A stretch of DNA of 62,134 bases, the filler included, from Malassezia furfur (Eukaryota), in NCBI GenBank assembly GCA_052055015.1. It is 4 parts of 4 records of this genome, joined end to end, with 100 filler letters (N's around TTAATTAATTAA, not from the genome) between each part and the next. Parts side by side here need not be neighbours in the genome. Positions count along the whole stretch, not along the records: positions 1 to 15,516 come from JBQJIT010000271.1; positions 15,617 to 31,094 come from JBQJIT010000272.1; positions 31,195 to 46,618 come from JBQJIT010000273.1; positions 46,719 to 62,134 come from JBQJIT010000274.1. One strand, written 5' to 3'. Made by a program: the position numbers and the translations under genes. Below the pieces are notes generated by a model. That model ran no database searches, was not told where the DNA came from, and saw only the letters and a program-made list of their open reading frames with translations. Below are positions 1 through 62,134 of this stretch, piece by piece. The stretch's first letter is position 1. Every line of letters starts with the position of its first letter.

Positions 1-149
1 AGATTGTCCGCCCATCTACACTCGACATCTCGCACGGTATTGGCGAGCTGATTGCGTACGAAAAAACGTACGAGGAAGATCTCGAAACGACCGAGCCAAG
101 GAACTGGGTCCAGCGCGCCTTGAGTGTCTTATTCAGCCCCTTTTTTTAA
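1..149 (+). CDS. 3' end of probable amino-acid permease (APC/YAT family), truncated by window edge
   Basis: Frame 3 reads IVRPSTLDISHGIGELIAYEKTYEEDLETTEPRNWVQRALSVLFSPFF*, with TAA at 147-149. This resembles the C-terminal tail of fungal amino-acid permeases. Only 48 aa are visible. Confidence 0.55.
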   Translation, partial: IVRPSTLDISHGIGELIAYEKTYEEDLETTEPRNWVQRALSVLFSPFF

Positions 150-189
150 TTTTGCCCCTCCTGTATTTGTATATCAGTGCACCCCGGGT

Positions 190-220
190 GATAAGATTGT
201 CATGCAATAAAAACGATAAG
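190..220 (+). promoter_or_regulatory. Paired GATAAG (GATA-factor / nitrogen regulation) sites upstream of the ureohydrolase
   Basis: GATAAG at 190-195 and 215-220 in a ~100-140 nt intergenic region. Confidence 0.5.
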
Positions 221-287
221 CCAATCACAGTTTGCAACATAGGAGTCATGTCGGATGTCAAGCGACTCCCGCTCCTTCCAGTTCATC

Positions 288-1681
288 ATGTATGTCGCTA
301 AGACCGCCCTGCTAATAGCCGGCATGCTCACCATGGCTGCCTCAGCCTCGGAGCCGGTCAACAAATGGGACGTGCCTGACTTTTACTTCTCGGGCATCTC
401 GACATTTGCGCACCTCCCGCACGAAAAGTGGTACGTAGCGCGGTCCTGTGCTCATACGCATGCAGTCTGGTGAACGAGGACGTGCACTACGATGTCGCCG
501 TGCTCGGCGTGCCGATTGACACGGCTGTTTCGTACCGCCCTGGTGCGCGCTTTGGTCCGCGCGCAATCCGCCAGGGTAGCGCACGACAGACCGTGTTTCG
601 CTCGTTCAACCCGGTGCTTGGCATCAATCCATACGTGTCGCAGACCAAGTTCATGGATTGTGGTGACGTGCCAGTGACTCCATTCGATAATGCATTGGCA
701 TTTCGCCAGATTGAAGAGGCCTATGATGACATTATTGGGCGCCCTCTACCGACCGGTCCGGGCTCCATTGAGGCCCTCCCACCGAAGACGTCCAAGGGCA
801 AGCCGACCTACGTGGCCAAGGACGGTAAATCGCATCCGCGTGTCGCCCTGATGGGCGGCGACCATTCGGTTGCCCTCCCGGTGCTCCGTTCGCTCAACAA
901 GGTGTACGGCCCCGTGAGTGTGATCCACTTTGACTCGCATCTCGACACATGGGCGCCGGCCGCGTACGGTGCCGCGTCGTGGGGCTCGGATATCTCTGGC
1001 TACACGCATGGCACCATGTTTTATCATGCCGCAAATGAAGGACTGACCCGCAACTCTTCGATCCATGTCGGCCTACGTGGGCTACTCAGTGGTACCGACT
1101 ATGTCGACTACCACCGCGACAACAGCCTCGGCTTTACCTACCTGGAGACGTGGGAGATGGACAAACTCGGCACGGACGGTGTTGTAGAGGCGATCAAGGA
1201 GCGTGTTGGTGACACGCCTGTGTACCTCAGCATTGACATTGATGTGCTCGACCCTTCCATCGCCCCTGGCACCGGTACGCCAGTCAGTGGTGGACTGACA
1301 TCGCGCGAGCTACGGTCCATGGTGAGAATGCTCAAGGGGCTCAACCTTGTTGGCTGTGAGGTCGTCGAGGTGAGTCCGCCGTACGACTCGAATGGCGAGG
1401 TCACGGCACTTGCAGCTGCTGAATTACTGTACGAGATGATGTCGATCATGGCTCTTCGTCCCCTCGACAAGAAGGCGATTGACCCGTACGAGCGGCCGCC
1501 ACGCTGGGAACCGAAGAGCAAGGAGAATAAGGGCGTCAAGGGGTGTGGGTGTGACCACAGTTCGGCACCAGCTGCGTCGTCGTCAATGCCCAAGTATGTC
1601 TTTTTGTCGCTCTTGCTAGTTGTGCCCGCGGTTTTGTTTGTGTTGAAGCGTGATTCGCCTAAGCCTGAGCACCAAAAGTAG
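288..1681 (+). CDS. Agmatinase/guanidinobutyrase-like ureohydrolase (arginase family) with signal peptide and C-terminal hydrophobic anchor
   Basis: Intron 431-465 (35 nt) gives HLPHEKCLVNED. Mn-site motifs GGDHS, HFDSHLD, SIDIDVLDP and GTGTP are intact. N-terminus MYVAKTALLIAGMLTMAASAS (alternative in-frame ATG at 255). C-terminus KYVFLSLLLVVPAVLFVLKR. Confidence 0.9.
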
Positions 1682-2253
1682 GTATTGATTGTAGCGATGG
1701 AGACCAAACATGCGCACAGCACTGCTCCCATCTAGCGGGAAAATGAATATAGCAGTAGGCAAGTGGAATATTCATTATTGTTCATATTTTCATGTGTGAA
1801 GTTTTGGGCACCAGACTTGACTATCCTTGTCAAAGAACAAGGACAATTAGAGCTCACCTAGATCCTACCACTACTGCATAATCTTAGTCTCTCGAGTAAC
1901 TGTTAAGACTGTTCCAGGTATTTAAGTTTATTTTTCTTTTTGTATTTACAACCTTTACAAGAATAACATGTGTATCTTAAACCACTTGGTCAAAGTGGGT
2001 GTAAACAGAAAATGTGGTGGGAATAAGCACAGAAGTAAAATAAACTGGCTAATAAAGAGAGAGTGCAGCGAGTAGAGGTAGTAAGTTACATGAATTTGAC
2101 TATGGGATTGGAGGTGGTTCTGAACGAATACATGTTTATACCTGTTTCCTTGAAATTGCAAACGTAAAGTATTCCAATACAGCTGCTTAAACCAGAGTGC
2201 GGTGACATAACCAAAAATTGTCACTATCTGCGAAAGCGCGGAATGTCGCTATT

Positions 2254-2631
2254 TTTATCATTTATCTCTCAAAGCGGTAGAGCGGCCAGGAACTACGTAC
2301 AGATATGTCTCGGTATGTTAATCGTAACTCTGCGTAGATCGTTGTTTCTTGCCTGTAAGCTAAAAACGCCATTATGCATCCAGCAAACTTATCTGCTATG
2401 CCGCAAATGGCAAGCAACCTTCAATCTTTTGCCCCAGAAAGACATGAACGTTACGATGAGAAGTGCTTGTGCACCTCAAAAAGACAACATTTTGCTTAGT
2501 CAAGAATACCCCCGCGTTTGCCCGCTTGGGACACAAGATAAGATATGACTAGTAGCGATCATCGAGGAAGCCCGGATCATGACCGCAATCTGGGGTAAAG
2601 ATAAGAACTAGGTATGCTACATATATATAAG
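2254..2631 (+). promoter_or_regulatory. GATA-site cluster and TATA box upstream of the amine oxidase
   Basis: TTTATC at 2254 and 2261, CTTATC at 2388, GATAAG at 2537 and 2600, TATATATAAG at 2622-2631. Confidence 0.5.
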
Positions 2632-2673
2632 TGGTGAATTTTGGCTAGCTACCTCTCAGAGTGTGCGTTCAAA

Positions 2674-5107
2674 ATAAGGATCAAACCCATTTTTGGCACC
2701 TTGGCCATTTTGGCATATGTGTCAGCCAAAGTTACGCGACTGTCGCATCCACATGTGTATCAAAAAGAAGACCCTGATGGATATATCGATGAAAAAGACT
2801 TCAAAGATTCCGGATATCCTGCACCAAAAACGTGCGCTCCTAAAGAGAACATCTGGGCATCAATTACAAATGACGAAGCAGCTTCTGTGATTAAATGGCT
2901 ACATAAGCATAGTGGACTCAACCTGACGAGTGCTGAGAATGCGACCGCTTGGGATAACAAGATTAGTGTAGTGGACTTGCTTGCCCCTAATAAGGTACGT
3001 CTCTCCATTGAAAACTGCTGACCCTGTCAGACGGATGCGAATCTTTACCTCTCCGGTGACGGTCCCAAGGCCGATCGCTACGCGGTTGCCACGATTATGT
3101 TTGGTGCAACGGAAGAGCCATGGGTAGAAGATATTGGAGTCGGCCCGTTACCAATTTCAAACAAAAATCACCTTCTGGACCTGAGCTATTTGTCTACGAA
3201 GGGCACCATGAAGATTCGCAACTACAATGCCGACGAGGAATTGCAAACGAAGTTTCTTCGGAAGGTTTCAACTGGCGTTGCGGATATCACGAAAGATCTG
3301 ATTAATATGACCGTCACTACTCATGACCACTCTCAGGGTGACATCTGGGGGATTGATCCCCTTTGGCATGAGGATGGACGGGTTATCTATTGGGTTTCAT
3401 ACTGGGGAAATGTCCAAGGTTTCCAGCTTGACGGATCTACTTTACTTCCCCAGGGGCTGTTTTTCAGGTGTGACATCACTGGTCGTGATATGAGTAAATG
3501 GTCTGTTACCGGATGGTATTACAACGGACAATTCTGGAACAGTACCGAATCATTCCGTGCTGCATGGGAGCAAGGCCAGATTAAGAAGGCCGAGCTTATG
3601 AATTCGCCCTATATTGAGCCTGGGGAACATGTCTGGTATGGTACTGATCGATGGGGCAAAGCCATGGCTCAGGACGAGAAGGCACCTCCAGTTAGTGTTG
3701 CACCAGAAGGTCAGCGTTTTGCTATCGATCAAGAGAACCGCTACGTCGAATGGATGGATTTCTCTTTCTACATTACATTTACTCGCGATGCTGGTGTACG
3801 TCTGTTTGATATTAAATATCAAAACAAGACAATTCTTTACGAGCTGGGATTGCAAGAAGCCATTGCTCACTATGCCGGCTCCGATCCAGTGCAAAGTGGA
3901 ACTTCCTACCTTGACACGTACCACTCGTTTGGTGCTTATGCTTTCGAGCTGGTTGATGGCTATGACTGCCCCACCTACAGCCACTACATGAATGCTACAT
4001 TCCATGCCGACGAGCAGTCACGTACACACAGAAATGCCATTTGCCTCTTTGAAATGGACATGCAACTTCCAATTTCGCGGCATTCCTCCTCAAAGTATGT
4101 CACTGTTACCCGTAATGTGGCACTGGTCCTCCGGTCTGTTTCGACTGTTGGAAACTACGATTATACGTTCACGTACTACTTCTACCTGGATGGCTCTATC
4201 GAGGTGAAGGTCAGTGCTAGTGGCTATATTCAAAGTGCATTCTACGCTCAAAACGACGAATATGGATACCGAATTCACCGTGGCCTCTCTGGTTCGATGC
4301 ACGACCACGTGCTTACGTACAAGGCGGATCTTGATGTTCTCGGGACGAAGAACTCTTTCGCAAAGCATGGTGCATTTGCATCGAATGAATCCTATCCTTG
4401 GACACAGGGCAAACAGCGCAGCACAATGAAGATGCAGCGCTCATGGGTTGACTCTGAGGACGAAGGCAAGGTTCATATCGAGGGCAATGGTCAAGTCCAG
4501 TACCTTGTTCTTAACAAGAATGAGACAAATGACAACGGCGAGCCTCGAGGATATCGTATCATGCCAGGAGCTGGAGGATTCCATCATCTAACCATCCAGG
4601 AATCCGACAATCTGCTCAACAGTCAGCATTTTGCAACACATCACATGTATGTCACGCAACAGAAAGACACCGAGCCTCGCGTGTCTAATGCGAACAACAA
4701 TCTGGATCCAGAAAATCCGATCGTTGATTTCGGTCGTTTCCTTGACGGTGATTCCCTCGACCAAGAAGACCTTGTGTTGTGGCTGAATTTGGGGATGACG
4801 CATATCCCACACACTGGTGATCTACCCAACACGGTACAAACTACTGCACTCCAGCTTTGTTCTTCTGCCGCACAATTACCTCAAGGATGATCCATCGCGA
4901 CAAACTAAGCAAATGGTTCGCATTCAGTATGGCAAGAAAGATGATGACGCTAAACTGCACACTTTCGGTTCCTCTCCACACCCTCGTGGAATGCTCAATC
5001 TTTCTAGTGCTTACGGTGACTTGCACCAATACGCAGGGGATGTTGCAATTCGCAAATTCCCTTATGATCCGTTGCATCCGTTCAATGACACCGAGAGCAT
5101 TGTTTAA
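2674..5107 (+). pseudogene. Secreted copper/TPQ amine oxidase (AOC3 / fungal lysyl-oxidase-like type), apparently disrupted
   Basis: Intron 2995-3030 gives PNK|TDANLYL. TPQ motif VGNYDY, Cu ligands HDH and THIP are present. The signal peptide [I]RIKPIFGTLAILAYVSA starts with ATA instead of ATG (2674). A frameshift at ~4846-4849 separates TTA from HSSFVLLPHNY. Confidence 0.85.
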
Positions 5108-5820
5108 GGAGGGGTCTTGTATTTATTTTTCAAGATTTATCTTAGTTCGAATATTTTAAGCCATGTTACTATTATTACTACAATTAATTGCCATATCACC
5201 CACACAAGCTGAAAGAATGTTGCGCCAAGTATCCCAGATACGATTGATTGTCTTCTCATAAATCGTATTTGGTTCAGCTTCGCAGGTTCTTCCGAGTCGG
5301 TAGGATCAGCTTCAATTATATCAAAAAAAAAAAAAAATCTGGCAACGTTGATGTGTTTTCCAAATACTTTTCTTTAAGTTCCGCTGAAATGGCCACAACC
5401 GTGTTTTTAATATCCTTTGTCGTGACCATCACCTCATATCACGGGGGAACACAAAGTGCCGCAAAGTTTAATGGTCAAACGCGGGGTAAAGGATCGGTAT
5501 GTCGTGATTTAACAGTGGTAGCATATTTCCACGTCTTGAAAGCACATCATTTCTCGTAATGATCAGCAAGGTGTTGCTCATGGTGGACAAGTATTGGCCT
5601 TAATCCGTACCACTTGCATGTACGCGCATCTAGCGGCCACGATGCTGACAACTCCTGAAATTATGAAATGTCGCACCCCATTGGTTTAGATCTTAGCCGC
5701 AGCAGATGGTCCAGTAATGGCCGTGATAACAAGAGGTCATCTGAGATAGACAATTTGTCGTTCAGCAGTTAAAACAGCTCAGCCTCTTCAAAATCCCTCT
5801 CCAAGGTCACTCCTCACACG

Positions 5821-7782
5821 ATGCCTGTTGAATCGACCTACGACGCGGGCATGGTCGGCGGGATGGCCGCCGACCATGCCATCTACGAACACCATCTCCA
5901 GGAGGCGGGTAAGGAGGAAACTCTTCCGCCTGCGCTGAATCACCTCGGTGATGGTCGCAAGGTCGACGATGATGTCGTCGACTGGCACTTCCCCTCGGAA
6001 GAGGAGCGCAACACGCTTCGTCGCGTCCCTGAGAAAATTAACTTCCCCACCTTTGCTATTGGTATTTGCGAGTTTGCCGAGCGTTTTAGTTACTATGGTG
6101 CTACGCAAGTCTACAACAACTTTATCAAGAATTCGCGCCCGGTGGATCCCACCAACAACCAAGTGTCGCGCACGGGTGCGCCCAAGGGCCCTCAGGCTGA
6201 CAACCTGCACCCCGGTGCACTCGGCATGGGCTCGCGTGCTTCGACGGGTCTGGTGACTTTCAACATGTTCTGGTGCTACATCACCCCCCTTTTCGCGGCG
6301 TGGGTGGCTGACTCGTACTTGGGCCGTTTCAAGACGATTTGCTGGGGTGTGCTGATTGCCGAGATCGGTCACATTCTTTTGGTTATTGCTGGTATTCCGG
6401 GTGTGATGGATGACAACGAGGGTGCCAAGGCGTGCTTTATTATTGCGTTGGTGGTCATGGGTACGGGTACGGGCGTCTTCAAGTCGAGCTGTGCCGTACT
6501 GGTTGCCGAGCAGATGAAGGTCAAAGAACAGACGGTGGTGAAGCTGAAGAGCGGCGAGCAGGTCATTATCGACCCCGCACTGACCACTGCCCGTATCTAC
6601 GTGTGGTACTACGCGATGATCAACATTGGTTCGCTCGCCGGCCAGCTCGGTATGATCTACGCTGAGAAGGACGTCGGCTACTGGCTGGCTTTCCTGCTGC
6701 CTACGCTCGTTTTCCTTCTGCCGATCCCAGTGCTCTGGTTCGGACGCAACTACTACGTCAGTGTGCCTCCGCAGGGCTCGGTCCTTGCTACGGCTGCCCG
6801 TGCCTGGGCCCGCGCGATCAAGTCGGCATGGAGCTGGAACCCGATGCAGTTTGCGCGCAACTGTGCCAGCTCGCACTACTGGGACGCGGCCAAGCCGTCG
6901 ATGGTGCAGGGCGAGAAGCCCAGCTGGATGAAGTACACCGACTCGTGGGTCGACGAGCTGAACTGCGGTGTGAAGGCCTGTGCCATCTTCGTTTACTTCC
7001 CGCTATACTGGGTCTGCTACAACCAGATGACCGGTCCCCTCCTCACTCAAGCCCTCCAGATGGACCTGGACGGCTCGCCCAACGAGTTGGTCAGCCAGCT
7101 GGACCCGATCTTCTGTATCGTGTTCAGCTTCCTGCTCAACCTCGTCCTATACCCGCTGGTCGACCGCTACCGCATCCCCTTCACTCCGATCAAGCGCATC
7201 ACGCTCGGTTTCTTCTTCGTGTGCGCCTCGATGATCTGGGCCGCGGTGCTGCAGCACTACATCTATCAGAGGAACCCGTGTGGCAACCGCGTCGGTGACG
7301 ATATCTTCATCACGGGGCCAGATGGCTCGGAGATTGACTGCTCCCAGGCCTATGCCAATATCAACGTGTGGGCGCAGGCGGGTCCCTACGTGCTCATTGC
7401 GTTGAGTGAGATGTTTGCCTCGATCGTGTCGATGGAGGTGGCCATGATCATGGCCCCCAAGAACATGCGCTCGATTGTGATGGCCATTGGTACCTTCACG
7501 ACTGCCATTGCTGCTGCGATTGGTGAGGCCTTCGTCGCGCTCTCGGCCAACCCACTGTTCGTGGTGAACTACGGTGTGTTCGGCGGCCTGTCGTTTGTCG
7601 GTGGTATCTTGTTCTGGTTGACCTTCTACAAGCTCGACCGCAAGGCAGACGAGCTGGTCACCTTCAACATCGATGCTGCTGAGGACGAGAAGCACCGCCA
7701 CGAGATTGAGGGTGCGGAATCGGCCCCGCAGACGCTCGCGACCGAGTCCAGCCCCGGCAACGAAAAGAGTGGCCTTGCTTAA
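5821..7782 (+). CDS. PTR2: POT-family di/tripeptide transporter
   Basis: 653 aa. Has the ExxERFSYYG motif (EFAERFSYYG), ADSYLGRFKTI, INIGS and APKNMRS, plus many TM segments. Confidence 0.93.
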   Translation: MPVESTYDAGMVGGMAADHAIYEHHLQEAGKEETLPPALNHLGDGRKVDDDVVDWHFPSEEERNTLRRVPEKINFPTFAIGICEFAERFSYYGATQVYNNFIKNSRPVDPTNNQVSRTGAPKGPQADNLHPGALGMGSRASTGLVTFNMFWCYITPLFAAWVADSYLGRFKTICWGVLIAEIGHILLVIAGIPGVMDDNEGAKACFIIALVVMGTGTGVFKSSCAVLVAEQMKVKEQTVVKLKSGEQVIIDPALTTARIYVWYYAMINIGSLAGQLGMIYAEKDVGYWLAFLLPTLVFLLPIPVLWFGRNYYVSVPPQGSVLATAARAWARAIKSAWSWNPMQFARNCASSHYWDAAKPSMVQGEKPSWMKYTDSWVDELNCGVKACAIFVYFPLYWVCYNQMTGPLLTQALQMDLDGSPNELVSQLDPIFCIVFSFLLNLVLYPLVDRYRIPFTPIKRITLGFFFVCASMIWAAVLQHYIYQRNPCGNRVGDDIFITGPDGSEIDCSQAYANINVWAQAGPYVLIALSEMFASIVSMEVAMIMAPKNMRSIVMAIGTFTTAIAAAIGEAFVALSANPLFVVNYGVFGGLSFVGGILFWLTFYKLDRKADELVTFNIDAAEDEKHRHEIEGAESAPQTLATESSPGNEKSGLA

Positions 7783-8128
7783 CGTGATATTCTATCCTCC
7801 CACTCCTCGATCGACACGGCCTTGCGGCGTCAAGGCTCGTAATAGGGATGTATTTTGGACAGTAACGGTTTAGGCTTAATATTACATTTCTTACAGAATT
7901 TAGAACTTGGAGCGAGCGTATTTTGGCTCGTGCAATTATGCCAGCGTGACAACGACCATCGGGCCAGTGGAGTGTGCGACTGTTGTGTGAATTTGGGCCC
8001 ATTTTTCGAGCAAACAGTAGCGCACTCCGTTCCGACGCTTGCAACCACGTCAGAAAAACGCGCCAACGTAATTGTGCGCCTTGCGCCCCATGGAACAACG
8101 CGCTAGGTATGTTGCATCATAGTGTACA

Positions 8129-8617
8129 TTAGATATCTACATATCCACCCATACCGGCCCCACGGTCTCCGTCGCCAGCGTACGGGTCCGCGGCGTCGGG
8201 CGCGACATCAGGCGCAGCACCGTACGCATTCCACAATTGTGTCCCATACGCACCACCATCCATGCGTCCTGTGTCGGCACTGAGCCGCAGCTCCTTAGCC
8301 CAGCTCTGCTTCAGGGTGCCGATGTTTACAATCAGCTTGGTGCACGCTTGTTGCATCACCTCGGCCGGCGTCAAGCTCCCGTCGGTCTGGATTTTGACCA
8401 ACACACGGGGTTCAAGCGGGTGCGGCACCTTGTACCCACAGAAGAGCACACCCGGCAGCGACAAGACGGCGTGACGGATCATGTTGCCGAGCGTGTGGTC
8501 CTCCTTGTTGAAGTAGAAAGTGGCCGCGTTCGGGATACGCATATCCTCTTGCACCTCAATGCGCCTCTCCCCCGGCTGGAGGAGGAAGAGGTTGAAGCGG
8601 TCCGGGGCGTTCGCCAT
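8129..8617 (-). CDS. RPB11: RNA polymerase II subunit Rpb11
   Basis: MANAPDRFNLF...NKEDHTLGN...GYKVPHPLE. 5'UTR intron inferred at 8655-8807 (GTATGT...GCTAAC.GTTTAG). Confidence 0.95.
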   Translation of the reverse strand: MANAPDRFNLFLLQPGERRIEVQEDMRIPNAATFYFNKEDHTLGNMIRHAVLSLPGVLFCGYKVPHPLEPRVLVKIQTDGSLTPAEVMQQACTKLIVNIGTLKQSWAKELRLSADTGRMDGGAYGTQLWNAYGAAPDVAPDAADPYAGDGDRGAGMGGYVDI

Positions 8618-8699
8618 CGCTACAAAAGGGCCGCGAGCCCAGAAACCGATGCACCTAAACGTTAGCGACCGAACACCAAAGAAAGGTGCAGACAACCAC

Positions 8700-8780
8700 T
8701 CATATACCGTTGTAGTTTTTTGAGAAATCACCGTCACCGCCTTGTCAGGCTCAGACAGTGTGAATAAAAGTGTAATCCTT
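8700..8780 (-). ncRNA. Intronic box C/D snoRNA, dual guide (18S Cm1007-equivalent and 25S Um2729-equivalent)
   Basis: Perfect 15-bp terminal inverted repeat 8685-8699/8781-8795. Boxes: C AGGATTA, D ATGA, D' CTGA, C'-like GTGACGG. The plus strand reads the rRNA-like ATACCGTTGTAGT (8704-8716) and CAGTGTGAATA (8756-8766) right beside D and D'. Confidence 0.85.
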
Positions 8781-8892
8781 GTGGTTGTCTGCACCGGGCA
8801 CACATACCGCTGTCGTGGTCGGTGGGGAAAACTTCTGCACGGCCGGCGACACCGCGTCACGTGCCCGCCCCCCGGCTTCGCACCCACGCAGC

Positions 8893-9776
8893 ATGGCGGA
8901 TCCCAATGCGCCGGACGCGCCGGGGCACGCAGCTGTCCCTGCGATGCCGCGCCCCGAGATGATTCAGAATGCGGTGTCATTCCTCGCAGATCCCAAGGTG
9001 CAAGACTCGCCCATTTCGCAGCGGATCAGCTTCTTGGAGTCCAAAGGGCTGACACCCCAGGAGGTCGACATGGCCCTTGCACAGGCTTCGCGGCCGCAAG
9101 GCGCACCCGCTTCATCGCAGTACGCGAGCCCATACCCCATGATGCCTGCATACCCGCCCGTGCAGCCGCCGCGGCGCGACTGGCGCGACTGGTTCATCAT
9201 GGCCGTGGTGTCCGGCACGATTGGCTATGGTCTCTTTGGCCTTGCACGAGTATGTCGGCACAACTCACGCAGCGATACCTGTACCCGCACATGCAGCCGC
9301 CGAACCAGACTGTTCTTGAGGCCGAGCGTGATGAGCTCACGGCCAAGTACGACGAGGTGGCGCTCCACCTCGAAGAGCTCGACCAGACTACCGAGGCGAT
9401 CCGCCAGGGACTCGACGAGCACCAGACAGCGATCCAGCAGAGTGTCGCGGGCGTCAATGAGATGATCGAGCAGGTGCGCACGCGCGAGGAGCAGCGCGAG
9501 AAGGACTTTGAGAAGGTCAAGGCCGAGGTCGAGGAGATGCGCGAGGAGTTCACCTCGATGCTGAACCGCTCGCGCAAGTCGCAGATCTCGGCACTCACCG
9601 ACCTGCAGGGCGAGCTCAAGTCGCTGCGCTCGCTGCTCGTGTCGCGTGGTGGCCTGGCGGCGCAGCCCGCGACCTCCTCCTCCGAGAACGCCAACGAGGG
9701 CGAAAAGGCGCCGCCCGCGCCGCGCGCCGCGCCGTCCATCCCCGCATGGCAGCTCGAGGATCCCGCAGAAGAGTAG
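8893..9776 (+). CDS. PEX14: Peroxin 14
   Basis: RPEMIQNAVSFLADPKV...FLESKGLT, RDWRDWFIMAVV and a coiled coil. A 23-nt intron at 9250-9272 gives LAR|RYLYP. Confidence 0.93.
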
Positions 9777-9780
9777 GTAG

Positions 9781-11779
9781 CTATTGGAACGAGGCGTTAT
9801 CGACGCTACGCATGACGCGGCCAAATAGCCCCGAGGCAAACTCGCGCGCATTGTTCGCCACGTCGCCGAGCCCCTCGCCGAGCTCGCGCGAGGGCGCATG
9901 TCCTGCGCCAACGTTGAGCTGCATTGGCCCCAATCGCAGATGCAGGCCTGCGTCGCCCACCGAAGGCGGCGGGCGTGTGATGCTCGCGGGTAGTCGTGAC
10001 GCCGTATACTGTACCATGTCCAAAAACGACCGCGCGTTGTGGACGGTTGTGCCGCCGAGCAGGAAGCGCGTCCCCGGCCAGGTCGGTTGCGAGGGGACGC
10101 CACTACCCGAGGGTGCGCCATTGAGCAGCGCAATGCTCCGTGCCTCTTCGTAGGTTGTACCGCCAATCACAAAGAGAATCACGTCCTGCGGCCGCGTCGT
10201 CGCGCCGTTCGGGAAGAGCGTCGCGGGCGCGCCATCGGCGGCGCTCGGCTCAACGTTGGCAAAAGGATAGCTCGACGTGCGCAAGCGGCCGTGCATCAAG
10301 TGGTCGATCGTCTCGAGGAGATGCGGGGAATGCTGGGTATACACGTTTTCCACCCCCTTGAGGCCCTTGAGCGCGCTCTTCCCGCGCGAAAAGAGGTTCT
10401 CGTTTGCAAACAGGTCGTCCTGGCGCTGCTCGGCGCCGGCAAAGTTGAGCATCACATACACCAGCACGACCTGGTTCTCGGGGACGCCGACATTGATCAG
10501 CTGGCGCACCACGGCATCGATCTGGTTGCCGGACCACTTTTGGTAGCGCAGTGCGTACAGGATCGCGAGGCGCAGCTTGGCGTCGTGCCCGATTTTGCTC
10601 GAGCCCAGCAGGTTCTGTACGTTGCGCAGATCAGACGAGTGGCTCTCGTTGCTTGCCAGGCTCTGCTCAAGCTCACTGACCTGCAGCAAGTCGCGCTCCT
10701 CCACGAGCCGACTAAGCTCACCCAAAAGCGCAACATGCTTCGACACGTTGCCCCGCAGTCGCTGGAATTCGGGGTATTCTTCGACGAACCGCTTCATGTC
10801 CTGGATCGTCTCGATCGACGACGCAGACGACGACCGCGACTGGAATTGCGTGACGTACTGCTTGATCGACGCACCCAGGTCGCCAAAGTTGTCGTAGAGG
10901 TTCGCAGCAAAGAAGGGGTCATTGTCCACCGACAGCACAATCTCCTCAGCCTTGCCCTCACCGTGGAGGAGCTGCGTGCGTCCATTGTGGATACCAATCA
11001 GCTCGTGCACCATCGCTTGGTACGTCCACTGCGTCAGCAGCGGCGTTACAGGGTCGTTGCGCCGGTCGAGGATGAGGAGCAGCGGCGGCACATCGGTGCG
11101 CCGGAAGTCGAAGAGGGATGCTTGCGTGTTGGTCATCTGGTACGAGACGTCCTCAGCGAGCTTCTTGGCGAGCGCACTCATGCGCTCATACCGGATGACC
11201 GGCTTCTTCTTGAGGCTCAGCAGGAGCGACACGAGCCCCGCCGAGTGCCGCGCAAACGACTCGCTGTCCCACTGCGCAAGGGCATTGCCCCACACCGCGC
11301 TCGGCGGCACCGACTCATTCAGCGAAAAGTGCGATGCAGTGACCGGAACATAGTCCGTGAAGAACTCTTGCACGTTCTGCACGAGCTGATGCTGGTCGGC
11401 TTCAGCGAGCTGCTCAATGCTGTTCTTCGGGACGACGTTGCTAAAGTCTGGGGTCAGCTAGCCGACGTACACAGCGCATAGGAGCCGTAGCGAGGGTGCT
11501 GCAGCTCATCACACAGGGCTTGAATCGAAGTGGCACATGGTCGCACGTACACGATGCACTGCAAGTGCGGCATGCGCTCGCGCGTGCCGTTCTCGAGCTT
11601 GTCGGTGAGGTAGACTTCATTTTCCAGCAGGGCCGACTGGGTGAACGACGCAGAGATGGTGGGCGTCTGAATGAGCAGGTAAAACGCACCGTATACTGGT
11701 CAAGGAGCAGCATTTTCATGCCGTGCACCTCCTTGACCATGCGCTCCATATACGCGGCAACCGCCTTGCCGACGTCCAT
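9781..11779 (-). CDS. VPS45: Sec1/Munc18-family protein Vps45
   Basis: MKMLLLD..T, LLLILDRRNDPVTPLLTQWTYQAM, ENVYTQH, IGGTTYEE. 23-nt introns at 11667-11689 and 11448-11470. Confidence 0.95.
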
Positions 11780-11860
11780 GACGAAGGTGGAGAGAGGTGT
11801 GGAGGTACGGTGCGGCAGGGAATGGGGGATTAACAGGCTACTTTGGTGCGTATATGGCAT

Positions 11861-13405
11861 TTAGTCTCCTGCGTCCGTGCAAGAGAAGGGATGGCCGACA
11901 TCGCCGTTGTTGTATTGGTCCTTGATGGAGACGGCGGCAGACCATGTACCGGCAATGCACATGAACGTCGACACGCAAATGACACCGACCGCGATCAAGA
12001 AACCGATACGGTTGCGCAACGTCGACCAGAAGTCATACTGATGGCGCCAAATGTAGAACAAAGGAGCGAGGAACAGGAAGAAGGCCCAGAAGAGCGAAGC
12101 CTCCAGACTCAGGAATGCACTGAAGAAGGGAATCACCTCTGCGAGCACAAAGGCGAGCGCCCACGTGCAGATGTTGATCAGGATCCATACGGTCCAGAGA
12201 ACCACAGGCTTCTTGAGGAAGCGGCGACGAGGACCGGAGAAGGCGTTGCGCATAAGCACCTTGGCGTTGACCTGACCACTGGCGCAGCCGGCGATCATGA
12301 TGGTTGGCAGCGCCAGGCCGTAGGACACTTTGATCATGACGGGCGAAAGTGAGCCGAGCGACGGGGACTTGGTATACTGCCCGAGGTTGTAGTTAACGAT
12401 GCATCCAACAATGATGTAAAGAACGGTGGAGATGCCCACCAGCAGGTTCATGCTCCGCATAAACAACCGGCGGTCCTTCATTTCAGCCATGACGGGGAGG
12501 TACGACGGCGTGGCGCCGAAACTGACAAAAACATTGGTGACGCCCAGCACACCGTCGAGGAAGTTGTGCGGCACCTGCTCCGTGGCACCAAAGGCCAGCA
12601 GACGCTTCGGCGGGTCACCCGGGTTCATGTTCTCCGGCCCCGAAATGCCGCTGGCAATCATCGCAATGACGACCACGGTGAAGATGGAGGTGAACGAGAT
12701 AGCTGCCTGCCACGCAAAGATCTTGTAGGAGCGCGGCAGGGTAAACACGAACGAGATGATCGAGAAGACGGCGACCAAGGCGACCATGCACGAGTGCCAG
12801 CCGAGATATCGAAACGCGATACCGCCAAGCAGCGCGTGGTTACCCTGGAGGAAGACACCGAACACGATTTGAATGGTACTGAACAGCCATCCGCCCCAGC
12901 GCCCAAAAATCAGTTCGCCGGCCTGCTGCATGGAGTGGATGTTGGGGTACATGAGCGAGAGGCGCCAGTAGTTGTAGCCGGTGTAGTATGTCATTGCCGA
13001 AAAGAAGAGACAGACTAGGATGAACGGCACCACACCGATCGTCGCGACCACGAGCGGAATACTCAGGATACCGAGCGCGATCGAGTACGCGATCATGTTC
13101 CAGAACGCGCCGATCCAGCCAAGCGTGCTGGGCTCAAACTCCGTTTCTTCCTCGATAAAGTTTCCATTGATCTGCTCGACGACCATGGCCTTCTCCGTAG
13201 TGGGCAAATTGACCGCGGGCGGCGCCGACTCTTCGAGGAGGCTGGGCGTCTTCTCGTCGAGGACGTTGGTTTTTATCACCTTTTGATCTTGCTCATCGAG
13301 GAACTTGGCTCGGCGTGCGACAGCGACGTCTGAGTTAGGGAAGAACCGCGAGACCCAAGTCCGTCCCTGTCCCTCCCTAGGGTATGGTTCGAGGAGGTTG
13401 TCCAT
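11861..13405 (-). CDS. AAAP/Aa_trans family neutral amino-acid transporter (Mtr-like)
   Basis: LGWIGAFWNMIAYSIALGILSIP, AEMKD, LAEVIPFF and C-terminal HPFSC. About 11 TM segments. First plausible ATG at 13405. Confidence 0.88.
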   Translation of the reverse strand: MDNLLEPYPREGQGRTWVSRFFPNSDVAVARRAKFLDEQDQKVIKTNVLDEKTPSLLEESAPPAVNLPTTEKAMVVEQINGNFIEEETEFEPSTLGWIGAFWNMIAYSIALGILSIPLVVATIGVVPFILVCLFFSAMTYYTGYNYWRLSLMYPNIHSMQQAGELIFGRWGGWLFSTIQIVFGVFLQGNHALLGGIAFRYLGWHSCMVALVAVFSIISFVFTLPRSYKIFAWQAAISFTSIFTVVVIAMIASGISGPENMNPGDPPKRLLAFGATEQVPHNFLDGVLGVTNVFVSFGATPSYLPVMAEMKDRRLFMRSMNLLVGISTVLYIIVGCIVNYNLGQYTKSPSLGSLSPVMIKVSYGLALPTIMIAGCASGQVNAKVLMRNAFSGPRRRFLKKPVVLWTVWILINICTWALAFVLAEVIPFFSAFLSLEASLFWAFFLFLAPLFYIWRHQYDFWSTLRNRIGFLIAVGVICVSTFMCIAGTWSAAVSIKDQYNNGDVGHPFSCTDAGD

Positions 13406-13599
13406 CTCTATGCAAGATGGAGTGAAAAGTGTCTGGGGCAAGGTGGGGGGAAGTGGATTGGGTCGCTCTTGGCGTGCGCGCAGATAATAGGGCAGACGCG
13501 TTTTTTTCTGCACGCGCAGTTCGCGCTGCGCAAATCCCACGTGGTGATAAATCGCGTTTGGAAAGCGCGTGGAGGCGATTGGCAGGTCGGGCCCACACA

Positions 13600-14619
13600 A
13601 TGACCACCGAGGTGAAGCGTAAGTGTTAATGGACGCACTGACGTTGCAGCACTCCCGACCTACGTGCAGGTCGGCGCGGGCGCTTTCGCCGGGATTGTTG
13701 AGCTTGCATGCTTGTATCCGCTGGGTATGTGCCGTGCTTATCGCAGATGTCGTCAAGACGCGATTGCAGCTGCAGCTTAAGTCGAGTGCTCCGCAGTATC
13801 GGGGCACCTTGGACACGCTGAAGCAGATCATGCAGCAGGAGAGGTATGTGCACCGTATGCTCATGCAGTTTTTCGCGGCTGTACCGCGGGATTGGGCCGC
13901 TGTTTGTGCTGGAGGCGCCGAAGCGCGCGATGAAGTTTGGGTAAGTGTCGTGTGCGCTCATGTGCAGCGCGAACGACTTCTGGGGCAAGACGTTCCGCAA
14001 AGCCTTTAACCAAAAAGAAAAGACTCAGGGTCTGACGCTGCTCACGGGATGTGCGGCGGGTGCGACCGAGTCGCTAATTGTGGTGCCTTTCGAGCTGGTC
14101 AAGATCCGCCTGCAGGACCGCAGCCAGGCGCACCTGTACAACGGCCCGATGGATGTGGTGCGGACGATTGTGAAGCAGTGCGGCTGGACTGGGCTGTACA
14201 CGGGCCTGTGGAGCACCATGGTGCGGCACATTCTGTGGAACGGCGGCTACTTTGCGACGATCTTCAAGATGCAGAGCGTGCTGCCCAAGCCGCACACCGC
14301 GGGCGAGCGCATGCGCAACAACCTTATCTCGGGCACGGTCGGCGGGTTTGTGGGCACGCTGTTCAACACGCCTGCGGACGTGGTCAAGACGCGCATCCAG
14401 AACGTGGACCGCGTCAAGGGTGTCGCGCCCAAGTACCGCGGCGCGTTTACGGGCATTCTGCTGATCTACCGCGAAGAGGGCTTCCGTGCGCTGTACAAGG
14501 GCTTTGCGCCCAAGGTGCTGCGTCTCGCGCCCGGCGGCGGCATTTTGCTGCTGGTGGTCGAGGCGGTGAGCGAGCAGGCGCGCCGCTGGATGGGCCCGCC
14601 GTACGTGCCGGCGGCGTGA
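13600..14619 (+). CDS. ODC1: Mitochondrial 2-oxodicarboxylate carrier (ODC1/2-like)
   Basis: Three Px[DE]xxKxR repeats and EAPKRAMKFGANDFWGK after splicing introns 13619-13649, 13725-13746, 13844-13868 and 13941-13967. Confidence 0.88.
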
Positions 14620-14774
14620 GGCGGCCGAGGCCTGGATGCTGCCGCGCCGATGTGCCGCGGCACACGCATACACATAGACAATGCAGGGGGGCAATGCGAC
14701 AGGGGCCAAAAGTGTGCGGCGCACCGAGGCGCGGCACCTTCACCGATCCACTACATGTGCGCCGCAGCGCCGGC

Positions 14775-15516
14775 CTATCGACGTGGGGCGGCGATCGAGC
14801 CGCCCAGTTCGACGCGTTCAAGGAGCGCGTGGTAGACAAACTTGTACGACCACAAGTTGCCCTTGATGCGGCGGATATCGACGCTGTACAGGCCGTGCAG
14901 GGTCGGGATGCGGGTAAGCTCGACGTAGAAGCGCACTTCATGCCCGCCGTCGCGCGTGCCGTCGCCGTACAGCGGCGACGTCGGCGGCGCAATGTACGGC
15001 TCGTCCAGCGACATGCGCGACAGCCCCGTCGCGCTCGGCGGCACGCCGCCAATGCTCATGCGCGACAGCGCGCGGTCCACGTCCTCCTGCTGGAACGAGG
15101 CGCGCGGCGCACCGGCCGCGCTCGGCGTGCGGTGCCGCCCAAGCCGCGACGGCCACCGCCCGCCGTGCTCGTCGCGGTCGCGCTTCCGGGAGAAGAGCTG
15201 GCGCAGCACGCTCGGGCGCTTGGGGCGCACACACTCGATGCGGAACTCGGCGTCGCGCGCACGCCGCATCTCGACGCCCATGCTGAAGAGCGCCTCAAAC
15301 AGGTCGCGCATCACCTCGTCGGGCGGGCGCGTCGTGAGCGCCGCCTGGTCCACGGCACCGACGTGCACCGCCAGGCGGCGGTCGTCCAGCTCGAGGCGCG
15401 CCGGCCGGGGCTGCACGGTGCGCGCATCGCCCGCGACCGAGATGCGCCGCGCGTCGGGCTCGGGCGCACGCGCCTCGACGACCTGCACGCTCGGCCGCCG
15501 CTCGCTGGGGACAGGC
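14775..15516 (-). CDS. C-terminal part (KA1 domain) of a Kin1/MARK-like Ser/Thr kinase; 5' end lost at contig edge
   Basis: HVGAVDQAALTTRPP...VRFYVELTRIPTLHGLYSVDIRRIKGNLWSYKFVY. Confidence 0.75.
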
Positions 15517-15616
15517 NNNNNNNNNNNNNNNNNNNNNNNNNNNNNNNNNNNNNNNNNNNNTTAATTAATTAANNNNNNNNNNNNNNNNNNNNNNNNNNNN
15601 NNNNNNNNNNNNNNNN
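15517..15616. other. Artificial contig linker
   Basis: N44 + TTAATTAATTAA (stops in six frames) + N44. Confidence 0.99.
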
Positions 15617-16902
15617 TCGCCGACGACGTGCTGTGTGCGCGCTTCTCGCCGAACGGCAAGCTGCTCGCCATCTCGCTGCTCGACAACACGGTCAAGGTGT
15701 TTTACGCGGACACGCTCAAGTTCTTCCTGAGCCTGTACGGGCACAAGCTGCCCGTGCTCGCGCTCGACATCTCGGACGACTCGAAGCTGTGTGTGACGTG
15801 CTCGGCGGACAAAAACGTCAAGATCTGGGGCCTGGACTTTGGCGACTGCCACAAGAGCCTGTTTGCGCACGACGACAGCATCATGAACATTGCGTTCGAG
15901 CACGGGCAGCAGGGTGGCGGCCTGATGGGCGGGCGCGAGGGCGCCTCACACCGCTTCTGGACGGTGAGCAAGGACAGCAAGCTCAAGTACTGGGACGGCG
16001 ACCGCTTCGTCCTGATCCAGACGCTCCAGGGGCATCACAGCGAGATCTGGGCGCTGGCCACCGGCGCGCAGGGGCGCGTGGTGGTCACCGCAGGCGGCGA
16101 CCGCAGCATCCGCGTCTGGGAAAAGACCGACGAGCCACTCTTCCTCGAAGAGGAGCGCGAGAAGGAGCTCGAGGAGATGTACGAGTCGGCAGGGCCCGCG
16201 CCCGAGGAGCTGGGCATCGGCGAGCTCGCCGAGGGCGTCGACGACGCGCCGCGCCCGGCAGGCGCCGAGGCTACCGCCGTGTCCAAGGCATCCACCGAGT
16301 CGCTCATGGCCGGCGAGCGCCTCCTCGATGCGATCACCACCGCACGCGAGGATCTTGCGCAGCGCGAGGCTGCCGAGCGCGCGGGGCAGCCGGCCAACAG
16401 CGTGCCGGTGAACCCGGTGATCCAGGCGGTGTTCTCGGACAACATCGAGGAGGTCAACACGCACAAGTACGTGCTCAAGGTTGTCGAAAAGATCCCGTCG
16501 ACGCACCTCGAGGACGCGCTGCTCGTCCTGCCGTTTGACCAGGTCGTGACGCTGCTCTCGTTCATCGACGTGTGGGTCACCAAGGAGTGGAACGTGTCGC
16601 TCGCGGCGCGCATCCTCTTTTTCCTGCTGCGCACGCACCATGCGCAGATCGTGTCGAACCGCGTGATGCGCACGGCGCTCGTGCGGCTGCGCACGCACCT
16701 GCGCGACGTGCTCGCCAAGCAAAAGACGCTGCTCGGCTTCAACCTCGCAGCGCTGCGCTACGTGCGCCAACAGGAGACGGCCAACCGCACCGCCGAGCTG
16801 CTCGAGCGCAGTGACGTGCCCCTCGACCAGCTCGACGAGGCCGCCGTGCGCGAGAAGCTCGACGCGCGCGCACAGCGGAAACGCAAGCTCGTCGTTCGCT
16901 AG
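15617..16902 (+). CDS. DIP2: SSU processome WD40 protein Dip2/Utp12, 5' truncated
   Basis: KFFLSLYGHKLPV, KIWGLDFGDCHKSLFAH, EPLFLEEERE, LEDALLVLPF, GFNLAAL. Confidence 0.95.
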
Positions 16903-16914
16903 GGACCTCATAGA

Positions 16915-18060
16915 CTATGCACACTGCGGCGGCGCGCGGCCGTCGCTGTCGACTTGCGCAAAGGACGCCACGAGGCGCGAGATGCCAATGTACCCCTTGC
17001 ACAGCGCCCACACGTCCGTGCCTTCCTCGAGCGGCTCGCCGTCGCCCGGGCGCATCGCACGCGCCAGGTTCGGCCGGAAATCGAGGTAGGAGCCGTGCTC
17101 GGCGTGCTGCACGGGCAGCGGCGACACGCCCAGGGGGCGCACCCGTGTGCTGTCGTCGTCGTGCGACTTGGTCGGCGGCACATACTGCTGCATATGCCGG
17201 CTCATCCAGATCCGCGTCCAGACCACCTTGGGCTCCCGGAGACATTCGCACAGCGGTACGTTCATCGCATATACCTGCACAGCTGCATCGTCATCCCAGT
17301 GCTCCCACAGCTGCGTTAAAATGGACGCGCTATGCCGCGAAGCCAGCGTGCGCATCTCGGTCTCCTCGTCAGGCGTGAGCGGCGACGCATCCGTCCGCCC
17401 ATCGAGACACGGAGGGCATTCACGGAAGTGGCCGTAGCTGATCGCCACGCCCCGTACGTCGCCCAGCGCGCCGGCCAACGCGCCGCCCAGCGTGCCGGAT
17501 GACACCGAGAACGCTGTGCCTGTGTTCCGTCCGTAGTTGGGGCCCGACACCACGAGCGAGATGGGCGGCGCATCGGGCGTGCCAAACAGGGTATTTCCAG
17601 TAAACAAGCCGATGTTGGTGCAAGTCGACGGCGTCTGTGCATGTCAGCAGGGCCACGTACGCCATCCACAAGCACCCACTCAGCGATTTCGCCGCGATGG
17701 TGGTCGATCGTGCGACGCGTGTTGCTCCAGCATCGCTGTGTGTCGGGGTGCGAGCCATCAAAGTTGTCGCGGAGGGGGTAATAGCTGCGTGGTGAGCCGG
17801 TGCACATACTACCAGTAGCGCAACTGTGCATCATGCACCGTGTAGTTGGTGCCGCTCCACGACTTTTCTGCAGGTCAGTGCCACACAGCGCCACGTACGC
17901 GAGCTGGGCAGGACGACGCGCACGTCCCATCCGAGCGCGACGAGCTCTTGGAAGAGCTGCAGGACATAGGGTGACGACTACAGCGTGTCAGCAGCGCGCT
18001 ACCTACCGCCGATGGTGGTCCGTCGTCGTTTACGATTAGCACGCGTGGTTTCGCGGTCAT
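16915..18060 (-). CDS. SurE-like nucleotidase/phosphatase
   Basis: VLIVNDDG, QKSW, DG|TPSTC, VVSGPNYGRN and SSGTLGGA after removing introns 17978-18006, 17868-17898, 17785-17809 and 17635-17660. Confidence 0.88.
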
Positions 18061-18398
18061 GGCACGCAACACGCCAGGCTTCCAACACGCACAGCACTGG
18101 CCGATGCACGGGCGCCCAACACGTTCGGCCGACGCACCGCGCCACGGCAGCCGCACCGCGGAATAAAGACAACTCGCCGGGACGAAAGGACAAGCTAATT
18201 CGTGTTCAGAATGGGTCACAATTTTAGGGTACGGACGCCTAAGCTAGATCAGAGTGCACACAAGTGGAGTACAGGAGAATGGACACGGCCGTGTCCATGC
18301 CAAGCGGCCAGTCAAGGCCCGCTCAGAAACGTGCCGACCCGCATCCAGCATCCAGCGACCCTTTTGCACGTCATCGCCAAAGTAAAAAGAATAGACAT

Positions 18399-19016
18399 TT
18401 ACTTCGACTTGGCGTTACGCAGGCGACGAGCGTAGAACTCGAGCTCGGCACCCTCGAGAATGTAGCCGTCCGCACGGCCCGACTGGCCAGGGCGGCTCGA
18501 GATGACGGCGTACAGACGGCCGGCGCCGAACTGCTGCTCGACGATGGGGTCGACCTTGCCATCCTTGCGGCGCTCAGCGAGCTTGCGCTCGACGTGGTTG
18601 CTGCGCTTCACCTCCTCGGTGGTGCCCTGCGCAGCGGCGTTGCGACGCTTGGTCACGGGCTGGCCGTAAGCCTTCTCGTAGGCCACGCGGAAGGGCGTAG
18701 CATCAATCTGGATCACGGCACCCTTGACGAGCGTGTTGGTGCGGACAAGCTCGTTGTTCGAGGCGTTGTACACCACACCCAGGATACGGGTCTTGGCCGT
18801 GATGTTCTCCGAGCCCCAGGCAAAGTTGCCGCTGTCGAGGCGGAGCGCACGGGGCTTGATGTTGCCACCGCGCACACGCACGTCGTGGATGCGCTTGGGG
18901 CCAATACGCGTGTTGGCGGCCTGGCGACCCAGCTCGAACTTCCTCTTCTTGCGGAACTGCGCGCGGCGCGCACCGGTGAGCGACCTCTTGTGACGGGAGT
19001 CACGAGTAATACCCAT
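18399..19016 (-). CDS. RPS8: 40S ribosomal protein eS8
   Basis: MGITRDSRHKR...RVRGGN...SSRPGQSGRADGYILEG. 5'UTR intron at 19024-19130 with TACTAAC. Confidence 0.98.
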   Translation of the reverse strand: MGITRDSRHKRSLTGARRAQFRKKRKFELGRQAANTRIGPKRIHDVRVRGGNIKPRALRLDSGNFAWGSENITAKTRILGVVYNASNNELVRTNTLVKGAVIQIDATPFRVAYEKAYGQPVTKRRNAAAQGTTEEVKRSNHVERKLAERRKDGKVDPIVEQQFGAGRLYAVISSRPGQSGRADGYILEGAELEFYARRLRNAKSK

Positions 19017-19332
19017 ACTGAGCCTGTTGCGTTAGTATGTGTTCATGTGTGGTTGTGCTGCGTCGTCGAATACAGACACAGCGCGCCAACGCCGAGCCTG
19101 TATGTCCACTTCGCAGCCTCGCTCACGCACCTTGACGACGGTAGGTAAGAGCGCAGGCGCCGCGGAAGACTGCTTCTTAGTCCCACAGATTCCACGTGAC
19201 AGAACTATAATATCACGTGATACCGGTGCTCAGGATGAGCGGGGATCGGGGGATCGGGGCTCGATGCGGGAGTCGGACCAGATGTGGAGCGAGTATACAG
19301 CAACGGTGACAGAATAGGTAATCTACAACAGG

Positions 19333-20567
19333 CTACACAGCAATCTCCGCCCCAATCGAGGGGAAGAGCACCTTGTCCATCGTATCCATAGGCAATGGGT
19401 CCAAGGCGAGGTCCAGATCCAGAAACTCGTGCGCAGGGAATAACGTCGCATCTACACCGGGATCCGATGTCGCTGAAACGTCGTCCTCTGCGCCCAGCTG
19501 ACTCGGGGGAGTCGTGCTGCACGAGAGCGATCCAGATGCGTGCGTAGTGTCAGAGGGCGTAAACGTCGAAAGGAGGAGGTTCATGTCCATGTCGGTATTT
19601 ACAGGGGCGTGGGCGTCGGGCGTGTGGCCAGTTGTTTCAGGGCCATAGACAACCGGTGCGAAGGGATCCGCAACCGAATCCGAAGCACTCGCCGAGGACA
19701 TCCAGGAGCCGAGGGGCGCGTGCGGATCGTCGGCGTCCGCCAGGTTGTGGGGCTTTGCATCCAGGCTCGGGGCGAGCATGTAGTCTGGGAGCCAGCCCGC
19801 AATGCTGCTGCCATTGGTTGTCGCATCCGCCATTTCCGGGCGCGTGCTTCCGCCGCGCTGCTCCAACTCTTGGAATTGTTCTGCACCCGCTGCTGGGCCA
19901 AGTGCGGAGACAGGAGATCTGTCGAATCCGCACTGGTCGCCTTCGCTGCCGGAAGGCAAGTGCTATCCGAAGAGGGAGACAATCGCTGCGTTGGCACGAC
20001 CGAAGATGGCGCGACAGCCGGCGCTGCGCTTGCTGCTTCTGCTCCTGCTACGCGCTCGTCCACAGAGCGGTGGGTGGACAAAGCCGACACAATCTGGGTA
20101 AGCTGCGACGGAATCGCATCGTGCGACACAGTCTCCTTTGATGCCTGGCTGTGCTGGACCAGCCGGACCAACAACGTTTCGAGGTTGTGTACCTTGGCTC
20201 CAAGATCAGATACTTGGCTTTCAAGTTGCCTCTGCTTTTGCTGGGCCTCGAAATCGCGAGCTGCCCATGCCTTCTTTTCTTCCCGTAACTGTTGAACCTC
20301 TTGCTCCAATTGTTCAATATGTGCCTTCTTCTTTTCCCGAGAGACTTGCGCAGATTGCCGATTTCGTTGTTGCCGTGCAAGAAGACGTGCCTTCTTTTCT
20401 TCCTCACTGGACCGTGCGACCTTGACTGGGGGCTGTTCGGCCGCAGGGTCGGCCGCGCGTTTCGTGCCTGGCGATGGCGTGCTGCTGGGCGCAGCTGCCT
20501 GGGGCGCCTCAGGGGCGCATACCAGGAGTGTAGGATCGATTCCTGAACCGTCTTGTACGCTTGTCAT
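19333..20567 (-). CDS. HAC1: UPR bZIP transcription factor (HAC1/Hxl1/Cib1 type); spliced form ~392 aa, unspliced form ~322 aa (stop at 19599)
   Basis: bZIP EKKARLLARQQRNRQSAQVSREKKK. Two overlapping ORFs are joined by removing a 56-nt non-GT-AG intron (19893-19948) flanked by CNG^CNGN loops. Confidence 0.88.
19893..19948 (-). other. Ire1-type unconventional intron (56 nt)
   Basis: GCCTTC-CGG^CAGC-GAAGGC hairpin and CC-CAG^CAGC-GG loop. Internal stem AGTGCGGA/TCCGCACT. Confidence 0.85.
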
Positions 20568-20654
20568 GCACACCAATCCAGCAACGATTACACAACTTGG
20601 GAGATGCGCCGCCCGGACTTATGAAGCAACAAGGGAAACAGCTTTGTGGGGGGA

Positions 20655-20702
20655 TGACGTGGAAGCTTGCGCCGCCACACAGCCACGTGGAGGGATCACG
20701 TG
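20655..20702. promoter_or_regulatory. UPRE-like TGACGTGGAAG plus two CACGTG boxes in the HAC1/GYP5 divergent promoter
   Basis: TGACGTGG at 20655-20662; CACGTG at 20684 and 20697. Confidence 0.55.
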
Positions 20703-20800
20703 AATGGACTCAACCCCGCAAAGCGGAGCACGTAGCGTGCATAAGGCTGTTGGGACCTTCTGCATACCGCGTGGTCAGCGAATCGAGCCTAACTGCTGCC

Positions 20801-23034
20801 ATGCCCCGGAGCAACATGACGACGGGGAGCGCCGAAGGTCGGCAAGCGCGCAACAAGACGCGCGAGAAATCCCAGTCCAAGCTTGTTGTCGCTGAGGAAG
20901 ACGACACGAGCACCGTCGACGGGGACAACTCGACTGAATATACCGATGAAACAGACGAAACCGATGAAACAGAAACGGAGACGGACAGTGTTGTGACGTC
21001 ATCGACACAGACAGACGATGACGATGACGAAGATGACGATGACGAAGATGATGAAGATGAGGACGATGAGGACGACGACGATGAGGAGGAGGACGATGAC
21101 GACGATGACGATGACGACCAGTCTGCGGAAGAAGACGAGGATGACGAAAACGATGAGTCAGATGCGTCGTCGACACATACTACCACGACGGAGCGCAAAG
21201 TCTTGGACGAGCCGGGCTTGTCCTCGGCAGCCATTCGGAAAACTCAAAAGATGGAACGGGTACAGGACCCAAGCGAGCCTCTCGATCTTGAGACTGCCAA
21301 GGCGATTATTGCCTCGACACCACACTCTGATTTTTTGCCTCCTTCTGTGGGTGCAGAGTCCATGATCGAGCCCAAGATGATCATACAAAACCCCTTCTCG
21401 GAAGAGCGCGCCTCGAACGCCGACGTGGACAAAGTCACGAAACAAACCGAGGCTCTACGGATACCACCGGCCAAACTGCCACTTGGTGCAGCGCGCCAGA
21501 TTGCTGCAAACGAGAAAGCAGAGAAGATGAACGACTCCGAATACGACCTGATTCTCGCACGCATGGTGGCCCAGAACCGCAAACTGAACCAGGACCCTCG
21601 CGCCATGCGGCGGAGTGCGCTGGGGATCGGAAAATTACGCCAAAGCTTTGAGCATCTGCAGCAGCGTAACCAGCCTCGTTCTGAGACCGAAGCGGACGGT
21701 GTCGGTGCAGGCAGCAAAGAGTTTGGCGTAGGCAATGTCCTGAAGGAAGACGACGCTTCAGATGGGGTTGACCAGGAGAGCGATACCGTGGAGAAGATTG
21801 ATTGGGAATTCTGGGGTGGCCTGATCAATGACTACAATACCATTCTGGCAACAAGCCCCATCGAGCTCAGCAAGGCCATTTACTCAGGTATTCCGTCGGC
21901 GTTGCGTGGCATGATGTGGCAACTTCTAAGCAGCAGCAAAGACGAGGACCTTGAGGCACAGTATGCCAAATACCTGAGTCTTCCTTGTCCACAGGAGCGT
22001 GACATCCGGCGTGATTTGAATCGGACGTTCCCCACACAAGATTACTTCAAGGATGCCAAGGGGGTAGGCCAGGAACAGCTATACAATGTGGTCAAGGCCT
22101 ATTCTCTGTTTGACCCCGAATGTGGCTATTGTCAAGGCATGCAATTTGTTGTGGGGCCGCTGCTGCTCAACATGCCCGACGAGGAAGCCTTTAGCACGTT
22201 GGTGCGTCTCATGCAGAACTACGATCTGCGTGGTCACTTTATTCCCAACATGCCGTCGCTCCAGCTGCGACTGTACCAATTTGACCGGCTACTGGAAGAA
22301 ACCCAGCCTGTGCTTCATTTGCATTTCACGCGCCGTGGCATCAAAAGCAGCATGTATGCGAGCCAATGGTTTATGACACGTACGTGACCCATCACTGACC
22401 CAGTCTTGTATGTGATGTTGAATAACCCAGTTCCTATCGATTCCCGCTCGAGGTGGTGTATCGCATTTTGGACTCGATTTTCGCCGAGGGCATCGAGGCC
22501 ATGTTCCGCTTCGCACTTGCGCTCTTGCAAAAGAACGAGAGTAAACTTCTTGAACTCGACTTTGAAGAGTGCCTGAATTTCCTTAAACTGCACCTTGTGG
22601 ACGCCTACATGGTACGTCAGAGGCTGACGCAGTCGGAGCCGAACGACCACCAACAGGAAGCTGCGCCGCATGTGCGCGTGGGTGAGCTGGTGCGCGATGC
22701 GTTTGCGGTCAAGATTTCTCCGTACACGCTAGACTCGTTTGCGAACGAGTTCTATGACCAGGCCAAGTCGGCCAACGAGCGCTCGGTCGAGATGGAGGCC
22801 CTTCGGATGGTGAACCGAAACCTGCGTCTAAAGGTACAGGCGCTCGAAGAGCAGCTGAGTCAAGTGAGTGCCGAGCACGTCGACCTGGTCAAGCGTGTGG
22901 TCATGTCCAAGCTTTCACAAGAAGAGATGGCCGAGGAGCTCGTGCGCTACAAGGTCATGTACGCCGAGGCGGTCCTCCAAAACGAGGTTGCCGGCCGCTC
23001 GGACCGTGCGGCCTCCACTCCGATCGCAGAATGA
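20801..23034 (+). CDS. GYP5: TBC-domain Rab GAP (Gyp5/Evi5-like) with acidic N-terminal tract
   Basis: GIPSALRGMMW, IRRDLNRTFP, GYCQG, YASQWFMTLFSYRFPL after splicing introns 22380-22403 and 22408-22430 (4-nt exon 22404-22407). Probable 21-nt intron at 22612-22632. Confidence 0.9.
21013..21157 (+). repeat. Coding GAY/GAR trinucleotide-rich tract (poly-D/E)
   Basis: GACGATGACGATGACGAAGAT..., encoding ~45 mostly acidic residues. Confidence 0.9.
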
Positions 23035-23167
23035 ACATAGCTCGAACTCGGCGAACGGCGCAACCGCAAAGAATTAGCTAAGCACACTCCGGCCTGCTGC
23101 GCCCCGCGTCGCGAACGGAACCGCGTTTCACAAGGAACCGACCGGCTCACTCCGTGGGACTGCTGGT

Positions 23168-25274
23168 ATGATGGAAGGCAGCAAGGTTCCAGTCCTGTGT
23201 TCAGGATGGGTGCTGAAGAAGAAGAAGAAGAAGATTCAGGGTACGTTGGATGTACGCCAACTCAGGTTATGCCAAGCGCTGGCTGGTGCTTCTCCAGGAC
23301 GGCACACTGTTCTACTCGATCAACCCCAATAAGAGCCCGCGCGGTATCATTGACGTGCCGCACGCCAGTGTCAGCTCGGATATTCGTCACGGTATGTTCT
23401 AGACATACTCACGCAGGCACCATCCATGTCGACAGCGGGTCAAACGTGTTCCGTGCGTGTGGGCTACTAACGCAGACCTCAAGATGTTGAGCGACGCCGA
23501 CTTTGAGAAATGGCGGAACATGTTGCGCAAGTTCCTGCACGGTCAACCAAGCGAAATCAGCACGCCGTCAGATGTCCGTCCCACCGCGCAATTGGTGGAC
23601 AAGGCCGACGAATTGCTGCAATCGTGCATGGTTTCGCTTCAGAACCTCTCCAGCAGTGACAGCAACCCAGAGATCCGCCATGTGCTGGACAAGCTAGAGG
23701 AGCTCCGGAAAAAGCATGGAGAAATCCGGACGGCGTCCTCGCGGCGTGCGTCAGGCGAATTTGGCATCTCGCGGATGGGCACACCCGTAGGCCACTCGCT
23801 GGCCTCGGGGAGTCCTTCCATGTCGCCGCTCCCTGGCTCTGCCATGGGCGGCGGAGTTGTGGGGTCGTCTGCATCGACGTTCAGTGCCGCGGATGACGGA
23901 GACTTTTACGATGCGTATGACGACTTTGAAGGAGTCGAGTACCAGATCGAGGAGGAACCTGGACATGCCGCGGACGTGGGTGACGACAGCGAAGACGACG
24001 GTGAAGAAAGCAGCGAGCCCGATGAAAGCGAACCGATGTCGTCAATCGAGGCGGCCAAGTCGACCACTGCTCAGGCGCAAATGGTGACGTACCGTAAGGA
24101 GTTGCCTGCGCCTGTGTCGGGTGAGGAAGTGTCGCTCTTCAGCATGCTCAAGAAGAATGTCGGCAAGGACTTGTCGACCATCTCGTTCCCGGTAACATTC
24201 AACTGCCCTCTGTCTCTGCTGCAGGCCGTTGCTGAGGAGTACGAATACGCCCCCGACCTGTTGGAACGTGCCGTGCAATCAAACGACCCTGTCGAACGGC
24301 TCTCGCTGGTCGGTGCGTTTGCCGTGAGTGGCTATGCATCGACCATCCAGCGCTCGAGTCGGAAACCGTTCAACCCCCTGCTGGGCGAGACGTACGAGTG
24401 TGTGCGTGCTGACCGCAACTTGTTCTTTGTGGCCGAAAAGGTGGTGCATCGCCCTCCGATTGTCGCGGCGTATGCGCAAGGGAAGGGCTGGAAGGCCTCG
24501 TCCTCGGGCACGGTGAAGAACAAATTCTGGGGAAAGTCGCTCGAGCTGATTGCCGAGGGCAGCGAGATCGTCGAGCTCGACACGGGCGAAGTGTACAGCA
24601 TTACCAAGCCAAGTTCCTTTATGCGTAACCTGCTGGCGGGCAACAAATACCTCGAGCACGTCGGAGAAATGACCGTGACCGAGCTCAAGAGCAACTTGCG
24701 CCTTGTGATCCAGTTCAAGGAGTCGAGTATGTTTGGTGGTGCGAGCTCGCGCAACCACGTTGTGGGAACGATGTATGACGCGAATGGCTCCGAGATTGCG
24801 ACATTCAAGGGCAAGTGGGACGAGCAGTTTGCGCGGCAAATCGACAAGGAACATCTCCAAGTGTTGTGGGAGGCAGCGCCAATGCCGCCTAACTCGACCA
24901 AGTACTATGGTTTCACCAACTTTGCCATGTCGCTCAACGAAGTAACACCGGATGTGCAAAACATCCTGCCGCCGACTGACTCGCGCCTGCGTCCGGACCA
25001 GCGCGCGCTAGAGGACGGCGACGTGGACACCGCCGAGAATCTCAAGGCGCAGCTTGAAGGCCGCCAGCGTGAGCGACGAAAGGCACTGGAAGAGGGTGGG
25101 GGAACGTACACACCCCAGTGGTTCCACCTGAACCCTAAGAAGGGCGAGCATGACCCCGAGTACATCTACGGCGGCGCTGCGAGTGATTCGGACTACTTCC
25201 AGAAACGCAAGGCGGTTGCCCAAGGCCGTGCTCAGTGGGAGGTGCAAGGCGCCACCATTTTCCAGGACAAGTAG
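23168..25274 (+). CDS. OSH3: Oxysterol-binding protein homolog with PH domain (Osh3-like)
   Basis: GWVLKKKKKKIQG|YAKRW PH domain; NVGKDLS, RKPFNPLLGETYE, EKVVHRPP, PTDSRLRPDQ. Introns at 23241-23265, 23392-23416 and 23453-23475. Confidence 0.88.
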
Positions 25275-25386
25275 GTGCCAAGACATTTTCCCTCTTCGCA
25301 TCATGCCCAACGCACAGGAGCCCATGCAGCGCGCACCGGGGCCCGTCTGTTTGTATACTCTCTGTGCACACGTGAAACCAGCGCCT

Positions 25387-25479
25387 GGCCGGTTAGCACA
25401 ATTGGTAGTGTGTCTGACTACGAAGGTCCTCTGGACCGAGCACATCAGGAGGTTGCGGGTTCGAGCCCCGTGCTGGTCA
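25387..25479 (+). tRNA. tRNA-Arg(ACG) with 20-nt intron 25424-25443
   Basis: Cloverleaf with GGCCGGT/GCTGGTC acceptor stem, anticodon ACG at 25420-25422, GGTTCGAGC T-loop and a downstream T-run. Confidence 0.95.
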
Positions 25480-25550
25480 ATCTTTTTTCTTTATGCGCGA
25501 AGCGCACTAGCCCCTCAAGAAGGCATCGGGGAACGCTGGAAGCTAGGAAC

Positions 25551-25643
25551 GGCCGGTTAGCACAATTGGTAGTGTGTCTGACTACGAAAGTCCATTGGAC
25601 TGAGCATATCAGGAGGTTGCGGGTTCGAGCCCCGTGCTGGTCA
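25551..25643 (+). tRNA. tRNA-Arg(ACG), second copy, 20-nt intron 25588-25607
   Basis: Exons identical to copy 1. TTTTTT Pol III terminator follows immediately. Confidence 0.95.
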
Positions 25644-25806
25644 TTTTTTGTTTTTGGGCTTAACCCCTGGCAAATTAATTTTTTTGTTTCCAATCAAGCC
25701 TGGTCTAGCCAAAAATGGCCCAAATCCGTGCACGGACCCGTGGCTTGTCTCTTATCGTTTGTACCTGCAGGCGTCTCGGTCGTTCGACTGTCCAATCTAT
25801 GTCGGT

Positions 25807-28800
25807 CTATGAATGGATCACAATTGGCTCAAACAAGTCCTGGAGGAGGTCCTGGTTGATAGCGTCCCAGTCGACGCCCGTGCACACCGTTTCGTTGGCG
25901 TATGCAGCGCGCGACACATACACAAAGAACGGCTCGAGGGCTTGCATGGTATCGGCGCGGGCGATGCCGAGCATAGGACGGCGCAGGGCTGGGGGCGGCT
26001 CTGACCATGGGTCGGGCGGCGTATGATCAAGGTGCTCGATAGCGACGCGGCCGATGCAGTCGAGGAGTGACTCTGGGATCCATTCTGCAGGCGGGTCGAC
26101 GGCGTCCGGCGTGTCGGTGATGAGGAGCCACTGGTGGATCTGAAAGTCCTCGGTCTGCAGCGTGAGCAGGTAGTCGGCGAGCTTGGCAGTGCTGAACAGC
26201 AGGTGGATGGCGTCCGAGTGGTCCTTGGGCAGCTCCGTCTTGGCCTTGCCAAAGAGGCGGAGGAGCTCGGTGAGGATGATGGGCCAGAAGCCTGCGAGGT
26301 GCTGAGACGCAAAGCGGCACAACAGCACGCGCATGCACAGGTAGATTTCCGCCTGGACAAGCTCGGGCGCGTTGGAACGGAGCACGTCGACGGCCTTTTC
26401 CTGGATGAGCGGGAGCTGTGCCAGGAAGGTGTTGCGTTCGCCTGCATAAATCGTGTAGGCGAGGCGGCGGATGCTCACGGTGCGCGCGAGCAAATCTGTC
26501 TCGCGCGAGGTGAACAGGTTGTTGGTGGGCGTCGTGGCGATGCGCCCCACGACGTCCACGAGGCGGTCGCGCTCGGCGACGTACAGCGTCGCAACCATGG
26601 GCGACCACTGCCGCCCAGCGGCCGGGGGCAGCGAGAAGAACTTGGCGTCCGTGAAGGTGTCGACAACGAGCGTGCGCCACGTCTTGATCGTGCCGGGCAC
26701 GCGGCACACCGCCGCGAGCAGCTCCAAGACGAGCGGGTCGATGTCCATGGTACGCTGCCGCGCGCGGAAGCCGGGCGTCAGCACGTAGTAGACGAGGCTC
26801 GTGCACAGCGCCACGCTCTTGTCCGTATCGACCGCAAGCGGCTCGAGCGCGGGCAGGAGTGTCGTCGCAAAAAACGCGACGACGAGCGCGGGCGCGGGCG
26901 CTACGGCGCTCGTGTCTGCCGACTGCGCGTCGTCCGGGGTATCGTCGGTGTGCGACGCCGAGTCGCTGTCCCGCGCGCCGCGGCGCGAGGCGCTCACATC
27001 GAGCGTGCGCGCATAGAGCGAGATGACCTGCTCGCACAGGCGCACGAGGGTATCCTGGACGTCGCGGCGCGTGCGGCGGTCCTCGTACGCGCGCGACGCC
27101 GCGAGCGGCACGCCGGCGGCCGCGACGACGCGCAGCGTCGAGAAGACGAGCGCCTTGTTCGCCGCGTGGTTGCTCGCGATGTTCTTGGCGAGCAGCGAGA
27201 GGAGCGGCCACGTCTGTGCCACGCCGTCCGCGCCGAGCTGCGCGAGGTAGCGCTCGAGGAACCGGAAAAACACCAGCTCGCCCAGCAGCGCACGCGGTGC
27301 GGTGCGCTTGCGCTCGGCGGCGTGCGCGAGGCGCGACGTGATGGCGTCGCTCAGCGACGAGACCAGAACCTGCGGACTCGCCGCGAGGCACTCGAGCAGC
27401 GCGACTGTCGCGTCGTGCACGGCATCGGTGCGTGCGTCGTCCGCGTCGTGCACCGCGCGCGCCCACCACAGCTCGACGACCGCCTCGATCGTGAGTGCGG
27501 CGTGCTGCCGGTACACGCGCTCGAGTGTCGCCGTCGCCTGCGCAAGCACGGGGCCCGACACGGGCTGCGCCGCGTCCGCGCCTTGGGCGGCGCTCCACAC
27601 GTACGCCAGCACCTGCACAGTGTGCGCTGCGACGCGCAGCGCGGGAGGCACGGTGCCGAGCGCGCTCGGTGCCGCCTCGCTTGCAAACACGCTCGAGATG
27701 TTCCCCAGGAAGCCCGTGGGGCCCGCCAGCTCCGGGTCCGCGGCGCGCTCGGCGTCGCTCGGCGCACCGTGCGCGAGCGCCTGGAGCAGCGTCGGCTCCA
27801 CAGCGCCGATGAGGCGCACGAGCGCGTCCTCGGACGCCGCGCCGTGCTCGTGCCGCGCACGGCGTGCGGGCAGCAACGCGTCGCTGGCCGCGTCGCCGAC
27901 GAAGCGGTGCATGGCGCCGGCCAGCAGCTCGCCGAGACTCGTGCACAGCGGCAGCAAGAACGCCGTCGCCTCGTCCCGCGCGAACGGCAGCAGCTGCGCG
28001 AGGAACGCGGTCCACGCAAACAGCGCGCCGTCGCTCGGCGCGTCGTACAGCCCCCGGCGCACGAGCTCGGCGAAGAGCGCGCCCGACTCGGCGTCGAGCA
28101 GCACATGCCGCGTCTCGACGACCGAGTGCACCGCCGCGAGCAGCGCGATCTGCGCCGCGCCGTCGCGCCGCGCCAGCGCAATCAGCAGCGCCTCGACGAG
28201 GTGGTGCTGGATGTCGGCGCACCACGCACGGTCGACCGACTCGACGGCCAGCACGCGGCCGACGAGCGCGAGGCACAGCGCGTGCGTCGCCTCGTTGCCG
28301 GCCGCGAGCCAGTCGTTCGGCGGCGGCGCAGAGCGCAGCAGGAGCACAACGTGCTCGGTGAGCACATCGAGCACGCTCGCCTCGCCGTGCGGCGTCGCGT
28401 GCGCCGCGCGCAGCAGCGGCGCGCCGCCGAGCTCCAGGAGCGTCCCGAGCGTCTCGAGGTGGTAGTTCTGCACGTCCTGGTCGAACGCGTTTGCGTACTC
28501 GTACGCCTGCACGGCGCGGCCCGCGATACTGAGCGTCTTGGGCACACGCTCGGCGTGCACGGCGCGCAGGCGGTCGACCACGAGCGCGAGCAGCACGGCG
28601 TAGTCCGCGACGTACATGCGCAGCCACAGGCGGCTCGCGCTGCGCTCGGGCACGTGGGCAGAGCGTACGCCGTCGAGCACGAGCAGCACGGGCGCCAGCA
28701 GCTCGGCGGCGTGCCCCGACGCGACGGCCGAGCGCCACAGCGTGCCGAGCGCCTCGAGCGTCGCGTCGCGTGCCGCGCCGTCGGTCAGTCGCGTGCACAG

Positions 28801-31077
28801 GATGCTCGACGCCGCGTCGCTGGGCGAGCACGCACGCAGCGCCCAGAACAGCTCGGCGGCCTCGGCGTGGTGCGTCGACGCGCCGGGGCGCAGGTGGGCG
28901 AGCAGTGCCAGCAGCACGGGCTCGTAGTGCGCGTACGAGGCAAAGCGCACCGTGCCAGGCACCGCCTCGCTCGATGCCATGCGCATCGCGACACGGAGCA
29001 GCGCGACAAACTCGGGGAACGCGAGCGGCGTCGCAAGGTACGCCAGCATGCGCACGTCCCATGCCGCGGCGTCGAATGGCTCAAGCCGCGTCGCGCCGGG
29101 CTTCTGTGCGTCGTCGCCGGCACTCGGGATGCTCTGCGCGGCATCGAGGCGCTCGAGCGTCGCCAGCAGCAGGCGGAAACAGTGCAGCGACGCCACGTGC
29201 CGCGCCGCGTCCGGCCAGGCTGCGACGTGCGGCGCACGTTCTAGGCCCATGGCCAGCAGCCGCTCTACCAACTGCGTGCACTGCCCCTGGTCCTGCAGCG
29301 TCGCGACCTGCTCGACTGCGCCGCCGTCGACGTACAAAAACGTCGCCGCATACCCGAGCGGCCGCACGCTCGAGGCCATGTGCTGCACATACACGCGCGC
29401 GGGCAGCGCCGCTTGGATCTGCTCGAGCAGCGCCAAGACATCGAGCGCGAGCGGCGCACGCAGCGCACCTGCGCCCATCTTGCCGTACACCCACTCGACG
29501 AGCACGAGGTACAGCGCGGGGAGATGCGCCGACACAGCGTCCTCGTCGTGGTGCACAAACACACGCAGCATCGCAGCAAACAGGCGCACCGCCGAACCGT
29601 ACCGCGGCACGGCGTCCGGCTCGTTGAACTCGTCGCGCAGCGCAACAAACAGCTGCTGGTACAGTACGTAGGCGTTCACCGACTCAAACAGCATCTGCGC
29701 CGTCGGGAACAGCTCCGAGCCTTCATGCAGCTGCGCGTCATGCACAAGTGCCGCAAACGCGTCGAGCAAAACGGCGCGCTGCAGCGGCTGCCCAATGGCC
29801 GCCTTGTCCATGAGCGACACGAGGATCTTGTATGGGCGCTGCTGCGCCGCACCGTCGCCACCGCGCACCTGCATGCCATTGCGCAGCGCCTCGGTAACGT
29901 ACGGCAAGGCGTGCTGGTGGAAGTAAGCCTGCTGCGCCTCGTCTGTCTCGCTCGGGCCCAGCAGCCACGCGTACAGCCGGCGGTTCAGGCTGATGTCGCG
30001 CCGCAGCACTGCGCCAATCGCCGCATCCAGCAGCAGCACACGGTCGCCGTGCGCAATCTCGCCAAACGCCTGCGACGCGAGCGGCAAGTGCACCACGAGA
30101 AAGTCGAGCGCGTTGCGGCGCACCAGCAGCGAGTCGTCACCGAGTGTGTGCACAAAGCCGCGCACCAGCACGTTGGGGCGCAACGCATCGAGCGGCATGC
30201 CGGGCTCTGCCGCCGCCGCCGGCGCCACCGTGTCCACCGATGTGTCGCCTGCGCCGTCCACCGACACGTCCGCATCGACCTTGGCGCCGCGCAGCTTGGG
30301 CATGCGCCGCGCAAGGTAGTTGAGCGCGCTCAGGCGGATCGCCTTGGACGAAATGAGCACGAGCCAGATGTTTTGCAAAAAGAACTCGCGACTCACCGAC
30401 GCGGCGATCTGGTCGAGCAGGCGCACGACACGGTCAAAGAACTCGCTCGACTCTTCTTCGAGGCCAGGCAGAAGCGAGAGCAGCAGCGCATGCGTCACGG
30501 GGCGCAAGTCGGCGTTCAGCGGCACATAGAAGCGGTCAAAGATGTCCAGCAGCGCCGGACGTACCGACGTCGCCGCGTTCTGGAAAAAGGGCAGCAGTCC
30601 GGGCGTCCACACGGGCAGATCGCGGCGCAGGCCGTCCACGCCGATCACCGTGAAAATGTGGCTGTACACGTCGAGCGCACGCGCGTGCACGCCCGACGGC
30701 AGCGCGGGGTTCAGGCACTGCGACAGACGCTTGGCGACAATGAGCTTGTGGGGAATCGCATTAAACTTGGGCGCGCCTTGCAGCGTCTTGAGCAGGCGCG
30801 AAAGGAACGAGATAAAGTCGGCCCACTCGCTCACATTCTCAAAGCGCGCCAGGGCCCGCTCAACGTTGGCCTGGTGCCGCTTGAACTGCGTGTCGCTCTG
30901 CAGCGCTAGGCGTCAGTCGTCGGTCTACGCACCCATTTCGCTGTGCTCCGCCCACCGCTTCTGCTCGTACTTGGCCGCAGCGCTCCGCCACGCGTCCGCG
31001 GACTCTTCGACGTCGCTCACTGTCGCGTGCGTCGCGGCTGCCCGCGACACCAGCGCGTCGGGGTTCCACCCTGGCAT
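25807..31077 (-). CDS. DOP1: Dopey-family protein
   Basis: EWADFISFL, KRLSQCLNPALPSGVH, LLPGLEEE, RRDISLNRRLYAWLLG. 27-nt intron at 30906-30932. Confidence 0.95.
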
Positions 31078-31094
31078 GGGTCGTGGCGAGATGG

Positions 31095-31194
31095 NNNNNN
31101 NNNNNNNNNNNNNNNNNNNNNNNNNNNNNNNNNNNNNNTTAATTAATTAANNNNNNNNNNNNNNNNNNNNNNNNNNNNNNNNNNNNNNNNNNNN
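31095..31194. other. Artificial contig linker
   Basis: N44-TTAATTAATTAA-N44. Confidence 0.99.
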
Positions 31195-31263
31195 TCGCGC
31201 GCGGCGGTGTGCATGCCGCGCGCGGCGCGCGGGGCGGCGGTGGGCCGCGGAGCCTTGGATCAG

Positions 31264-33419
31264 CTATGCGCTACGCACCCCTGCGTCGGTGGTCGCGCTG
31301 GCGGCGGCCTGCGACGGCTCCGAGGCCTGCAGCTGGCTCGACATCAGCGCGCGGAACGCGGTGCCGGGCTGGTCGAGCTGCTCAAACGAGCCCGTTTCGG
31401 CGATCTGGCCATCGCGCAGCAGCATGATGGTCTTGGCCGCGCGGATGGTGCTGAGGCGGTGCGCGACGATCCACACGGTGACGTTGCCCTGCTCGATGAT
31501 CGAGGTGATGGCCTCGTTCACGAGGAGCTCCGAGGCCGAGTCGAGCGCCGAGGTCGCTTCGTCGAGGAGCTGCGTGAGTCAAAATACGTACCAGAACGCT
31601 CGGTTGGCGCACGAGCGCGCGCGCGATGGCGATGCGCTGGCGCTGGCCGCCACTGAGCTCGCGCGGGCCGATCGGCGTGTCGTAGCCGCGCGGGAGCGCC
31701 TCGATGAACTCGACGCAGTGCGCCTGCTTCGCAGCGCGCTCGATCTGCTGCTGCGTCGCGCCCGGCGTGCCGTACGCGATGTTTTCGGCGATCGTGCCCT
31801 CGAAGAGCGTCGGCTCCTGCGACACGACGCCCATGAACGAGCGGAGCGACTCGGGCTCCACGTCGCGCACGTCCTGCCCGTCGAACGACACCACGCCGGC
31901 GGTCGGCTCGTAGAAGCGCAGCAGCAGCGCGTGCACGGACGACTTGCCCGCGCCCGAGCCGCCGACGAGCGCCACGCTCGAGCCCGGCTGGATGTCGAGC
32001 GAGACGCCGTTCAGGATCGGGGTCTCGGGGCGCGTGGGGTAGCGGAAGTGCACGTTGTCGAAGCGGATGTGCCCGCCGCGGCGGTCGATCGCCGAGACGT
32101 CGAGCTTGCGGCCCTTGCCGAGCTCGATCGCCGGCTGCCGGTCGAGCAGCTGGAAGACGCGCGCGCCGGCGCCGACGCCCTTCATGAGCGACGTGAAGAA
32201 GGAGGTCATGAGCATCACACCGCCTCCGAGGTACGCCGTGTACATCAGCAGCGACGTCAGGTCGCCCACGGTCAGCTGCCCGAGGCTCACGAGGTGCCCG
32301 CCGTAGGTGAGCAGCGTGACGATCGCGCAGTTGCCCACGAACCCGAGGCCCGAGTGGAAGATGCCGCCCGCGTACGCCTCCTTGGTCTGCAGCTTGACGA
32401 TGTCGCGCACCTTGGCGTCGAAGCGCCGCGACTCGAGCGCCTGCGTGTTGAACGCGGTGATCGTGCGGAACGCGGGGGGGTTGAGGCGCTCCTCGGCGGT
32501 GCGCGTCATCTCGCCGACCGCCTCTTGCGTGCGGTTGGTCAGGTTGCGCAAGAAGCGCCCGTAGAACGCCGCGCCGAGCGCCGCGGGGGGGATGACACAC
32601 ATCATCACCAGCGTCAGCTTCGCCGAGATGTAGAACATCGCCGAGCCCGCGGCGAGCACCGTGACCGTGGAGCGCAGGCCGTCGGCGAGATCGGTGGTGA
32701 TCGCCTCGCCGACAATGTTGCAGTCCATGTTGATCCGGCTCACGGTGTCGCCCACGCCGCGGTCGGCGTACGCGACGTCCTGGCGGATCGCACTGCCAAA
32801 CGTGCGCTCGCGCATCCGCTGGATCACACGCACGCCCGCAAGCTCGAGCAGGATGTTGGACGAGGCACGCGCCACGGCGCCCAGCGCAAACACGGCAAGC
32901 AGCAGCACGGCGACCGTCGACATCGACAGGCCCCACGGCAGCTGCGCCTCGGGCGACGAGAAGAAGTCGACCACCTTGCCGATCGTGAACGGCACGCTCA
33001 GCGACACCGCCGACGCGATCAGCAGCAGCACCATCGCCGTCACCATCCCGCGGTACTCGGGCAGCATCAGCGCGTACAGCCGGCGCAGCGCCGGGAACTG
33101 CGTCCCGATCGCGCCCTGCGCATTCTGGCGCCGCGCGCGCGCCATGTCGCGCAGCGTCGAGAGGATGTGCGACACGGTGCCTGGCTCGGCGGGCTTGCCG
33201 CCCGCGGGCTTCGGCGCCGCGTCCACGCCGGGCACGCCGGGCGTCGTCCGGCGTGCCTTCCTGCGCCCATCGGGCGCTCGCATGGAGCTGGCGCAGCACA
33301 CTGCTGCGCAGGATGCCGGAGCGCGGCGCGGCCACCACGGGCCGCGCCGCACACATCGTCGTCGCAAGGCGCGGCGTGCTCACGCGCGCCACAAGGCCCA
33401 CGCGCACCACCGTCCACAT
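31264..33419 (-). CDS. MDL1: Mitochondrial half ABC transporter (Mdl1/Mdl2, ABCB10-like), with apparent frameshift near 33240
   Basis: Walker A GGSGAGKS, LSGGQRQR and LLDEATSALD after a 22-nt intron (31570-31591). The Arg-rich presequence MWTVVRVG...RQLHASARW is in a different frame from the body. Confidence 0.85.
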
Positions 33420-33492
33420 GCTGAGCGCCGCGTCGAAACGGTTGCGTGGCCAGCGCGTGCGCCGGCCGGGCCACACGCCCTCTACCACGTGA

Positions 33493-36400
33493 CTACGAAG
33501 CGTACGCTGCCAATACGGTGCGCTCGATCGGGCGACGCGGCGGCGGCGCGTGCGTCCAGAGGGCAAACTGGCGGAAGCCCTGCTCGAGGAGGATCGCGAT
33601 GCCGGGCACCGCGTGCCACCCGCACGCGGCCGCGCACTGCAGCAGCGGCGTGTCGGCGGGCTTGTACGCCATGTCGATCGCGACGCCCCCGGGGTGCGCA
33701 AACAGCGCCTCCTCGAACGACAGCGCCGTCGTGCCGTCGAGCGACTGCCCGTCGGCGGGCACGTTGCCCACCACGACCGCGGGGCGCTGCGCGGCCGCGT
33801 CCGCGAGCGTACGCACGGCACGCACGCGCCACTCTTTCGGCACGGCGTCCGCGAGCGCCTCGGCCTTTTCGTAGGTGCGGTTGCACAGCAGAATTTCGGC
33901 GGCACCCAGCGTGTGCATCGCGTACAGCGCCGCGCGCGCCGAGCCGCCCGCACCGACCACGAGCACGGTGCTGTGCGGGGGCAGCGTGATGCGCGCGGCC
34001 GCCAGCGCGTGGATCGCCTGCCAGTCGGTGTTGTCGCCGCGCAGCACGCGGCGGCCCTCGACCTCGACGGGGATCACCGTGTTGACCGCGCCGATGATCT
34101 GGGCCTCGGGCGCAATCTCGTCGAGGTACTGCATGATGCGCAGCTTGTGCGGGATCGTGACGCTCGCGCCGCCAAAGTCGGGCGCGCGCAGGAGCGCCGT
34201 GTCGATCCCGTCGAGCGTGTCGCACTCGTGCAGCGCATAGGTGTACGGCAGGCCGAGCAGCGCAAAGCCCGTGTTGTGCAGCAGCGGCGAGAGCGAGTGC
34301 GCGATCGGCGTGCCGAGCAGCGCAAAGCGCCGCGCGGGCAGTAGGCCAAGCAGGTGCCGCGCGGCGTGGATCTCGGCGATGCTCAGCTGCCCGGGCGCCG
34401 CCTTGGCGGGCAGCGCCGGGTGCGTCACGGGGGTGAGCACCGTGTTGAGCACGCGGCTCAGCTGGCCCTCGGCGCCCATGTTGAGCGCAATGAGCGGCAC
34501 GCGCGTCTGGGCCGCACGGAACGCCTCGAGGTGCAGGTTGTCGGCCATCGTGCGCGCGGTGCCGACGAGCTTGACGTAGTCGCCGACGCGCGTGCCCTGC
34601 GCGTACAGCGCGCGCATCCGCGTCGACGTCCACGGCACCGCGCCGGTCGTGTCGTGCGACGACGCGATGATCACCGCGTGCCCGCGCTGCGCACGCACCG
34701 CCGCGAGGCGCGCGGCCGAGCGGTGCAGCTCGACGTCAATGTACTCGCACCCGAGGCGCAGGCCGAGGCGCACGAGCGCAAAGTACAGGTCCTCCTCCGC
34801 CTCGGGGAAGCGCCCGCCCTGCGACACGCTGCGCACCGTGTACAGCAGCGGGAGCGGCGTCGCGTTGCGCAGCAGCGACACCTGCTCGCGCACGTGTGCG
34901 AGCGTCGGCGTGCCCGCGGGGTCGAGCAGGTCGACGCGCACCTCGATCACGTCCGCGCCCGCGGTCCATTCGTCGAGCGTCGGCAGCGCCGCACGCACGT
35001 CGGGGAACGTGAGCGACACAAAGTGCGACGCGCGGCTCACGTCCACTGGCGTGCGCTGCCCGCGCGCGGTCGCGAGCGTGCGCGCGAGCACCGCGGTGCC
35101 GTCGAGGTCGGGCGCGTTGAGCATCTCGAGCGAGGAGCACGCCTCAAAGTAGGGGATGCGCCGCGCGTACACGTCGGCGATCGGCTCGCCGTACGCGGGC
35201 CGGTCGCTCGTCGCGAGGAACGCCTCGATCGTCTCGAGGCTGCGCACGACGTGCACGACCGGGCCGTGCTGCGCGTACGCCTGGAGCTGCGCGCGGCACG
35301 CCTCGGTCTCGACGATGCCGCCGCCGAGCGCCAGCACGTGGCCGGTGGGCGCCTCGCGCAGGAGCTGCGCGAGCAGCTCCGCCTCCGCCGCGCGGAACGC
35401 CGGCCAGCCGTGCGTGGCGACGTACGCGTTGAGGCTGCCGTGGCGCTGCGCAAACACCTCGTCCGCGTCCACAAACACGTGGCCGAGGCGCGCGGCGAGC
35501 AGGCGGCCGATGTGCGTCTTGCCCGAGGCGCGCATGCCGATGCACACGACGGTCGCCTCGGGCGCGTAGCGCTGCGGCGTGAGGCTCGGGCACAGCGGCG
35601 AGAGCGCCGCGGCTTGCGCCGCGGGTGCGTAGCTCGGCACGGGCACGAGCGGCGCGTCGAGGTGCGCGCCGCTGACCACGACGCCGAGGCGCAGCTGCAG
35701 GTCGTCCCACCAGCCCGGCCAGGTCTTTTCGACGCAGCGCTTCTCGAGCAGCGTCGTGCCGGGCAGCGGCGCCACGGCACCGAGCACGCTGAACGCCATC
35801 GCGATGCGGTGGTCGTCGTAGCAGTGCACCTCGGCGCTGCGCCGCGCCGACAGCGCGACGCCGCTCACCTCGATGCCGTCGTCCCACTCGCGCGTCGCGA
35901 CGCCAAACTTGGCGAGCTCGTCGATCACCGCGCGGATGCGGTTCGTCTCCTTCACGCGCTGGTTCGCGATGCCGGTGATGCGCGTCGCGCCGCCCTGCGC
36001 CACGGCAAACAGCACCGCAGCGGTGATGAACGCGTCCGTCATCGGCTCCATGTCCACCGTGCCGAGCTGCCGCAGCGTGCCGGGCGGCGGGCCGGTCACC
36101 GTCGTCGACGTCGCCGTCTGCTCCACGGTGCAGCCCATGGGGCGCAGCACGTCCGTCGCAAAGCGCGCGTCGCCCTGCAGCGACGAACTGCCGATCGTCG
36201 GCACGGTGCACTGCGTGCCGGTGATCGCCGCAAGCGCCAGGGGGTACGTCGCGCTGCTCGCGTCGCTCTCCACCTCGTAATGCGCGGGCGCCTGGTACGT
36301 CGCGCGCGGCACGCAGTACACGTCGCGCAGCGCGCCGTCCGCGCCCCGCTCGCGCTCGACCTGCACGCCAAACGACGCCATCATGGCGAGCGTCATGTCA

Positions 36401-38309
36401 ATGTACGGCTGCGAGATCACCTTGCCGCCCACGAGCTCGAGCGTGACGGGCTCGGTCGCGTACGGCGCACACAGCAGGATCGCCGAGACGTACTGCGAGC
36501 TGACGTCCGCCGCAAGCGTCATGCGCCCGCCGCGCAGGCCGCCGCCGCCGATGCGCAGCGGCAGGCTGCCCTCGGCGCCGCGGTACGCCACCTCGCTGCC
36601 GTTCGCGCGCAGCGCATCGACGAGCGCGCCGATCGGGCGCTGCTGCATGCGCTTGTTGCCCGTCAGCTCGATGGCGCGCGCCGCGTCGCGCTGCAAGCAC
36701 GCGACCGCCGTCATGAACCGCGCGGCCGTGCCCGCGTTCTGCAGGTAGATCGCCTCGTCCGCCGCGGGCGCCTCGACGCGCCCGCCGTGGCCGTGCACGA
36801 CCAGCGTCTGCCCGCCGTCCTCAAAGGTGAAGTCGGCGCTGCGCAGCGTACGCAGCGCGTTCATCATCACCTGCGTGTCGTCCGAGTAGAGCACGTTGCG
36901 CAGGCGGCACGTCCCGCCCGCCAGCGCGGCGAGCAGCAGCGCGCGGTTCGAGATCGACTTGGACCCGGGCGTGACGAGCGTGGTGTGCGTCGCGACCGGC
37001 ACCGGCAGCACGGGGCGCACCGTCGCGGCGGGCGCGAGCACACGCGCAATCACCGCGTCCGACACGGTGCTCGCGCGCTCCTCGACGGTCGCGCCGATGC
37101 GCGACAGCAGCACAATCTTCTTGGCACTGCCCGCGTTCTTCTTGTCGACGCGCATAATGTCGAGCAGGCGCGCCGTGGTGAGCTCCTGCGCCTTGGACAG
37201 CGCAGCGATCCGCGCATCACTCAGCGACACGGGCAGGTCGTACGCCTGCAGGCACCGCACCAGGCGCCCGATCGCGACCTGCGGCAGGCCGTGCTCGACG
37301 CGCGCAATCTCCGCCTCGAGAATCATCCCGATCGACACACACTCGCCGTGCAGGATCTCGGGCGTGAGCACCGCCTCAATCGCGTGCCCGACCGAGTGCC
37401 CAAAGTTGACCAGGTTGCGCAGGCCCGTCTCCTTCTCGTCGATGTTGACAATGTGCGCCTTGACGCCGATGCTCCCGCGGATCACATCCAGCAGCAGGCT
37501 CTGGCTCACGGTGCGCGTCGCGAGCGTGTGCCCGGTCTGCTCGGGCGCGCTGCGCGCCTCGTCGCCCAGCACGGCCGAGCGGATCGCCTCCGACTCGGTC
37601 TCGAGCTTGACAAAGTCGGCCGCGTCCCAGATCGCCGCCGTCTTGACCACCTCGGCCATGCCGTTGGAAAACTCGCGCGGCGGCAGCGTCAGCAGGAACG
37701 CCGCATCCACAAACACAAACTGCGGCTGGTGGAAGGCGCCGATCAAGTTCTTCCCGTGGGGGTGGTCGATCGCCGTCTTGCCGCCCACGGCCGAGTCGAC
37801 CATCGCCAGCAGCGTCGTGGGGATCTGCACAAATTTGAGGCCCCGCATGAACTGCGTCAGTCACACACACGCACCGTCGCCGCCACGAAGCCGACCAGGT
37901 CGCCAATCACACCACCACCGCACGCCATCACGATCGTGTCGCGCGTCAAGCGGTGCTCCAGCATCCAGTCCTCCATCGCCGCCTTCGTCTCGCGGCTCTT
38001 GCTCTCCTCGCCGGGCGGGATGATGTACACGAGCACGCGCGCGGGCGCACCCGGCGGACTGTACTTCACAAACGCCTCCTCAAACTTTTGCACAACACCC
38101 AGCCGCTCCAGGTGGGTATCGGTGACCAGCACATAGGCACTCGACGGCAGCTCCGTCAGAAGCGTCTGCACAATGTGCGGGATCAGGTGGTAGCCAAGCT
38201 GGATGCGCGCATCCAGGCACCGCAGCTCATGGATCGTTGCGCCACTTACGGGCGAATCCGACGGCGGCGCATGGTACGAAGGTACCTTACTCCCCCCGGC
38301 GTCGCTCAT
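33493..38309 (-). CDS. ARO1: Pentafunctional AROM polypeptide
   Basis: DHQ synthase (GGGVIGD, GGKT), EPSPS (PGSKSISNR, NAGTAARF), shikimate kinase (GMRASGKT), DHQase (APGQ), shikimate DH (GASVTIPHK, NTD). 23-nt intron at 37852-37874. Confidence 0.98.
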
Positions 38310-38409
38310 CGTGGTCGAGTCAGAAGAACCGCGCGGTGTGGAGGTTCTTCGCCCCGCGGCCGTGCGCGCCCAGCACGTCGTCCGGCCGCCGGCGTCCTAC
38401 CACCGTGCC

Positions 38410-39606
38410 CTATTCATACGCTACAGGCTGCTTCACGCCCTGGTTGAGCGTGGTCTGGACCGCGGCAACCAGCTCGTCCGCACTCTGCACGGGCCACGCC
38501 TGCCGCAGCGCCTTCGCAAGGTCCTCGTCCGTCCGCCCCTGGCTCAGCTCCGCGCGGATCTTGGCGAGCTCGCACTTCGGCAACTTCGACACGCGCGACG
38601 TGCCGCCCAGACTAGCGGTCGTGTTGAAAGCGAGCTGCGTCAGGCAGTATTTGGTGTTGCCGAACGGATTGTCAAAGTGCACGGCATATCGCAGCCACTT
38701 CGGCGCGATCTCCGTTGCGACACACGCACGCTCCACCCGGAAACACGATGGATTCGCTTCCGGGCCGCGCGCAAGCATCAGCGAGGAGACGCCGGTCAGC
38801 TCCTGGATCCGCTCCACGTCCGTCACACTGAAGCAGTCGCCATTGCACACCACCGGCACGTCCTGCCCCGTCTCAGCGGCAATTTTGTGGACGTGGTCAA
38901 CGACTTCGCGCAGGCGGTGCAGCAGCGCGGGCTCGCGGGGGCGCATATTCTTGGTCCGGCAGTGTACGGTGAGCGCCCGGATGGTACGCGTACGCACAAT
39001 CTGCTCCACCAGCGCCAGGGTATCTTCTTGGCTGGGGAGCAGCCGGATTTTTGCCGTGACACTGACGTGCGGCGGCGCAGCGGCCCGCATCGCGCGCAGA
39101 ATGTCACATAGAAGGTCGGGCGTCGAGAGCAGGTTCGCGCCCATGCCGCCCAGCGTCGAGAACGGCTTGGGGCACCCGCAGTTGAGGTCGACGCCAGCCA
39201 CGTCGTCGTGGGCGGTCACGATCCGCACCGCCTCTGCAGCATACTCGGGCGTGGCCGAGCCAATTTGGTATATGAGCCGCGAGCGCTCCACGGGGTGGCA
39301 CGAGAAGATTTGCTTGTCGTCCTTCATGAACTCGATCAGGCCCGTAGCTGGATTCACACGGCGCTCGGTCCCCATGATGGCGCGGTCCACCACCTCCGGT
39401 GACCACACAAGGTTTGCGCCGTACTCGAGCGCCAACAGCCGCGTCGGCAGCGAGCCAATGCGAACCATCGGCGCCAGGAACAGGCCATGCCGAAAATCGG
39501 GCATACGAGGATCCGCCGCCGGTGGCAGCGACGAGGTATCAGGCATTCCGCCCATCGTTTTTATACGCTTGGATGCTCGTTCGCTCGGTTCAGGAGACGC
39601 ACGCAT
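38410..39606 (-). CDS. DUS2: tRNA-dihydrouridine synthase 2 (Smm1-like); start uncertain
   Basis: LAPMVRIGSLPTRLLALEYGA, VDLNCGCPKPFS, GMGANLL, TVHCRT. Confidence 0.9.
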   Translation of the reverse strand: MRASPEPSERASKRIKTMGGMPDTSSLPPAADPRMPDFRHGLFLAPMVRIGSLPTRLLALEYGANLVWSPEVVDRAIMGTERRVNPATGLIEFMKDDKQIFSCHPVERSRLIYQIGSATPEYAAEAVRIVTAHDDVAGVDLNCGCPKPFSTLGGMGANLLSTPDLLCDILRAMRAAAPPHVSVTAKIRLLPSQEDTLALVEQIVRTRTIRALTVHCRTKNMRPREPALLHRLREVVDHVHKIAAETGQDVPVVCNGDCFSVTDVERIQELTGVSSLMLARGPEANPSCFRVERACVATEIAPKWLRYAVHFDNPFGNTKYCLTQLAFNTTASLGGTSRVSKLPKCELAKIRAELSQGRTDEDLAKALRQAWPVQSADELVAAVQTTLNQGVKQPVAYE

Positions 39607-39724
39607 GACGGTACGAGCAAGAGACTGCGCGAAACCGAAAGCGCGGCGGAGCATGCAATGGACGCCGCCGAAAAAATTGGGCGTCTTTCGCGTTGGACTC
39701 CACATCTCCACACCCCCCACTCCC

Positions 39725-40597
39725 ATGGCACCCATGGCACAACGCACAAGTGGGAATGGGATTGGTGGGTCGTCGACTGCGTCACCGCCGATCTCGCTGG
39801 TCCTCGCGCCCGAATATCAGCTTCCTCCGCCGGTACGCAAGCCGGAAGACATGCATCCGCTTCCGACGGGCATCGATGCGTATTTCGTCTACCCTTTTAC
39901 CGCAGAAGACGTCGTTGCTTCGGGGCAGCTGAATACATCGAGTCGCAGCGTCGCAGCGCTGCGCGAGAAACACGATACGTACCTCGCGACTCGGAAGGCG
40001 ACCAAGGAACGCGAGGCTCAGGAGCGCATTCGGCGGATGGCGCCGGGCTGGGTCCCCGACCAGGTATTGCAACCCACTCCAGCCCAGCGCCCTGCGCCGC
40101 CGAGTCGCGACGGGCCATCTCCCACTGCGCTGGATGAGCATGCTCGGCCGCCTGCACCGACGCCTCTGTCAGCCGCTGTGGGACACGCTGCTTCCGTCGC
40201 CGACCCAGGCGCCGGACCGTCCAGGAATTCGCTCGACTCGCGTGCACCAATGGCAACCCCGTCTTCCAGTGTGCCTCCTGTGCGTCTTGAGCCGGCCGCA
40301 TCAACAGAGGAACGTGTTGCTACGACCCATTCTACGGCAGCGTCTGAGAATGTACCAGTTGCGGACTTACAGGAGCTGAGGCTGCCTCGAGCGCCGTCGC
40401 CTGCTCCCGCGGCGCTTGCCGAGCCGCTGGCCCAACCCGAGGACACCGTTCCACCCACGACGCCGCCAAAATCGCCCGTGGAGCGTCCCGCCGCACCGAC
40501 GCCCCTTGCGGCCTCCGATCCGGCCTCCCATCTCCCCAACAAACCGACAGATGATGCTGAACTGGAGCAATTGACATCCAACATGAACGCTTTGTAG
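39725..40597 (+). CDS. Hypothetical protein, Pro-rich C-terminus
   Basis: Fills the gap between genes. Ordered-looking core PEDMHPLP..IDAYFVYPFTAE...RRMAPGW. No family recognised. Confidence 0.7.
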   Translation: MAPMAQRTSGNGIGGSSTASPPISLVLAPEYQLPPPVRKPEDMHPLPTGIDAYFVYPFTAEDVVASGQLNTSSRSVAALREKHDTYLATRKATKEREAQERIRRMAPGWVPDQVLQPTPAQRPAPPSRDGPSPTALDEHARPPAPTPLSAAVGHAASVADPGAGPSRNSLDSRAPMATPSSSVPPVRLEPAASTEERVATTHSTAASENVPVADLQELRLPRAPSPAPAALAEPLAQPEDTVPPTTPPKSPVERPAAPTPLAASDPASHLPNKPTDDAELEQLTSNMNAL

Positions 40598-40616
40598 TCT
40601 ACAATGATGCGATACA

Positions 40617-41416
40617 TTACACCTTGTCCAAGGGACGATTAAACCCGCCTTTCCTGCTGTCAGCCATTGCACGTACCGGTTCATGTACTGACGCCAACTG
40701 CGCTCCTTGCGAACCTCTGCAAATCCCTCCGAGTTGTCCTCGACGTGTTTTCCCTGCGTCAGCACAAGACCTACCTTGCTGGACCCAAAATTGCCAAAAC
40801 CCATCATGGATGCAATCTGGTCGGCATCCATCTCATCTGCAACAGGCTCCGCAGGCTCCGACTTGGCAGGCTCCGACTTTGCAGGCTCGTCGCGCGGAGG
40901 CCGAGCGTCGGAGCGCTCGAGCTGCGTCACTTCGCGCTGGTCCCACCGCGATCGGTCGTGCGATGCCGGCGGACGCGCCGGCGGACTCCGCTCGCGATAC
41001 CGACTGCGCTCTTCGCGGTCATCGTGCGCGTCGCGACGGGCGCTCCATCGGTCGCCATGGTCCCTGGGCCGCCTGTCCCAGTCGCGGTTGTCGCGCGGAC
41101 GACGGTGCCAATCGTTTCGGTCGTCGTTCGGCCGGTCGTGCCGGTCTCGATCGTCTCGGTACCCGCTCCGCTGGGGCGGAGGGTGGTCACGACTCCGTTC
41201 GTTGTACCTACGATCGTCGTGCCGCTCTGCCTCCCCCCTACTTCCGCGCTCGTCGCGTCGACCGTATGGCGGCCTGCGACGGTCGTCGTCCCATTTATCG
41301 CGGGAATAAGCATCACCATGTCCTCGATCGCTCCTGGGATCGTGGCGTGGCCGGTCATGGTCCTGCCCTACGTCGTAGACGTCATCGTAGCGCACGCGCG
41401 ACCGACGCGAATCCAT
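40617..41416 (-). CDS. SNRNP27: U4/U6.U5 tri-snRNP 27 kDa protein
   Basis: RD-rich N-terminus. MMGFGNFGSSK|GKHV...RQYMNR|KGGFNRPL after introns 40754-40774 (21 nt) and 40654-40676 (23 nt). Confidence 0.9.
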
Positions 41417-41524
41417 CGTCGCACGGTCCTAACGGTGGATGTATAATTCCCCGATTGAATGCGCTTCTTGCTGACATATTGTCGTCGCCCGCCGACTCCC
41501 AACCGTCGAGTATCTCTCTTCACA

Positions 41525-41867
41525 ATGGCTGGTGGACATCATCGTACGTGCTGCATGTCGGTTCAACTAACAAACAGGCTCGGTTAAGATCGACCCCGCT
41601 ATCGAAAGATGGCAGGCGATGGTGCGTTTTCTCTAAATTAACGCAGCACAACTCGATGTACCAGCGCTTCCGCTGGACGCCCAAGAACACGCCGTCGCTG
41701 CTCTTCTTCGGCATCGCGGTGCCTGCCGCGACGCTGTACCTCTTCACGCAGACCAACGTACGTATGGCCCGCAAAGACTGACCATGCAGAGCAAGTGGGA
41801 CTGGTCGGGCAAGACCAAGGACGAGTCGCTCCTTGCGCAGCCTCCGAAGCCCGCTGAGGAGCAATAG
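41525..41867 (+). CDS. Complex I accessory subunit NDUFB4/B15-like (not in ORF track)
   Basis: MAGGHHRSVKIDPAIERWQAMHNSMYQRFRWTPKN...KWDWSGKTK after introns 41544-41577, 41622-41646 and 41758-41789. Confidence 0.8.
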
Positions 41868-42495
41868 ATTCTGACAGGCTCTTCTATGAAATAAAGCGAG
41901 GATACTGGGATTATTTGGGTGCGATCATGGGTGGTCTTCAGCTTCAGTATGCGACGCGGGTTGCTCGAGATATGGAGAGAGTGTCAGGTGTCTCTACCCA
42001 CGATGGCGAGCGAGACAAAGGCATTACATTGGGTCGGTTGACTAGCGTGCCAAGTGGGCACGATTTTCTCGTGTTGTATTGGCGCTGCGTGAGCTTTCCA
42101 TGGGCAAGAAGGGTTGTTCTGGCGGCGCCAGGCGCTTTCAAACCTATCTATAAGACGACAGAGGAATCACAGCAGGTGTGAACCAAAGCCATGCACCCCT
42201 ATGTACGCTAGTTTGCACTGTGCCGCGCATATCGGGCCGGCCGGCTCGTACGCGCCGTCGGCTTCGCGCGGCCCGACCGTTCTTTTCGGCTCACTGCCAC
42301 GGGCGTGCCACGAGCGACCCTAGGGTGCACGGGTCTATTTGCACGTGACTTTGGTGGCAAGAACGAGCTATGACTCGTTCGATAGACGAACGATTATTCT
42401 TCCGACACCTGTGATAAACCTATTAGGTCCATTGACCTGCACTATCTTTGCGGGGGAATTTTCTTCGAGGCCGTTTTTCTCCCTAGATTACCAAC

Positions 42496-43947
42496 ATGTC
42501 TGACGAGTGTTGCAATTCGCGCCCTTCCAAGATGCAGAAGGTGAACGGTGAGGCGTCGGAAGACGTCAAGGACTCGCACGTTGCGGTGGATACCAGCAGC
42601 GCCGTGAGCCAGCCGGCCCGTACGGAGAACACGGCGCTCGGTGGCACCCAGCCGTTCGGTTCTTCGCGGTACAGCGACTTCCTGAGCAACGTGTCCAACT
42701 TCAAGATTATTGAGTCGACGCTGCGTGGTATGTATACGGTGCACAGGGCGTGCTAACTGCCAGAGGGTGAGCAGTTCGCGAACGCGTTCTTCGACACCGA
42801 GACCAAGATCAAGATCGCCAAGGCGCTCGATGACTTCGGTGTGGACTGCATTGAGCTGACCTCGCCTGCGGCCTCGGAGCAGAGCCGCAAGGACTGTGAG
42901 GCGATCTGCAAGCTTGGTCTGAAGACCAAGGTCATTACGCACATCCGTTGCCACATGGACGATGCCCGCATTGCGGTCGAGACCGGTGTCGATGGTGTCG
43001 ATGTGGTCATGGGCACCTCCAAGTTCCTGCGGGAATACTCGCACGGCAAAGACATGACCTACATCACCAAGGCGGCTGTCGAGGTCATCAACTTTGTCAA
43101 GAGCAAGGGCATCGAGATCCGTTTCTCGACCGAGGACTCGTTCCGCTCGGACCTGGTGGATCTGCTGAGCATCTACCAGGTGGTCGACAAGGTCGGTGTG
43201 AACCGTGTGGGTATTGCCGACACGGTCGGTGTGGCGAACCCGCGCCAGGTGTACGACCTGGTCCGGACACTCCGCAGCGTGGTCGGCTGTGACATCGAGT
43301 GCCACTTCCACAACGACACGGGCTGTGCGATTGCCAATGCCTACACTGCGCTCGAGGCCGGCGCCACCCACGTCGACACGTCGGTGCTGGGTATCGGTGA
43401 GCGCAACGGTATCCCCAGTCTGGGCGGCTTCATCGCGCGCATGTACGCTGCGGACCGCGACTATGTCATGAACAAGTACAACCTCAAGGCGCTGCGTGAC
43501 GTCGAGAACCTGGTGGCGGACGCCGTCCAGGTGCAGATTCCCTTCAACAACCCCGTGACGGGCTACTGTGCCTTTACGCACAAGGCGGGTATCCACGCCA
43601 AGGCTATCCTGGCGAACCCTAGCACGTACGAGATCCTCAAGCCGGAGGACTTTGGCATGAGCCGCTACGTGTCGATTGGCCACCGCCTCACGGGCTGGAA
43701 CGCGGTCAAGTCGCGTGCGCAGCAGCTTGGTCTGGAGCTCACCGACGACCAAATCAAGGCGGCGACGAACCGTATCAAGGTCATGGCCGACATCAAGGAC
43801 CAGACGATGGAGGACGTCGACGCGGTGCTCCACGTCTTCTACCGTGCCATCAAGAACGGGCAGGACATCAGCCACGACAAGGTGTTCGACCGCCTGCTGG
43901 AGCAACATAACTCGGCGACGACGACCCAGTCCGCGATCGAAAACTAG
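42496..43947 (+). CDS. LYS21: Homocitrate synthase
   Basis: [44 protein letters not shown]. 36-nt intron at 42728-42763. TGACTC (Gcn4-like) at 42371. Confidence 0.96.
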
Positions 43948-44124
43948 AAAGTGTGTAGCCCGTAAAGACAGCATCGTTCGGTACACTCACTGGTACCACA
44001 CCGTTCTGCACTGTGCGCACGTGGGGCATCCCTGGAGGGCGCTGAGAAAACAGCCGAATAAAAATCTGACTCGGCGCGCCAAATTACCTACTTTGTGCGG
44101 GGGAGTCACTAGGTGTGCTCCACG

Positions 44125-45700
44125 ATGTCGTCGGTCGTTGCCGACGTGGAGAATGCCTCTATACCAAGCGTCGAGAAGGTCGATGACCTAAAGAAGGACG
44201 CCGTGTCTCCGCCAAACGACCCACAGCGGTACCGCGGCATTGTGGGGCGGTACCGCCGCTTCCGCGACCGGACGGCGTGGCGGCCTTTTTCCGCCATCGA
44301 ATGGACGAGCATTGAGCCGATACCCGAAGAAGACCGTGTCCAGCGCAACTACTGGTCTGCGGCGCTGATCTGGTTCAGCGTCAACATGAATGGTGCGTGC
44401 CCTGACCGCTCATGCAGTGCTCTCCTTCTCCACCGGCACGCTGGCGCCGTCGATGGGGATGGGTCTGCGGTCGTCGATGTACACGATTGTCGGATTCATT
44501 GTGCCCTGCAGCCTCTTCCCTGCCTACTTTATTACGTTCGGCCCCAAGCTGGGCATGCGCCAGATGGTCCAGTGCCGGTACTCGTTTGGGTACTTTGGCG
44601 CGAGTCTGGTGTCGCTGCTGAACGCCGTGACGATGTGTGGCTACGTGATCCTGAATGCGATTCTCGGCGGCGAGACACTGCAGGCAGTGTCGCCGAACCA
44701 GTCCATGTCGGCGACGGTCGGTATCGTGATCATTGTGGTGATTGCGCTGTGTATCTCCTTCTGCGGCATCCGCATGCTGCACTGGATTGAGCGCTTCTTT
44801 TGGCTGCCCGTGATGATCAGTTTCATCATCATGGTGGGCGAGACCAAGACGGGGCCGATGGGCCTGCACACGGAGCCGAACGAGCCGTCGCCGCCGTCGC
44901 GCACCATCCTGAGCATGGGGTGTGTGCTGGCCGGTTTCCAGATGTCGTACGCGGCGCTGGCCTCTGACGTGAGTTTGTACATCCAGCCGCGGATCCCGTC
45001 GTGGAAACTGTTTGTCACGACGGCGTGTGCCTTTGCGGTCGGCTCTGCGACGATCCTCATGCTGGGTGCGGCGTTTGCGGCGTCGGCGCAGACGATCCCT
45101 GCGTGGAACGATGCGCTGACCCAAAACCCGTCGCCGGGCCCGCTGATCAATCTTGTGCTCTCGACCAAGCTCGGCAACTTTGGCAAGTTTCTCACGGTGC
45201 TGATTGCGCTGTCGGCGATGGGCAACATCATGGCGACGCTGTACTCGCTGGGTCTGACGTGCCAGACGCTGCTTCCTGCGCTTGTCGTGCTGCCGCGCTT
45301 CGTCATCCCTGTGCTGGCCGTGGCGATCATTCTGCCGCTGTCGATCGTGGGCAAGGACCACTTCTACGATACCCTGACGAATTTCGTGAGCATGATCGCG
45401 TACTGGGCGGCGCTGTACATCGGCGTGGTGCTGGCGGACCACATTGTGATCCGGCGCACGCGCTTTGCATCGTACGACCCTGCCATCTACAACCAGTGGG
45501 GCAAGCTGCCGCCCGGCGTCGCGGCGGTCGGCGCGGCGGTGCTGTCGCTCGGCCTGGTGATCCCGCTCATGGACCAGGAGTGGTACACGGGCCCCCTTGC
45601 GCGGCATGTGGGCGATCTCGGATTCGAAGTCGGCCTCGTGCTCTCCTTTGTGCTCTACATAGTGCTGCGTCCGCTCGAGAAGCGCATCGCGGGGCGGTAG
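44125..45700 (+). CDS. NCS1 purine-cytosine/pyridoxine permease (Fcy2/Tpn1-like)
   Basis: WFSVNMN|VLSFSTGTL, FGPKLGMRQMVQCRYSFG, MDQEWYTGP, GDLGFE. 25-nt intron at 44393-44417. Confidence 0.88.
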
Positions 45701-45795
45701 GCCGCGCCGCGCCAGGCACAAGTGTTGGTCTCTCTGGGTCACGTGGCCGACGCGTCGTCCAAACAGGCGTACGACTACCGCGAGCGTGGTGGGCG

Positions 45796-46618
45796 ATGGC
45801 CGAATTCCCGAGCGCGAGCGGGGCCGACGACGTCGCGAGCCTCTCGCTCGACGAAAAGCTCGTATCGAAGGTGTGTGACTCTCCTGACGCAGCTCTGGAA
45901 GGCCCGTCTCGCCGGCTATGAGGAGCTGGCGCGCCTCTTTGCGCGCACGGCGTCCGAGGACGACCCCGTGTTCGCCGAGTACGCTCGGCGTACGGATACG
46001 CTGCGCGCCATGGCGCTCGACGCGAATGCAGCCGCCCAGGAGAAGGGCCTTGAGGCGCTTGTTGCGTTCGTGCAGAACGGGGGCCGCGTCGCCGGGCGGA
46101 CCCGCGAAGCGGTGCTCCCCGCGATCGCCGAAAAGGGCCTCACGTCGATGCGCACCGGCACACGCAAGCACGCCCACGACCTCGTGCTGCTCTATGCGGC
46201 GCACGAGGACGTCGCAGGGTGCGAAGGGCTGCTGTCCGATCTATGTGCGCTGCTCTCGTCCAAGCAGCCCAAAGTCGTCGCGGCCAACGTCGCGGCGCTC
46301 GCGGCGCTTGTCAACGCGTTCGGCACGCAGCAGCTCCAGGTGAAGGGCGTCGTGAAACGCGTGCCAGATATCTTTGCACACGCAGACAAGAACGTGCGTG
46401 CCGAGGGCACGCAGCTCGCCGTCGCGCTGCATCGGTACCTCGGCGCGGCGCTCCGACCGACGCTGGGCCAGCTTAAAGAGATCCAGGTGAAGGAGCTCGA
46501 GGCGAAGTTTGCCGAGGCAGACGCACAGGGCGCACCGAGCCCGACGCACTATCTCTTGTCGCAGCAGCCCGCGGAGCCGGCCGCGGCTGAGCCCGGCGCG
46601 GCCTGCGGCGACGCCGAT
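45796..46618 (+). CDS. STU2: XMAP215/Stu2/Alp14 microtubule polymerase, TOG1 region; 3' truncated
   Basis: LDEKLVSK|LWKARLAGYEEL, DANAAAQEKG, KQPKVVA, FAHADKNVRAEG. 22-nt intron at 45871-45892. Confidence 0.9.
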
Positions 46619-46718
46619 NNNNNNNNNNNNNNNNNNNNNNNNNNNNNNNNNNNNNNNNNNNNTTAATTAATTAANNNNNNNNNNNNNNNNNNNNNNNNNN
46701 NNNNNNNNNNNNNNNNNN
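46619..46718. other. Artificial contig linker
   Basis: N44-TTAATTAATTAA-N44. Confidence 0.99.
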
Positions 46719-46877
46719 CTCGATGGCTCCGCGGGGCGCACCACACGCACCGCGCTGCTCTCCGCGCCACCACCGCCATGCGGCGCGTCGCGCGCTCCTC
46801 CGCCCTCGGGCGCGCTCGCCTGCGGACGCGGCCACACCATGGCGAGACGCGCGTCACGTGCGCCCCTTCCTTCGACC

Positions 46878-47279
46878 ATGGCGCGCGGCGCTCGGCACGC
46901 GGCCGCAGTGCGCGCGGCGATTGCAGCGCTCCAGGCGGACGCGCCGGCCCACCACATGCCGGCGCTCACGCAGCTCGTGTTCCACGTCCCGCACAAACTC
47001 GACAACCCGCGCCTCTGGTACGCCGCCTCCTTTGCGCTGACCCAGGGACCTCATGCGCCGCCAATTGCCCAAGGTGGTGTACGCCAACCCGCAGGTGGAC
47101 GTGCAGGTCGCCCCGACGCAGCCCAGCGAGGCGACAAGCGTGCGCGTGCACTTTGGTACGCCCTCCGCACTCACGCAGCCAACATGCCCGAGCGCACCAT
47201 CGTCCTGGGCGACAAGCCCGCCTCGGAAATCCTGCGCGAGCTGCGCACCATGGGCCGCTTTGCGCACGAACAGCGGTAG
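46878..47279 (+). CDS. Probable mitochondrial ribosomal protein mL61/Mrp49 (L51/S25/CI-B8 domain)
   Basis: W|DLMRRQLPKVVYANPQV...VHF|AN...SEILREL after introns 47018-47045 and 47156-47178. Confidence 0.65.
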   Translation: MARGARHAAAVRAAIAALQADAPAHHMPALTQLVFHVPHKLDNPRLWYAASFALTQGPHAPPIAQGGVRQPAGGRAGRPDAAQRGDKRARALWYALRTHAANMPERTIVLGDKPASEILRELRTMGRFAHEQR

Positions 47280-47326
47280 CGTGCTAGATAGGGTATGCTA
47301 GTCTCGTCTACAAGACCTGTTTTGCG

Positions 47327-49462
47327 TCACAGCGGGAGCGTCGGCACCGCACTGCGTCCGCCGCCGAGCTCCTCTGCCCGGATGTGCTCCCGCACAGGCT
47401 GCTCGGCGCGCCAGAGCGTCGCACGCAGCACACGGTCCTCGGCACGCCGCAGCAGACGGCACAGCGCCTCGACGACCGTCGGCGTGTGCTGCTCGTCCGA
47501 GCCCGCGCCCCGCGTCGTGAGCGCCTGCACGAGGCTCGCGCGGTCCATCGTCGGCACCATGCGCCGGTTCGTGCCGAGCAGCTGTTTGGCCGCGGCGCGC
47601 TTGCCGCTCGGCGACACACGGCGCACCGGGCCCGCAGCACGCGCGCCGCTTTTGAACGCCTGCGGCGCGCTGCCGCCCGTCGCCTCGGCATAGATGCGGA
47701 TCACGCCCTGCGCCTCGAGACGGTCGAGCACGTCGAGCAGCTCCGAGGTCTCGAGGGGGCTCGCGAAGCCCGCGTCGTCCGCGAGCATCGCATGGTACGC
47801 CGCCTCGAGCTCCGCGATGCGCGTGCTGCCGTCGACCATCGGCGCGGAGCCGCTGAGCTGCGCCTCGGCGCGCTCCTGCAGTGTGACCCACGCAACGAGC
47901 AGCAGCTTCGCATGGATCCCAAGCGCACGCACGCGCGCCGCCTGCGCGTGGCCGGCCATGTGCGACAGCACACGCAGGATGTGCGACGGCTGCACACACG
48001 CCGCGCCCTCCGCCTCGACCACGTCGAGCGCCTGGCGGCACGTGTCGAGCGCGCGGCGGACGTCGCCGGACACGGCGGTCAGCTTGCGCGCCAGGAGCTC
48101 AAGCGCAGGGCGCGAAAAGAGCTGCGCCGCGCCGTGCGCCGCGCCAAGCTGCGCAAGGCGCCCATCGATCACCGCACGCATCTCGGCGGCGCCCAGCGGC
48201 TGGAACTGCATCTGCGCAGGCTGCACGCCGCGGCTGGCCAGCAGCGGCACAAACCGCTCGGTCAGGTCGAGCGAGTTGGCGATGCCGATCAGCGCGACGC
48301 GCGCGCAGCTGCGCACACGCGTCGGCACACAAAACAGGCGGTACAGCACGTTTTGGTGCACATGGGTATGCATCAGATGGTCGAGCTCGTCGAGCACCAG
48401 CACGAGGGGCCGCGCCGCATGCGCCGCAAGCGCCGTCTCCAGCTGCTCGAGGTCGTGCGCGGCGTCGTCGGTGCGCGGCGCACTCAGCGCCGCGAGAATC
48501 TCGGTCGCGACCTGGTGGGGGTGGGACAGCCCCACGCAGTTCACCAGCACCGTCTGGGCCCTGTCCGCCTGCTCGCTCAGCACCGAGCGCACCAGCGCCG
48601 TCTTCCCCGTGCCGGGCATCCCGGACACGTACAGGCATCCGGACGACGTCGGCGCCGCGGCAAGCGCGCCATCGAGAAACGTGTACAGCGTCGCACGCTC
48701 CGCGTCGCGGCCCACCAGCGGCGCGTCGGAGCTGTCACGCAGCACTGCACGCGCCTCGGCGTAGACCGACAGCGAAGCGCGCGCTTTGTGCGGCGTGGTG
48801 CTCGGCGTGGTCGGCGCACTGGACGCATCGCTCGCGCCGTCGTCCAAGAGGCTTGCCGCGCTGTGCACGGACGAGGGAGTGTGCACGAGGCACGGGCGCT
48901 TGCGAGAGGGTGTGCGTGGCAGGGCACTCGGCGCAGGCGCCGTCTCGGGGGCCGTCTCGGGGGCCTCGGGGGCCGGCTTGGGAGCAGCCGCCGCCTCGAG
49001 GGTCCCCTGCTCGGCTCGGGCCGCATCCGCCTCGGCGCTGGCTGCCGCCGCGGCGCCATCCGCCGCCTTGGTCTCGGCGAGCGAGGGCACCACGGGGCCC
49101 TCGGGGTATGCTTTGTCGCGCACGTCGGTACGCCGTGCGCGCGCGCGGGTATGCATTGCGATCGACTCGTGCGTCGTGCGCGGGGATTGGCGCACGCGGG
49201 CCTCTTCGTCGAGCACGCGCCGGCTTGTACGGCGGATCGGCGCGATATTTTCCTTGTCGTCCTCGAACCGACGCTTGCGCGCCGGCGACTGCCCGGCACA
49301 CCCCCCCAGGCGGGCCGAGGTGCGCCGCGGCGGCCGATCGTCGTCGTCGCTGTCCGACGCACACGAGTGCTTCGGCGCGGCGGCGCGCGGCAGAGCGGGT
49401 TGCGCTTTTTCGTCCGCGGCCGACGCGGCCTGCTGCGCGGCGCGCGTACGCTGCCGGGTCAT
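47327..49462 (-). CDS. CDC6: Replication licensing AAA+ ATPase Cdc6/Cdc18; start uncertain
   Basis: LVGRDAE, LYVSGMPGTGKT, LVLDELD, IGIANSLDLTER, SGDVRRAL. Confidence 0.93.
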   Translation of the reverse strand: MTRQRTRAAQQAASAADEKAQPALPRAAAPKHSCASDSDDDDRPPRRTSARLGGCAGQSPARKRRFEDDKENIAPIRRTSRRVLDEEARVRQSPRTTHESIAMHTRARARRTDVRDKAYPEGPVVPSLAETKAADGAAAAASAEADAARAEQGTLEAAAAPKPAPEAPETAPETAPAPSALPRTPSRKRPCLVHTPSSVHSAASLLDDGASDASSAPTTPSTTPHKARASLSVYAEARAVLRDSSDAPLVGRDAERATLYTFLDGALAAAPTSSGCLYVSGMPGTGKTALVRSVLSEQADRAQTVLVNCVGLSHPHQVATEILAALSAPRTDDAAHDLEQLETALAAHAARPLVLVLDELDHLMHTHVHQNVLYRLFCVPTRVRSCARVALIGIANSLDLTERFVPLLASRGVQPAQMQFQPLGAAEMRAVIDGRLAQLGAAHGAAQLFSRPALELLARKLTAVSGDVRRALDTCRQALDVVEAEGAACVQPSHILRVLSHMAGHAQAARVRALGIHAKLLLVAWVTLQERAEAQLSGSAPMVDGSTRIAELEAAYHAMLADDAGFASPLETSELLDVLDRLEAQGVIRIYAEATGGSAPQAFKSGARAAGPVRRVSPSGKRAAAKQLLGTNRRMVPTMDRASLVQALTTRGAGSDEQHTPTVVEALCRLLRRAEDRVLRATLWRAEQPVREHIRAEELGGGRSAVPTLPL

Positions 49463-49810
49463 GACCGGCTTCTCGCTGGCGCTGCCTACGTGCGATGGCA
49501 GCGCCTGCGTCGTACACAGCGGTGCGCGGCGGGCGGCCATGGTCATCCAGGTCAGGGAGGCACCGTGGGCACCCGGCACACTTCCGACGCACGCGCGCCC
49601 ATTTACGCGCCTCGCCTCGGACGCGCCTCTCGCAGATTCCAGTGCTGCGTCATGCGTACGCGCCCAACAGGACAAGTCACGACGCGCCGCGCACGCGCCA
49701 CGTGGGAAATGCGGCGTGCCGCGCGCGGTGCGCGCACGTCGGCCGAGGCCCGAGGCAATCAGAAGGGCGGGCGTCGGGGCCCGGAGCAGGGGTCACATCT
49801 GCAAGGAACA

Positions 49811-51198
49811 CTACGTATAGCCTCCACGGTAGTGAGGGCGAAACGGACTGGGCGCGTCGGCGTACCGTGCGCCGCGCCCCCGCCGAGCGCGCCGCGCAGG
49901 AGGCGACACGGAGCGGGGGCGCGGGCCACGCACAAACGGCCGCCCACGCGTCGGCGTCGACGACCGGCTCCGGTCCTTGTCTCGCCGTGCGTCGCGGCGG
50001 AACGCCTCGGGCGTCCGACCACGCTCTTGCGTAGGCGAATCATAGTCCAGCGGCTGCCGTAGCGCCTGCCGCCGCGCAAACCAGTCGTGATCGTCCTCGT
50101 CCCGCTCCATGTCCAGCAGCGAGGGACGCGGCGGCAGAGGACCTTCGCTCCGCCGCCGCCGCAGCGGCGCACGCGGCGACGCCGCTCGCGCCTCGCCGCC
50201 ACGGCGGATGTGTGCGTGTGCACGCGGCTGGGCAAACGGACCGCTCGACGCAATCGCCTCGCTGAACGGCGACGGCTCGCCGGTCGGCCGCGTGGGGTTC
50301 GCGCGCCGCAAAAAGCAGTCGTCGCCCCAGTGGTGGCCGGACGCCGCACAGTTGTAGCACCACGCCAGCGCGGGGTCCCAGTCCTTCGGCGGCGCGTCGT
50401 GCACCGCTTCCTCGTCGTCGCTCGAGTCGCTCGGGCCACTCGAGTCGCTCGGCTGCACGAGCGCCGCGGCCCACCCCGCGCGGTGCTTCTCGCGGCGCTG
50501 GGTGCGCTCCGCTTTGCGCTCGGCGCGCCGCTCGAGATGGCGCGCGCGCTTCGCACGGCGCTCGGCGTATTCCTCGGGCGTGTTGTAGGTATAGATACGC
50601 CACAGCGTCGGGCAGCTCGTCTCGGGATGCGACGTGCTTCCGCACCGCTCGCACATACTGCGTCGGCCGCCGGTGCGGGGCAACGGACAGTCCTGGGTCA
50701 GTGGGGTCAACGTACGCGGCTCCGGTGGCCGATGCCGCCACAGCGGAAGCAGCTCGTGCCGAGCGGGCAGTCACGCGTCGCGTGCTCATCGATTGCGCCA
50801 CACGCCAGGCACTGCTGGTAGGGGCACCGCTTCTTATCGTGGCCGGCCTCGCCACACACGGGGCAGATGCCCTTTTGCCGGCGCGCGTCCGCCGCCTCGG
50901 CTTCGTAGTACCGCGCGCCGGGCGCCGCATCAATCTGCTCGTAGTCGCCATCGGCCGTCGGCGCGGGCGGCGGCGAGGCCGGCGCGTCGGCGACGATCGC
51001 GACGTGGCCCGGCAGCTGAAGGCCGCCGTCCGACGTGGGCGCCTCGGCGGGCGCCTCGCCCGGCGGCGAGTCCGCACGCGCTTCGGGCACGTCGGCGCTT
51101 CCCGTGTCTACGACAAAGCTCGAGTCTGCCGCTTCGCCGTCGTCCGCAGCCGACGTCGCGTGCGCGGCACGCGACCCGCGTGCCTTCTTCCGGCTCAT
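49811..51198 (-). CDS. Zinc-knuckle protein, Air1/Air2 (TRAMP)-like
   Basis: Five CCHC-type knuckles, CPTLWRIY and WCYNCAASGHHWGDDC. 23-nt intron at 50693-50715. Confidence 0.85.
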
Positions 51199-51238
51199 GC
51201 GGCAAAAACGAAACGACGGCCTCCACAATACCACGTGG

Positions 51239-52307
51239 CTATGAGCGGCTCGGCAGGCCGTCGTGCAGGTCGTAGCGGATGCGGAAGATGTCGCGCGCAG
51301 TCGTGAGCACACGCAAGTCGAGCGTGTGGTACAGGAGCGCCTCGTTCTCGTGCTCGACTCGTGCAGTGCACCCGAGCAGGGGTGCGCTGCAGCTCGACAG
51401 GCCCAGGCCGCGCGGCGCCTCGGCGCCGTCCTTCGGTGGGCCGGCCGCATTGCACATGCACACAAAGCTCTCGTTCTCCATCGCGCGGCACACAGTGAGC
51501 GCATCTGATGAGTGTGTAGGGGTACATACTGAGGCATGCCTCCTCGCAATCCTTGTTCCACGCAAGCGCGGCAGGGCCGCTATCGTCCGCGTACCAGCAC
51601 GTAGGCGCAAAAATGACGTCCGGCCCGATCCACTGCCCGGGGCGGTCGAGGTGCGCATCGCTGTGGCCCTCCTCCTTCGGCCCGATCATCCGCCGGAACG
51701 CCTCGGGGAACATCAGGTCCCAGCACATGACCATCGCCGAGCGCACCACAAGGCCGCGCCGCGTCTCAAAGACAAACGCGGCCGCTTGGTCTTCGAGCGG
51801 GTGCGTTTGGTCGGTCGCGCCCGCGAGGATCGCGCGCTCGGCGTGCCACAAGTTCCGCTTGGTATAGATGCCGCACACGGTCCCTTTGCGGTCGACAAAG
51901 TAGGTCGTGTTGTACAGGCCGTGCTGCGTCGTATCGCCCTGTGCAAACGCACGCAGCTGGACGACGGAGCCGGTGACGATCGCGATATCGTGCGCGGCGG
52001 CAATGTCCGCCACGTCTTTGACCCACGGCGCAATGTCGTGGCCCTGCAGTGCGGGGGTGCGCTTCACGCTGTGCCACGCGCCGTGCGTCGCGCCGGTCAG
52101 AAAGTACTCGGGGAAGACGATAACGTCGGCGCCGTTCGCGGCCGCCTGCTGCGTGAGCCGCGCGAGTTTCGGCAGCGCCTCGTCGATCACCCCATGCTCG
52201 GAGCTGTTGGGGTACACCTGCGCAAGCACGACGTGCAGCCGCAGCCGCTCTTCCTCGGCGTTCGCGCCGTGCACAAACGCGCCCTGGACGGGGAGGTCGG
52301 ACGCCAT
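51239..52307 (-). CDS. Carbon-nitrogen hydrolase (nitrilase superfamily)
   Basis: Catalytic triad FPEY, YTKRNL, MCWDL. RAMENE after a 25-nt intron (51505-51529). Confidence 0.88.
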
Positions 52308-52357
52308 GCGGGGGAAAGTGGAGGAGGCCACGCGCACGGCCGTCGGCGCCCACCAGC

Positions 52358-54481
52358 ATGGCGGCGCGCACGGGGGTGCTCCCGGAAGAGCTCATCGAGA
52401 GCATTCTGACGTATGCGTGCACGCATACCTACGTGGGCCGCGACCACGGGCCTGAGGCGCTGCACGTCCACAACGGGCGCGTCACCGATGTCCTCGACCA
52501 CCTCGATACGGGCGCCGCCGGCCGCCTCAATACGGTGCTGTTCCCCGCGCCGGCGCAGGAGCGCAAGCCGCGCACGACGCGCGCGGTGGACGTGGTGATG
52601 ACGCGCCATGTGATGCAGCTCAACCGGCACTATTACGCGCTCGGCGCCCAGATCCTGTACCGCGCGCCGGTGCTCGCAACGCCGTCGCAGCTCACTCAGT
52701 TTGCCCGCACGCTCGTGGCCCGCCCGGTGCTCGGCCACCTCGTGCGCCACCTGTACGTCGGCACGACCGAGCCACGCACCGAGCTTCCGCTCTCCCTCTT
52801 CCAGGGGGGCGCCGCGAGCTACGAGCGCGGCCTGTCCCTTGCGCCCGAGTCGACCAGTGCCGCGGCGGCCGCCGCCCATCCGTGCGAGCCGACCGGCTCG
52901 ATTCTGCCGCACGTCGTCGAGCAGGACCTCGGCGAGATTAGCGCACTGTACATGGGGCCGATCGGTGCGCACGGCTTCGACATCTACCGCCCTGGCTTTG
53001 ACCGCGAGGACGAGTGGATCGGGGTGGGGCCGTGGGTGCTCCGCCTGCACGAGACACGGTGCCTGCTGCGCTGGATGCGCGCGCTCGCGTACCAGGAGCG
53101 CCTCGAGACCGCACAGACGGTGTCGCTTGACCCGCCGCTCGAGACGCAGCTCGCGGCGCTGCGCGCCGAGGCAGAGACGGCACGCATGGCCATCGGCGAC
53201 CTCCTCAACGAGTACGATACGAGCGACCACCGCCCCCTGTTTGAGCGGCGCACGGGCACGCGACACGACCCCCTAGACTGGGAGAGCGCCACGATGGAGC
53301 TCGCGCCGCTTCCCGAAGGCCTTCCGCTCGAAGAGTACGAGGTCGTCCTCGCGCTGCAGTGGCGCATCGTCGACGGCTGGCCCGAGGCGTGGCGTGCGGC
53401 CGTGCCGCGCTGGCTGTGTGCGCTGCTTGCGCTCGCAATCGCCTATGGACGGTACTTGGGCATGACGGCGACCGCGTCGCGGCGTACGGCCATCTTGCAG
53501 GACATGCACCGCAGCGATCCGCGTCTCGCCGACGCGCGGCGCAGGGGTATGGCGTTCTTTGCGGCGCGCGACCGCTTCGACGACCCGTGCTTGTACGCGC
53601 GCTCGGGCGTGATGCATTTCCTGGTGGGCGAGGAGTTTGTCGTGCCTGGGCACGCCGCGGGCACCCAGCACGGTGCCTTTTGGACCCAGCCGGAGCGGTC
53701 GTCGGACGGCGAACTTCTGGCGCCGACCGCGGACCAGCTCGTGGTCGGCTCGTTTGGACCACGCCCACTCGATCTGCTGCCGCACCTGCTCATCGTCCCG
53801 TCGGCGCGCGACACGGGCGCCGCGCCGGCCCCCGGCGAGTATATCCCCCTACCAACGCTCGGCTCACTGCTCTCGACCGTGCACGGCGTGCTGAGCCAGA
53901 CGCCCGGCCTGCAATCTCTCGGGCTCTCGGGCGTGCTGGAGCGTGCAGTGGCCGGCGAGCGCACCACCGCGCAACTGCCGCAGCTGGCGCGCGTGTACCT
54001 TGGCCCGCCGCCGTCGTACTGGGCACATCCGCTGCTGTTTGGCAATGCCGAGCATCCCACGTTCCAGGGCGTGCGCCACGTCGCCATCACCGGGTGCCTC
54101 CTCTTCCGTGACGAGGCGGCGTCGCTCGCTGGGGCACACGGTGCACTACCACACCTTGAGACGGTGTCGTGGAGCATGTACCACAGCACCTGGGAAGAGA
54201 ATGCACACAGCATCCTCAGCGCCATGGTCACCATGCTCGACCTCCCGGCGGCCTACCCAACACCCTCCGCGACATGGCGGCGCGGCGTGCCGCACCTGCG
54301 CGTGGTGCTGCACCCGTCTGATTACGAGGCCGTGCGCGCAAACGCACCGCCCGGTCTGCTCAGCTCGCCCAGGCTCGTATTGGAGGCGGCGCCGCAGAAC
54401 TATACAGGGGGGCGGCATGCCATCTTCCACGACTGGGAGCGGCACGCACGCCCATCTACGATAGAAGAGATAGGAGGGTGA
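52358..54481 (+). CDS. Hypothetical 707-aa protein with F-box-like N-terminus and LRR-like C-terminal region
   Basis: LPEELIESIL, LYRAPVL..QLTQFARTL..LGHLVRHL, TPGLQSLGL. Confidence 0.65.
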   Translation: MAARTGVLPEELIESILTYACTHTYVGRDHGPEALHVHNGRVTDVLDHLDTGAAGRLNTVLFPAPAQERKPRTTRAVDVVMTRHVMQLNRHYYALGAQILYRAPVLATPSQLTQFARTLVARPVLGHLVRHLYVGTTEPRTELPLSLFQGGAASYERGLSLAPESTSAAAAAAHPCEPTGSILPHVVEQDLGEISALYMGPIGAHGFDIYRPGFDREDEWIGVGPWVLRLHETRCLLRWMRALAYQERLETAQTVSLDPPLETQLAALRAEAETARMAIGDLLNEYDTSDHRPLFERRTGTRHDPLDWESATMELAPLPEGLPLEEYEVVLALQWRIVDGWPEAWRAAVPRWLCALLALAIAYGRYLGMTATASRRTAILQDMHRSDPRLADARRRGMAFFAARDRFDDPCLYARSGVMHFLVGEEFVVPGHAAGTQHGAFWTQPERSSDGELLAPTADQLVVGSFGPRPLDLLPHLLIVPSARDTGAAPAPGEYIPLPTLGSLLSTVHGVLSQTPGLQSLGLSGVLERAVAGERTTAQLPQLARVYLGPPPSYWAHPLLFGNAEHPTFQGVRHVAITGCLLFRDEAASLAGAHGALPHLETVSWSMYHSTWEENAHSILSAMVTMLDLPAAYPTPSATWRRGVPHLRVVLHPSDYEAVRANAPPGLLSSPRLVLEAAPQNYTGGRHAIFHDWERHARPSTIEEIGG

Positions 54482-54930
54482 CGCACTCTGCCATGCCCAG
54501 CGACAGCGCAAGACTCGCATGCTGCGTCACGGCAGCGTCCACAAAGTGCTGGTCGTCAGGGCCGCCCTTGCCCCCCGGCGTCGGCACGGGGGCAGCCGCG
54601 GTGCCGGCCAGTGCGCCGGACTTGACGTCCGACGCCGTCGCCGTGATTGCGTCCGAGCTGCTGGACGAGTCTGTGTGAGTGGTGCGACGTACTGCCCGAG
54701 GCACTCGCCGAGCCGGCGGCGGTGCTGGATGCCAAGCTGGCGTCGGTGCTGAGCGCTGAGCTGGCGGCGGTGCTGGGCGCCGAGCTGAGCGCGGCCGACG
54801 ACGCGCTGTTGGATGCCGTGCTCGCCAGCGAGCTCGCGGCTGTACTCGGTGCGGACGTCTGCGCGATACTGCTGCTTTGCGCGGCCACACTCGCGGCGAG
54901 GAGCACCGCTCCCCAGTAGGCCCACCGCAT
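54456..54930 (-). CDS. Small secreted Ser/Ala/Thr-rich, probably GPI-anchored protein
   Basis: Signal MRWAYWGAVLLAASVAA, SAPSTAASS repeats, 22-nt intron (54671-54692), hydrophobic C-terminus. Confidence 0.75.
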
Positions 54931-54982
54931 CGGTGTTGGTCTGTTGGTGTCTACCTGTCACGTGGCTGTCTCCCGACCCCTT

Positions 54983-55393
54983 ATGGCCCAACGTCCAGCG
55001 AGCTTCGACAGCGTGTCCACGGCCTCGGATGCCACGCTGGAGGAGTGGGACGTGGACGCTGGCGAACTCACATACCCTGGTCTCGACGATGCCGATGCCA
55101 TCCCCCTGCACACGCTGCACGAGCCCGACGGCAGCCTCTTGAACATCCACCCCACACACCGTTTCCGCTGGGGAGGCTGGCTTCCACAAGACCCCGAGCA
55201 CCTGCTGACGTTCTTTGGTGTGCTTTTCCTCCTCTTTTTGTGTGTCGCCCTCTTGCCCTGGCTCGCGGGAAAGTCGACGCTGCCCACGCGCACGCCCGCG
55301 TCCACCGTGCCAGCAAATGCATCGTTGAGCTCGGGGTGGGGAACCAGCGCCAGCCAGCCAAGCGGTCCATCCTCCTTGCCCCCCGCCCGGTGA
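54983..55393 (+). CDS. Hypothetical single-pass membrane protein
   Basis: 136 aa with TM segment LLTFFGVLFLLFLCVALLPWL. Confidence 0.55.
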   Translation: MAQRPASFDSVSTASDATLEEWDVDAGELTYPGLDDADAIPLHTLHEPDGSLLNIHPTHRFRWGGWLPQDPEHLLTFFGVLFLLFLCVALLPWLAGKSTLPTRTPASTVPANASLSSGWGTSASQPSGPSSLPPAR

Positions 55394-55610
55394 CACACGG
55401 CTCCCGCTCTCCTATACCCTGTACTATACGACGTAATCCACAAGCTGTGCGCCGGGCGCACGCCTGCCTCCATAGCCTGGCGCCCCGGCCGGGGAATTAG
55501 GCACGCGCCGGCGCGCGGCGCAGTTCCGACACCCAGGCCTAATAGGTTCCCTGCGTGTTCGGGGCACGACCAACACTTGGGCACCGCCGCCGTCTTTGGG
55601 CTTGGCAGGC

Positions 55611-56861
55611 ATGGACACGCACGGCGAGGCGCAGGGCGTGTACGGCGCGGGCGTCTATCACGACCACGAATATGGGCAGAAGGAGGCCTATGCAAACCCC
55701 TACGCGCCGCACGAAGACGGCATGGACGCCTGGGCGATCCAGAGCGACGACGAAAGCGAGCCAGAGTCCGAGGAGGAAGGTGCGTCGGGCGGCCTCACCC
55801 AGACTTTGACGTATACCGCGACTTTAACAACCTGAGCACACCAGCCAAAGAGGAGCCGGTGTACGAACATACCGCACCGCAGCGCGACCAGAGCACGCTG
55901 CCCTCGCGGCGCGCCCAAACCGCGACCCAACCCCCGCCGCTGCGCCGGTCGGGTCCGCAGCTCGTGTCGTTCCACGACATGGGCGGTCTATACCCAGCAA
56001 CAATGAGCAGCCAGCACGTCCATGACATGCAGCGCGGTATGTACGACACGACGCGCGGGCACTCGTTTGCGAGCGACGACGCGAAACCGTTTGCGTACGA
56101 CCTCGGCGAGTCGACGCTGGAGCTGGCCCCACTTGGCGACGAGTTTACCGCAGAAGAGCGCGCGCGCATGTCGCGCAAGGCGCAGCGGCGGCACTGGCGC
56201 TACAGCAAGCTGGGCGCCGTCGACTCGTGGATGCGCGGCTACAACCCGCTGTGTGGCTGGTTTGGGCCGCACGTTGCGGTGTTTACCGTGTTCTTTTTCC
56301 TCGTGTTTCTCGGTGTGCTGCTCTACTTTGTGGTGCCGCGCGTGCCGGACGTCACGCTAAAGACCAAAGACCCACTCGCGGCCGCGGGGGATACGTCTGC
56401 GATGGACATCACCGCGCAGCCGACGGGCTTTGCGATGAACGGCACCTTGACCGTGCGGCTGGACAATGGCGACGGGTGGATTCCGTCGCGCATCAACACG
56501 CTCAGCGCCGAGGTGCACTACAAGCCGGCCAAGACCAAGGTGGGCTCTGGCTCGCTCCGGGGCAAGTCGGTGCCGGGCCGCAAGACGACCGAGCTGAGCA
56601 TCCCTATCGAATTTGACTACCACAGCCTTAACTCGACCGGCGACGACACACAGCTGGCTTTCCAGAATGCATGTGCACATCCTTGTACGTATGTCCTACT
56701 GACCCAGACCGCGGCGTGCAGCGGACGTGTAGGTGGCCATACTTACCGCAGCGCTCGACCTCACGATCGACGTTCTGATCGACATCCAGGCCGTCATTGG
56801 CACGCACAAGTCGACATTCGATCTGACAGGTTATGCATGTCCCTGGGTGCTTCCCAATTAG
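55611..56861 (+). CDS. Type II membrane protein with LEA2/WHy-like luminal domain
   Basis: DFDVYRDFNN, TM ending YFVVPRVP, beta-rich C-terminal domain ending CPWVLPN. Three 23-nt introns: 55780-55802, 56685-56707, 56729-56751. Confidence 0.7.
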
Positions 56862-56999
56862 TGTTGAATTTTTTGATTGGCTTGGCCATATGTAGGTGGG
56901 CTCGATTGGCCTCAATCGCGCAAACTCCCAGACGGAGTAATTACATGTGCGTCGCGTTGGGGACGTCGGCGCGACGCTGCACGCTTGGCTCCGACCACT

Positions 57000-59228
57000 A
57001 TGGCCGAGTCCATGGAGAACATGGGCGCAGCGGCCGGCCAGTTCTTCGCGACGGCCGGCCATAAGATGGGCCACGCACTGCATGGGCTCGAGGAGAGCGC
57101 CACAGGGGTGCATGAACACCCCGGTCTGAAGCTCCGCATGATGACCTGGAATATGCACGGCAAGATCCCCAAGGGCGACCTGGAGATCCTGTTTGGGCAC
57201 GTTGACCCGTACAACCCTGCGGACGCGCCGCGGCTTGGCCCGGACGAAATCCCGCCACTGCCAATGAACGACGCCTACCCGTACCACCTGGTGGTCATCT
57301 CGTGCCAGGAATGCCCGTGGGGTGAGGGCGGGCAGCTCACCACCACGCTGCACACCGCCGGCGAGATCGGCAGCGCGGCGTTTGGGCGTACCAAGCCCGC
57401 GCGCGACTTGTACAGCGGCGAGCACCGGCATATGGATGCGCCGGGCAAGGGCACCGGCGCCGATTCCGAGCTCGACTTGCAGCGCATCAGCTCGGTGAGC
57501 TCCACGGCTGGCAGTCTACCCTTGGCCGGCTCGCCGCCAGTGCGTAGCGCACGGCCGTCGCTGTCCATCCAGACGGATGGCGACGCTGAGCGGCCCATGG
57601 CCAGCCCGGTGCGGCGCGACGCCGCCAATGGGCCTGCACGCACCAAGGTCCAGGGGTGGAGCAAAGTGTGCGAAGACTGGTTCTGCTACGCGACCAGTCC
57701 CAACAGCCCCGACGCCTCGCCGTACATCTCGCCCACCGACCGCCCTGACTCGGACACCGAGTCGCTCTTGTTGGAGCAGTATCCCTCGCGCACGCACAGC
57801 ATCCACCGCCTCGCGCACCAGCTGAGCCGCGCGTCGCTGCGCGGCGAAAGCCTGTCTGACCGCTCGTTCGTATCGCCGCAGGACATGCGGCAGCCGCCCA
57901 AGCGGCTCGGGCCGTACGAGCTGGTGATCAAAAAGCGCATGATGGGCTGCTACTCGGCCGTGTACGTCTGGCGCGGCTGCCACGAGCTGGTGCGCGGCGC
58001 GAGTGCCAACTATGTCAAGAGCGGCCTGCTTGCGGGGCGCATGGGCAACAAGGGCGGCGTCGGTATCAGCATCCTCTTTGGCAAGACGCGGCTGCTCTTT
58101 GTCAATGCGCACCTCGCCGGTACGTTGCCCAACCTAACGCAGCGCACGCCAACAAGATTGCCGCGCGGTTCGATAACATCCAGCGCATCTCGACCGAGCT
58201 GCGTGTCGAGACGTTTTTGCCGCCCGACGACCCGCGGAACAAGCTCGAGGACATCACCGCCAAGTTTGACCACGTGTTCTGGTGCGGCGACCTGAACTGT
58301 ACGTCTCCCCACTCACCCAGTCCGCGTCGAGATCAACCGCAAGGACGCCGACGTTCTGATCCAGCAAAAGGCGTACCACCGCGCGTTCCAGTTTGACCAG
58401 CTGCAGAATGCCATGCGTGAGGGCAAGGTGTTCCAGCACTTCGAGGAGGCACCCATCGCGTTCCCGCCGACGTACAAGCTTGACATCCTCAAGGCCGCGG
58501 ACGCGCGCGATGTGTACCCTTCGGAAGAGGCGTCGTTTGTCACGACCGACGACTCGTTTGGGCCACAGCGCACCAAGCCGTCCGTATGGCGCCGCGTGTG
58601 GCGCCGGCGACACCACCACAGCACCGATGCGCCTGAGATGAACACGGGTACATTGGCGCTACGCAGCCCGTCGCCGGACACTGCGTCGCTGTCCAACTTT
58701 TCCGAGAGCTCGTCGATCATGGAGGACGCCGCGGACGAATTGAACGACGTACTCCCGACGAAGGACGTCACGACGGGCAACACGTCTTCGCCCATCCGGC
58801 TGAACCTTGTCCATGCGGTCAAGGAAGAGGTGCAGGTGCGCAAGGAGGAAAACGCCACGATCTACGCCCTGGGCAATGCGACGTACGACTCGAGCGCCAA
58901 GCAGCGCTTGCCGTCGTGGTGCGACCGCGTGTTGTGGCGCACCAACGACCCGGCACCACAACACCCCACCAAACACCGCTCAGGGCTGTTTGGCCGCCGG
59001 CGCGACCCGAGCTCGCACCGGGAGGAGGAGGCCGTGCGCTCCTTCATTCAGGCGCCGCTGCACTGGCTGCACGGCAAGGGCCAAGACACGGCAGCGGCCG
59101 AGCATGGCGCAGGCAAGGGAAGTGTCACGGTGCTTGCGTACCGCTCGATCGACGACCTCGACAGCGAGGCGCTCGGCGCGACGTCCGACCACCGCCCGGT
59201 GCTCTTTAGCGCGTTCGTCCGTACGTAG
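57000..59228 (+). CDS. Inositol polyphosphate 5-phosphatase family protein
   Basis: TWNM, GNKGGVG, NAHLA|AH, FWCGDLN|FR, FPPTYK, PSWCDRVLW, SDHRPV. Introns at 58120-58142 and 58299-58320. Confidence 0.92.
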
Positions 59229-59289
59229 CTCCACCTCCACGTGATATACCCAACCGCCGGCGGTCTTCCCCCGCTCCTCTTTCTCGGCG

Positions 59290-59854
59290 ATGGCCACGAG
59301 CGACGCGGCGCCGACCTCCGAAGAGCTGTCCGTGTTCCACGCGCCGCGGCCGTTCAAGGCGGCGGCGTTTGTGGAGCGCGCGAGTGGCTCGACGAAGCGC
59401 AACAAAACGCTCAAGCAGATCCTCAATATGGAGCGCGACGCGCAGCTCCAGCGGCTCGGCGTGGACAAGAAGCGCAAAGAGGCCAAGCGGCGGCGGACCA
59501 CGGAAGAGGCCGCTGCTGAGCCCGAGGCAGCCGCGACACCAGCGTCGCCGATCGACGACGGCGCAGAGCGGCGCATGGTGCCGACGTGTACGTGGAAGCC
59601 GCTGACCCAGACACCAGCGTCGAGGCGCCGCCGAGTCTGCTGCCGGCCAAGCGGTATTGCGACATTACGGGCCTGCAGGTACGTGGTACGCTCACACAGG
59701 CGCCGTACACGGACCCCAAGACGCGGCTGCGGTACCACAGTGCGGAGATCTACGACATCGTCAAGGGATTTGTGCGTGTGTGCACTGACAACAGGCGCCT
59801 GGCGTGGACAATGCATACCTTGCGCTGCGTGGGAGCGCGTCACAGCTGATGTAG
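59290..59854 (+). CDS. IES6: INO80 complex subunit Ies6 (YL1_C)
   Basis: KTLKQIL, PT|YTSVEAPPSLLPAKRYCDITGLQ|APYTDPKTRLRYH...YLALRG. Introns at 59588-59610, 59679-59699 and 59772-59794. Confidence 0.92.
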
Positions 59855-59865
59855 TGGTGGTATGT

Positions 59866-60221
59866 CTAGATGAGGCGCGCGCTGTCCGCCGTGCGCCACG
59901 CACGCAGCTCGTCGGTGACAGGCCGGTGCGTGACGGCGGCTGGGTCGCTGGCCTTTTGGCTACGTATTTCGCGTAGCTCTTCCAGTGAGCGTGGGTGCCG
60001 CTGCGGTGAGTGGGCGCACGTACGAAGCCGGTCTCGGGGGGCACGAAGCGGTCGCGGAACTGGGTGAGCGGCGCCGACCTACCGGCAGGACGTATTTGTC
60101 GTACCACGCCGGGTCGCCGAAGTAGATCATAAACGCGAGTGGGAACGCGAGGTAGCTACGTGAGTCGCGCATTGCCGACGTACAAGCCGAAGCGGAACAC
60201 CTCGAGGTTGTGCCCGCCCAT
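59866..60221 (-). CDS. PET100: Cytochrome c oxidase assembly factor Pet100 (not in ORF track)
   Basis: MGGHNLEVFRFGFYLAFPLAFMIYFGDPAWY. Introns at 60156-60183, 60060-60082 and 60001-60023. Confidence 0.85.
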
Positions 60222-60289
60222 GGTGGTGCGCGCCGTCCGTGCAGGCGGCGAAGGCCGTCCGCTGACTCAGCACCCGGACCCCGGCGACG

Positions 60290-62134
60290 ATGGGCAAAGG
60301 TACGCGTGGGAAGTCGTCGGCGACCGCCGCCACCCGCAAGAAGCAGGCGGCCAAGGCCGCGGCGAAGCACGGCGGGCCGGAGCCGACTGCACCTGCGCCG
60401 AAATCCGGCAAAAAACTGTCCAAAAAAGAGCGGCAGCAGCTCAAGAAGAAGAGCTATGTCCCCCCGCCGAAGCCGCCGCAGCCGCCGCCGTACCCGCTGG
60501 ACTCGATGGGGCTCGCGAACCTGCTCCCCGCAGACCTTGTGGTGCTGCTGCGCAAAGCGCTCAAAAAGGATATCGTGACGCGCGTGCGCACCCTCGAGTC
60601 GATGCTCGCGTGGATGCAGGGCGCACCCAGCGACGACGACGCCGAGCCGCTCGGCGACGAGGAGCGCAGCGCCGCGATGGTCGTCATGCTCCCGTGCTGG
60701 GTGCACCTGTTCCCCCGCCTTGCGCTCTCGCCGTCGCAGCGCCTGCGCCTGCTCGCCCTGCAGGTGCACGAGCAGCTGCTCCGCGACGCGGCGGTGCGCG
60801 ACGAGCTGCTCGGCGCGCACAACCTCACGCCGATCCTCGGGTTCTGGGCGGTGCTCACGCATGACACGAGCCGCGCGGCCGCGCGCCTCGCGCAGCGCCT
60901 CTGGGACGAGAGCGTGGCGTGGGACGCCGGCGAAGACGGAGCACGCGTGCCGCTCGCCGAGTACACATCGACGCTCCTCGAGCACTTCCGCCCGATCCTG
61001 CTGTCCGACTCGGCGTCGGCCAACCTGGTGCACTCTACGGCATCGCTGCAGTCGGCGGTGCCCACCGGCGACGCCGGCAAGGAGCGCGACGCCAAGAACC
61101 GCGACGAGAGCAACGTCGACGAGAGCGCCGACGAACTCGACGCGCGCCTCGTGGCCGGCGCGCTCGGCGCGCTCGCCTCGCTCGTGGCGCGCGCGCCGCA
61201 GCTCGACGACGACGACCTCGAGTCGTTTGCCGAGTCGTCGACGCTCTGGTCGGCGCTCGAGTCGGCCGGCACCGATGCGCCGCTGCTGGGCCGCGACGCG
61301 CCCGTCGTGCGCCAGCGCGCATGGGCCTTCCTGGCGGCGCTCACGGCGCGTGCGCCGCACCTCGTGGACGCGCACCTCGCGACGATCCGCACGCACGCCT
61401 TCCGTGGCGCCTGGGCGGAGCGCGACGTCGCGGTGCTGTGCGACCTGCTCGGTGCGCTCCTGCCCGTGCTCAAGCGCTTTCCCCGCGCGTGGACCGCGCA
61501 GGAGGACGAAAGCGATGCAGAAGACGACGACGAGGACGAGGACGACGCAAGCGAGGCGTCCGAGGCCGACGCAGGGCGCCCGCTCGCCGACTTCCTTACG
61601 TGGGTGCAGGTCGCCGGCGCCCAGGCGCCGCGCGTGTGCTTCCCTGCGGTGCTCGTGTTTTTGTCGAGCATGCCTGCGGACGTCTTGCCGTATACGCCCG
61701 CGGCGGCCGCCGGCGTGGTGCGCCCGCTGCTGGCGCTCGCGCCGGGCCTCGTGGAGCGCCCGGGCGCCGTCGACCCGGTCGGCTGGGAGGCCTACGTCGC
61801 GATGGTGTGTGAGTGCACGGCGTACCTGCTGATGCGCATCGTGCGCGCAGACGCCGCGAACGACGGCGTCGCCGACCTCGCCACCGAGCTGCTCACCGCG
61901 CTCTACGAAGAGCTCGTCGCCGGCGCGGCCGACACACCGCGGCCGCCGGCGCGCCTCGCCCAGGCAACCGCACGCGAGTGGGGCCGGTGCCTCGCCAAGG
62001 TCGACGTCCAGGTCGAGGGCCGTGCGCTCCTGGACGGCACGCTCGCGCACGTAGAGCACGCGCTCGAGGCGCCGGGCAATGCGCCCGCCGACGCGCTCGG
62101 CGCCGCCGCCGCGGCGCTCACCGCGGCGCTCGAG
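60290..62134 (+). CDS. RKR1: Listerin E3 ligase (Ltn1/Rkr1), N-terminal part; runs off the window
   Basis: MGKGTRGKSSATAATRKK..., LVVLLRKALKKDIVTRVRTLE, WVHLFPRL..RLRL (LTN1 N-terminal motif). Confidence 0.85.
   Translation, partial: MGKGTRGKSSATAATRKKQAAKAAAKHGGPEPTAPAPKSGKKLSKKERQQLKKKSYVPPPKPPQPPPYPLDSMGLANLLPADLVVLLRKALKKDIVTRVRTLESMLAWMQGAPSDDDAEPLGDEERSAAMVVMLPCWVHLFPRLALSPSQRLRLLALQVHEQLLRDAAVRDELLGAHNLTPILGFWAVLTHDTSRAAARLAQRLWDESVAWDAGEDGARVPLAEYTSTLLEHFRPILLSDSASANLVHSTASLQSAVPTGDAGKERDAKNRDESNVDESADELDARLVAGALGALASLVARAPQLDDDDLESFAESSTLWSALESAGTDAPLLGRDAPVVRQRAWAFLAALTARAPHLVDAHLATIRTHAFRGAWAERDVAVLCDLLGALLPVLKRFPRAWTAQEDESDAEDDDEDEDDASEASEADAGRPLADFLTWVQVAGAQAPRVCFPAVLVFLSSMPADVLPYTPAAAAGVVRPLLALAPGLVERPGAVDPVGWEAYVAMVCECTAYLLMRIVRADAANDGVADLATELLTALYEELVAGAADTPRPPARLAQATAREWGRCLAKVDVQVEGRALLDGTLAHVEHALEAPGNAPADALGAAAAALTAALE

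Follow-up and report, generated by a model that had tools for sequence, protein, structure and literature searches.

Miniature GT-AG introns with a 23-nt modal length in gene models of Malassezia furfur

Our analysis of DNA from Malassezia furfur supports a set of spliceosomal introns of the U2 type, pared down to donor, branch site, and acceptor, with lengths that pile up at 23 nt. The window, the whole 62,134-nucleotide stretch that was analysed, comprises four joined, non-contiguous pieces of ~15.5 kb each, divided by three N44-TTAATTAATTAA-N44 spacers. Independently made gene models yielded a catalogue, spanning positions 431–60183, of 46 short GT-AG introns (21–36 nt) and 2 long ones, i.e., 48 introns per 62 kb. 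On the sequence evidence, we consider it highly probable (roughly 0.9) that these are ordinary U2-dependent GT-AG nuclear pre-mRNA introns, shrunk to little beyond three recognition elements.

The lengths of the 46 short introns are 21 nt (three), 22 nt (five), 23 nt (seventeen), 24 nt (one), 25 nt (seven), and 26–36 nt (thirteen: 26 nt, one; 27 nt, two; 28 nt, two; 29 nt, one; 31 nt, two; 32, 34, and 35 nt, one each; 36 nt, two), exactly reproducing the histogram of an earlier note on this DNA. The mode and the median are 23 nt, and the mean is 25.3 nt; 41 of the 46 are shorter than 30 nt and none is shorter than 21 nt. With mode and median below 30 nt and a sharp lower limit, the short introns constitute an ultra-short class. 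The 23-nt mode is carried mostly by the fourth piece, where 10 of the 16 introns have this length. The 107-nt and 153-nt introns that the note had also listed were both recovered, each in a 5′ leader. Lengths divisible by three occur in 8 of the 46 introns (binomial p = 0.027 versus one third); in the other 38, read-through would break the frame. In-frame stops are present in five of the eight, and the three without a stop, in this small sample, are the three 21-nt candidates. The low share of such lengths and the stops in five of eight would fit selection against unnoticed retention; in Paramecium, a deficit of introns that are divisible by three and lack stops has reportedly been seen.

All 46 short introns, and both long ones too, begin with GT and finish with AG. 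The donor is GTRYGT in 38 of 46 (GTACGT in 21) and GTRNGT, the 5′ splice site consensus for U1/U6 pairing, in 44 of 46, the remaining two being GTACGC. A pattern search located YTNAY 4–11 nt from the 3′ end in 44 of 46 (CTGAC, 19; CTCAC, 12; CTCAT, 6; CTAAC, 4); by eye, the other two carry ATAAC and CCAAC at the modal position, the A of ATAAC, in 22408..22430, being at +18, 5 nt before the intron ends. Among the 44 with YTNAY, 26 have the branch A 16–18 nt from the 5′ end and 25 have it 5 nt from the 3′ end; branch motif and YAG are 0–3 nt apart in most introns, and 43 of 46 use CAG as the acceptor. The overall layout is thus a 6-nt donor, a spacer of 6–10 nt, the branch site, and 4–5 nt to the end. 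The spacer is 50% pyrimidine, with a longest T run of at most 2 in 42 of 46, and a polypyrimidine tract of the metazoan type between branch and 3′ splice site is absent from the short introns; many fungal introns also lack such a tract, which is accordingly not a strict criterion. The consensus, branch position, and missing pyrimidine tract described in the earlier note were accurate on this tally. No donor fits the U12 type (donor /RTATCCTT, branch TCCTTAAC): 0 of 46 begin GTATCC or ATATCC.

From these elements we infer the snRNP binding partners, excision as a lariat, and the reason for a lower length limit. Specifically, the 6-nt 5′ splice site GTRNGT would be read first by U1 and next by U6; a spacer of ~6–10 nt, of any composition, would follow; and U2 would read the branch site CTSAY, whose A would bulge out. 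After the branch site there would be only 4–5 more nucleotides, ending in YAG, with the first AG used. Recognition probably works by intron definition, with the whole length of each intron taken as one unit, and at this size a polypyrimidine tract would not fit in. The clustering at 23 nt and the lack of anything shorter than 21 nt have the look of a compact 7–9 Mb genome under deletion pressure that has met the minimum size its spliceosome can handle, a minimum that would place the branch A at least 16 nt from the 5′ end.

The signals occur far more often than in shuffled sequence. We searched both strands with a strict pattern, GTRYGT-N(4–40)-CTSAY-N(0–6)-YAG, and compared the window with 200 dinucleotide-preserving shuffles. 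The window contains 32 matches versus 3.48 ± 1.84 per shuffle (maximum 12), and 23 matches of 21–25 nt versus 0.37 per shuffle. Catalogue introns account for 29 of the matches, 2 more are shorter readings nested inside such introns, and 1, at 59866–59903 (−), goes unused; none of the 32 is antisense to a gene model. GT..AG boundaries with frame repair alone gave no separation (GT-AG, 138; mean of other dinucleotide pairs, 134), so that it is the full motif that carries the statistical argument.

Removal of all 46 short introns gives open gene models, which, together with the junctions below, bears out the earlier note's statement that nearly all the introns restore frame or conserved motifs. 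Residue-level checks covered 15 of 46 junctions, and all 15 passed. The routes, which overlap, were orthologue alignment (3; both VPS45 junctions and homocitrate synthase), adjacent Pfam profile positions (8), and intron-less DNA of relatives (6). The other 31 short introns have frame, signals, and partial domain continuity as their basis, and both long introns, in leaders, have signals alone. In relative L002, orthologous introns of 23–24 nt occupy the same sites, with signals kept and spacers differing; in relative L005 (53% GC), the VPS45 sites hold longer introns of ~62–76 nt. The features are as follows.

431..465 (+): arginase-family gene, 35-nt intron; frame and signals only; links the start exon to the Arginase-domain exon, where the Pfam match begins 9 residues past the junction
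2995..3030 (+): copper amine oxidase gene, 36-nt intron; frame and signals; in-frame stop
8655..8807 (−): RNA polymerase AC19/RPB11-like gene, 153-nt 5′-leader intron upstream of the start codon; signals only (GTATGT ... CTAAC ... TAG)
9250..9272 (+): PEX14, 23-nt intron; residue level; intron-less DNA of L001, L002, and L005 reads through without gap
11667..11689 (−): VPS45 intron 1, 23 nt; residue level; 15 of 17 aligned homologues gap-free and L001 reads through; intron at this site 23 nt in L002, ~74–76 nt in L005
11448..11470 (−): VPS45 intron 2, 23 nt; residue level; 13 of 17 aligned homologues gap-free and intron-less L001 reads through; intron at this site 24 nt in L002, ~62–74 nt in L005
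13619..13649 (+): mitochondrial carrier gene intron 1, 31 nt, after a 6-codon start exon; frame and signals
13725..13746 (+): mitochondrial carrier gene intron 2, 22 nt; residue level; Mito_carr profile 4–26 and 28–58 on the two exons, split codon 27; L001 reads through, and the L002 intron here is 23 nt long
13844..13868 (+): mitochondrial carrier gene intron 3, 25 nt; residue level; Mito_carr profile 28–58 then 61–82, the gap being filled by the split codon plus one residue; read-through in L001 and L005
13941..13967 (+): mitochondrial carrier gene intron 4, 27 nt; residue level (L001 reads through); in-frame stop
17978..18006 (−): SurE-like phosphatase gene intron 1, 29 nt, joining the start exon; frame and signals
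17868..17898 (−): SurE-like gene intron 2, 31 nt; frame and signals
17785..17809 (−): SurE-like gene intron 3, 25 nt; frame and signals; in-frame stop
17635..17660 (−): SurE-like gene intron 4, 26 nt; frame and signals; downstream exon from SurE profile position 69
19024..19130 (−): ribosomal protein S8 gene, 107-nt 5′-leader intron ending 8 nt before the start codon; signals only (GTGCGT ... CTAAC ... CAG)
22380..22403 (+): GYP5-like RabGAP gene, 24-nt intron upstream of the 4-nt exon
22404..22407 (+): GYP5-like gene, probable 4-nt micro-exon between two mini-introns
22408..22430 (+): GYP5-like gene, 23-nt intron downstream of the 4-nt exon
22612..22632 (+): GYP5-like gene, 21-nt candidate intron; perfect signals; length divisible by three, no stop
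23241..23265 (+): oxysterol-binding protein gene intron 1, 25 nt; frame and signals
23392..23416 (+): oxysterol-binding protein gene intron 2, 25 nt; frame and signals; in-frame stop; PH profile 20–57 on the upstream exon
23453..23475 (+): oxysterol-binding protein gene intron 3, 23 nt; frame and signals
30906..30932 (−): DOP1-like gene, 27-nt intron; frame and signals; in-frame stop
31570..31591 (−): mitochondrial-type ABC transporter gene, 22-nt intron; partial domain continuity; upstream exon ends at ABC_tran profile 130 of 137, next exon opens with Walker-B-like LLDEATSALD
37852..37874 (−): pentafunctional AROM gene, 23-nt intron; residue level; DHQ_synthase profile 52 is the last residue of exon 1 and 53 the first of exon 2
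40754..40774 (−): SNRNP27 (tri-snRNP 27K) gene intron 1, 21 nt; residue level; profile 3–19 on exon 1, 20–44 on exon 2; length divisible by three, no stop
40654..40676 (−): SNRNP27 gene intron 2, 23 nt; upstream exon ends at profile 44 of 56; last exon, of 11 codons, too short for a profile scan
41544..41577 (+): NDUFB4-like gene intron 1, 34 nt; frame and signals
41622..41646 (+): NDUFB4-like gene intron 2, 25 nt; frame and signals; in-frame stop
41758..41789 (+): NDUFB4-like gene intron 3, 32 nt; frame and signals; upstream exon weakly matches NDUF_B4 profile 71–103 (E 0.07)
42728..42763 (+): homocitrate synthase gene, 36-nt intron; residue level; 10 of 10 homologues align without gap
44393..44417 (+): purine-cytosine permease family gene, 25-nt intron; frame and signals
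45871..45892 (+): TOG-domain gene (cut by the end of piece 3), 22-nt intron; frame and signals
47018..47045 (+): small L51/S25/CI-B8-domain gene intron 1, 28 nt; frame and signals; downstream exon is profile 3–33
47156..47178 (+): small L51/S25/CI-B8-domain gene intron 2, 23 nt; frame and signals
50693..50715 (−): CCHC zinc-knuckle gene, 23-nt intron; partial domain continuity; upstream exon ends at zf-CCHC profile 14 of 18, last Cys from the next exon
51505..51529 (−): nitrilase/CN-hydrolase gene, 25-nt intron; exons in order on the CN_hydrolase profile (16–162, 193–255)
54671..54692 (−): Ser/Ala-rich secreted-type gene, 22-nt intron; frame and signals only. At this locus the opposite strand scores as coding too
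55780..55802 (+): weak-LEA_2-match gene intron 1, 23 nt; frame and signals
56685..56707 (+): weak-LEA_2-match gene intron 2, 23 nt, followed by a 21-nt exon; frame and signals
56729..56751 (+): weak-LEA_2-match gene intron 3, 23 nt; frame and signals
58120..58142 (+): inositol polyphosphate 5-phosphatase gene intron 1, 23 nt; residue level; Exo_endo_phos2 profile stops at 137 and resumes at 140 on residue 2, split codon 138
58299..58320 (+): inositol polyphosphate 5-phosphatase gene intron 2, 22 nt; residue level; Exo_endo_phos2 profile stops at 178 and resumes at 180, split codon 179
59588..59610 (+): YL1_C-domain gene intron 1, 23 nt; frame and signals
59679..59699 (+): YL1_C-domain gene intron 2, 21 nt; residue level; profile 1–7 (+1) on the upstream exon, 9–29 on the downstream exon; length divisible by three, no stop
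59772..59794 (+): YL1_C-domain gene intron 3, 23 nt; frame and signals
60156..60183 (−): PET100 gene intron 1, 28 nt; partial domain continuity; in-frame stop; exon 1 is 12 codons plus split codon 13, exon 2 runs from Pet100 profile position 14
60060..60082 (−): PET100 gene intron 2, 23 nt; frame and signals
60001..60023 (−): PET100 gene intron 3, 23 nt; frame and signals

The 4 nt at 22404..22407 in the GYP5-like gene are probably a true exon, needed for the frame and for a conserved L-F: this reading yields L-F, present in 10 of 18 homologues (V-F in 1), and the TBC profile matches on the neighbouring exons leave a gap of exactly 2 positions. The rival reading, one single 47-nt intron, has a poor donor and gives R-T. 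Downstream, the candidate at 22612..22632 sits in a variable, unconserved linker, and four relatives have its equivalent (21–24 nt) publicly annotated as coding sequence.

A possible, though unlikely, alternative accepts the same introns as real but has them require an adapted spliceosome. With the branch A at +16 to +18 and 5 nt from the end in most introns, U1 and U2/SF3b would not sit side by side, and with no pyrimidine tract there would be none for U2AF, so that early-assembly factors would be changed or lost. The absence of any intron below 21 nt among the 46 is in line with this, and the orthologous introns of 62–76 nt in the lower-GC relative point to lineage-specific miniaturisation, which could need co-evolution. 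The 16–18 nt and 4–5 nt geometry misfits textbook binding of U1 plus U2/SF3b and of U2AF to a tract, and by this argument the M. furfur spliceosome might work routinely at a hard floor of 21–23 nt, even around a 4-nt exon, through a modified early assembly route, a proposal that we hold doubtful. SNRNP27, a tri-snRNP protein encoded in the window as judged by Pfam matches, argues against stripped-down machinery and is silent on adaptation; no snRNA gene was found within the window. According to the available text of PMC13644364, ciliates and myxozoans with 15–27-nt introns are reported to keep canonical factors, so unmodified machinery may tolerate such sizes.

Far less probable is that a sizeable share of the candidates is not removed and that the 23-nt mode is partly an artefact of hand selection. 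The 31 introns without a residue-level check, the three 21-nt candidates with lengths divisible by three and no stops, the coding equivalents of 22612..22632, and the boundary-only test that did not separate GT-AG from other pairs all lean that way. Against it stand the excess of 21–25 nt matches over shuffles (23 versus ~0.4), the frame break that read-through of 38 of 46 introns would cause, the profile adjacency that confirms two of the three 21-nt introns, and the passing of 15 of 15 checkable junctions. Sequencing or assembly errors, pseudogene lesions, and non-spliceosomal excision of the IRE1/tRNA-ligase type were raised only for the shortness of the segments, and we give them almost no weight: nothing was found in their favour, the same donor, branch, and acceptor signals recur at every break, relatives assembled independently have introns at matching sites, and none of the 46 donors is U12-type.

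The earlier note had expected gene finders to mis-annotate many genes, and truncation or mis-splicing at mini-introns is indeed seen in the public M. furfur proteins for two of three genes checked, VPS45 and GYP5; in the third, homocitrate synthase, the GenBank annotation of the 36-nt intron is identical and correct, the spliced model matching the GenBank M. furfur protein at 471 of 471 residues, a match that also supports the assignment of the DNA to this species. PET100 and the NDUFB4-like gene, which the note had called invisible as open reading frames, are chopped into exons of 12–44 and 14–37 codons, respectively.

Introns of comparable size are known from several lineages. In the nucleomorph of Bigelowiella natans, an endosymbiont-derived relic nucleus, introns are 18–21 nt and very AT-rich, and they resemble the M. 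furfur set in their near-uniform minimal length and highly compacted genome. Ciliates share the narrow length distribution near a floor and the recognition of introns as units; their introns are AT-rich with weak branch motifs, whereas those of M. furfur, a transformable yeast, have a GC content of 58% and a branch motif (CTSAY) and donor (GTRYGT) that are both strong. In the available parts of the sources, introns average 25 nt in Paramecium tetraurelia (PMC8997360) and are 15–16 nt in Stentor (as cited in PMC13644364), and myxobolids have median introns of 22–27 bp, with microsporidia and dicyemids also listed as exceptions (PMC13644364). In myxozoans, dicyemids, and microsporidia, introns have likewise shrunk independently to under 30 nt, in genomes that are reduced or evolve fast; in the animal cases of the available text of PMC13644364, splice-site motifs are reduced, whereas in M. 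furfur they are sharp. Malassezia occurs 0 times among the exceptions with introns below 30 bp in the available part of that paper's review-style introduction.

Very short Malassezia introns are already published (the earlier note had mentioned reports of short ones), and the class itself is not new. In the available text of the sources, M. sympodialis has 5350 curated introns with a mean of 30 bp, 99% of them RNA-seq-supported (PMC5389616), M. restricta introns have a median of 30 and a mean of 37 bp (PMC9241646), M. restricta was annotated with the minimum intron length set at 15–20 (PMC6473144), and a review refers to 'very short introns' (PMC7426719). These species share with M. furfur the genus, compact 7–9 Mb genomes, and GT-AG introns far below those of other fungi, but their published averages are longer than the mode and median of 23 in the M. 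furfur set. A 21–23 nt mode, the branch-site geometry, and a lower limit were not found in the available parts of the Malassezia texts, which do not include the size figure of PMC5389616. Surveys class M. sympodialis as intron-poor (available text of PMC8476143), a label that probably also reflects missed mini-introns.

Real genes come out truncated or distorted when the annotation tool has no model for introns of 21–25 nt or for exons only a few bases long. With a 23-nt modal intron and readable signals in a culturable, transformable basidiomycete yeast, M. furfur could serve to gauge the minimal length of an intron, and its introns could also gauge the shortest distances from 5′ splice site to branch and from branch to AG.

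We built gene models independently of an earlier list of introns in this DNA, using a map of codon log-odds (training set: ten long open frames), together with motif scans and three-frame reading of problem regions. Across the whole window, the models contain 46 short GT-AG introns spread over 24 genes, with lengths of 21 nt (three introns), 22 nt (five), 23 nt (17), 24 nt (one), 25 nt (seven), and 26–36 nt (13); none is shorter than 21 nt. The length histogram of short introns in the earlier note, which had proposed miniature introns with a 23-nt mode, is matched exactly, and its observation of mini-introns is confirmed in full. The 107-nt and 153-nt introns that it had listed are also recovered, in both cases in gene leaders and by signals only:

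19024–19130 (− strand): 107-nt intron in the leader of the ribosomal protein S8 gene, with its 3′ end 8 nt upstream of the start codon
8655–8807 (− strand): 153-nt intron in the leader of a gene for an RNA polymerase subunit similar to AC19/RPB11

The short introns comprise a donor, a branch site, and an acceptor:

Signals of the 46 short introns (branch A positions are for 44 introns)
Donor: GTACGT, 21/46; GTATGT, 8/46; GTGCGT, 8/46; GTAGGT, 4/46; GTAAGT, 2/46; GTACGC, 2/46; GTGTGT, 1/46
Branch site: CTGAC, 19; CTCAC, 12; CTCAT, 6; CTAAC, 4; other YTNAY, 3; relaxed (ATAAC, CCAAC), 2
Branch A relative to the 5′ end: at +16 to +18, 26/44; at +16 to +20, 34/44
Branch A relative to the 3′ end: 5 nt away, 25/44; 5–7 nt away, 36/44
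Acceptor: CAG, 43/46

The proposed lack of a polypyrimidine tract holds: the introns are 58% GC, their spacers have a pyrimidine content of 50%, and T runs do not exceed 2 nt in 42 of 46. Lengths divisible by three are under-represented (8 of 46 short introns; p = 0.027 versus one third), and five of these eight contain an in-frame stop codon. The stop-free remainder is made up of the three introns of 21 nt; profile adjacency confirms two of them.

Scanning the two strands with a strict pattern (GTRYGT-N(4-40)-CTSAY-N(0-6)-YAG) yielded 32 matches, versus 3.48 ± 1.84 per shuffle (maximum 12) in 200 dinucleotide-preserving shuffles of the four records (pieces 1–4) that make up the window; for matches of 21–25 nt, the figures were 23 and 0.37. 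Twenty-nine of the 32 matches are introns of our catalogue, on the sense strand of the model, and the remaining three comprise two nested alternatives and one unused match, with no antisense match. A motif-free test, counting GT..AG segments of 15–70 nt that repair a coding frame, gave 138; the remaining 255 dinucleotide pairs averaged 134. Open shadow frames are so abundant in GC-rich DNA that this test gave no separation, and it is the full motif that carries the statistical case. A 38-nt strict-motif match at 59866–59903 (− strand) ends exactly at the PET100 stop codon and is absent from the model; it could be a chance match or an alternative 3′ end.

We checked 15 of the 46 short-intron junctions to the residue, using orthologue alignments, Pfam adjacency, and intron-less relatives; the other 31 are based on frame and signals, plus ordered domain matches for some. 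In VPS45 (piece 1), 15 of 17 aligned homologues are gap-free over the junction of the first 23-nt intron and 13 of 17 over that of the second, distant fungi included; the non-fitting homologues are truncated or mis-spliced records and, at the second site, one relative's record. In the homocitrate synthase gene (piece 3), the spliced model is identical to a GenBank M. furfur protein at 471 of 471 residues, and the junction is consistent with all 10 homologues. For Pfam adjacency, each exon was scanned separately and profile positions were compared over the junction:

Profile positions on either side of short introns
37852–37874, DHQ_synthase: the residue ending the upstream exon matches position 52, the one opening the downstream exon 53
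40754–40774, SNRNP27: 3–19, then 20–44
58120–58142, Exo_endo_phos2: 137, then 140 on residue 2, the gap being filled by a split codon
58299–58320, Exo_endo_phos2: 178, then 180, the gap being filled by a split codon
59679–59699, YL1_C: 1–7 (+1), then 9–29
13725–13746 and 13844–13868, Mito_carr: 4–26, 28–58, and 61–82
Pet100: profile begins at 14, preceded by a 12-codon exon and a split codon

One further candidate in VPS45 exon 3 (11029–11049, 21 nt, in frame) was not adopted; read-through scores as coding.

Scanning metagenome contigs with Malassezia VPS45 proteins identified three syntenic loci of relatives (L001, L002, and L005). In L001, VPS45 is unbroken, as is the mitochondrial carrier gene starting with residue 11, and PEX14 is unbroken in all three loci; these intron-less stretches pass six junctions of the model gap-free. 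L001 has lost the VPS45 introns. L002 (65% GC) has two VPS45 introns at the same sites as in the window, of 23 and 24 nt, and a carrier intron of 23 nt versus 22 nt in the window, with donor, branch, and acceptor retained and spacers different. L005 (53% GC) has longer introns at the same VPS45 sites, of ~74–76 nt (first) and 62–74 nt (second). Together, the three loci show that intron positions are shared, signals are conserved, interiors are drifting, and miniaturisation differs by lineage. L002 VPS45 also has an additional 23-nt intron, at 5155–5177, that is missing in M. furfur.

The GYP5-like RabGAP gene (piece 2) contains a probable exon of 4 nt:

22380–22403: 24-nt intron
22404–22407: TCTT, putative 4-nt micro-exon
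22408–22430: 23-nt intron

Both introns have the modal geometry, and the micro-exon would supply the residues L-F, which are present in 10 of 18 homologues, with V-F in one more. The same stretch could instead be read as a single 47-nt intron, yielding R-T, as is carried in the records of M. obtusa and M. psittaci; this reading would use a poor donor, GTGACC. In the TBC profiles, exactly two positions fall between the matches of the exons flanking 22380–22430, and both readings leave two residues, so the profiles cannot tell them apart. The identity of the residues and the quality of the signals speak for the micro-exon, and on these two grounds we consider it quite likely that TCTT is a 4-nt micro-exon rather than part of a 47-nt intron. 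Public annotations of five Malassezia species diverge into four treatments of 22404–22407; a comparable two-residue oddity occurs at the micro-exon position in a Violaceomyces record. In the GYP5-like protein, a long acidic, D/E-rich low-complexity run of ~70 residues (20900–21250, + strand) falls in the N-terminal half.

The earlier note had also warned that such introns lead to mis-annotated genes. Two of the three genes checked (VPS45 and GYP5) are wrong in M. furfur and the third, homocitrate synthase, is right, its 36-nt intron being correctly annotated; the warning is therefore justified. Specifically, the NCBI/UniRef VPS45 record encoded by the window has only 466 residues, beginning at model residue 212, and in two further M. 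furfur records (626 and 611 aa) longer deletions replace one or both 23-nt introns. For GYP5, one M. furfur record (528 aa) terminates within the first mini-intron, another (698 aa) has conserved residues deleted, and the M. obtusa and M. psittaci records retain a 21–24-nt in-frame segment. Mini-introns are nonetheless present in public records: the VPS45 records of M. brasiliensis, M. japonica, M. obtusa, and M. yamatoensis have the same junctions as the model.

The four pieces, each ~15.5 kb, are joined by N44-TTAATTAATTAA-N44 spacers (15517–15616, 31095–31194, and 46619–46718), and GC content, ~50% where piece 1 begins, rises to 65–72% in pieces 3 and 4. Region 1–8000, at 49–52% GC, is far below the rest of the window, and the arginase-family and copper amine oxidase genes within it have weak codon-bias scores. 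A candidate intron in the arginase gene (888–1040, 153 nt, in frame) was rejected: the Arginase profile is unbroken there, and splicing would remove the region of the metal-binding motif. A start codon was sought for the copper amine oxidase gene and not found; the sole fit involves a GT..AG segment of 15 nt that lacks a branch site and was not accepted. Piece ends truncate a WD40-type gene (at 15619), a TOG-domain gene (at 46618), and an open frame that continues past 62134. Rfam matches in the window comprise two tRNA genes and nothing else. Near-identical tRNA genes of 93–95 nt, with an insertion past the anticodon loop, lie in tandem at 25386–25480 and 25551–25643 (+ strand); each scores 43.4 bits in Rfam, ARAGORN assigns Ser(CGA), and by eye the loop may read ACG, with a tRNA-type intron of ~20 nt.

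The reading of these sequences as spliceosomal introns is right on intron identity, and most likely they are major-type introns reduced to donor, branch, and acceptor; the spliceosome may in addition be specially adapted to them, as the earlier note supposed. Recognition would probably span each short intron as a unit, and the first AG past the branch would serve as acceptor; from textbook knowledge, the donor and branch would pair with U1/U6 and U2, and a lariat would form. Introns of 23 nt make up 10 of the 16 introns in piece 4, versus 7 of the 30 in pieces 1–3, and piece 4, the most GC-rich, holds 10 of the window's 17. The pile-up at 23 nt, with nothing below 21 nt, looks as if deletions had driven intron length down to a physical minimum. 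One spliceosome-relevant gene lies in the window, SNRNP27 (tri-snRNP 27K, PF08648; 40620–41416, − strand), and is itself interrupted by 21-nt and 23-nt introns; SNRNP27 is not known from budding yeast.

That Malassezia has short introns, as the earlier note stated, is published (PMC5389616, PMC9241646, PMC7426719). M. sympodialis has 5350 introns with a mean of 30 bp and 99% RNA-seq support (PMC5389616), M. restricta introns have a median of 30 and a mean of 37 bp (PMC9241646), and Malassezia is described as having "very short introns" (PMC7426719); M. restricta annotation set minimum intron lengths at 20 and 15 (PMC6473144). The available portions of the Malassezia literature hold such means, medians, and phrases only, with no text on a 21–23-nt mode, a lower limit, or branch geometry; figure S8 of PMC5389616 may show the mode. 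In the accessible parts, a 2026 paper on introns of <30 bp names ciliates, microsporidia, and dicyemids and not Malassezia (PMC13644364), a preprint on spliceosome complexity does not mention Malassezia, and a fungal survey classes M. sympodialis as intron-poor (PMC8476143). M. furfur can be transformed via Agrobacterium. The kind of feature is already published for the genus, and its novelty is therefore low. What these introns offer is not a discovery but a testable model, useful for its under-described geometry, its hard floor, and the probable 4-nt exon.

Follow-up and report, generated by a model that had tools for sequence, protein, structure and literature searches.

The closest described systems to the element analysed here are two methylation guides of Saccharomyces cerevisiae. 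According to PMC5199042, the 18S methylation Cm1007 is assigned to snR79 and the 25S methylation Um2729 to snR51. The Neurospora crassa homologues are described in PMC2780460, where the snR79 homologue Nc CD18 is intronic, has a D guide for 18S-Cm1004 and is given as a single guide, and where the snR51 homologue Nc CD6 has an 11-bp D' guide for 26S-Um2687. Target translocation between fungal snoRNA families is documented for clans CD_5 and CD_19 in PMC5824354, the main text of which contains no mention of snR79 or CD_18. An intronic methylation guide is in itself ordinary biology.

Here we analyse an element on the minus strand of a 62,134-nucleotide stretch of Malassezia furfur DNA, filler included, which will be called the window. 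Runs of N at 15517-15616 and 31095-31194, flanked by TTAATTAAT / ATTAATTAA, look like linkers, with at least three pieces joined. We will show that the element is a real snR79 orthologue in the leader intron of RPB11, a variant of a well-known kind. More specifically, we consider it quite probable that we are dealing with a Malassezia-lineage snR79 orthologue that is made from the RPB11 5' leader intron and carries two predicted guides, one at box D for 18S rRNA and one at box D' for 25S rRNA.

At the curated Rfam thresholds, the window yields two tRNAs only. Below these thresholds, snR79 (RF01184) is matched over the full model (1-89) with 37.5 bits, at E-values that are still significant, 1.7e-4 for positions 8500-8950 and 0.024 for the whole window, and no other Rfam family is matched in 8500-8950 at E up to 10. 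It is the 3' half that carries the alignment, with UGAUUUCUCAA..ACUACAACGGUAU.UGA following the family consensus letter for letter. This part consists of an internal element, UGAUUUCUCAA (8720-8730), which the Rfam alignment shows to be common with ascomycete snR79, and of the D guide that comes after it. The gathering score of RF01184, 55 bits, is reached neither by the window copy nor by two metagenomic relatives, L001 (37.8 bits) and L006 (34.1 bits), whereas the canonical homologues L002, L004 and L007, the three tested out of seven, score 78-86 bits. The first-pass annotation had called the snoRNA hidden, which is a fair description of the whole clade, with its 34-38 bits; the match to snR79 that it anticipated was indeed obtained, but below the curated cut-off. 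It had also called the guide chimeric. This holds for function, in that the predicted second target is the 25S site of snR51, but not for descent, since similarity to the snR51 model is absent in 8500-8950 at E up to 10, where snR79 is all that is matched. Assignment to the snR79 family of box C/D snoRNAs is thus supported, at a score below Rfam's curated threshold.

The two tRNA matches in the window, each of 93 nt and with identical scores of 43.4 bits, are found on the plus strand at 25387-25479 and 25551-25643, 72 nt apart, and probably represent two intron-containing tRNA genes in tandem.

The element is located in an intron-like stretch of 153 nt at 8655-8807. Reading along the minus strand, this begins with the 5' splice site GTATGT (8802-8807), has the branch motif CTAAC (8661-8665, branch A at 8662), with GCTAAC seven bases from the intron's end, and closes with TAG ending at 8655 (3' splice site AG, 8655-8656). 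The ATG of RPB11, the host gene, follows 37 nt past the 3' splice site. Its coding sequence (8129-8617, minus strand, 162 aa) was recognized through relatives with the Pfam domains PF13656/PF01193, and the best named relatives are from Malassezia species, with 68-78% identity over the full length, which places the organism with the Malassezia-like Ustilaginomycotina. A longer ORF of 283 aa (8129-8980), which reads through the intron, was set aside as mechanical, as the RPB11 relatives, with 154-166 aa, fully cover the 162-aa product. The divergent neighbour (8893-9465, plus strand) matches Pex14_N in its N-terminal part (PF04695, 60.6 bits). Between the 5' splice site and the Pex14 start codon there are only about 85 nt, into which a promoter serving both genes and a very short first exon of RPB11 would have to fit. 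This short intergenic region contains CACGTG at 8858-8863 and a T-run ~20-27 nt before the 5' splice site; both recur in L001 and L006 and may be promoter elements that the two divergent genes share.

To compare the element with relatives, we scanned metagenome sequences with a pattern consisting of the conserved element and the D guide. It is important to point out that both parts were demanded, so that homologues changed in either one are missed, and that UGAUUUCUCAA is present in all matches by construction. The scan gave 13 loci, among which 9 different snoRNA bodies could be distinguished. Two of these, L001 and L006, are GC-rich like the window (63% and 67%, window 63%), and the seven other distinct homologues are AT-rich (32-42% GC). 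L001 and L006 both have RPB11 immediately downstream, with 73% and 78% identity, respectively, and a divergent Pex14-like gene upstream. A three-way alignment of these two with the window shows hardly any change in the snoRNA body, in contrast to the leader, both ends of the intron and the arms of the stem. Just downstream of RPB11, L001 also has a 103-nt tRNA match (656-758, minus strand, 49.9 bits), and there is no tRNA at the matching place in the window.

Among the AT-rich homologues, two contigs of budding yeasts, L004:1447-2879 and L007:1438-2774, have a canonical snR79 (85.5 and 77.6 bits) between GTATGT and TACTAAC, directly upstream of a SEN2-like ORF with the tRNA-intron endonuclease catalytic domain. 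The host gene of snR79 thus differs by lineage, being SEN2-like in these contigs and RPB11 in the window. In both situations, the snoRNA lies in a leader intron just before a protein gene, but the yeast copies have canonical boxes, weak or moderate flanking stems and no 25S guide at D'.

Inside the terminal stem, the order in the window is AGGAUUA, an 18-nt spacer ending UAUUCACACUGU, CUGA, a short hairpin, GUGACGG, UGAUUUCUCAA, ACUACAACGGUAU and AUGA. All letters of the element described in the first-pass annotation are found as given, at the same places of the minus strand. S. cerevisiae snR79 and RF01184 agree with the window element in having an identical D guide ACUACAACGGUAU and an identical adjacent UGAUUUCUCAA, in the size of ~80-90 nt and in the box order. 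They differ in that the window has AGGAUUA/AUGA for boxes C and D instead of RUGAUGA/CUGA, and in that the window copy has an external stem of 15 bp and is placed in a leader intron of RPB11. A further difference from the yeast snoRNA concerns box D', which in the window is a canonical CUGA preceded by a conserved 11-nt antisense to 25S rRNA, whereas the D' side of yeast snR79 is described as bound by the core proteins but inactive (PMC3116282).

The D guide (8704-8716) is identical to the Rfam snR79 consensus, and G8708 is its fifth nucleotide upstream of box D. It is alike in 14 of 14 sequences, although the search pattern required it. The target pairing was evaluated on foreign rRNA, namely on the eukaryotic record L198, which according to Rfam contains a whole rDNA unit with the SSU at 563-2362, the 5.8S, and the LSU at 2852-6648 with a group I intron. 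With the SSU sequence AUACCGUCGUAGU, the guide forms 7 bp, an A·C mismatch and another 5 bp, and its fifth base faces the second C, C1006 in the 1800-nt SSU of L198. This expected site gives the best duplex over the whole L198 rDNA, albeit narrowly (-15.1 compared to -14.5 kcal/mol for another SSU site). The Rfam SSU consensus also reads AUACCGUCGUAGU and has the mismatched C as a conserved base. On the L198 rRNA, the fifth nucleotide before box D is thus opposite the C1007-equivalent, with one A·C mismatch in the duplex. The Cm1007-equivalent site named in the first-pass annotation stands, but its "18S-like" sequence AUACCGUUGUAGU does not, this being the mere complement of the guide, where the real 18S reads AUACCGUCGUAGU both in L198 and in the Rfam SSU consensus. 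Going by homology and pairing, we predict that the D guide directs 2'-O-methylation of the 18S cytidine that corresponds to yeast C1007.

The D' guide UAUUCACACUG occupies 8756-8766, with A8759 as the fifth nucleotide upstream of box D' (CTGA, 8751-8754). The string UAUUCACACUG-U-CUGA is common to the window, L001 and L006, which diverge in the bases 5' of it. On the LSU of L198, the guide forms 11 contiguous Watson-Crick pairs, its fifth base being opposite the U of CAGU and the base adjoining D' being unpaired. This is the best duplex across the SSU, 5.8S and LSU of L198 (-20.0 compared to -14.9 kcal/mol for the next one), and by our own arithmetic the chance expectation is ~0.004 such 11-bp matches in 5.4 kb.

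The record L198 goes back to a scan of prokaryotic assemblies in which the 25S 11-mer had to occur with a conserved LSU motif at some distance after it. This gave 24 fragments of eukaryotic LSU in 16 distinct local contexts, and in each of them the gap is 77 nt. The 25S string of the first-pass annotation, CAGUGUGAAUA, is exact in 24 of 24 fragments, though the search pattern demanded it. The 24 records (L189-L212) are titled bacterial or archaeal assemblies and bear eukaryotic, fungal-type LSU rDNA, presumably through contamination; one 24-kb contig of a metagenome-assembled genome has complete rDNA units in tandem, the LSU of which contains a group I intron. The distance from the target U to the sarcin-ricin A is 298 nt in 12 of 18 fragments (299 in four, 300 in one and 282 in one), six others being too short. 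The ricin-site A of yeast we take to be A3027, and since 298 is 3027 minus 2729, the target U is read as U2729. Five bases upstream of it there is another U, which yeast Um2724 requires. The LSU consensus of Rfam gives UCAGU in capitals, in a hairpin loop, and the bases after it in lower case. As only UCAGU is in capitals, the full 11-mer is to be regarded as fungal-type rather than universal, and it could differ in Malassezia.

The target motifs were also scanned for in viral contigs, giving 57 loci for 25S and at least 118 for 18S, none of them rRNA-like among the contexts listed. A full-text literature search for the 11-mers returned only unrelated primers among the matches listed, and no snR51 or substrate sequences are given in the text of PMC8413462.

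Box D' is followed by a short hairpin, GCCU-GACA-AGGC (8739-8750), with the pairing as we read it from the sequence, which closes the C'/D' motif and is kept in the window, L001 and L006 with one loop change. After it comes a C'-like box, GTGACGG (8731-8737), of which UGAC is common to the three sequences while positions 6-7 vary. An active second guide is likely in the Malassezia-like copies, because the perfect CUGA, the closing hairpin, the UGAC-containing C' and the 11-nt antisense are common to all three. The guide would most likely direct methylation of the 25S uridine that corresponds to yeast U2729, as judged from the 11-bp match and its conservation. The 25S target put forward in the first-pass annotation is in agreement with this, with 11 of 11 pairs on fungal-type 25S at the U read as U2729, a numbering that goes through the assumed A3027, and with the guide kept in 3 of 3 sequences. 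S. cerevisiae snR51, which serves 25S Um2729 and 18S Am100, would thus share a target uridine with the window element, but function is what the two have in common, not family. The snR51 homologue of N. crassa, Nc CD6, likewise serves this uridine through a D' guide of 11 bp (PMC2780460).

The most serious alternative is a single-guide snR79 orthologue, in which only the D guide is active, as reported for yeast (PMC3116282), and that the conserved 12 nt before D' serve accessory pairing, snoRNP architecture or the methylation of another RNA. The poor conservation of the C' box at positions 6-7 among the three sequences would fit with this, and so would a second match of the D' guide, in the 5.8S of L198, which also has 11 bp but with two G·U pairs. 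However, the conserved block stops exactly at the expected end of a guide and abuts a perfect CUGA, and all its 11 pairs are Watson-Crick, at a yeast-methylated site and with the D'+5 nucleotide opposite that very U. The LSU duplex is moreover the best one over all rRNA by 5 kcal/mol, and the seven ascomycete-type homologues have no conserved antisense, or other conserved sequence, upstream of D'. We therefore regard a single-guide snoRNA as unlikely, and retain the reading with two guides.

We next consider the release of the snoRNA from the intron. The first-pass annotation had proposed a 153-nt intron bounded by GTATGT, CTAAC and TAG, and these signals are not only found in the window but recur at similar distances in L001 and L006. 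The 5' splice site is GTATGT in the window and L006 and GTACGT in L001, and the branch motif is CTAAC in the window and L001 and CTGAC in L006, with an AG after it in all three. The intron lengths are 153, 150 and 148 nt for the window, L001 and L006, respectively, the distances from the 5' splice site to box C are 28, 28 and 25 nt, and those from box D to the branch A are 38, 35 and 37 nt. Because the splice signals and their spacing are conserved in these three, we read the frame as a putative spliceosomal intron of the RPB11 leader.

The arms of the terminal stem, GGTGCAGACAACCAC (8781-8795) and GTGGTTGTCTGCACC (8685-8699, directly after box D), are complementary in 15 of 15 positions and enclose 81 nt, exactly as described in the first-pass annotation. 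Among the 25 longest of 78 inverted pairs in the window with a spacing of at most 160 nt, this is the longest perfect pair with separated arms; these 25 also include two perfect 14-nt pairs and two artefacts of the N runs. A perfect 14-bp repeat with separated arms, at 15747-15760 / 15897-15910, was dropped as a snoRNA candidate, as it reads as coding sequence.

The whole 153-nt intron folds with -51.6 kcal/mol (z -3.46), and none of 200 shuffled sequences is as good. For the stem duplex alone, the energies are -31.6, -35.5 and -28.8 kcal/mol in the window, L001 and L006, respectively, with 0, 0 and 1 of 200 shuffles as good, and the arms of the three are unrelated in sequence. The pairing of the terminal stem is thus selected in the Malassezia-like clade, since long stems are formed by unrelated sequences. 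Among the seven other distinct homologues, the flanks are clearly better than shuffled ones only in L003 (-10.6) and L007 (-14.3). A terminal stem usually serves to place boxes C and D side by side so that the snoRNP can assemble, and to shield the ends while the RNA is trimmed. A stem that brings the two boxes together is found here, and in L001 and L006 it is compensated. As the genes of Malassezia are said to have very short introns (PMC7426719), the stem, by looping out ~110 nt, may also help splicing, but this is speculation.

Some fungal snoRNAs are transcribed on their own, and one could imagine that the present one is real but not released from an intron, being instead an independent transcript or cut by an endonuclease at the long stem, with the splice signals incidental. 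The ~85 nt between the 5' splice site and the Pex14 start codon would then be easier to accept, because an intron implies a tiny exon 1. In such a scenario, however, it would be difficult to account for GTAYGT, CTRAC and AG at near-fixed distances in three species amid unconserved surroundings. The AT-rich L004 and L007 copies are likewise placed between GTATGT and TACTAAC, and the N. crassa snR79 is intronic as well (PMC2780460). Release by another route than splicing is accordingly considered very unlikely, and the snoRNA is taken to come from the RPB11 leader intron.

The two boxes at the ends of the snoRNA deviate from the consensus. Box C (8773-8779) is AGGATTA, for which the consensus is RUGAUGA, and box D (8700-8703) is ATGA, for which it is CUGA; the agreement is 5 of 7 for AGGAUUA and 3 of 4 for AUGA, the G at position 2 of box C being left unexplained. 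The C/D boxes are AUGAUUA/AUGA in both L001 and L006 and NUGAUGA/CUGA in the seven other distinct homologues. At position 6 of box C, the U in place of G is thus common to L001 and L006, while at position 2 the G in place of U is found in the window alone. The window keeps the GA of both boxes as well as the U·U positions; the U·U pair and both sheared G·A pairs of the kink-turn are intact.

In the kink-turn, position 6 of box C pairs with position 1 of box D (PMC8413462). The replacement of the G-C pair between these boxes by U-A, pointed out in the first-pass annotation, is seen in 3 of 3 Malassezia-like copies (ATGA at box D) and in 0 of 7 other distinct homologues (CTGA). As both sides are changed in the one group and neither in the other, the swap is, on the sequences compared, a clade-wide compensated change. 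Since two clades are compared, it amounts to a single inferred event and not to repeated covariation. A catalogue of fungal snoRNAs puts at 4.2% the cases where box D has a different first base, usually A, and gives a conservation of at least 99.7% for the remaining positions, box C position 2 included; this catalogue is a filtered one, from which candidates with non-canonical boxes were dropped during data curation (PMC5824354).

A side observation concerns L001, where an unpaired C after AUGA creates GAC on the non-bulged strand, the window and L006 having G at this place. GAC is the context in which the kink-turn adenine is N6-methylated in some human snoRNAs (PMC5579392).

As to the G at position 2 of box C in the window, it may be tolerated, may make the snoRNP weaker, or may be due to an error in the assembly. 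This position is the protruding uridine of the kink-turn loop and is important for the binding of Snu13/15.5K. It is highly improbable that the copy is decaying or inactive in this species, as one might suppose from the loss of a uridine that L001 and L006 keep and that is conserved to at least 99.7% in the fungal catalogue (PMC5824354), because both guides, D, D' and the conserved element are intact, the stem is the best of the three (15/15), further changes would be expected in a pseudogene, and a single G could be an assembly error.

For the snR79 orthologue with two guides, the following mechanism can be envisaged. The intron would be spliced and debranched and then trimmed by exonucleases down to the snoRNP. 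The long terminal stem would hold boxes C and D together, forming the kink-turn to which Snu13, Nop58, Nop56 and fibrillarin would bind; in this clade, the Watson-Crick pair beside the sheared pairs is U-A in place of G-C. The D guide would then lead to methylation of the C1007-equivalent of 18S rRNA and the D' guide to that of the U2729-equivalent of 25S rRNA, which is the task of snR51 in S. cerevisiae. In a genome with very short introns, the stem would perhaps also bring the 5' splice site nearer to the branch point, although this last point is speculative.

A more far-reaching reading is that, in the compact genomes of Malassezia, the guide functions of snR79 and snR51 have been consolidated in one intronic snoRNA, that the shifted boxes are tolerated by, or have co-evolved with, Snu13/Nop58, and that the stem is needed for splicing. 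We put this forward tentatively, and are more inclined to doubt it in its entirety than to accept it. If it is true, the Snu13/Nop58 core of Malassezia tolerates, or has co-evolved with, a U-A pair fixed in the lineage, where G-C is near-universal, and, in this species, a G for the protruding U, and an unusually long, compensated external stem is needed to splice a 150-nt intron in a genome of very short introns.

The results have several implications at the level of the quite probable two-guide snR79 orthologue. A conserved rRNA-modification guide is missed by standard annotation in a medically relevant yeast genus: the Rfam gathering score is reached by none of the three Malassezia-like copies, and the published fungal catalogue, too, left out candidates with non-canonical boxes (PMC5824354). 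The boxes provide a naturally occurring example of a compensated exchange in stem II of the box C/D kink-turn. The snoRNA is also a candidate case of one snoRNA taking the target of another family, and the predicted situation resembles that of clans CD_5 and CD_19, where a guide function is carried by another family in another lineage (PMC5824354). Finally, if the D' guide is active and there is no separate snR51, the element would be an example of snoRNA repertoires shrinking in compact genomes.

What the first reader, a model, noticed from the sequence alone, without database searches (positions are those of the whole stretch)
22380..22430. 4-nt micro-exon between 24-nt and 23-nt introns in GYP5
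Seen: ACA C|GTACGT..CTGACCCAG|TCTT|GTATGT..TAACCCAG|T TCC TAT CGA. Only inclusion of TCTT (22404-22407) yields the TBC motif WFMTLFSYRFPL. Skipping it (a 51-nt intron) frameshifts, and retaining intron 1 hits TGA. Two splicing events within 51 nt imply sequential, intron-defined splicing and a possible on/off switch. The second branch site (AATAAC) is weak.
Basis: partly seen in the sequence, partly recalled or inferred. Interest (0 to 1): 0.7.

Follow-up and report, generated by a model that had tools for sequence, protein, structure and literature searches.

The report
Four-base exon in Malassezia GYP5 gene
A Rab-GTPase-activator gene of the skin yeast Malassezia very probably contains an exon only four bases long between two extremely short introns; this old, conserved structure is one that gene-prediction programs routinely get wrong.

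Summary
At 22380-22430 there are two complete minimal introns (24 and 23 nt) on either side of TCTT (22404-22407). They lie inside the TBC domain of a GYP5-like RabGAP gene of Malassezia furfur or a very close relative.

No RNA data could be reached, so splicing is inferred. The inference is strong:
- Both introns fit the window's minimal-intron pattern (15 matches against 0.41 expected by chance).
- Pfam profiles need exactly two residues at the junction.
- Leu-Phe, which only the micro-exon supplies, is what 69 of the 100 homologs with an uninterrupted junction carry.
- An unrelated Ustilaginomycotina metagenome contig (L010) has the same TCTT, in the same two phases, between unrelated introns of 67 and 56 nt.
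- Public gene models in three fungal classes show errors at exactly this junction.

Public models of M. obtusa and M. psittaci use it, but it is disfavoured.

The "on/off switch" idea has no support, and several Malassezia species have lost both introns.

Exons of 1-4 nt are already documented in fungi, so this is a new member of a known kind. An earlier scan note reported tandem 4-nt exons in a kinase gene of another genome, not this locus.

The parts
20801..22379 (+). Exon 1 of the GYP5-like RabGAP gene. It holds the acidic N-terminal region and the first about three quarters of the TBC domain, and ends one base into the Leu codon.
   Evidence: ORF 20534..22387. The start codon at 20801 is inferred from the MPRS... 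N-termini of P0003 and P0121. Pfam PF00566 matches profile positions 2-173 and PF23436 positions 1-103, both ending exactly at Thr (22376-22378).
22380..22403 (+). Intron 1: 24 nt, phase 1, donor GTACGT, branch motif CTGAC (predicted branch A at 22398), 3' CAG.
   Evidence: Read. It matches the strict minimal-intron pattern (13 observed against 0.17 expected). If retained it carries an in-frame TGA. The donor is read as Arg-Thr in ORF calls of relatives P0001, P0003, P0004, P0121 and P0130.
22404..22407 (+). Micro-exon TCTT. It supplies bases 2-3 of the Leu codon and bases 1-2 of the Phe codon of the conserved WFxTLF helix motif.
   Evidence: An identical TCTT lies in identical phases in L010 at 1517-1520.
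22408..22430 (+). Intron 2: 23 nt, phase 2, donor GTATGT, branch-like ATAAC (predicted branch A at 22425), 3' CAG.
   Evidence: Read. It matches the loose pattern only, because the first branch base is A. Its length equals the window's mode: 10 of the 15 pattern matches are 23 nt.
22431..23034 (+). Last coding part, ending with the TGA stop at 23032-23034. It holds the rest of the TBC domain and a C-terminal coiled-coil-like region.
   Evidence: ORF 22426..23034. Counting from Ser (22432), Pfam PF23436 matches profile positions 106-212. PF00566 matches 177-216 from the second residue. Cnn_1N gives 29.2 bits.
22612..22632 (+). Candidate third intron: 21 nt, phase 0, in frame and stop-free, donor GTACGT, CTGAC, one base, CAG. 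Whether it is spliced or retained is open.
   Evidence: Pattern match. L010 has an intron-like element at the same codon position. Models P0005, P0006, P0008 and P0134 keep V[RC]...Q peptides there, and P0122 removes 45 nt.

Best explanation
The GYP5-like gene is interrupted, inside the conserved WFxTLF helix of its TBC domain, by two independent U2-type introns of the ultra-short class typical of this genome (24 and 23 nt). They sit 4 nt apart, so the mature mRNA contains a constitutive 4-nt exon, TCTT.

Each intron carries its own donor, branch motif and CAG, with the CAG's last base five bases downstream of the predicted branch A. Each is therefore recognised by intron definition.

The branch site of intron 1 (22398) lies only 10 nt from the donor of intron 2 (22408). 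Two spliceosomes can hardly occupy the 51-nt unit at once, so the two excisions are most likely consecutive, in either order. Both orders give the same product.

The arrangement is an inherited relic. The two intron positions predate the split of Malasseziomycetes from other Ustilaginomycotina. The introns shrank in Malassezia while the 4-nt exon, fixed by coding, stayed.

Shown: the sequence anatomy, its statistical fit, the protein-level requirement, and the conservation. Inferred: actual splicing, its order, and constitutive inclusion.
For: 1. Anatomy and reading frames.

2. Both introns are among 15 matches to the minimal-intron pattern, against 0.41 expected. Ten of the 15 are 23 nt.

3. 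Pfam: the exon-1 translation ends at PF23436 profile position 103. The downstream translation, starting at Ser, begins at position 106. PF00566 gives 173 and 177 (second residue). Exactly two residues are therefore missing.

4. Of the 120 best homologs (630 hits), 100 run through the junction without interruption and carry hydrophobic pairs: 69 LF, 27 MF, 2 VF, 1 LC, 1 LL. None has RT.

5. A profile built from 95 homologs (the contiguous-junction ones outside the 12 closest hits, P0001-P0011 and P0096, which are mostly Malassezia-like) scores the micro-exon isoform at 342.3 bits and the 47-nt isoform at 335.8 bits.

6. An exhaustive search found 9 single-intron and 7 two-intron canonical solutions. 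Only the 24+4+23 solution uses two GTRYGT donors and restores the motif at the right length.

7. L010 is a metagenome contig with 69% amino-acid identity to the window. Its closest homologs, at about 80%, are Exobasidiomycetes-like proteins. In L010, exon 1 also ends one base into the codon. It is followed by a 67-nt GT..AG intron, TCTT, and a 56-nt GT..AG intron, then the frame resumes and gives WFMT-LF-AYRTPL. The flanking exons are 63/90 identical to the window, while the introns differ in length and sequence. The motif YAG-TNTT-GTRNGT arose in 0 of 20000 shuffles of L010's interval.

8. Nineteen of the 120 homologs are anomalous at exactly this junction, all within the 60 closest hits. RT, RD and CD substitutions are what a donor shifted by +4 gives. 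LL-stop and LLYV... are what reading TCTT plus GTA.. gives.

9. P0189 is a Malassezia-like ORF call. It reads WFMT-LLYVIADS-SYRFPL, which is compatible with loss of intron 1 and an in-frame intron 2 still present. That would mean two separable introns.
Against: - There is no transcript evidence.
- None of the four members I read in the M. furfur protein cluster carries LF at the junction (P0001, P0121, P0122 and P0130, out of 14 members). No member has the 721-728 aa expected of the correctly spliced protein.
- Intron 2's branch motif, ATAAC, departs from CTRAC, which 13 of the 15 pattern matches have.
- A frame-preserving single-intron alternative exists, and the public models of M. obtusa and M. 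psittaci use it.
- The footprints in named species are read from proteins only. Their DNA was not seen.
- DNA-level conservation rests on one independent contig, L010, out of the 24 loci in which the junction could be read. One search returned 43 loci in all.
Confidence: 0.9

Rival explanations
1. There is only one intron, 22384-22430 (47 nt), with donor GTGACC and the downstream CAG. The protein then carries Arg-Thr in place of Leu-Phe, and TCTT is ordinary intron sequence.
For: It is the only canonical single-intron solution that keeps both WFMT and SYRFPL (1 of 9 frame-preserving single-intron solutions). It supplies the required two residues. Public models of M. psittaci (P0006) and M. obtusa (P0134) have exactly this RT.
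Against: - The GT at +5/+6 exists automatically in any GTNNGT donor, so the alternative is not independent evidence.
- GTGACC lacks the G at +5 and the T at +6. In an unbiased donor scan, 8 of 11 acceptor modules had an ORF-bridging GTRYGT donor 22-36 nt upstream. A ninth passed only the looser threshold.
- RT occurs in 0 of the 100 homologs with an uninterrupted junction, and this isoform scores 6.5 bits lower.
- It would leave a perfect CTGAC-C-CAG 3' module unused inside the intron.
- It does not explain why AG-TCTT-GT is conserved in L010 among otherwise unrelated intron sequence.
- At 47 nt it exceeds every ORF-bridging intron with a GTRYGT donor and a CTRAC branch motif seen in the window, whose maximum is 36 nt.
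Confidence: 0.06
2. The micro-exon is real and also acts as a regulated gate. Skipping it, or retaining the weaker intron 2, gives frameshifted and prematurely terminated transcripts, which tunes Gyp5 output. It adds to the best explanation rather than replacing it.
For: Skipping, or retention of either intron, ends the frame early. Both the window (ATAAC) and L010 (CTGAT) have an off-consensus branch motif in intron 2. The pair has persisted in lineages that a published analysis classes as intron-poor (PMC8476143, passages read).
Against: - There are no RNA data of any kind.
- At least six Malassezia-like loci (L001-L005, L016) have the junction uninterrupted in their DNA. Several ORF calls on related sequences do too (P0137, P0146, P0159-P0161, P0184, P0186), though their DNA was not seen. 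The structure is therefore dispensable.
- Exon skipping is uncommon in fungi that use intron definition (established knowledge, recalled).
- Two taxa are too few to call the weak branch site conserved.
Confidence: 0.1
3. The interruption is an assembly error or a decayed gene, and the intron-like look is accidental.
For: One public M. furfur model (P0121, 528 aa) simply stops at the TGA inside intron 1.
Against: - The same read-through ending in Arg-Thr-stop is present in separately recorded sequences P0001, P0121 and P0130. These are the 3 members examined at their ends, out of a 14-member cluster seen on many contigs.
- The downstream 200 codons are open and still match the TBC profiles.
- The shuffle controls rule out chance.
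Confidence: 0.02

Closest known systems
Ultra-short internal coding microexons in fungi (Coprinopsis cinerea long-read annotation, PMC12230235, passages read)
   Same: These are internal exons of a few bases whose omission breaks the frame and which automatic annotation misses. The paper reports 1,165 gene models with an internal exon of 15 nt or less, and 89 with an exon of 3 nt or less.
   Different: That work rests on long-read cDNA in a fungus with ordinary intron sizes. Here there is no RNA evidence. The flanking introns are 24 and 23 nt, so the whole intron-exon-intron unit is only 51 nt. The exon is also traced across three classes of Ustilaginomycotina.
Single-nucleotide exon in Fusarium CYP621A (PMC12940212, abstract and passages read)
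   Same: A micro-exon sits inside a conserved protein motif. It was found by comparative alignment, is needed for phase compatibility, and is missed by pipelines. The authors also argue that such exons preserve motifs when introns fall inside them.
   Different: That exon is 1 nt and lies within a 139-nt interval. It was confirmed in public RNA-seq reads. The gene family and fungal phylum differ.
Constitutive 4-bp microexon of human MPC1 (PMC9929638, abstract only, seen in the listings)
   Same: It has the same length, is not a multiple of three, is described as constitutively included, and is required for the frame.
   Different: It is a vertebrate gene with long introns, and its recognition depends on exon-definition elements. 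Here each intron is shorter than a typical spliceosome footprint, and intron definition is expected.
Stwintrons, the spliceosomal twin introns of fungi (PMC5639578 and PMC6616335, abstracts seen in the listing)
   Same: Two U2-type splicing reactions in immediate proximity must occur consecutively.
   Different: In a stwintron an internal intron interrupts a splice signal of the external intron, and no exon bases remain between them. Here both introns are complete on their own, and 4 coding bases remain.
Gyp5-type TBC-domain Rab GTPase-activating proteins
   Same: The Pfam RabGAP-TBC domains match. The best named homologs are annotated GYP5 or 'related to GYP5'. There is a C-terminal coiled-coil-like region.
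   Different: Nothing unusual was seen at the protein level. The finding concerns gene structure only.

Membership tests
RabGAP-TBC domain proteins (PF00566 / PF23436), Gyp5-like | Significant match to the TBC profiles above the curated cut-off | tested here: met
   The exon-1 translation scores 159 bits against PF00566 (cut-off 25.2) and 166.3 bits against PF23436 (cut-off 27). The downstream translation scores 101.5 bits against PF23436.
RabGAP-TBC domain proteins (PF00566 / PF23436), Gyp5-like | Catalytic arginine-finger (IxxDxxR) and glutamine-finger (YxQ) motifs. The motif definitions are recalled, not taken from a call. | tested here: met
   The translation contains IRRDLNRTF and GYCQGM within the TBC match.
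RabGAP-TBC domain proteins (PF00566 / PF23436), Gyp5-like | Orthology to yeast GYP5 rather than to another TBC paralog | tested here: inconclusive
   Sources name the closest proteins GYP5 or 'related to GYP5'. No tree was built.
U2-type spliceosomal introns of the ultra-short Malassezia class | GT..AG ends with a GTRYGT donor | tested here: met
   The donors are GTACGT (22380) and GTATGT (22408). The pattern is enriched 15 against 0.41.
U2-type spliceosomal introns of the ultra-short Malassezia class | CTRAC-type branch motif a few bases before the 3' YAG | tested here: met
   Intron 1 has CTGAC, with the 3' G five bases after the predicted branch A. Intron 2 has ATAAC at the same spacing, with the first base off consensus.
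U2-type spliceosomal introns of the ultra-short Malassezia class | Length within the genome's own distribution | tested here: met
   The introns are 24 and 23 nt. Ten of the 15 pattern matches are 23 nt. The curated mean intron size in M. sympodialis is 30 bp (PMC5389616, Table 2, passage read).
U2-type spliceosomal introns of the ultra-short Malassezia class | Removal demonstrated in RNA | not testable with these tools
Internal coding micro-exon | Flanked directly by an acceptor AG and a donor GT, and needed for both the frame and the conserved residues | tested here: met
Internal coding micro-exon | Conserved at the orthologous position in other species | tested here: met
   L010 has the identical TCTT in the same phases. 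Protein-level footprints occur in Malassezia, Tilletia, Violaceomyces and Ceraceosorus models.
Internal coding micro-exon | Inclusion seen in cDNA | not testable with these tools
   Also, no member of the M. furfur cluster has the length expected of the spliced protein.
Stwintron (spliceosomal twin intron) | An internal intron interrupts a splice signal of an external intron, and no exon bases are left between them | tested here: not met
   Each intron has a complete donor, branch motif and acceptor, and 4 coding bases lie between them.

The most novel reading that the evidence does not exclude
The 51-nt unit is a conserved kinetic gate. The donor of intron 2 lies 10 nt from the branch site of intron 1, so the two spliceosomes exclude each other and splicing must be ordered. 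The off-consensus branch site of intron 2 would make a fraction of transcripts unproductive (frameshift, premature stop). That would give Ustilaginomycotina a splicing-based control of Gyp5 dosage. It would also explain why this intron pair survived in lineages that lost most introns.
Probability: 0.1. Interest if true: 0.6.

Novelty: new member of a known kind. Interest (0 to 1): 0.4.

Why it matters
Annotation. All three public gene models seen for M. furfur and M. obtusa damage the catalytic TBC domain at this spot. One is truncated at the stop inside intron 1. One has an 11-residue deletion that removes the motif. One has Arg-Thr in place of Leu-Phe. Models of at least seven further named species look wrong at the same place. 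This is a concrete test case for micro-exon-aware annotation of fungi with very short introns.

Mechanism. Two complete spliceosome substrates and an exon within 51 nt form a natural minimal construct. It could be used to ask how close a branch site and the next donor can lie, and whether excision is ordered.

Evolution. The locus shows that an exon of four bases can persist across a subphylum while its flanking introns shrink from about 60 nt to 23 nt. It also suggests that the two introns can be lost together or, apparently, one at a time.

Tried and rejected
- Whole genome: none is held, so intron statistics come from the 62-kb window only.
- More orthologous DNA: scans of genome contigs and viral contigs found no relative. 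The single metagenome scan gave 43 loci. In 24 of them the junction could be read, and only L010 has the micro-exon. L001-L005 and L016 have an uninterrupted junction. L013, L019, L036 and L037 have a different intron a few codons downstream.
- A search among shorter proteins for transcript-derived fragments of the same species that span the junction found none at 95% identity or more. The best of 59 hits was 91%.
I ran the count by script instead.
- My first script pattern demanded at least 2 bases between the branch motif and YAG, so it missed most introns (4 matches). It was corrected.
- Earlier scan notes: nothing on this genome or on look-alike sequence. One note on tandem 4-nt exons in another genome did not bear on the evidence.
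- Literature: searches for Malassezia with microexon and intron, micro-exon in fungi and basidiomycetes, and GYP5 with microexon terms listed no paper describing this exon among the 15-20 papers each call showed.
- Rejected readings: a stwintron (signals are not interrupted), a single 51-nt intron (frameshift), and the remaining canonical single- or double-intron solutions, which delete or replace conserved residues.
Full report
**What is in the sequence.** The upstream reading frame (ORF 20534..22387) ends ...Trp-Phe-Met-Thr, plus one base at 22379. A 24-nt GT..AG element follows at 22380-22403, with donor GTACGT, CTGAC, one base, then CAG. Next comes TCTT at 22404-22407. A 23-nt GT..AG element follows at 22408-22430, with donor GTATGT, ATAAC, one base, then CAG. 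The downstream frame (ORF 22426..23034) resumes at 22431.

I built each isoform in silico by slicing the window:
- Removing both elements gives an open frame to the natural stop, reading WFMTLFSYRFPL.
- Removing all 51 nt shifts the frame.
- Keeping the first element meets TGA at 22385-22387.
- Keeping only the second element shifts the frame.

**Is it more than chance?** An ORF-bridging scan of the window showed a sharp mode of 23-nt introns of one design. A pattern for that design (GTRYGT, 6-12 nt, HTRAC, 0-4 nt, YAG) matches 15 times on both strands. In 200 dinucleotide-preserving shuffles the mean was 0.41 and the maximum 2. With CTRAC required, it matches 13 times against 0.17. Ten of the 15 matches are 23 nt.

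Both elements of the finding are among the 15, and they are the only adjacent pair. The junction motif YAG-TNTT-GTRNGT arose in 2 of 20000 shuffles of the interior of the 51-nt interval. For comparison, the manually curated M. sympodialis annotation has a mean intron size of 30 bp over 5350 introns (PMC5389616, Table 2, passage read).

**Organism and gene.** The exon-1 translation falls in the same 90%-identity cluster as two proteins named Malassezia furfur. The next cluster, at 94% identity, holds an M. obtusa protein. Pfam finds RabGAP-TBC domains on both sides of the junction. Sources call the homologs GYP5 or 'related to GYP5'. With the start codon inferred at 20801, the three-exon model encodes 728 residues.

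**What must lie between the two long exons.**
- PF23436 matches exon 1 up to profile position 103, and the downstream part, starting at Ser, from position 106. PF00566 gives 173 and 177 (second residue). Exactly two residues are missing.
- Among the 120 best homologs (630 hits), 100 run through the junction uninterrupted. They carry LF (69), MF (27), VF (2), LC (1) or LL (1).
- A profile was built from the 95 contiguous-junction homologs outside the 12 closest hits (P0001-P0011 and P0096, mostly Malassezia-like). It scores the micro-exon isoform at 342.3 bits and the best alternative at 335.8 bits.

**Alternatives.** I enumerated all canonical solutions (GT-AG, GC-AG, AT-AC) that leave an open frame. 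There are 9 single-intron and 7 two-intron solutions.

The only single intron that keeps both WFMT and SYRFPL is 22384-22430 (47 nt, donor GTGACC). It is weak evidence for four reasons:
- Every GTNNGT donor automatically offers a GT four bases downstream.
- GTGACC lacks the G at +5 and the T at +6. Eight of 11 acceptor modules in the unbiased donor scan had a GTRYGT donor; a ninth passed only the looser threshold.
- No uninterrupted homolog has RT.
- It would leave a perfect CTGAC-C-CAG module unused.

Only the 24+4+23 solution uses two consensus donors and restores the motif at the right length.

**Independent DNA.** In 24 of them the junction could be read. L010 has 69% amino-acid identity to the window, and its closest homologs, at about 80%, are Exobasidiomycetes-like proteins. 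It has the same architecture:
- Exon 1 ends one base into the codon (1449).
- A 67-nt GT..AG intron with CTGAC follows (1450-1516).
- TCTT follows (1517-1520).
- A 56-nt GT..AG intron follows (1521-1576).
- The frame then gives WFMT-LF-AYRTPL.

The flanking exons are 63/90 identical to the window on each side, while the introns differ in length and sequence. The junction motif arose in 0 of 20000 shuffles of L010's interval. This is the strongest single argument that TCTT is an exon.

Six Malassezia-like loci (L001-L005, L016) have the junction uninterrupted, so both introns are lost there. Four loci (L013, L019, L036, L037) have a different intron a few codons downstream.

**Footprints in gene models.** Nineteen of the 120 homologs are anomalous at exactly this junction. 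All lie among the 60 closest hits, whose named members are Ustilaginomycotina. None lies among ranks 61-120, apart from one protein truncated before the junction.
- Substitutions RT (M. psittaci), RD (Violaceomyces palustris, Tilletia maclaganii) and CD (T. controversa) are what a donor shifted by +4 yields.
- LL-stop (T. indica) and LLYVSES (T. horrida) are what reading TCTT and then GTA.. yields.
- Several ORF calls simply run into a GTGAGT- or GTAAGT-like donor.
- T. horrida and Ceraceosorus each have one model or species with LF and another with an anomaly.

These species belong to three classes. I saw no DNA for them, so this is inference from protein models.

The ORF call P0189 (Malassezia-like) reads WFMT-LLYVIADS-SYRFPL. 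That fits loss of intron 1 with an 18-nt in-frame intron 2 still present. If so, the two introns are separable units.

**Public models of this species.** Within the M. furfur and M. obtusa clusters:
- P0121 stops at the TGA inside intron 1.
- P0122 removes 77 nt from an upstream GTATGC and deletes the whole motif. This is one of the solutions listed.
- P0134 (M. obtusa) has RT.

None of the 14 members of the M. furfur cluster has the 721-728 residues expected of the correctly spliced protein. A search among shorter proteins found no junction-spanning fragment of this species. The micro-exon is therefore not annotated in any model I saw.

**How it most likely works.** Each intron has its own donor, branch motif and CAG, and the last base of the CAG lies five bases downstream of the predicted branch A (22398 and 22425). 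Recognition by intron definition is expected (inference).

The branch site of intron 1 lies 10 nt from the donor of intron 2, and the acceptor lies 4 nt from it. Simultaneous assembly of two spliceosomes is implausible, so consecutive excision in either order is the likely course (inference from general knowledge of spliceosome size).

Failure to remove intron 2, which has the off-consensus branch motif, would be the most likely error, and it ends the frame early. No data bear on regulation. The repeated loss of both introns in relatives argues that the structure is not needed.

**Comparison with what is known.**
- Exons of 1-4 nt are documented in fungi: Coprinopsis cinerea from long reads (PMC12230235, passages) and Fusarium CYP621A (PMC12940212, abstract and passages).
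- A constitutive 4-bp exon is described in human MPC1 (PMC9929638, abstract only).
- Stwintrons share the need for consecutive splicing, but they leave no exon bases (abstracts).

No paper among the 15-20 that each of searches listed describes this exon. What is particular here is the compactness (51 nt for two introns and an exon), the depth of conservation, and the consistent failure of annotation.

**Verdict.** It is a new member of a known kind. It is of moderate interest for annotation and as a minimal natural splicing substrate. The switch idea is untested. The decisive missing piece is cDNA.

Noticed in passing
window 22612-22632 (+); L010 about 1757-1813: A third intron-like element lies in the same gene. 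It is 21 nt, fits the minimal-intron pattern, and is in frame and stop-free, so retention would add 7 residues to a variable linker. L010 has a 57-nt intron-like element at the same codon position, also in frame and stop-free. Public models differ: P0005, P0006, P0008 and P0134 keep V[RC]...Q peptides there, and P0122 removes 45 nt. It may be an intron whose retention is tolerated (exitron-like)..
   Followed up: partly
protein P0189 (ENA ORF call, Malassezia-like; no DNA seen): It reads WFMT-LLYVIADS-SYRFPL. This is compatible with intron 1 lost and an intron 2 of only 18 nt (GTATGT..CTGAC-AG by back-translation) still present and in frame. If real, it would be among the shortest spliceosomal introns..
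   Followed up: partly
window 1501-5500: GC content is 0.40-0.49 here, against 0.55-0.73 in the rest of the window. The stretch holds a copper amine oxidase gene (PF01179, 412 bits) with a 36-nt intron at 2995-3030. This is a compositional outlier of unknown cause..
   Followed up: partly
window 23160-25270 (+): The neighbouring oxysterol-binding-protein gene (PF01237) appears to have three very short introns: 23241-23265 (25 nt) and 23392-23416 (25 nt), both read by eye, and 23453-23475 (23 nt, pattern match). The first two have branch-like CCAAC and CTCAC, so off-consensus branch motifs are not rare here..
   Followed up: partly
public homolog models P0005, P0006, P0008, P0012, P0022, P0028, P0031, P0051, P0060, P0121, P0122, P0134: Gene models of named Malassezia, Violaceomyces, Tilletia and Ceraceosorus species look wrong at the micro-exon junction. 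The errors are substitution, deletion, read-through or truncation inside the TBC domain..
   Followed up: partly
homologs P0138-P0145, P0149, P0152, P0157; loci L013, L019, L036, L037: Other basidiomycete lineages carry different introns within a few codons of the same motif, after SYR or after LFG/LFA. This short stretch of the TBC domain is unusually rich in lineage-specific intron positions..
   Followed up: no
window about 20980-21160 (+): A long acidic Asp/Glu-rich low-complexity run lies in the N-terminal part of the GYP5-like protein. Its length differs between the window and cluster members P0001 and P0121..
   Followed up: no
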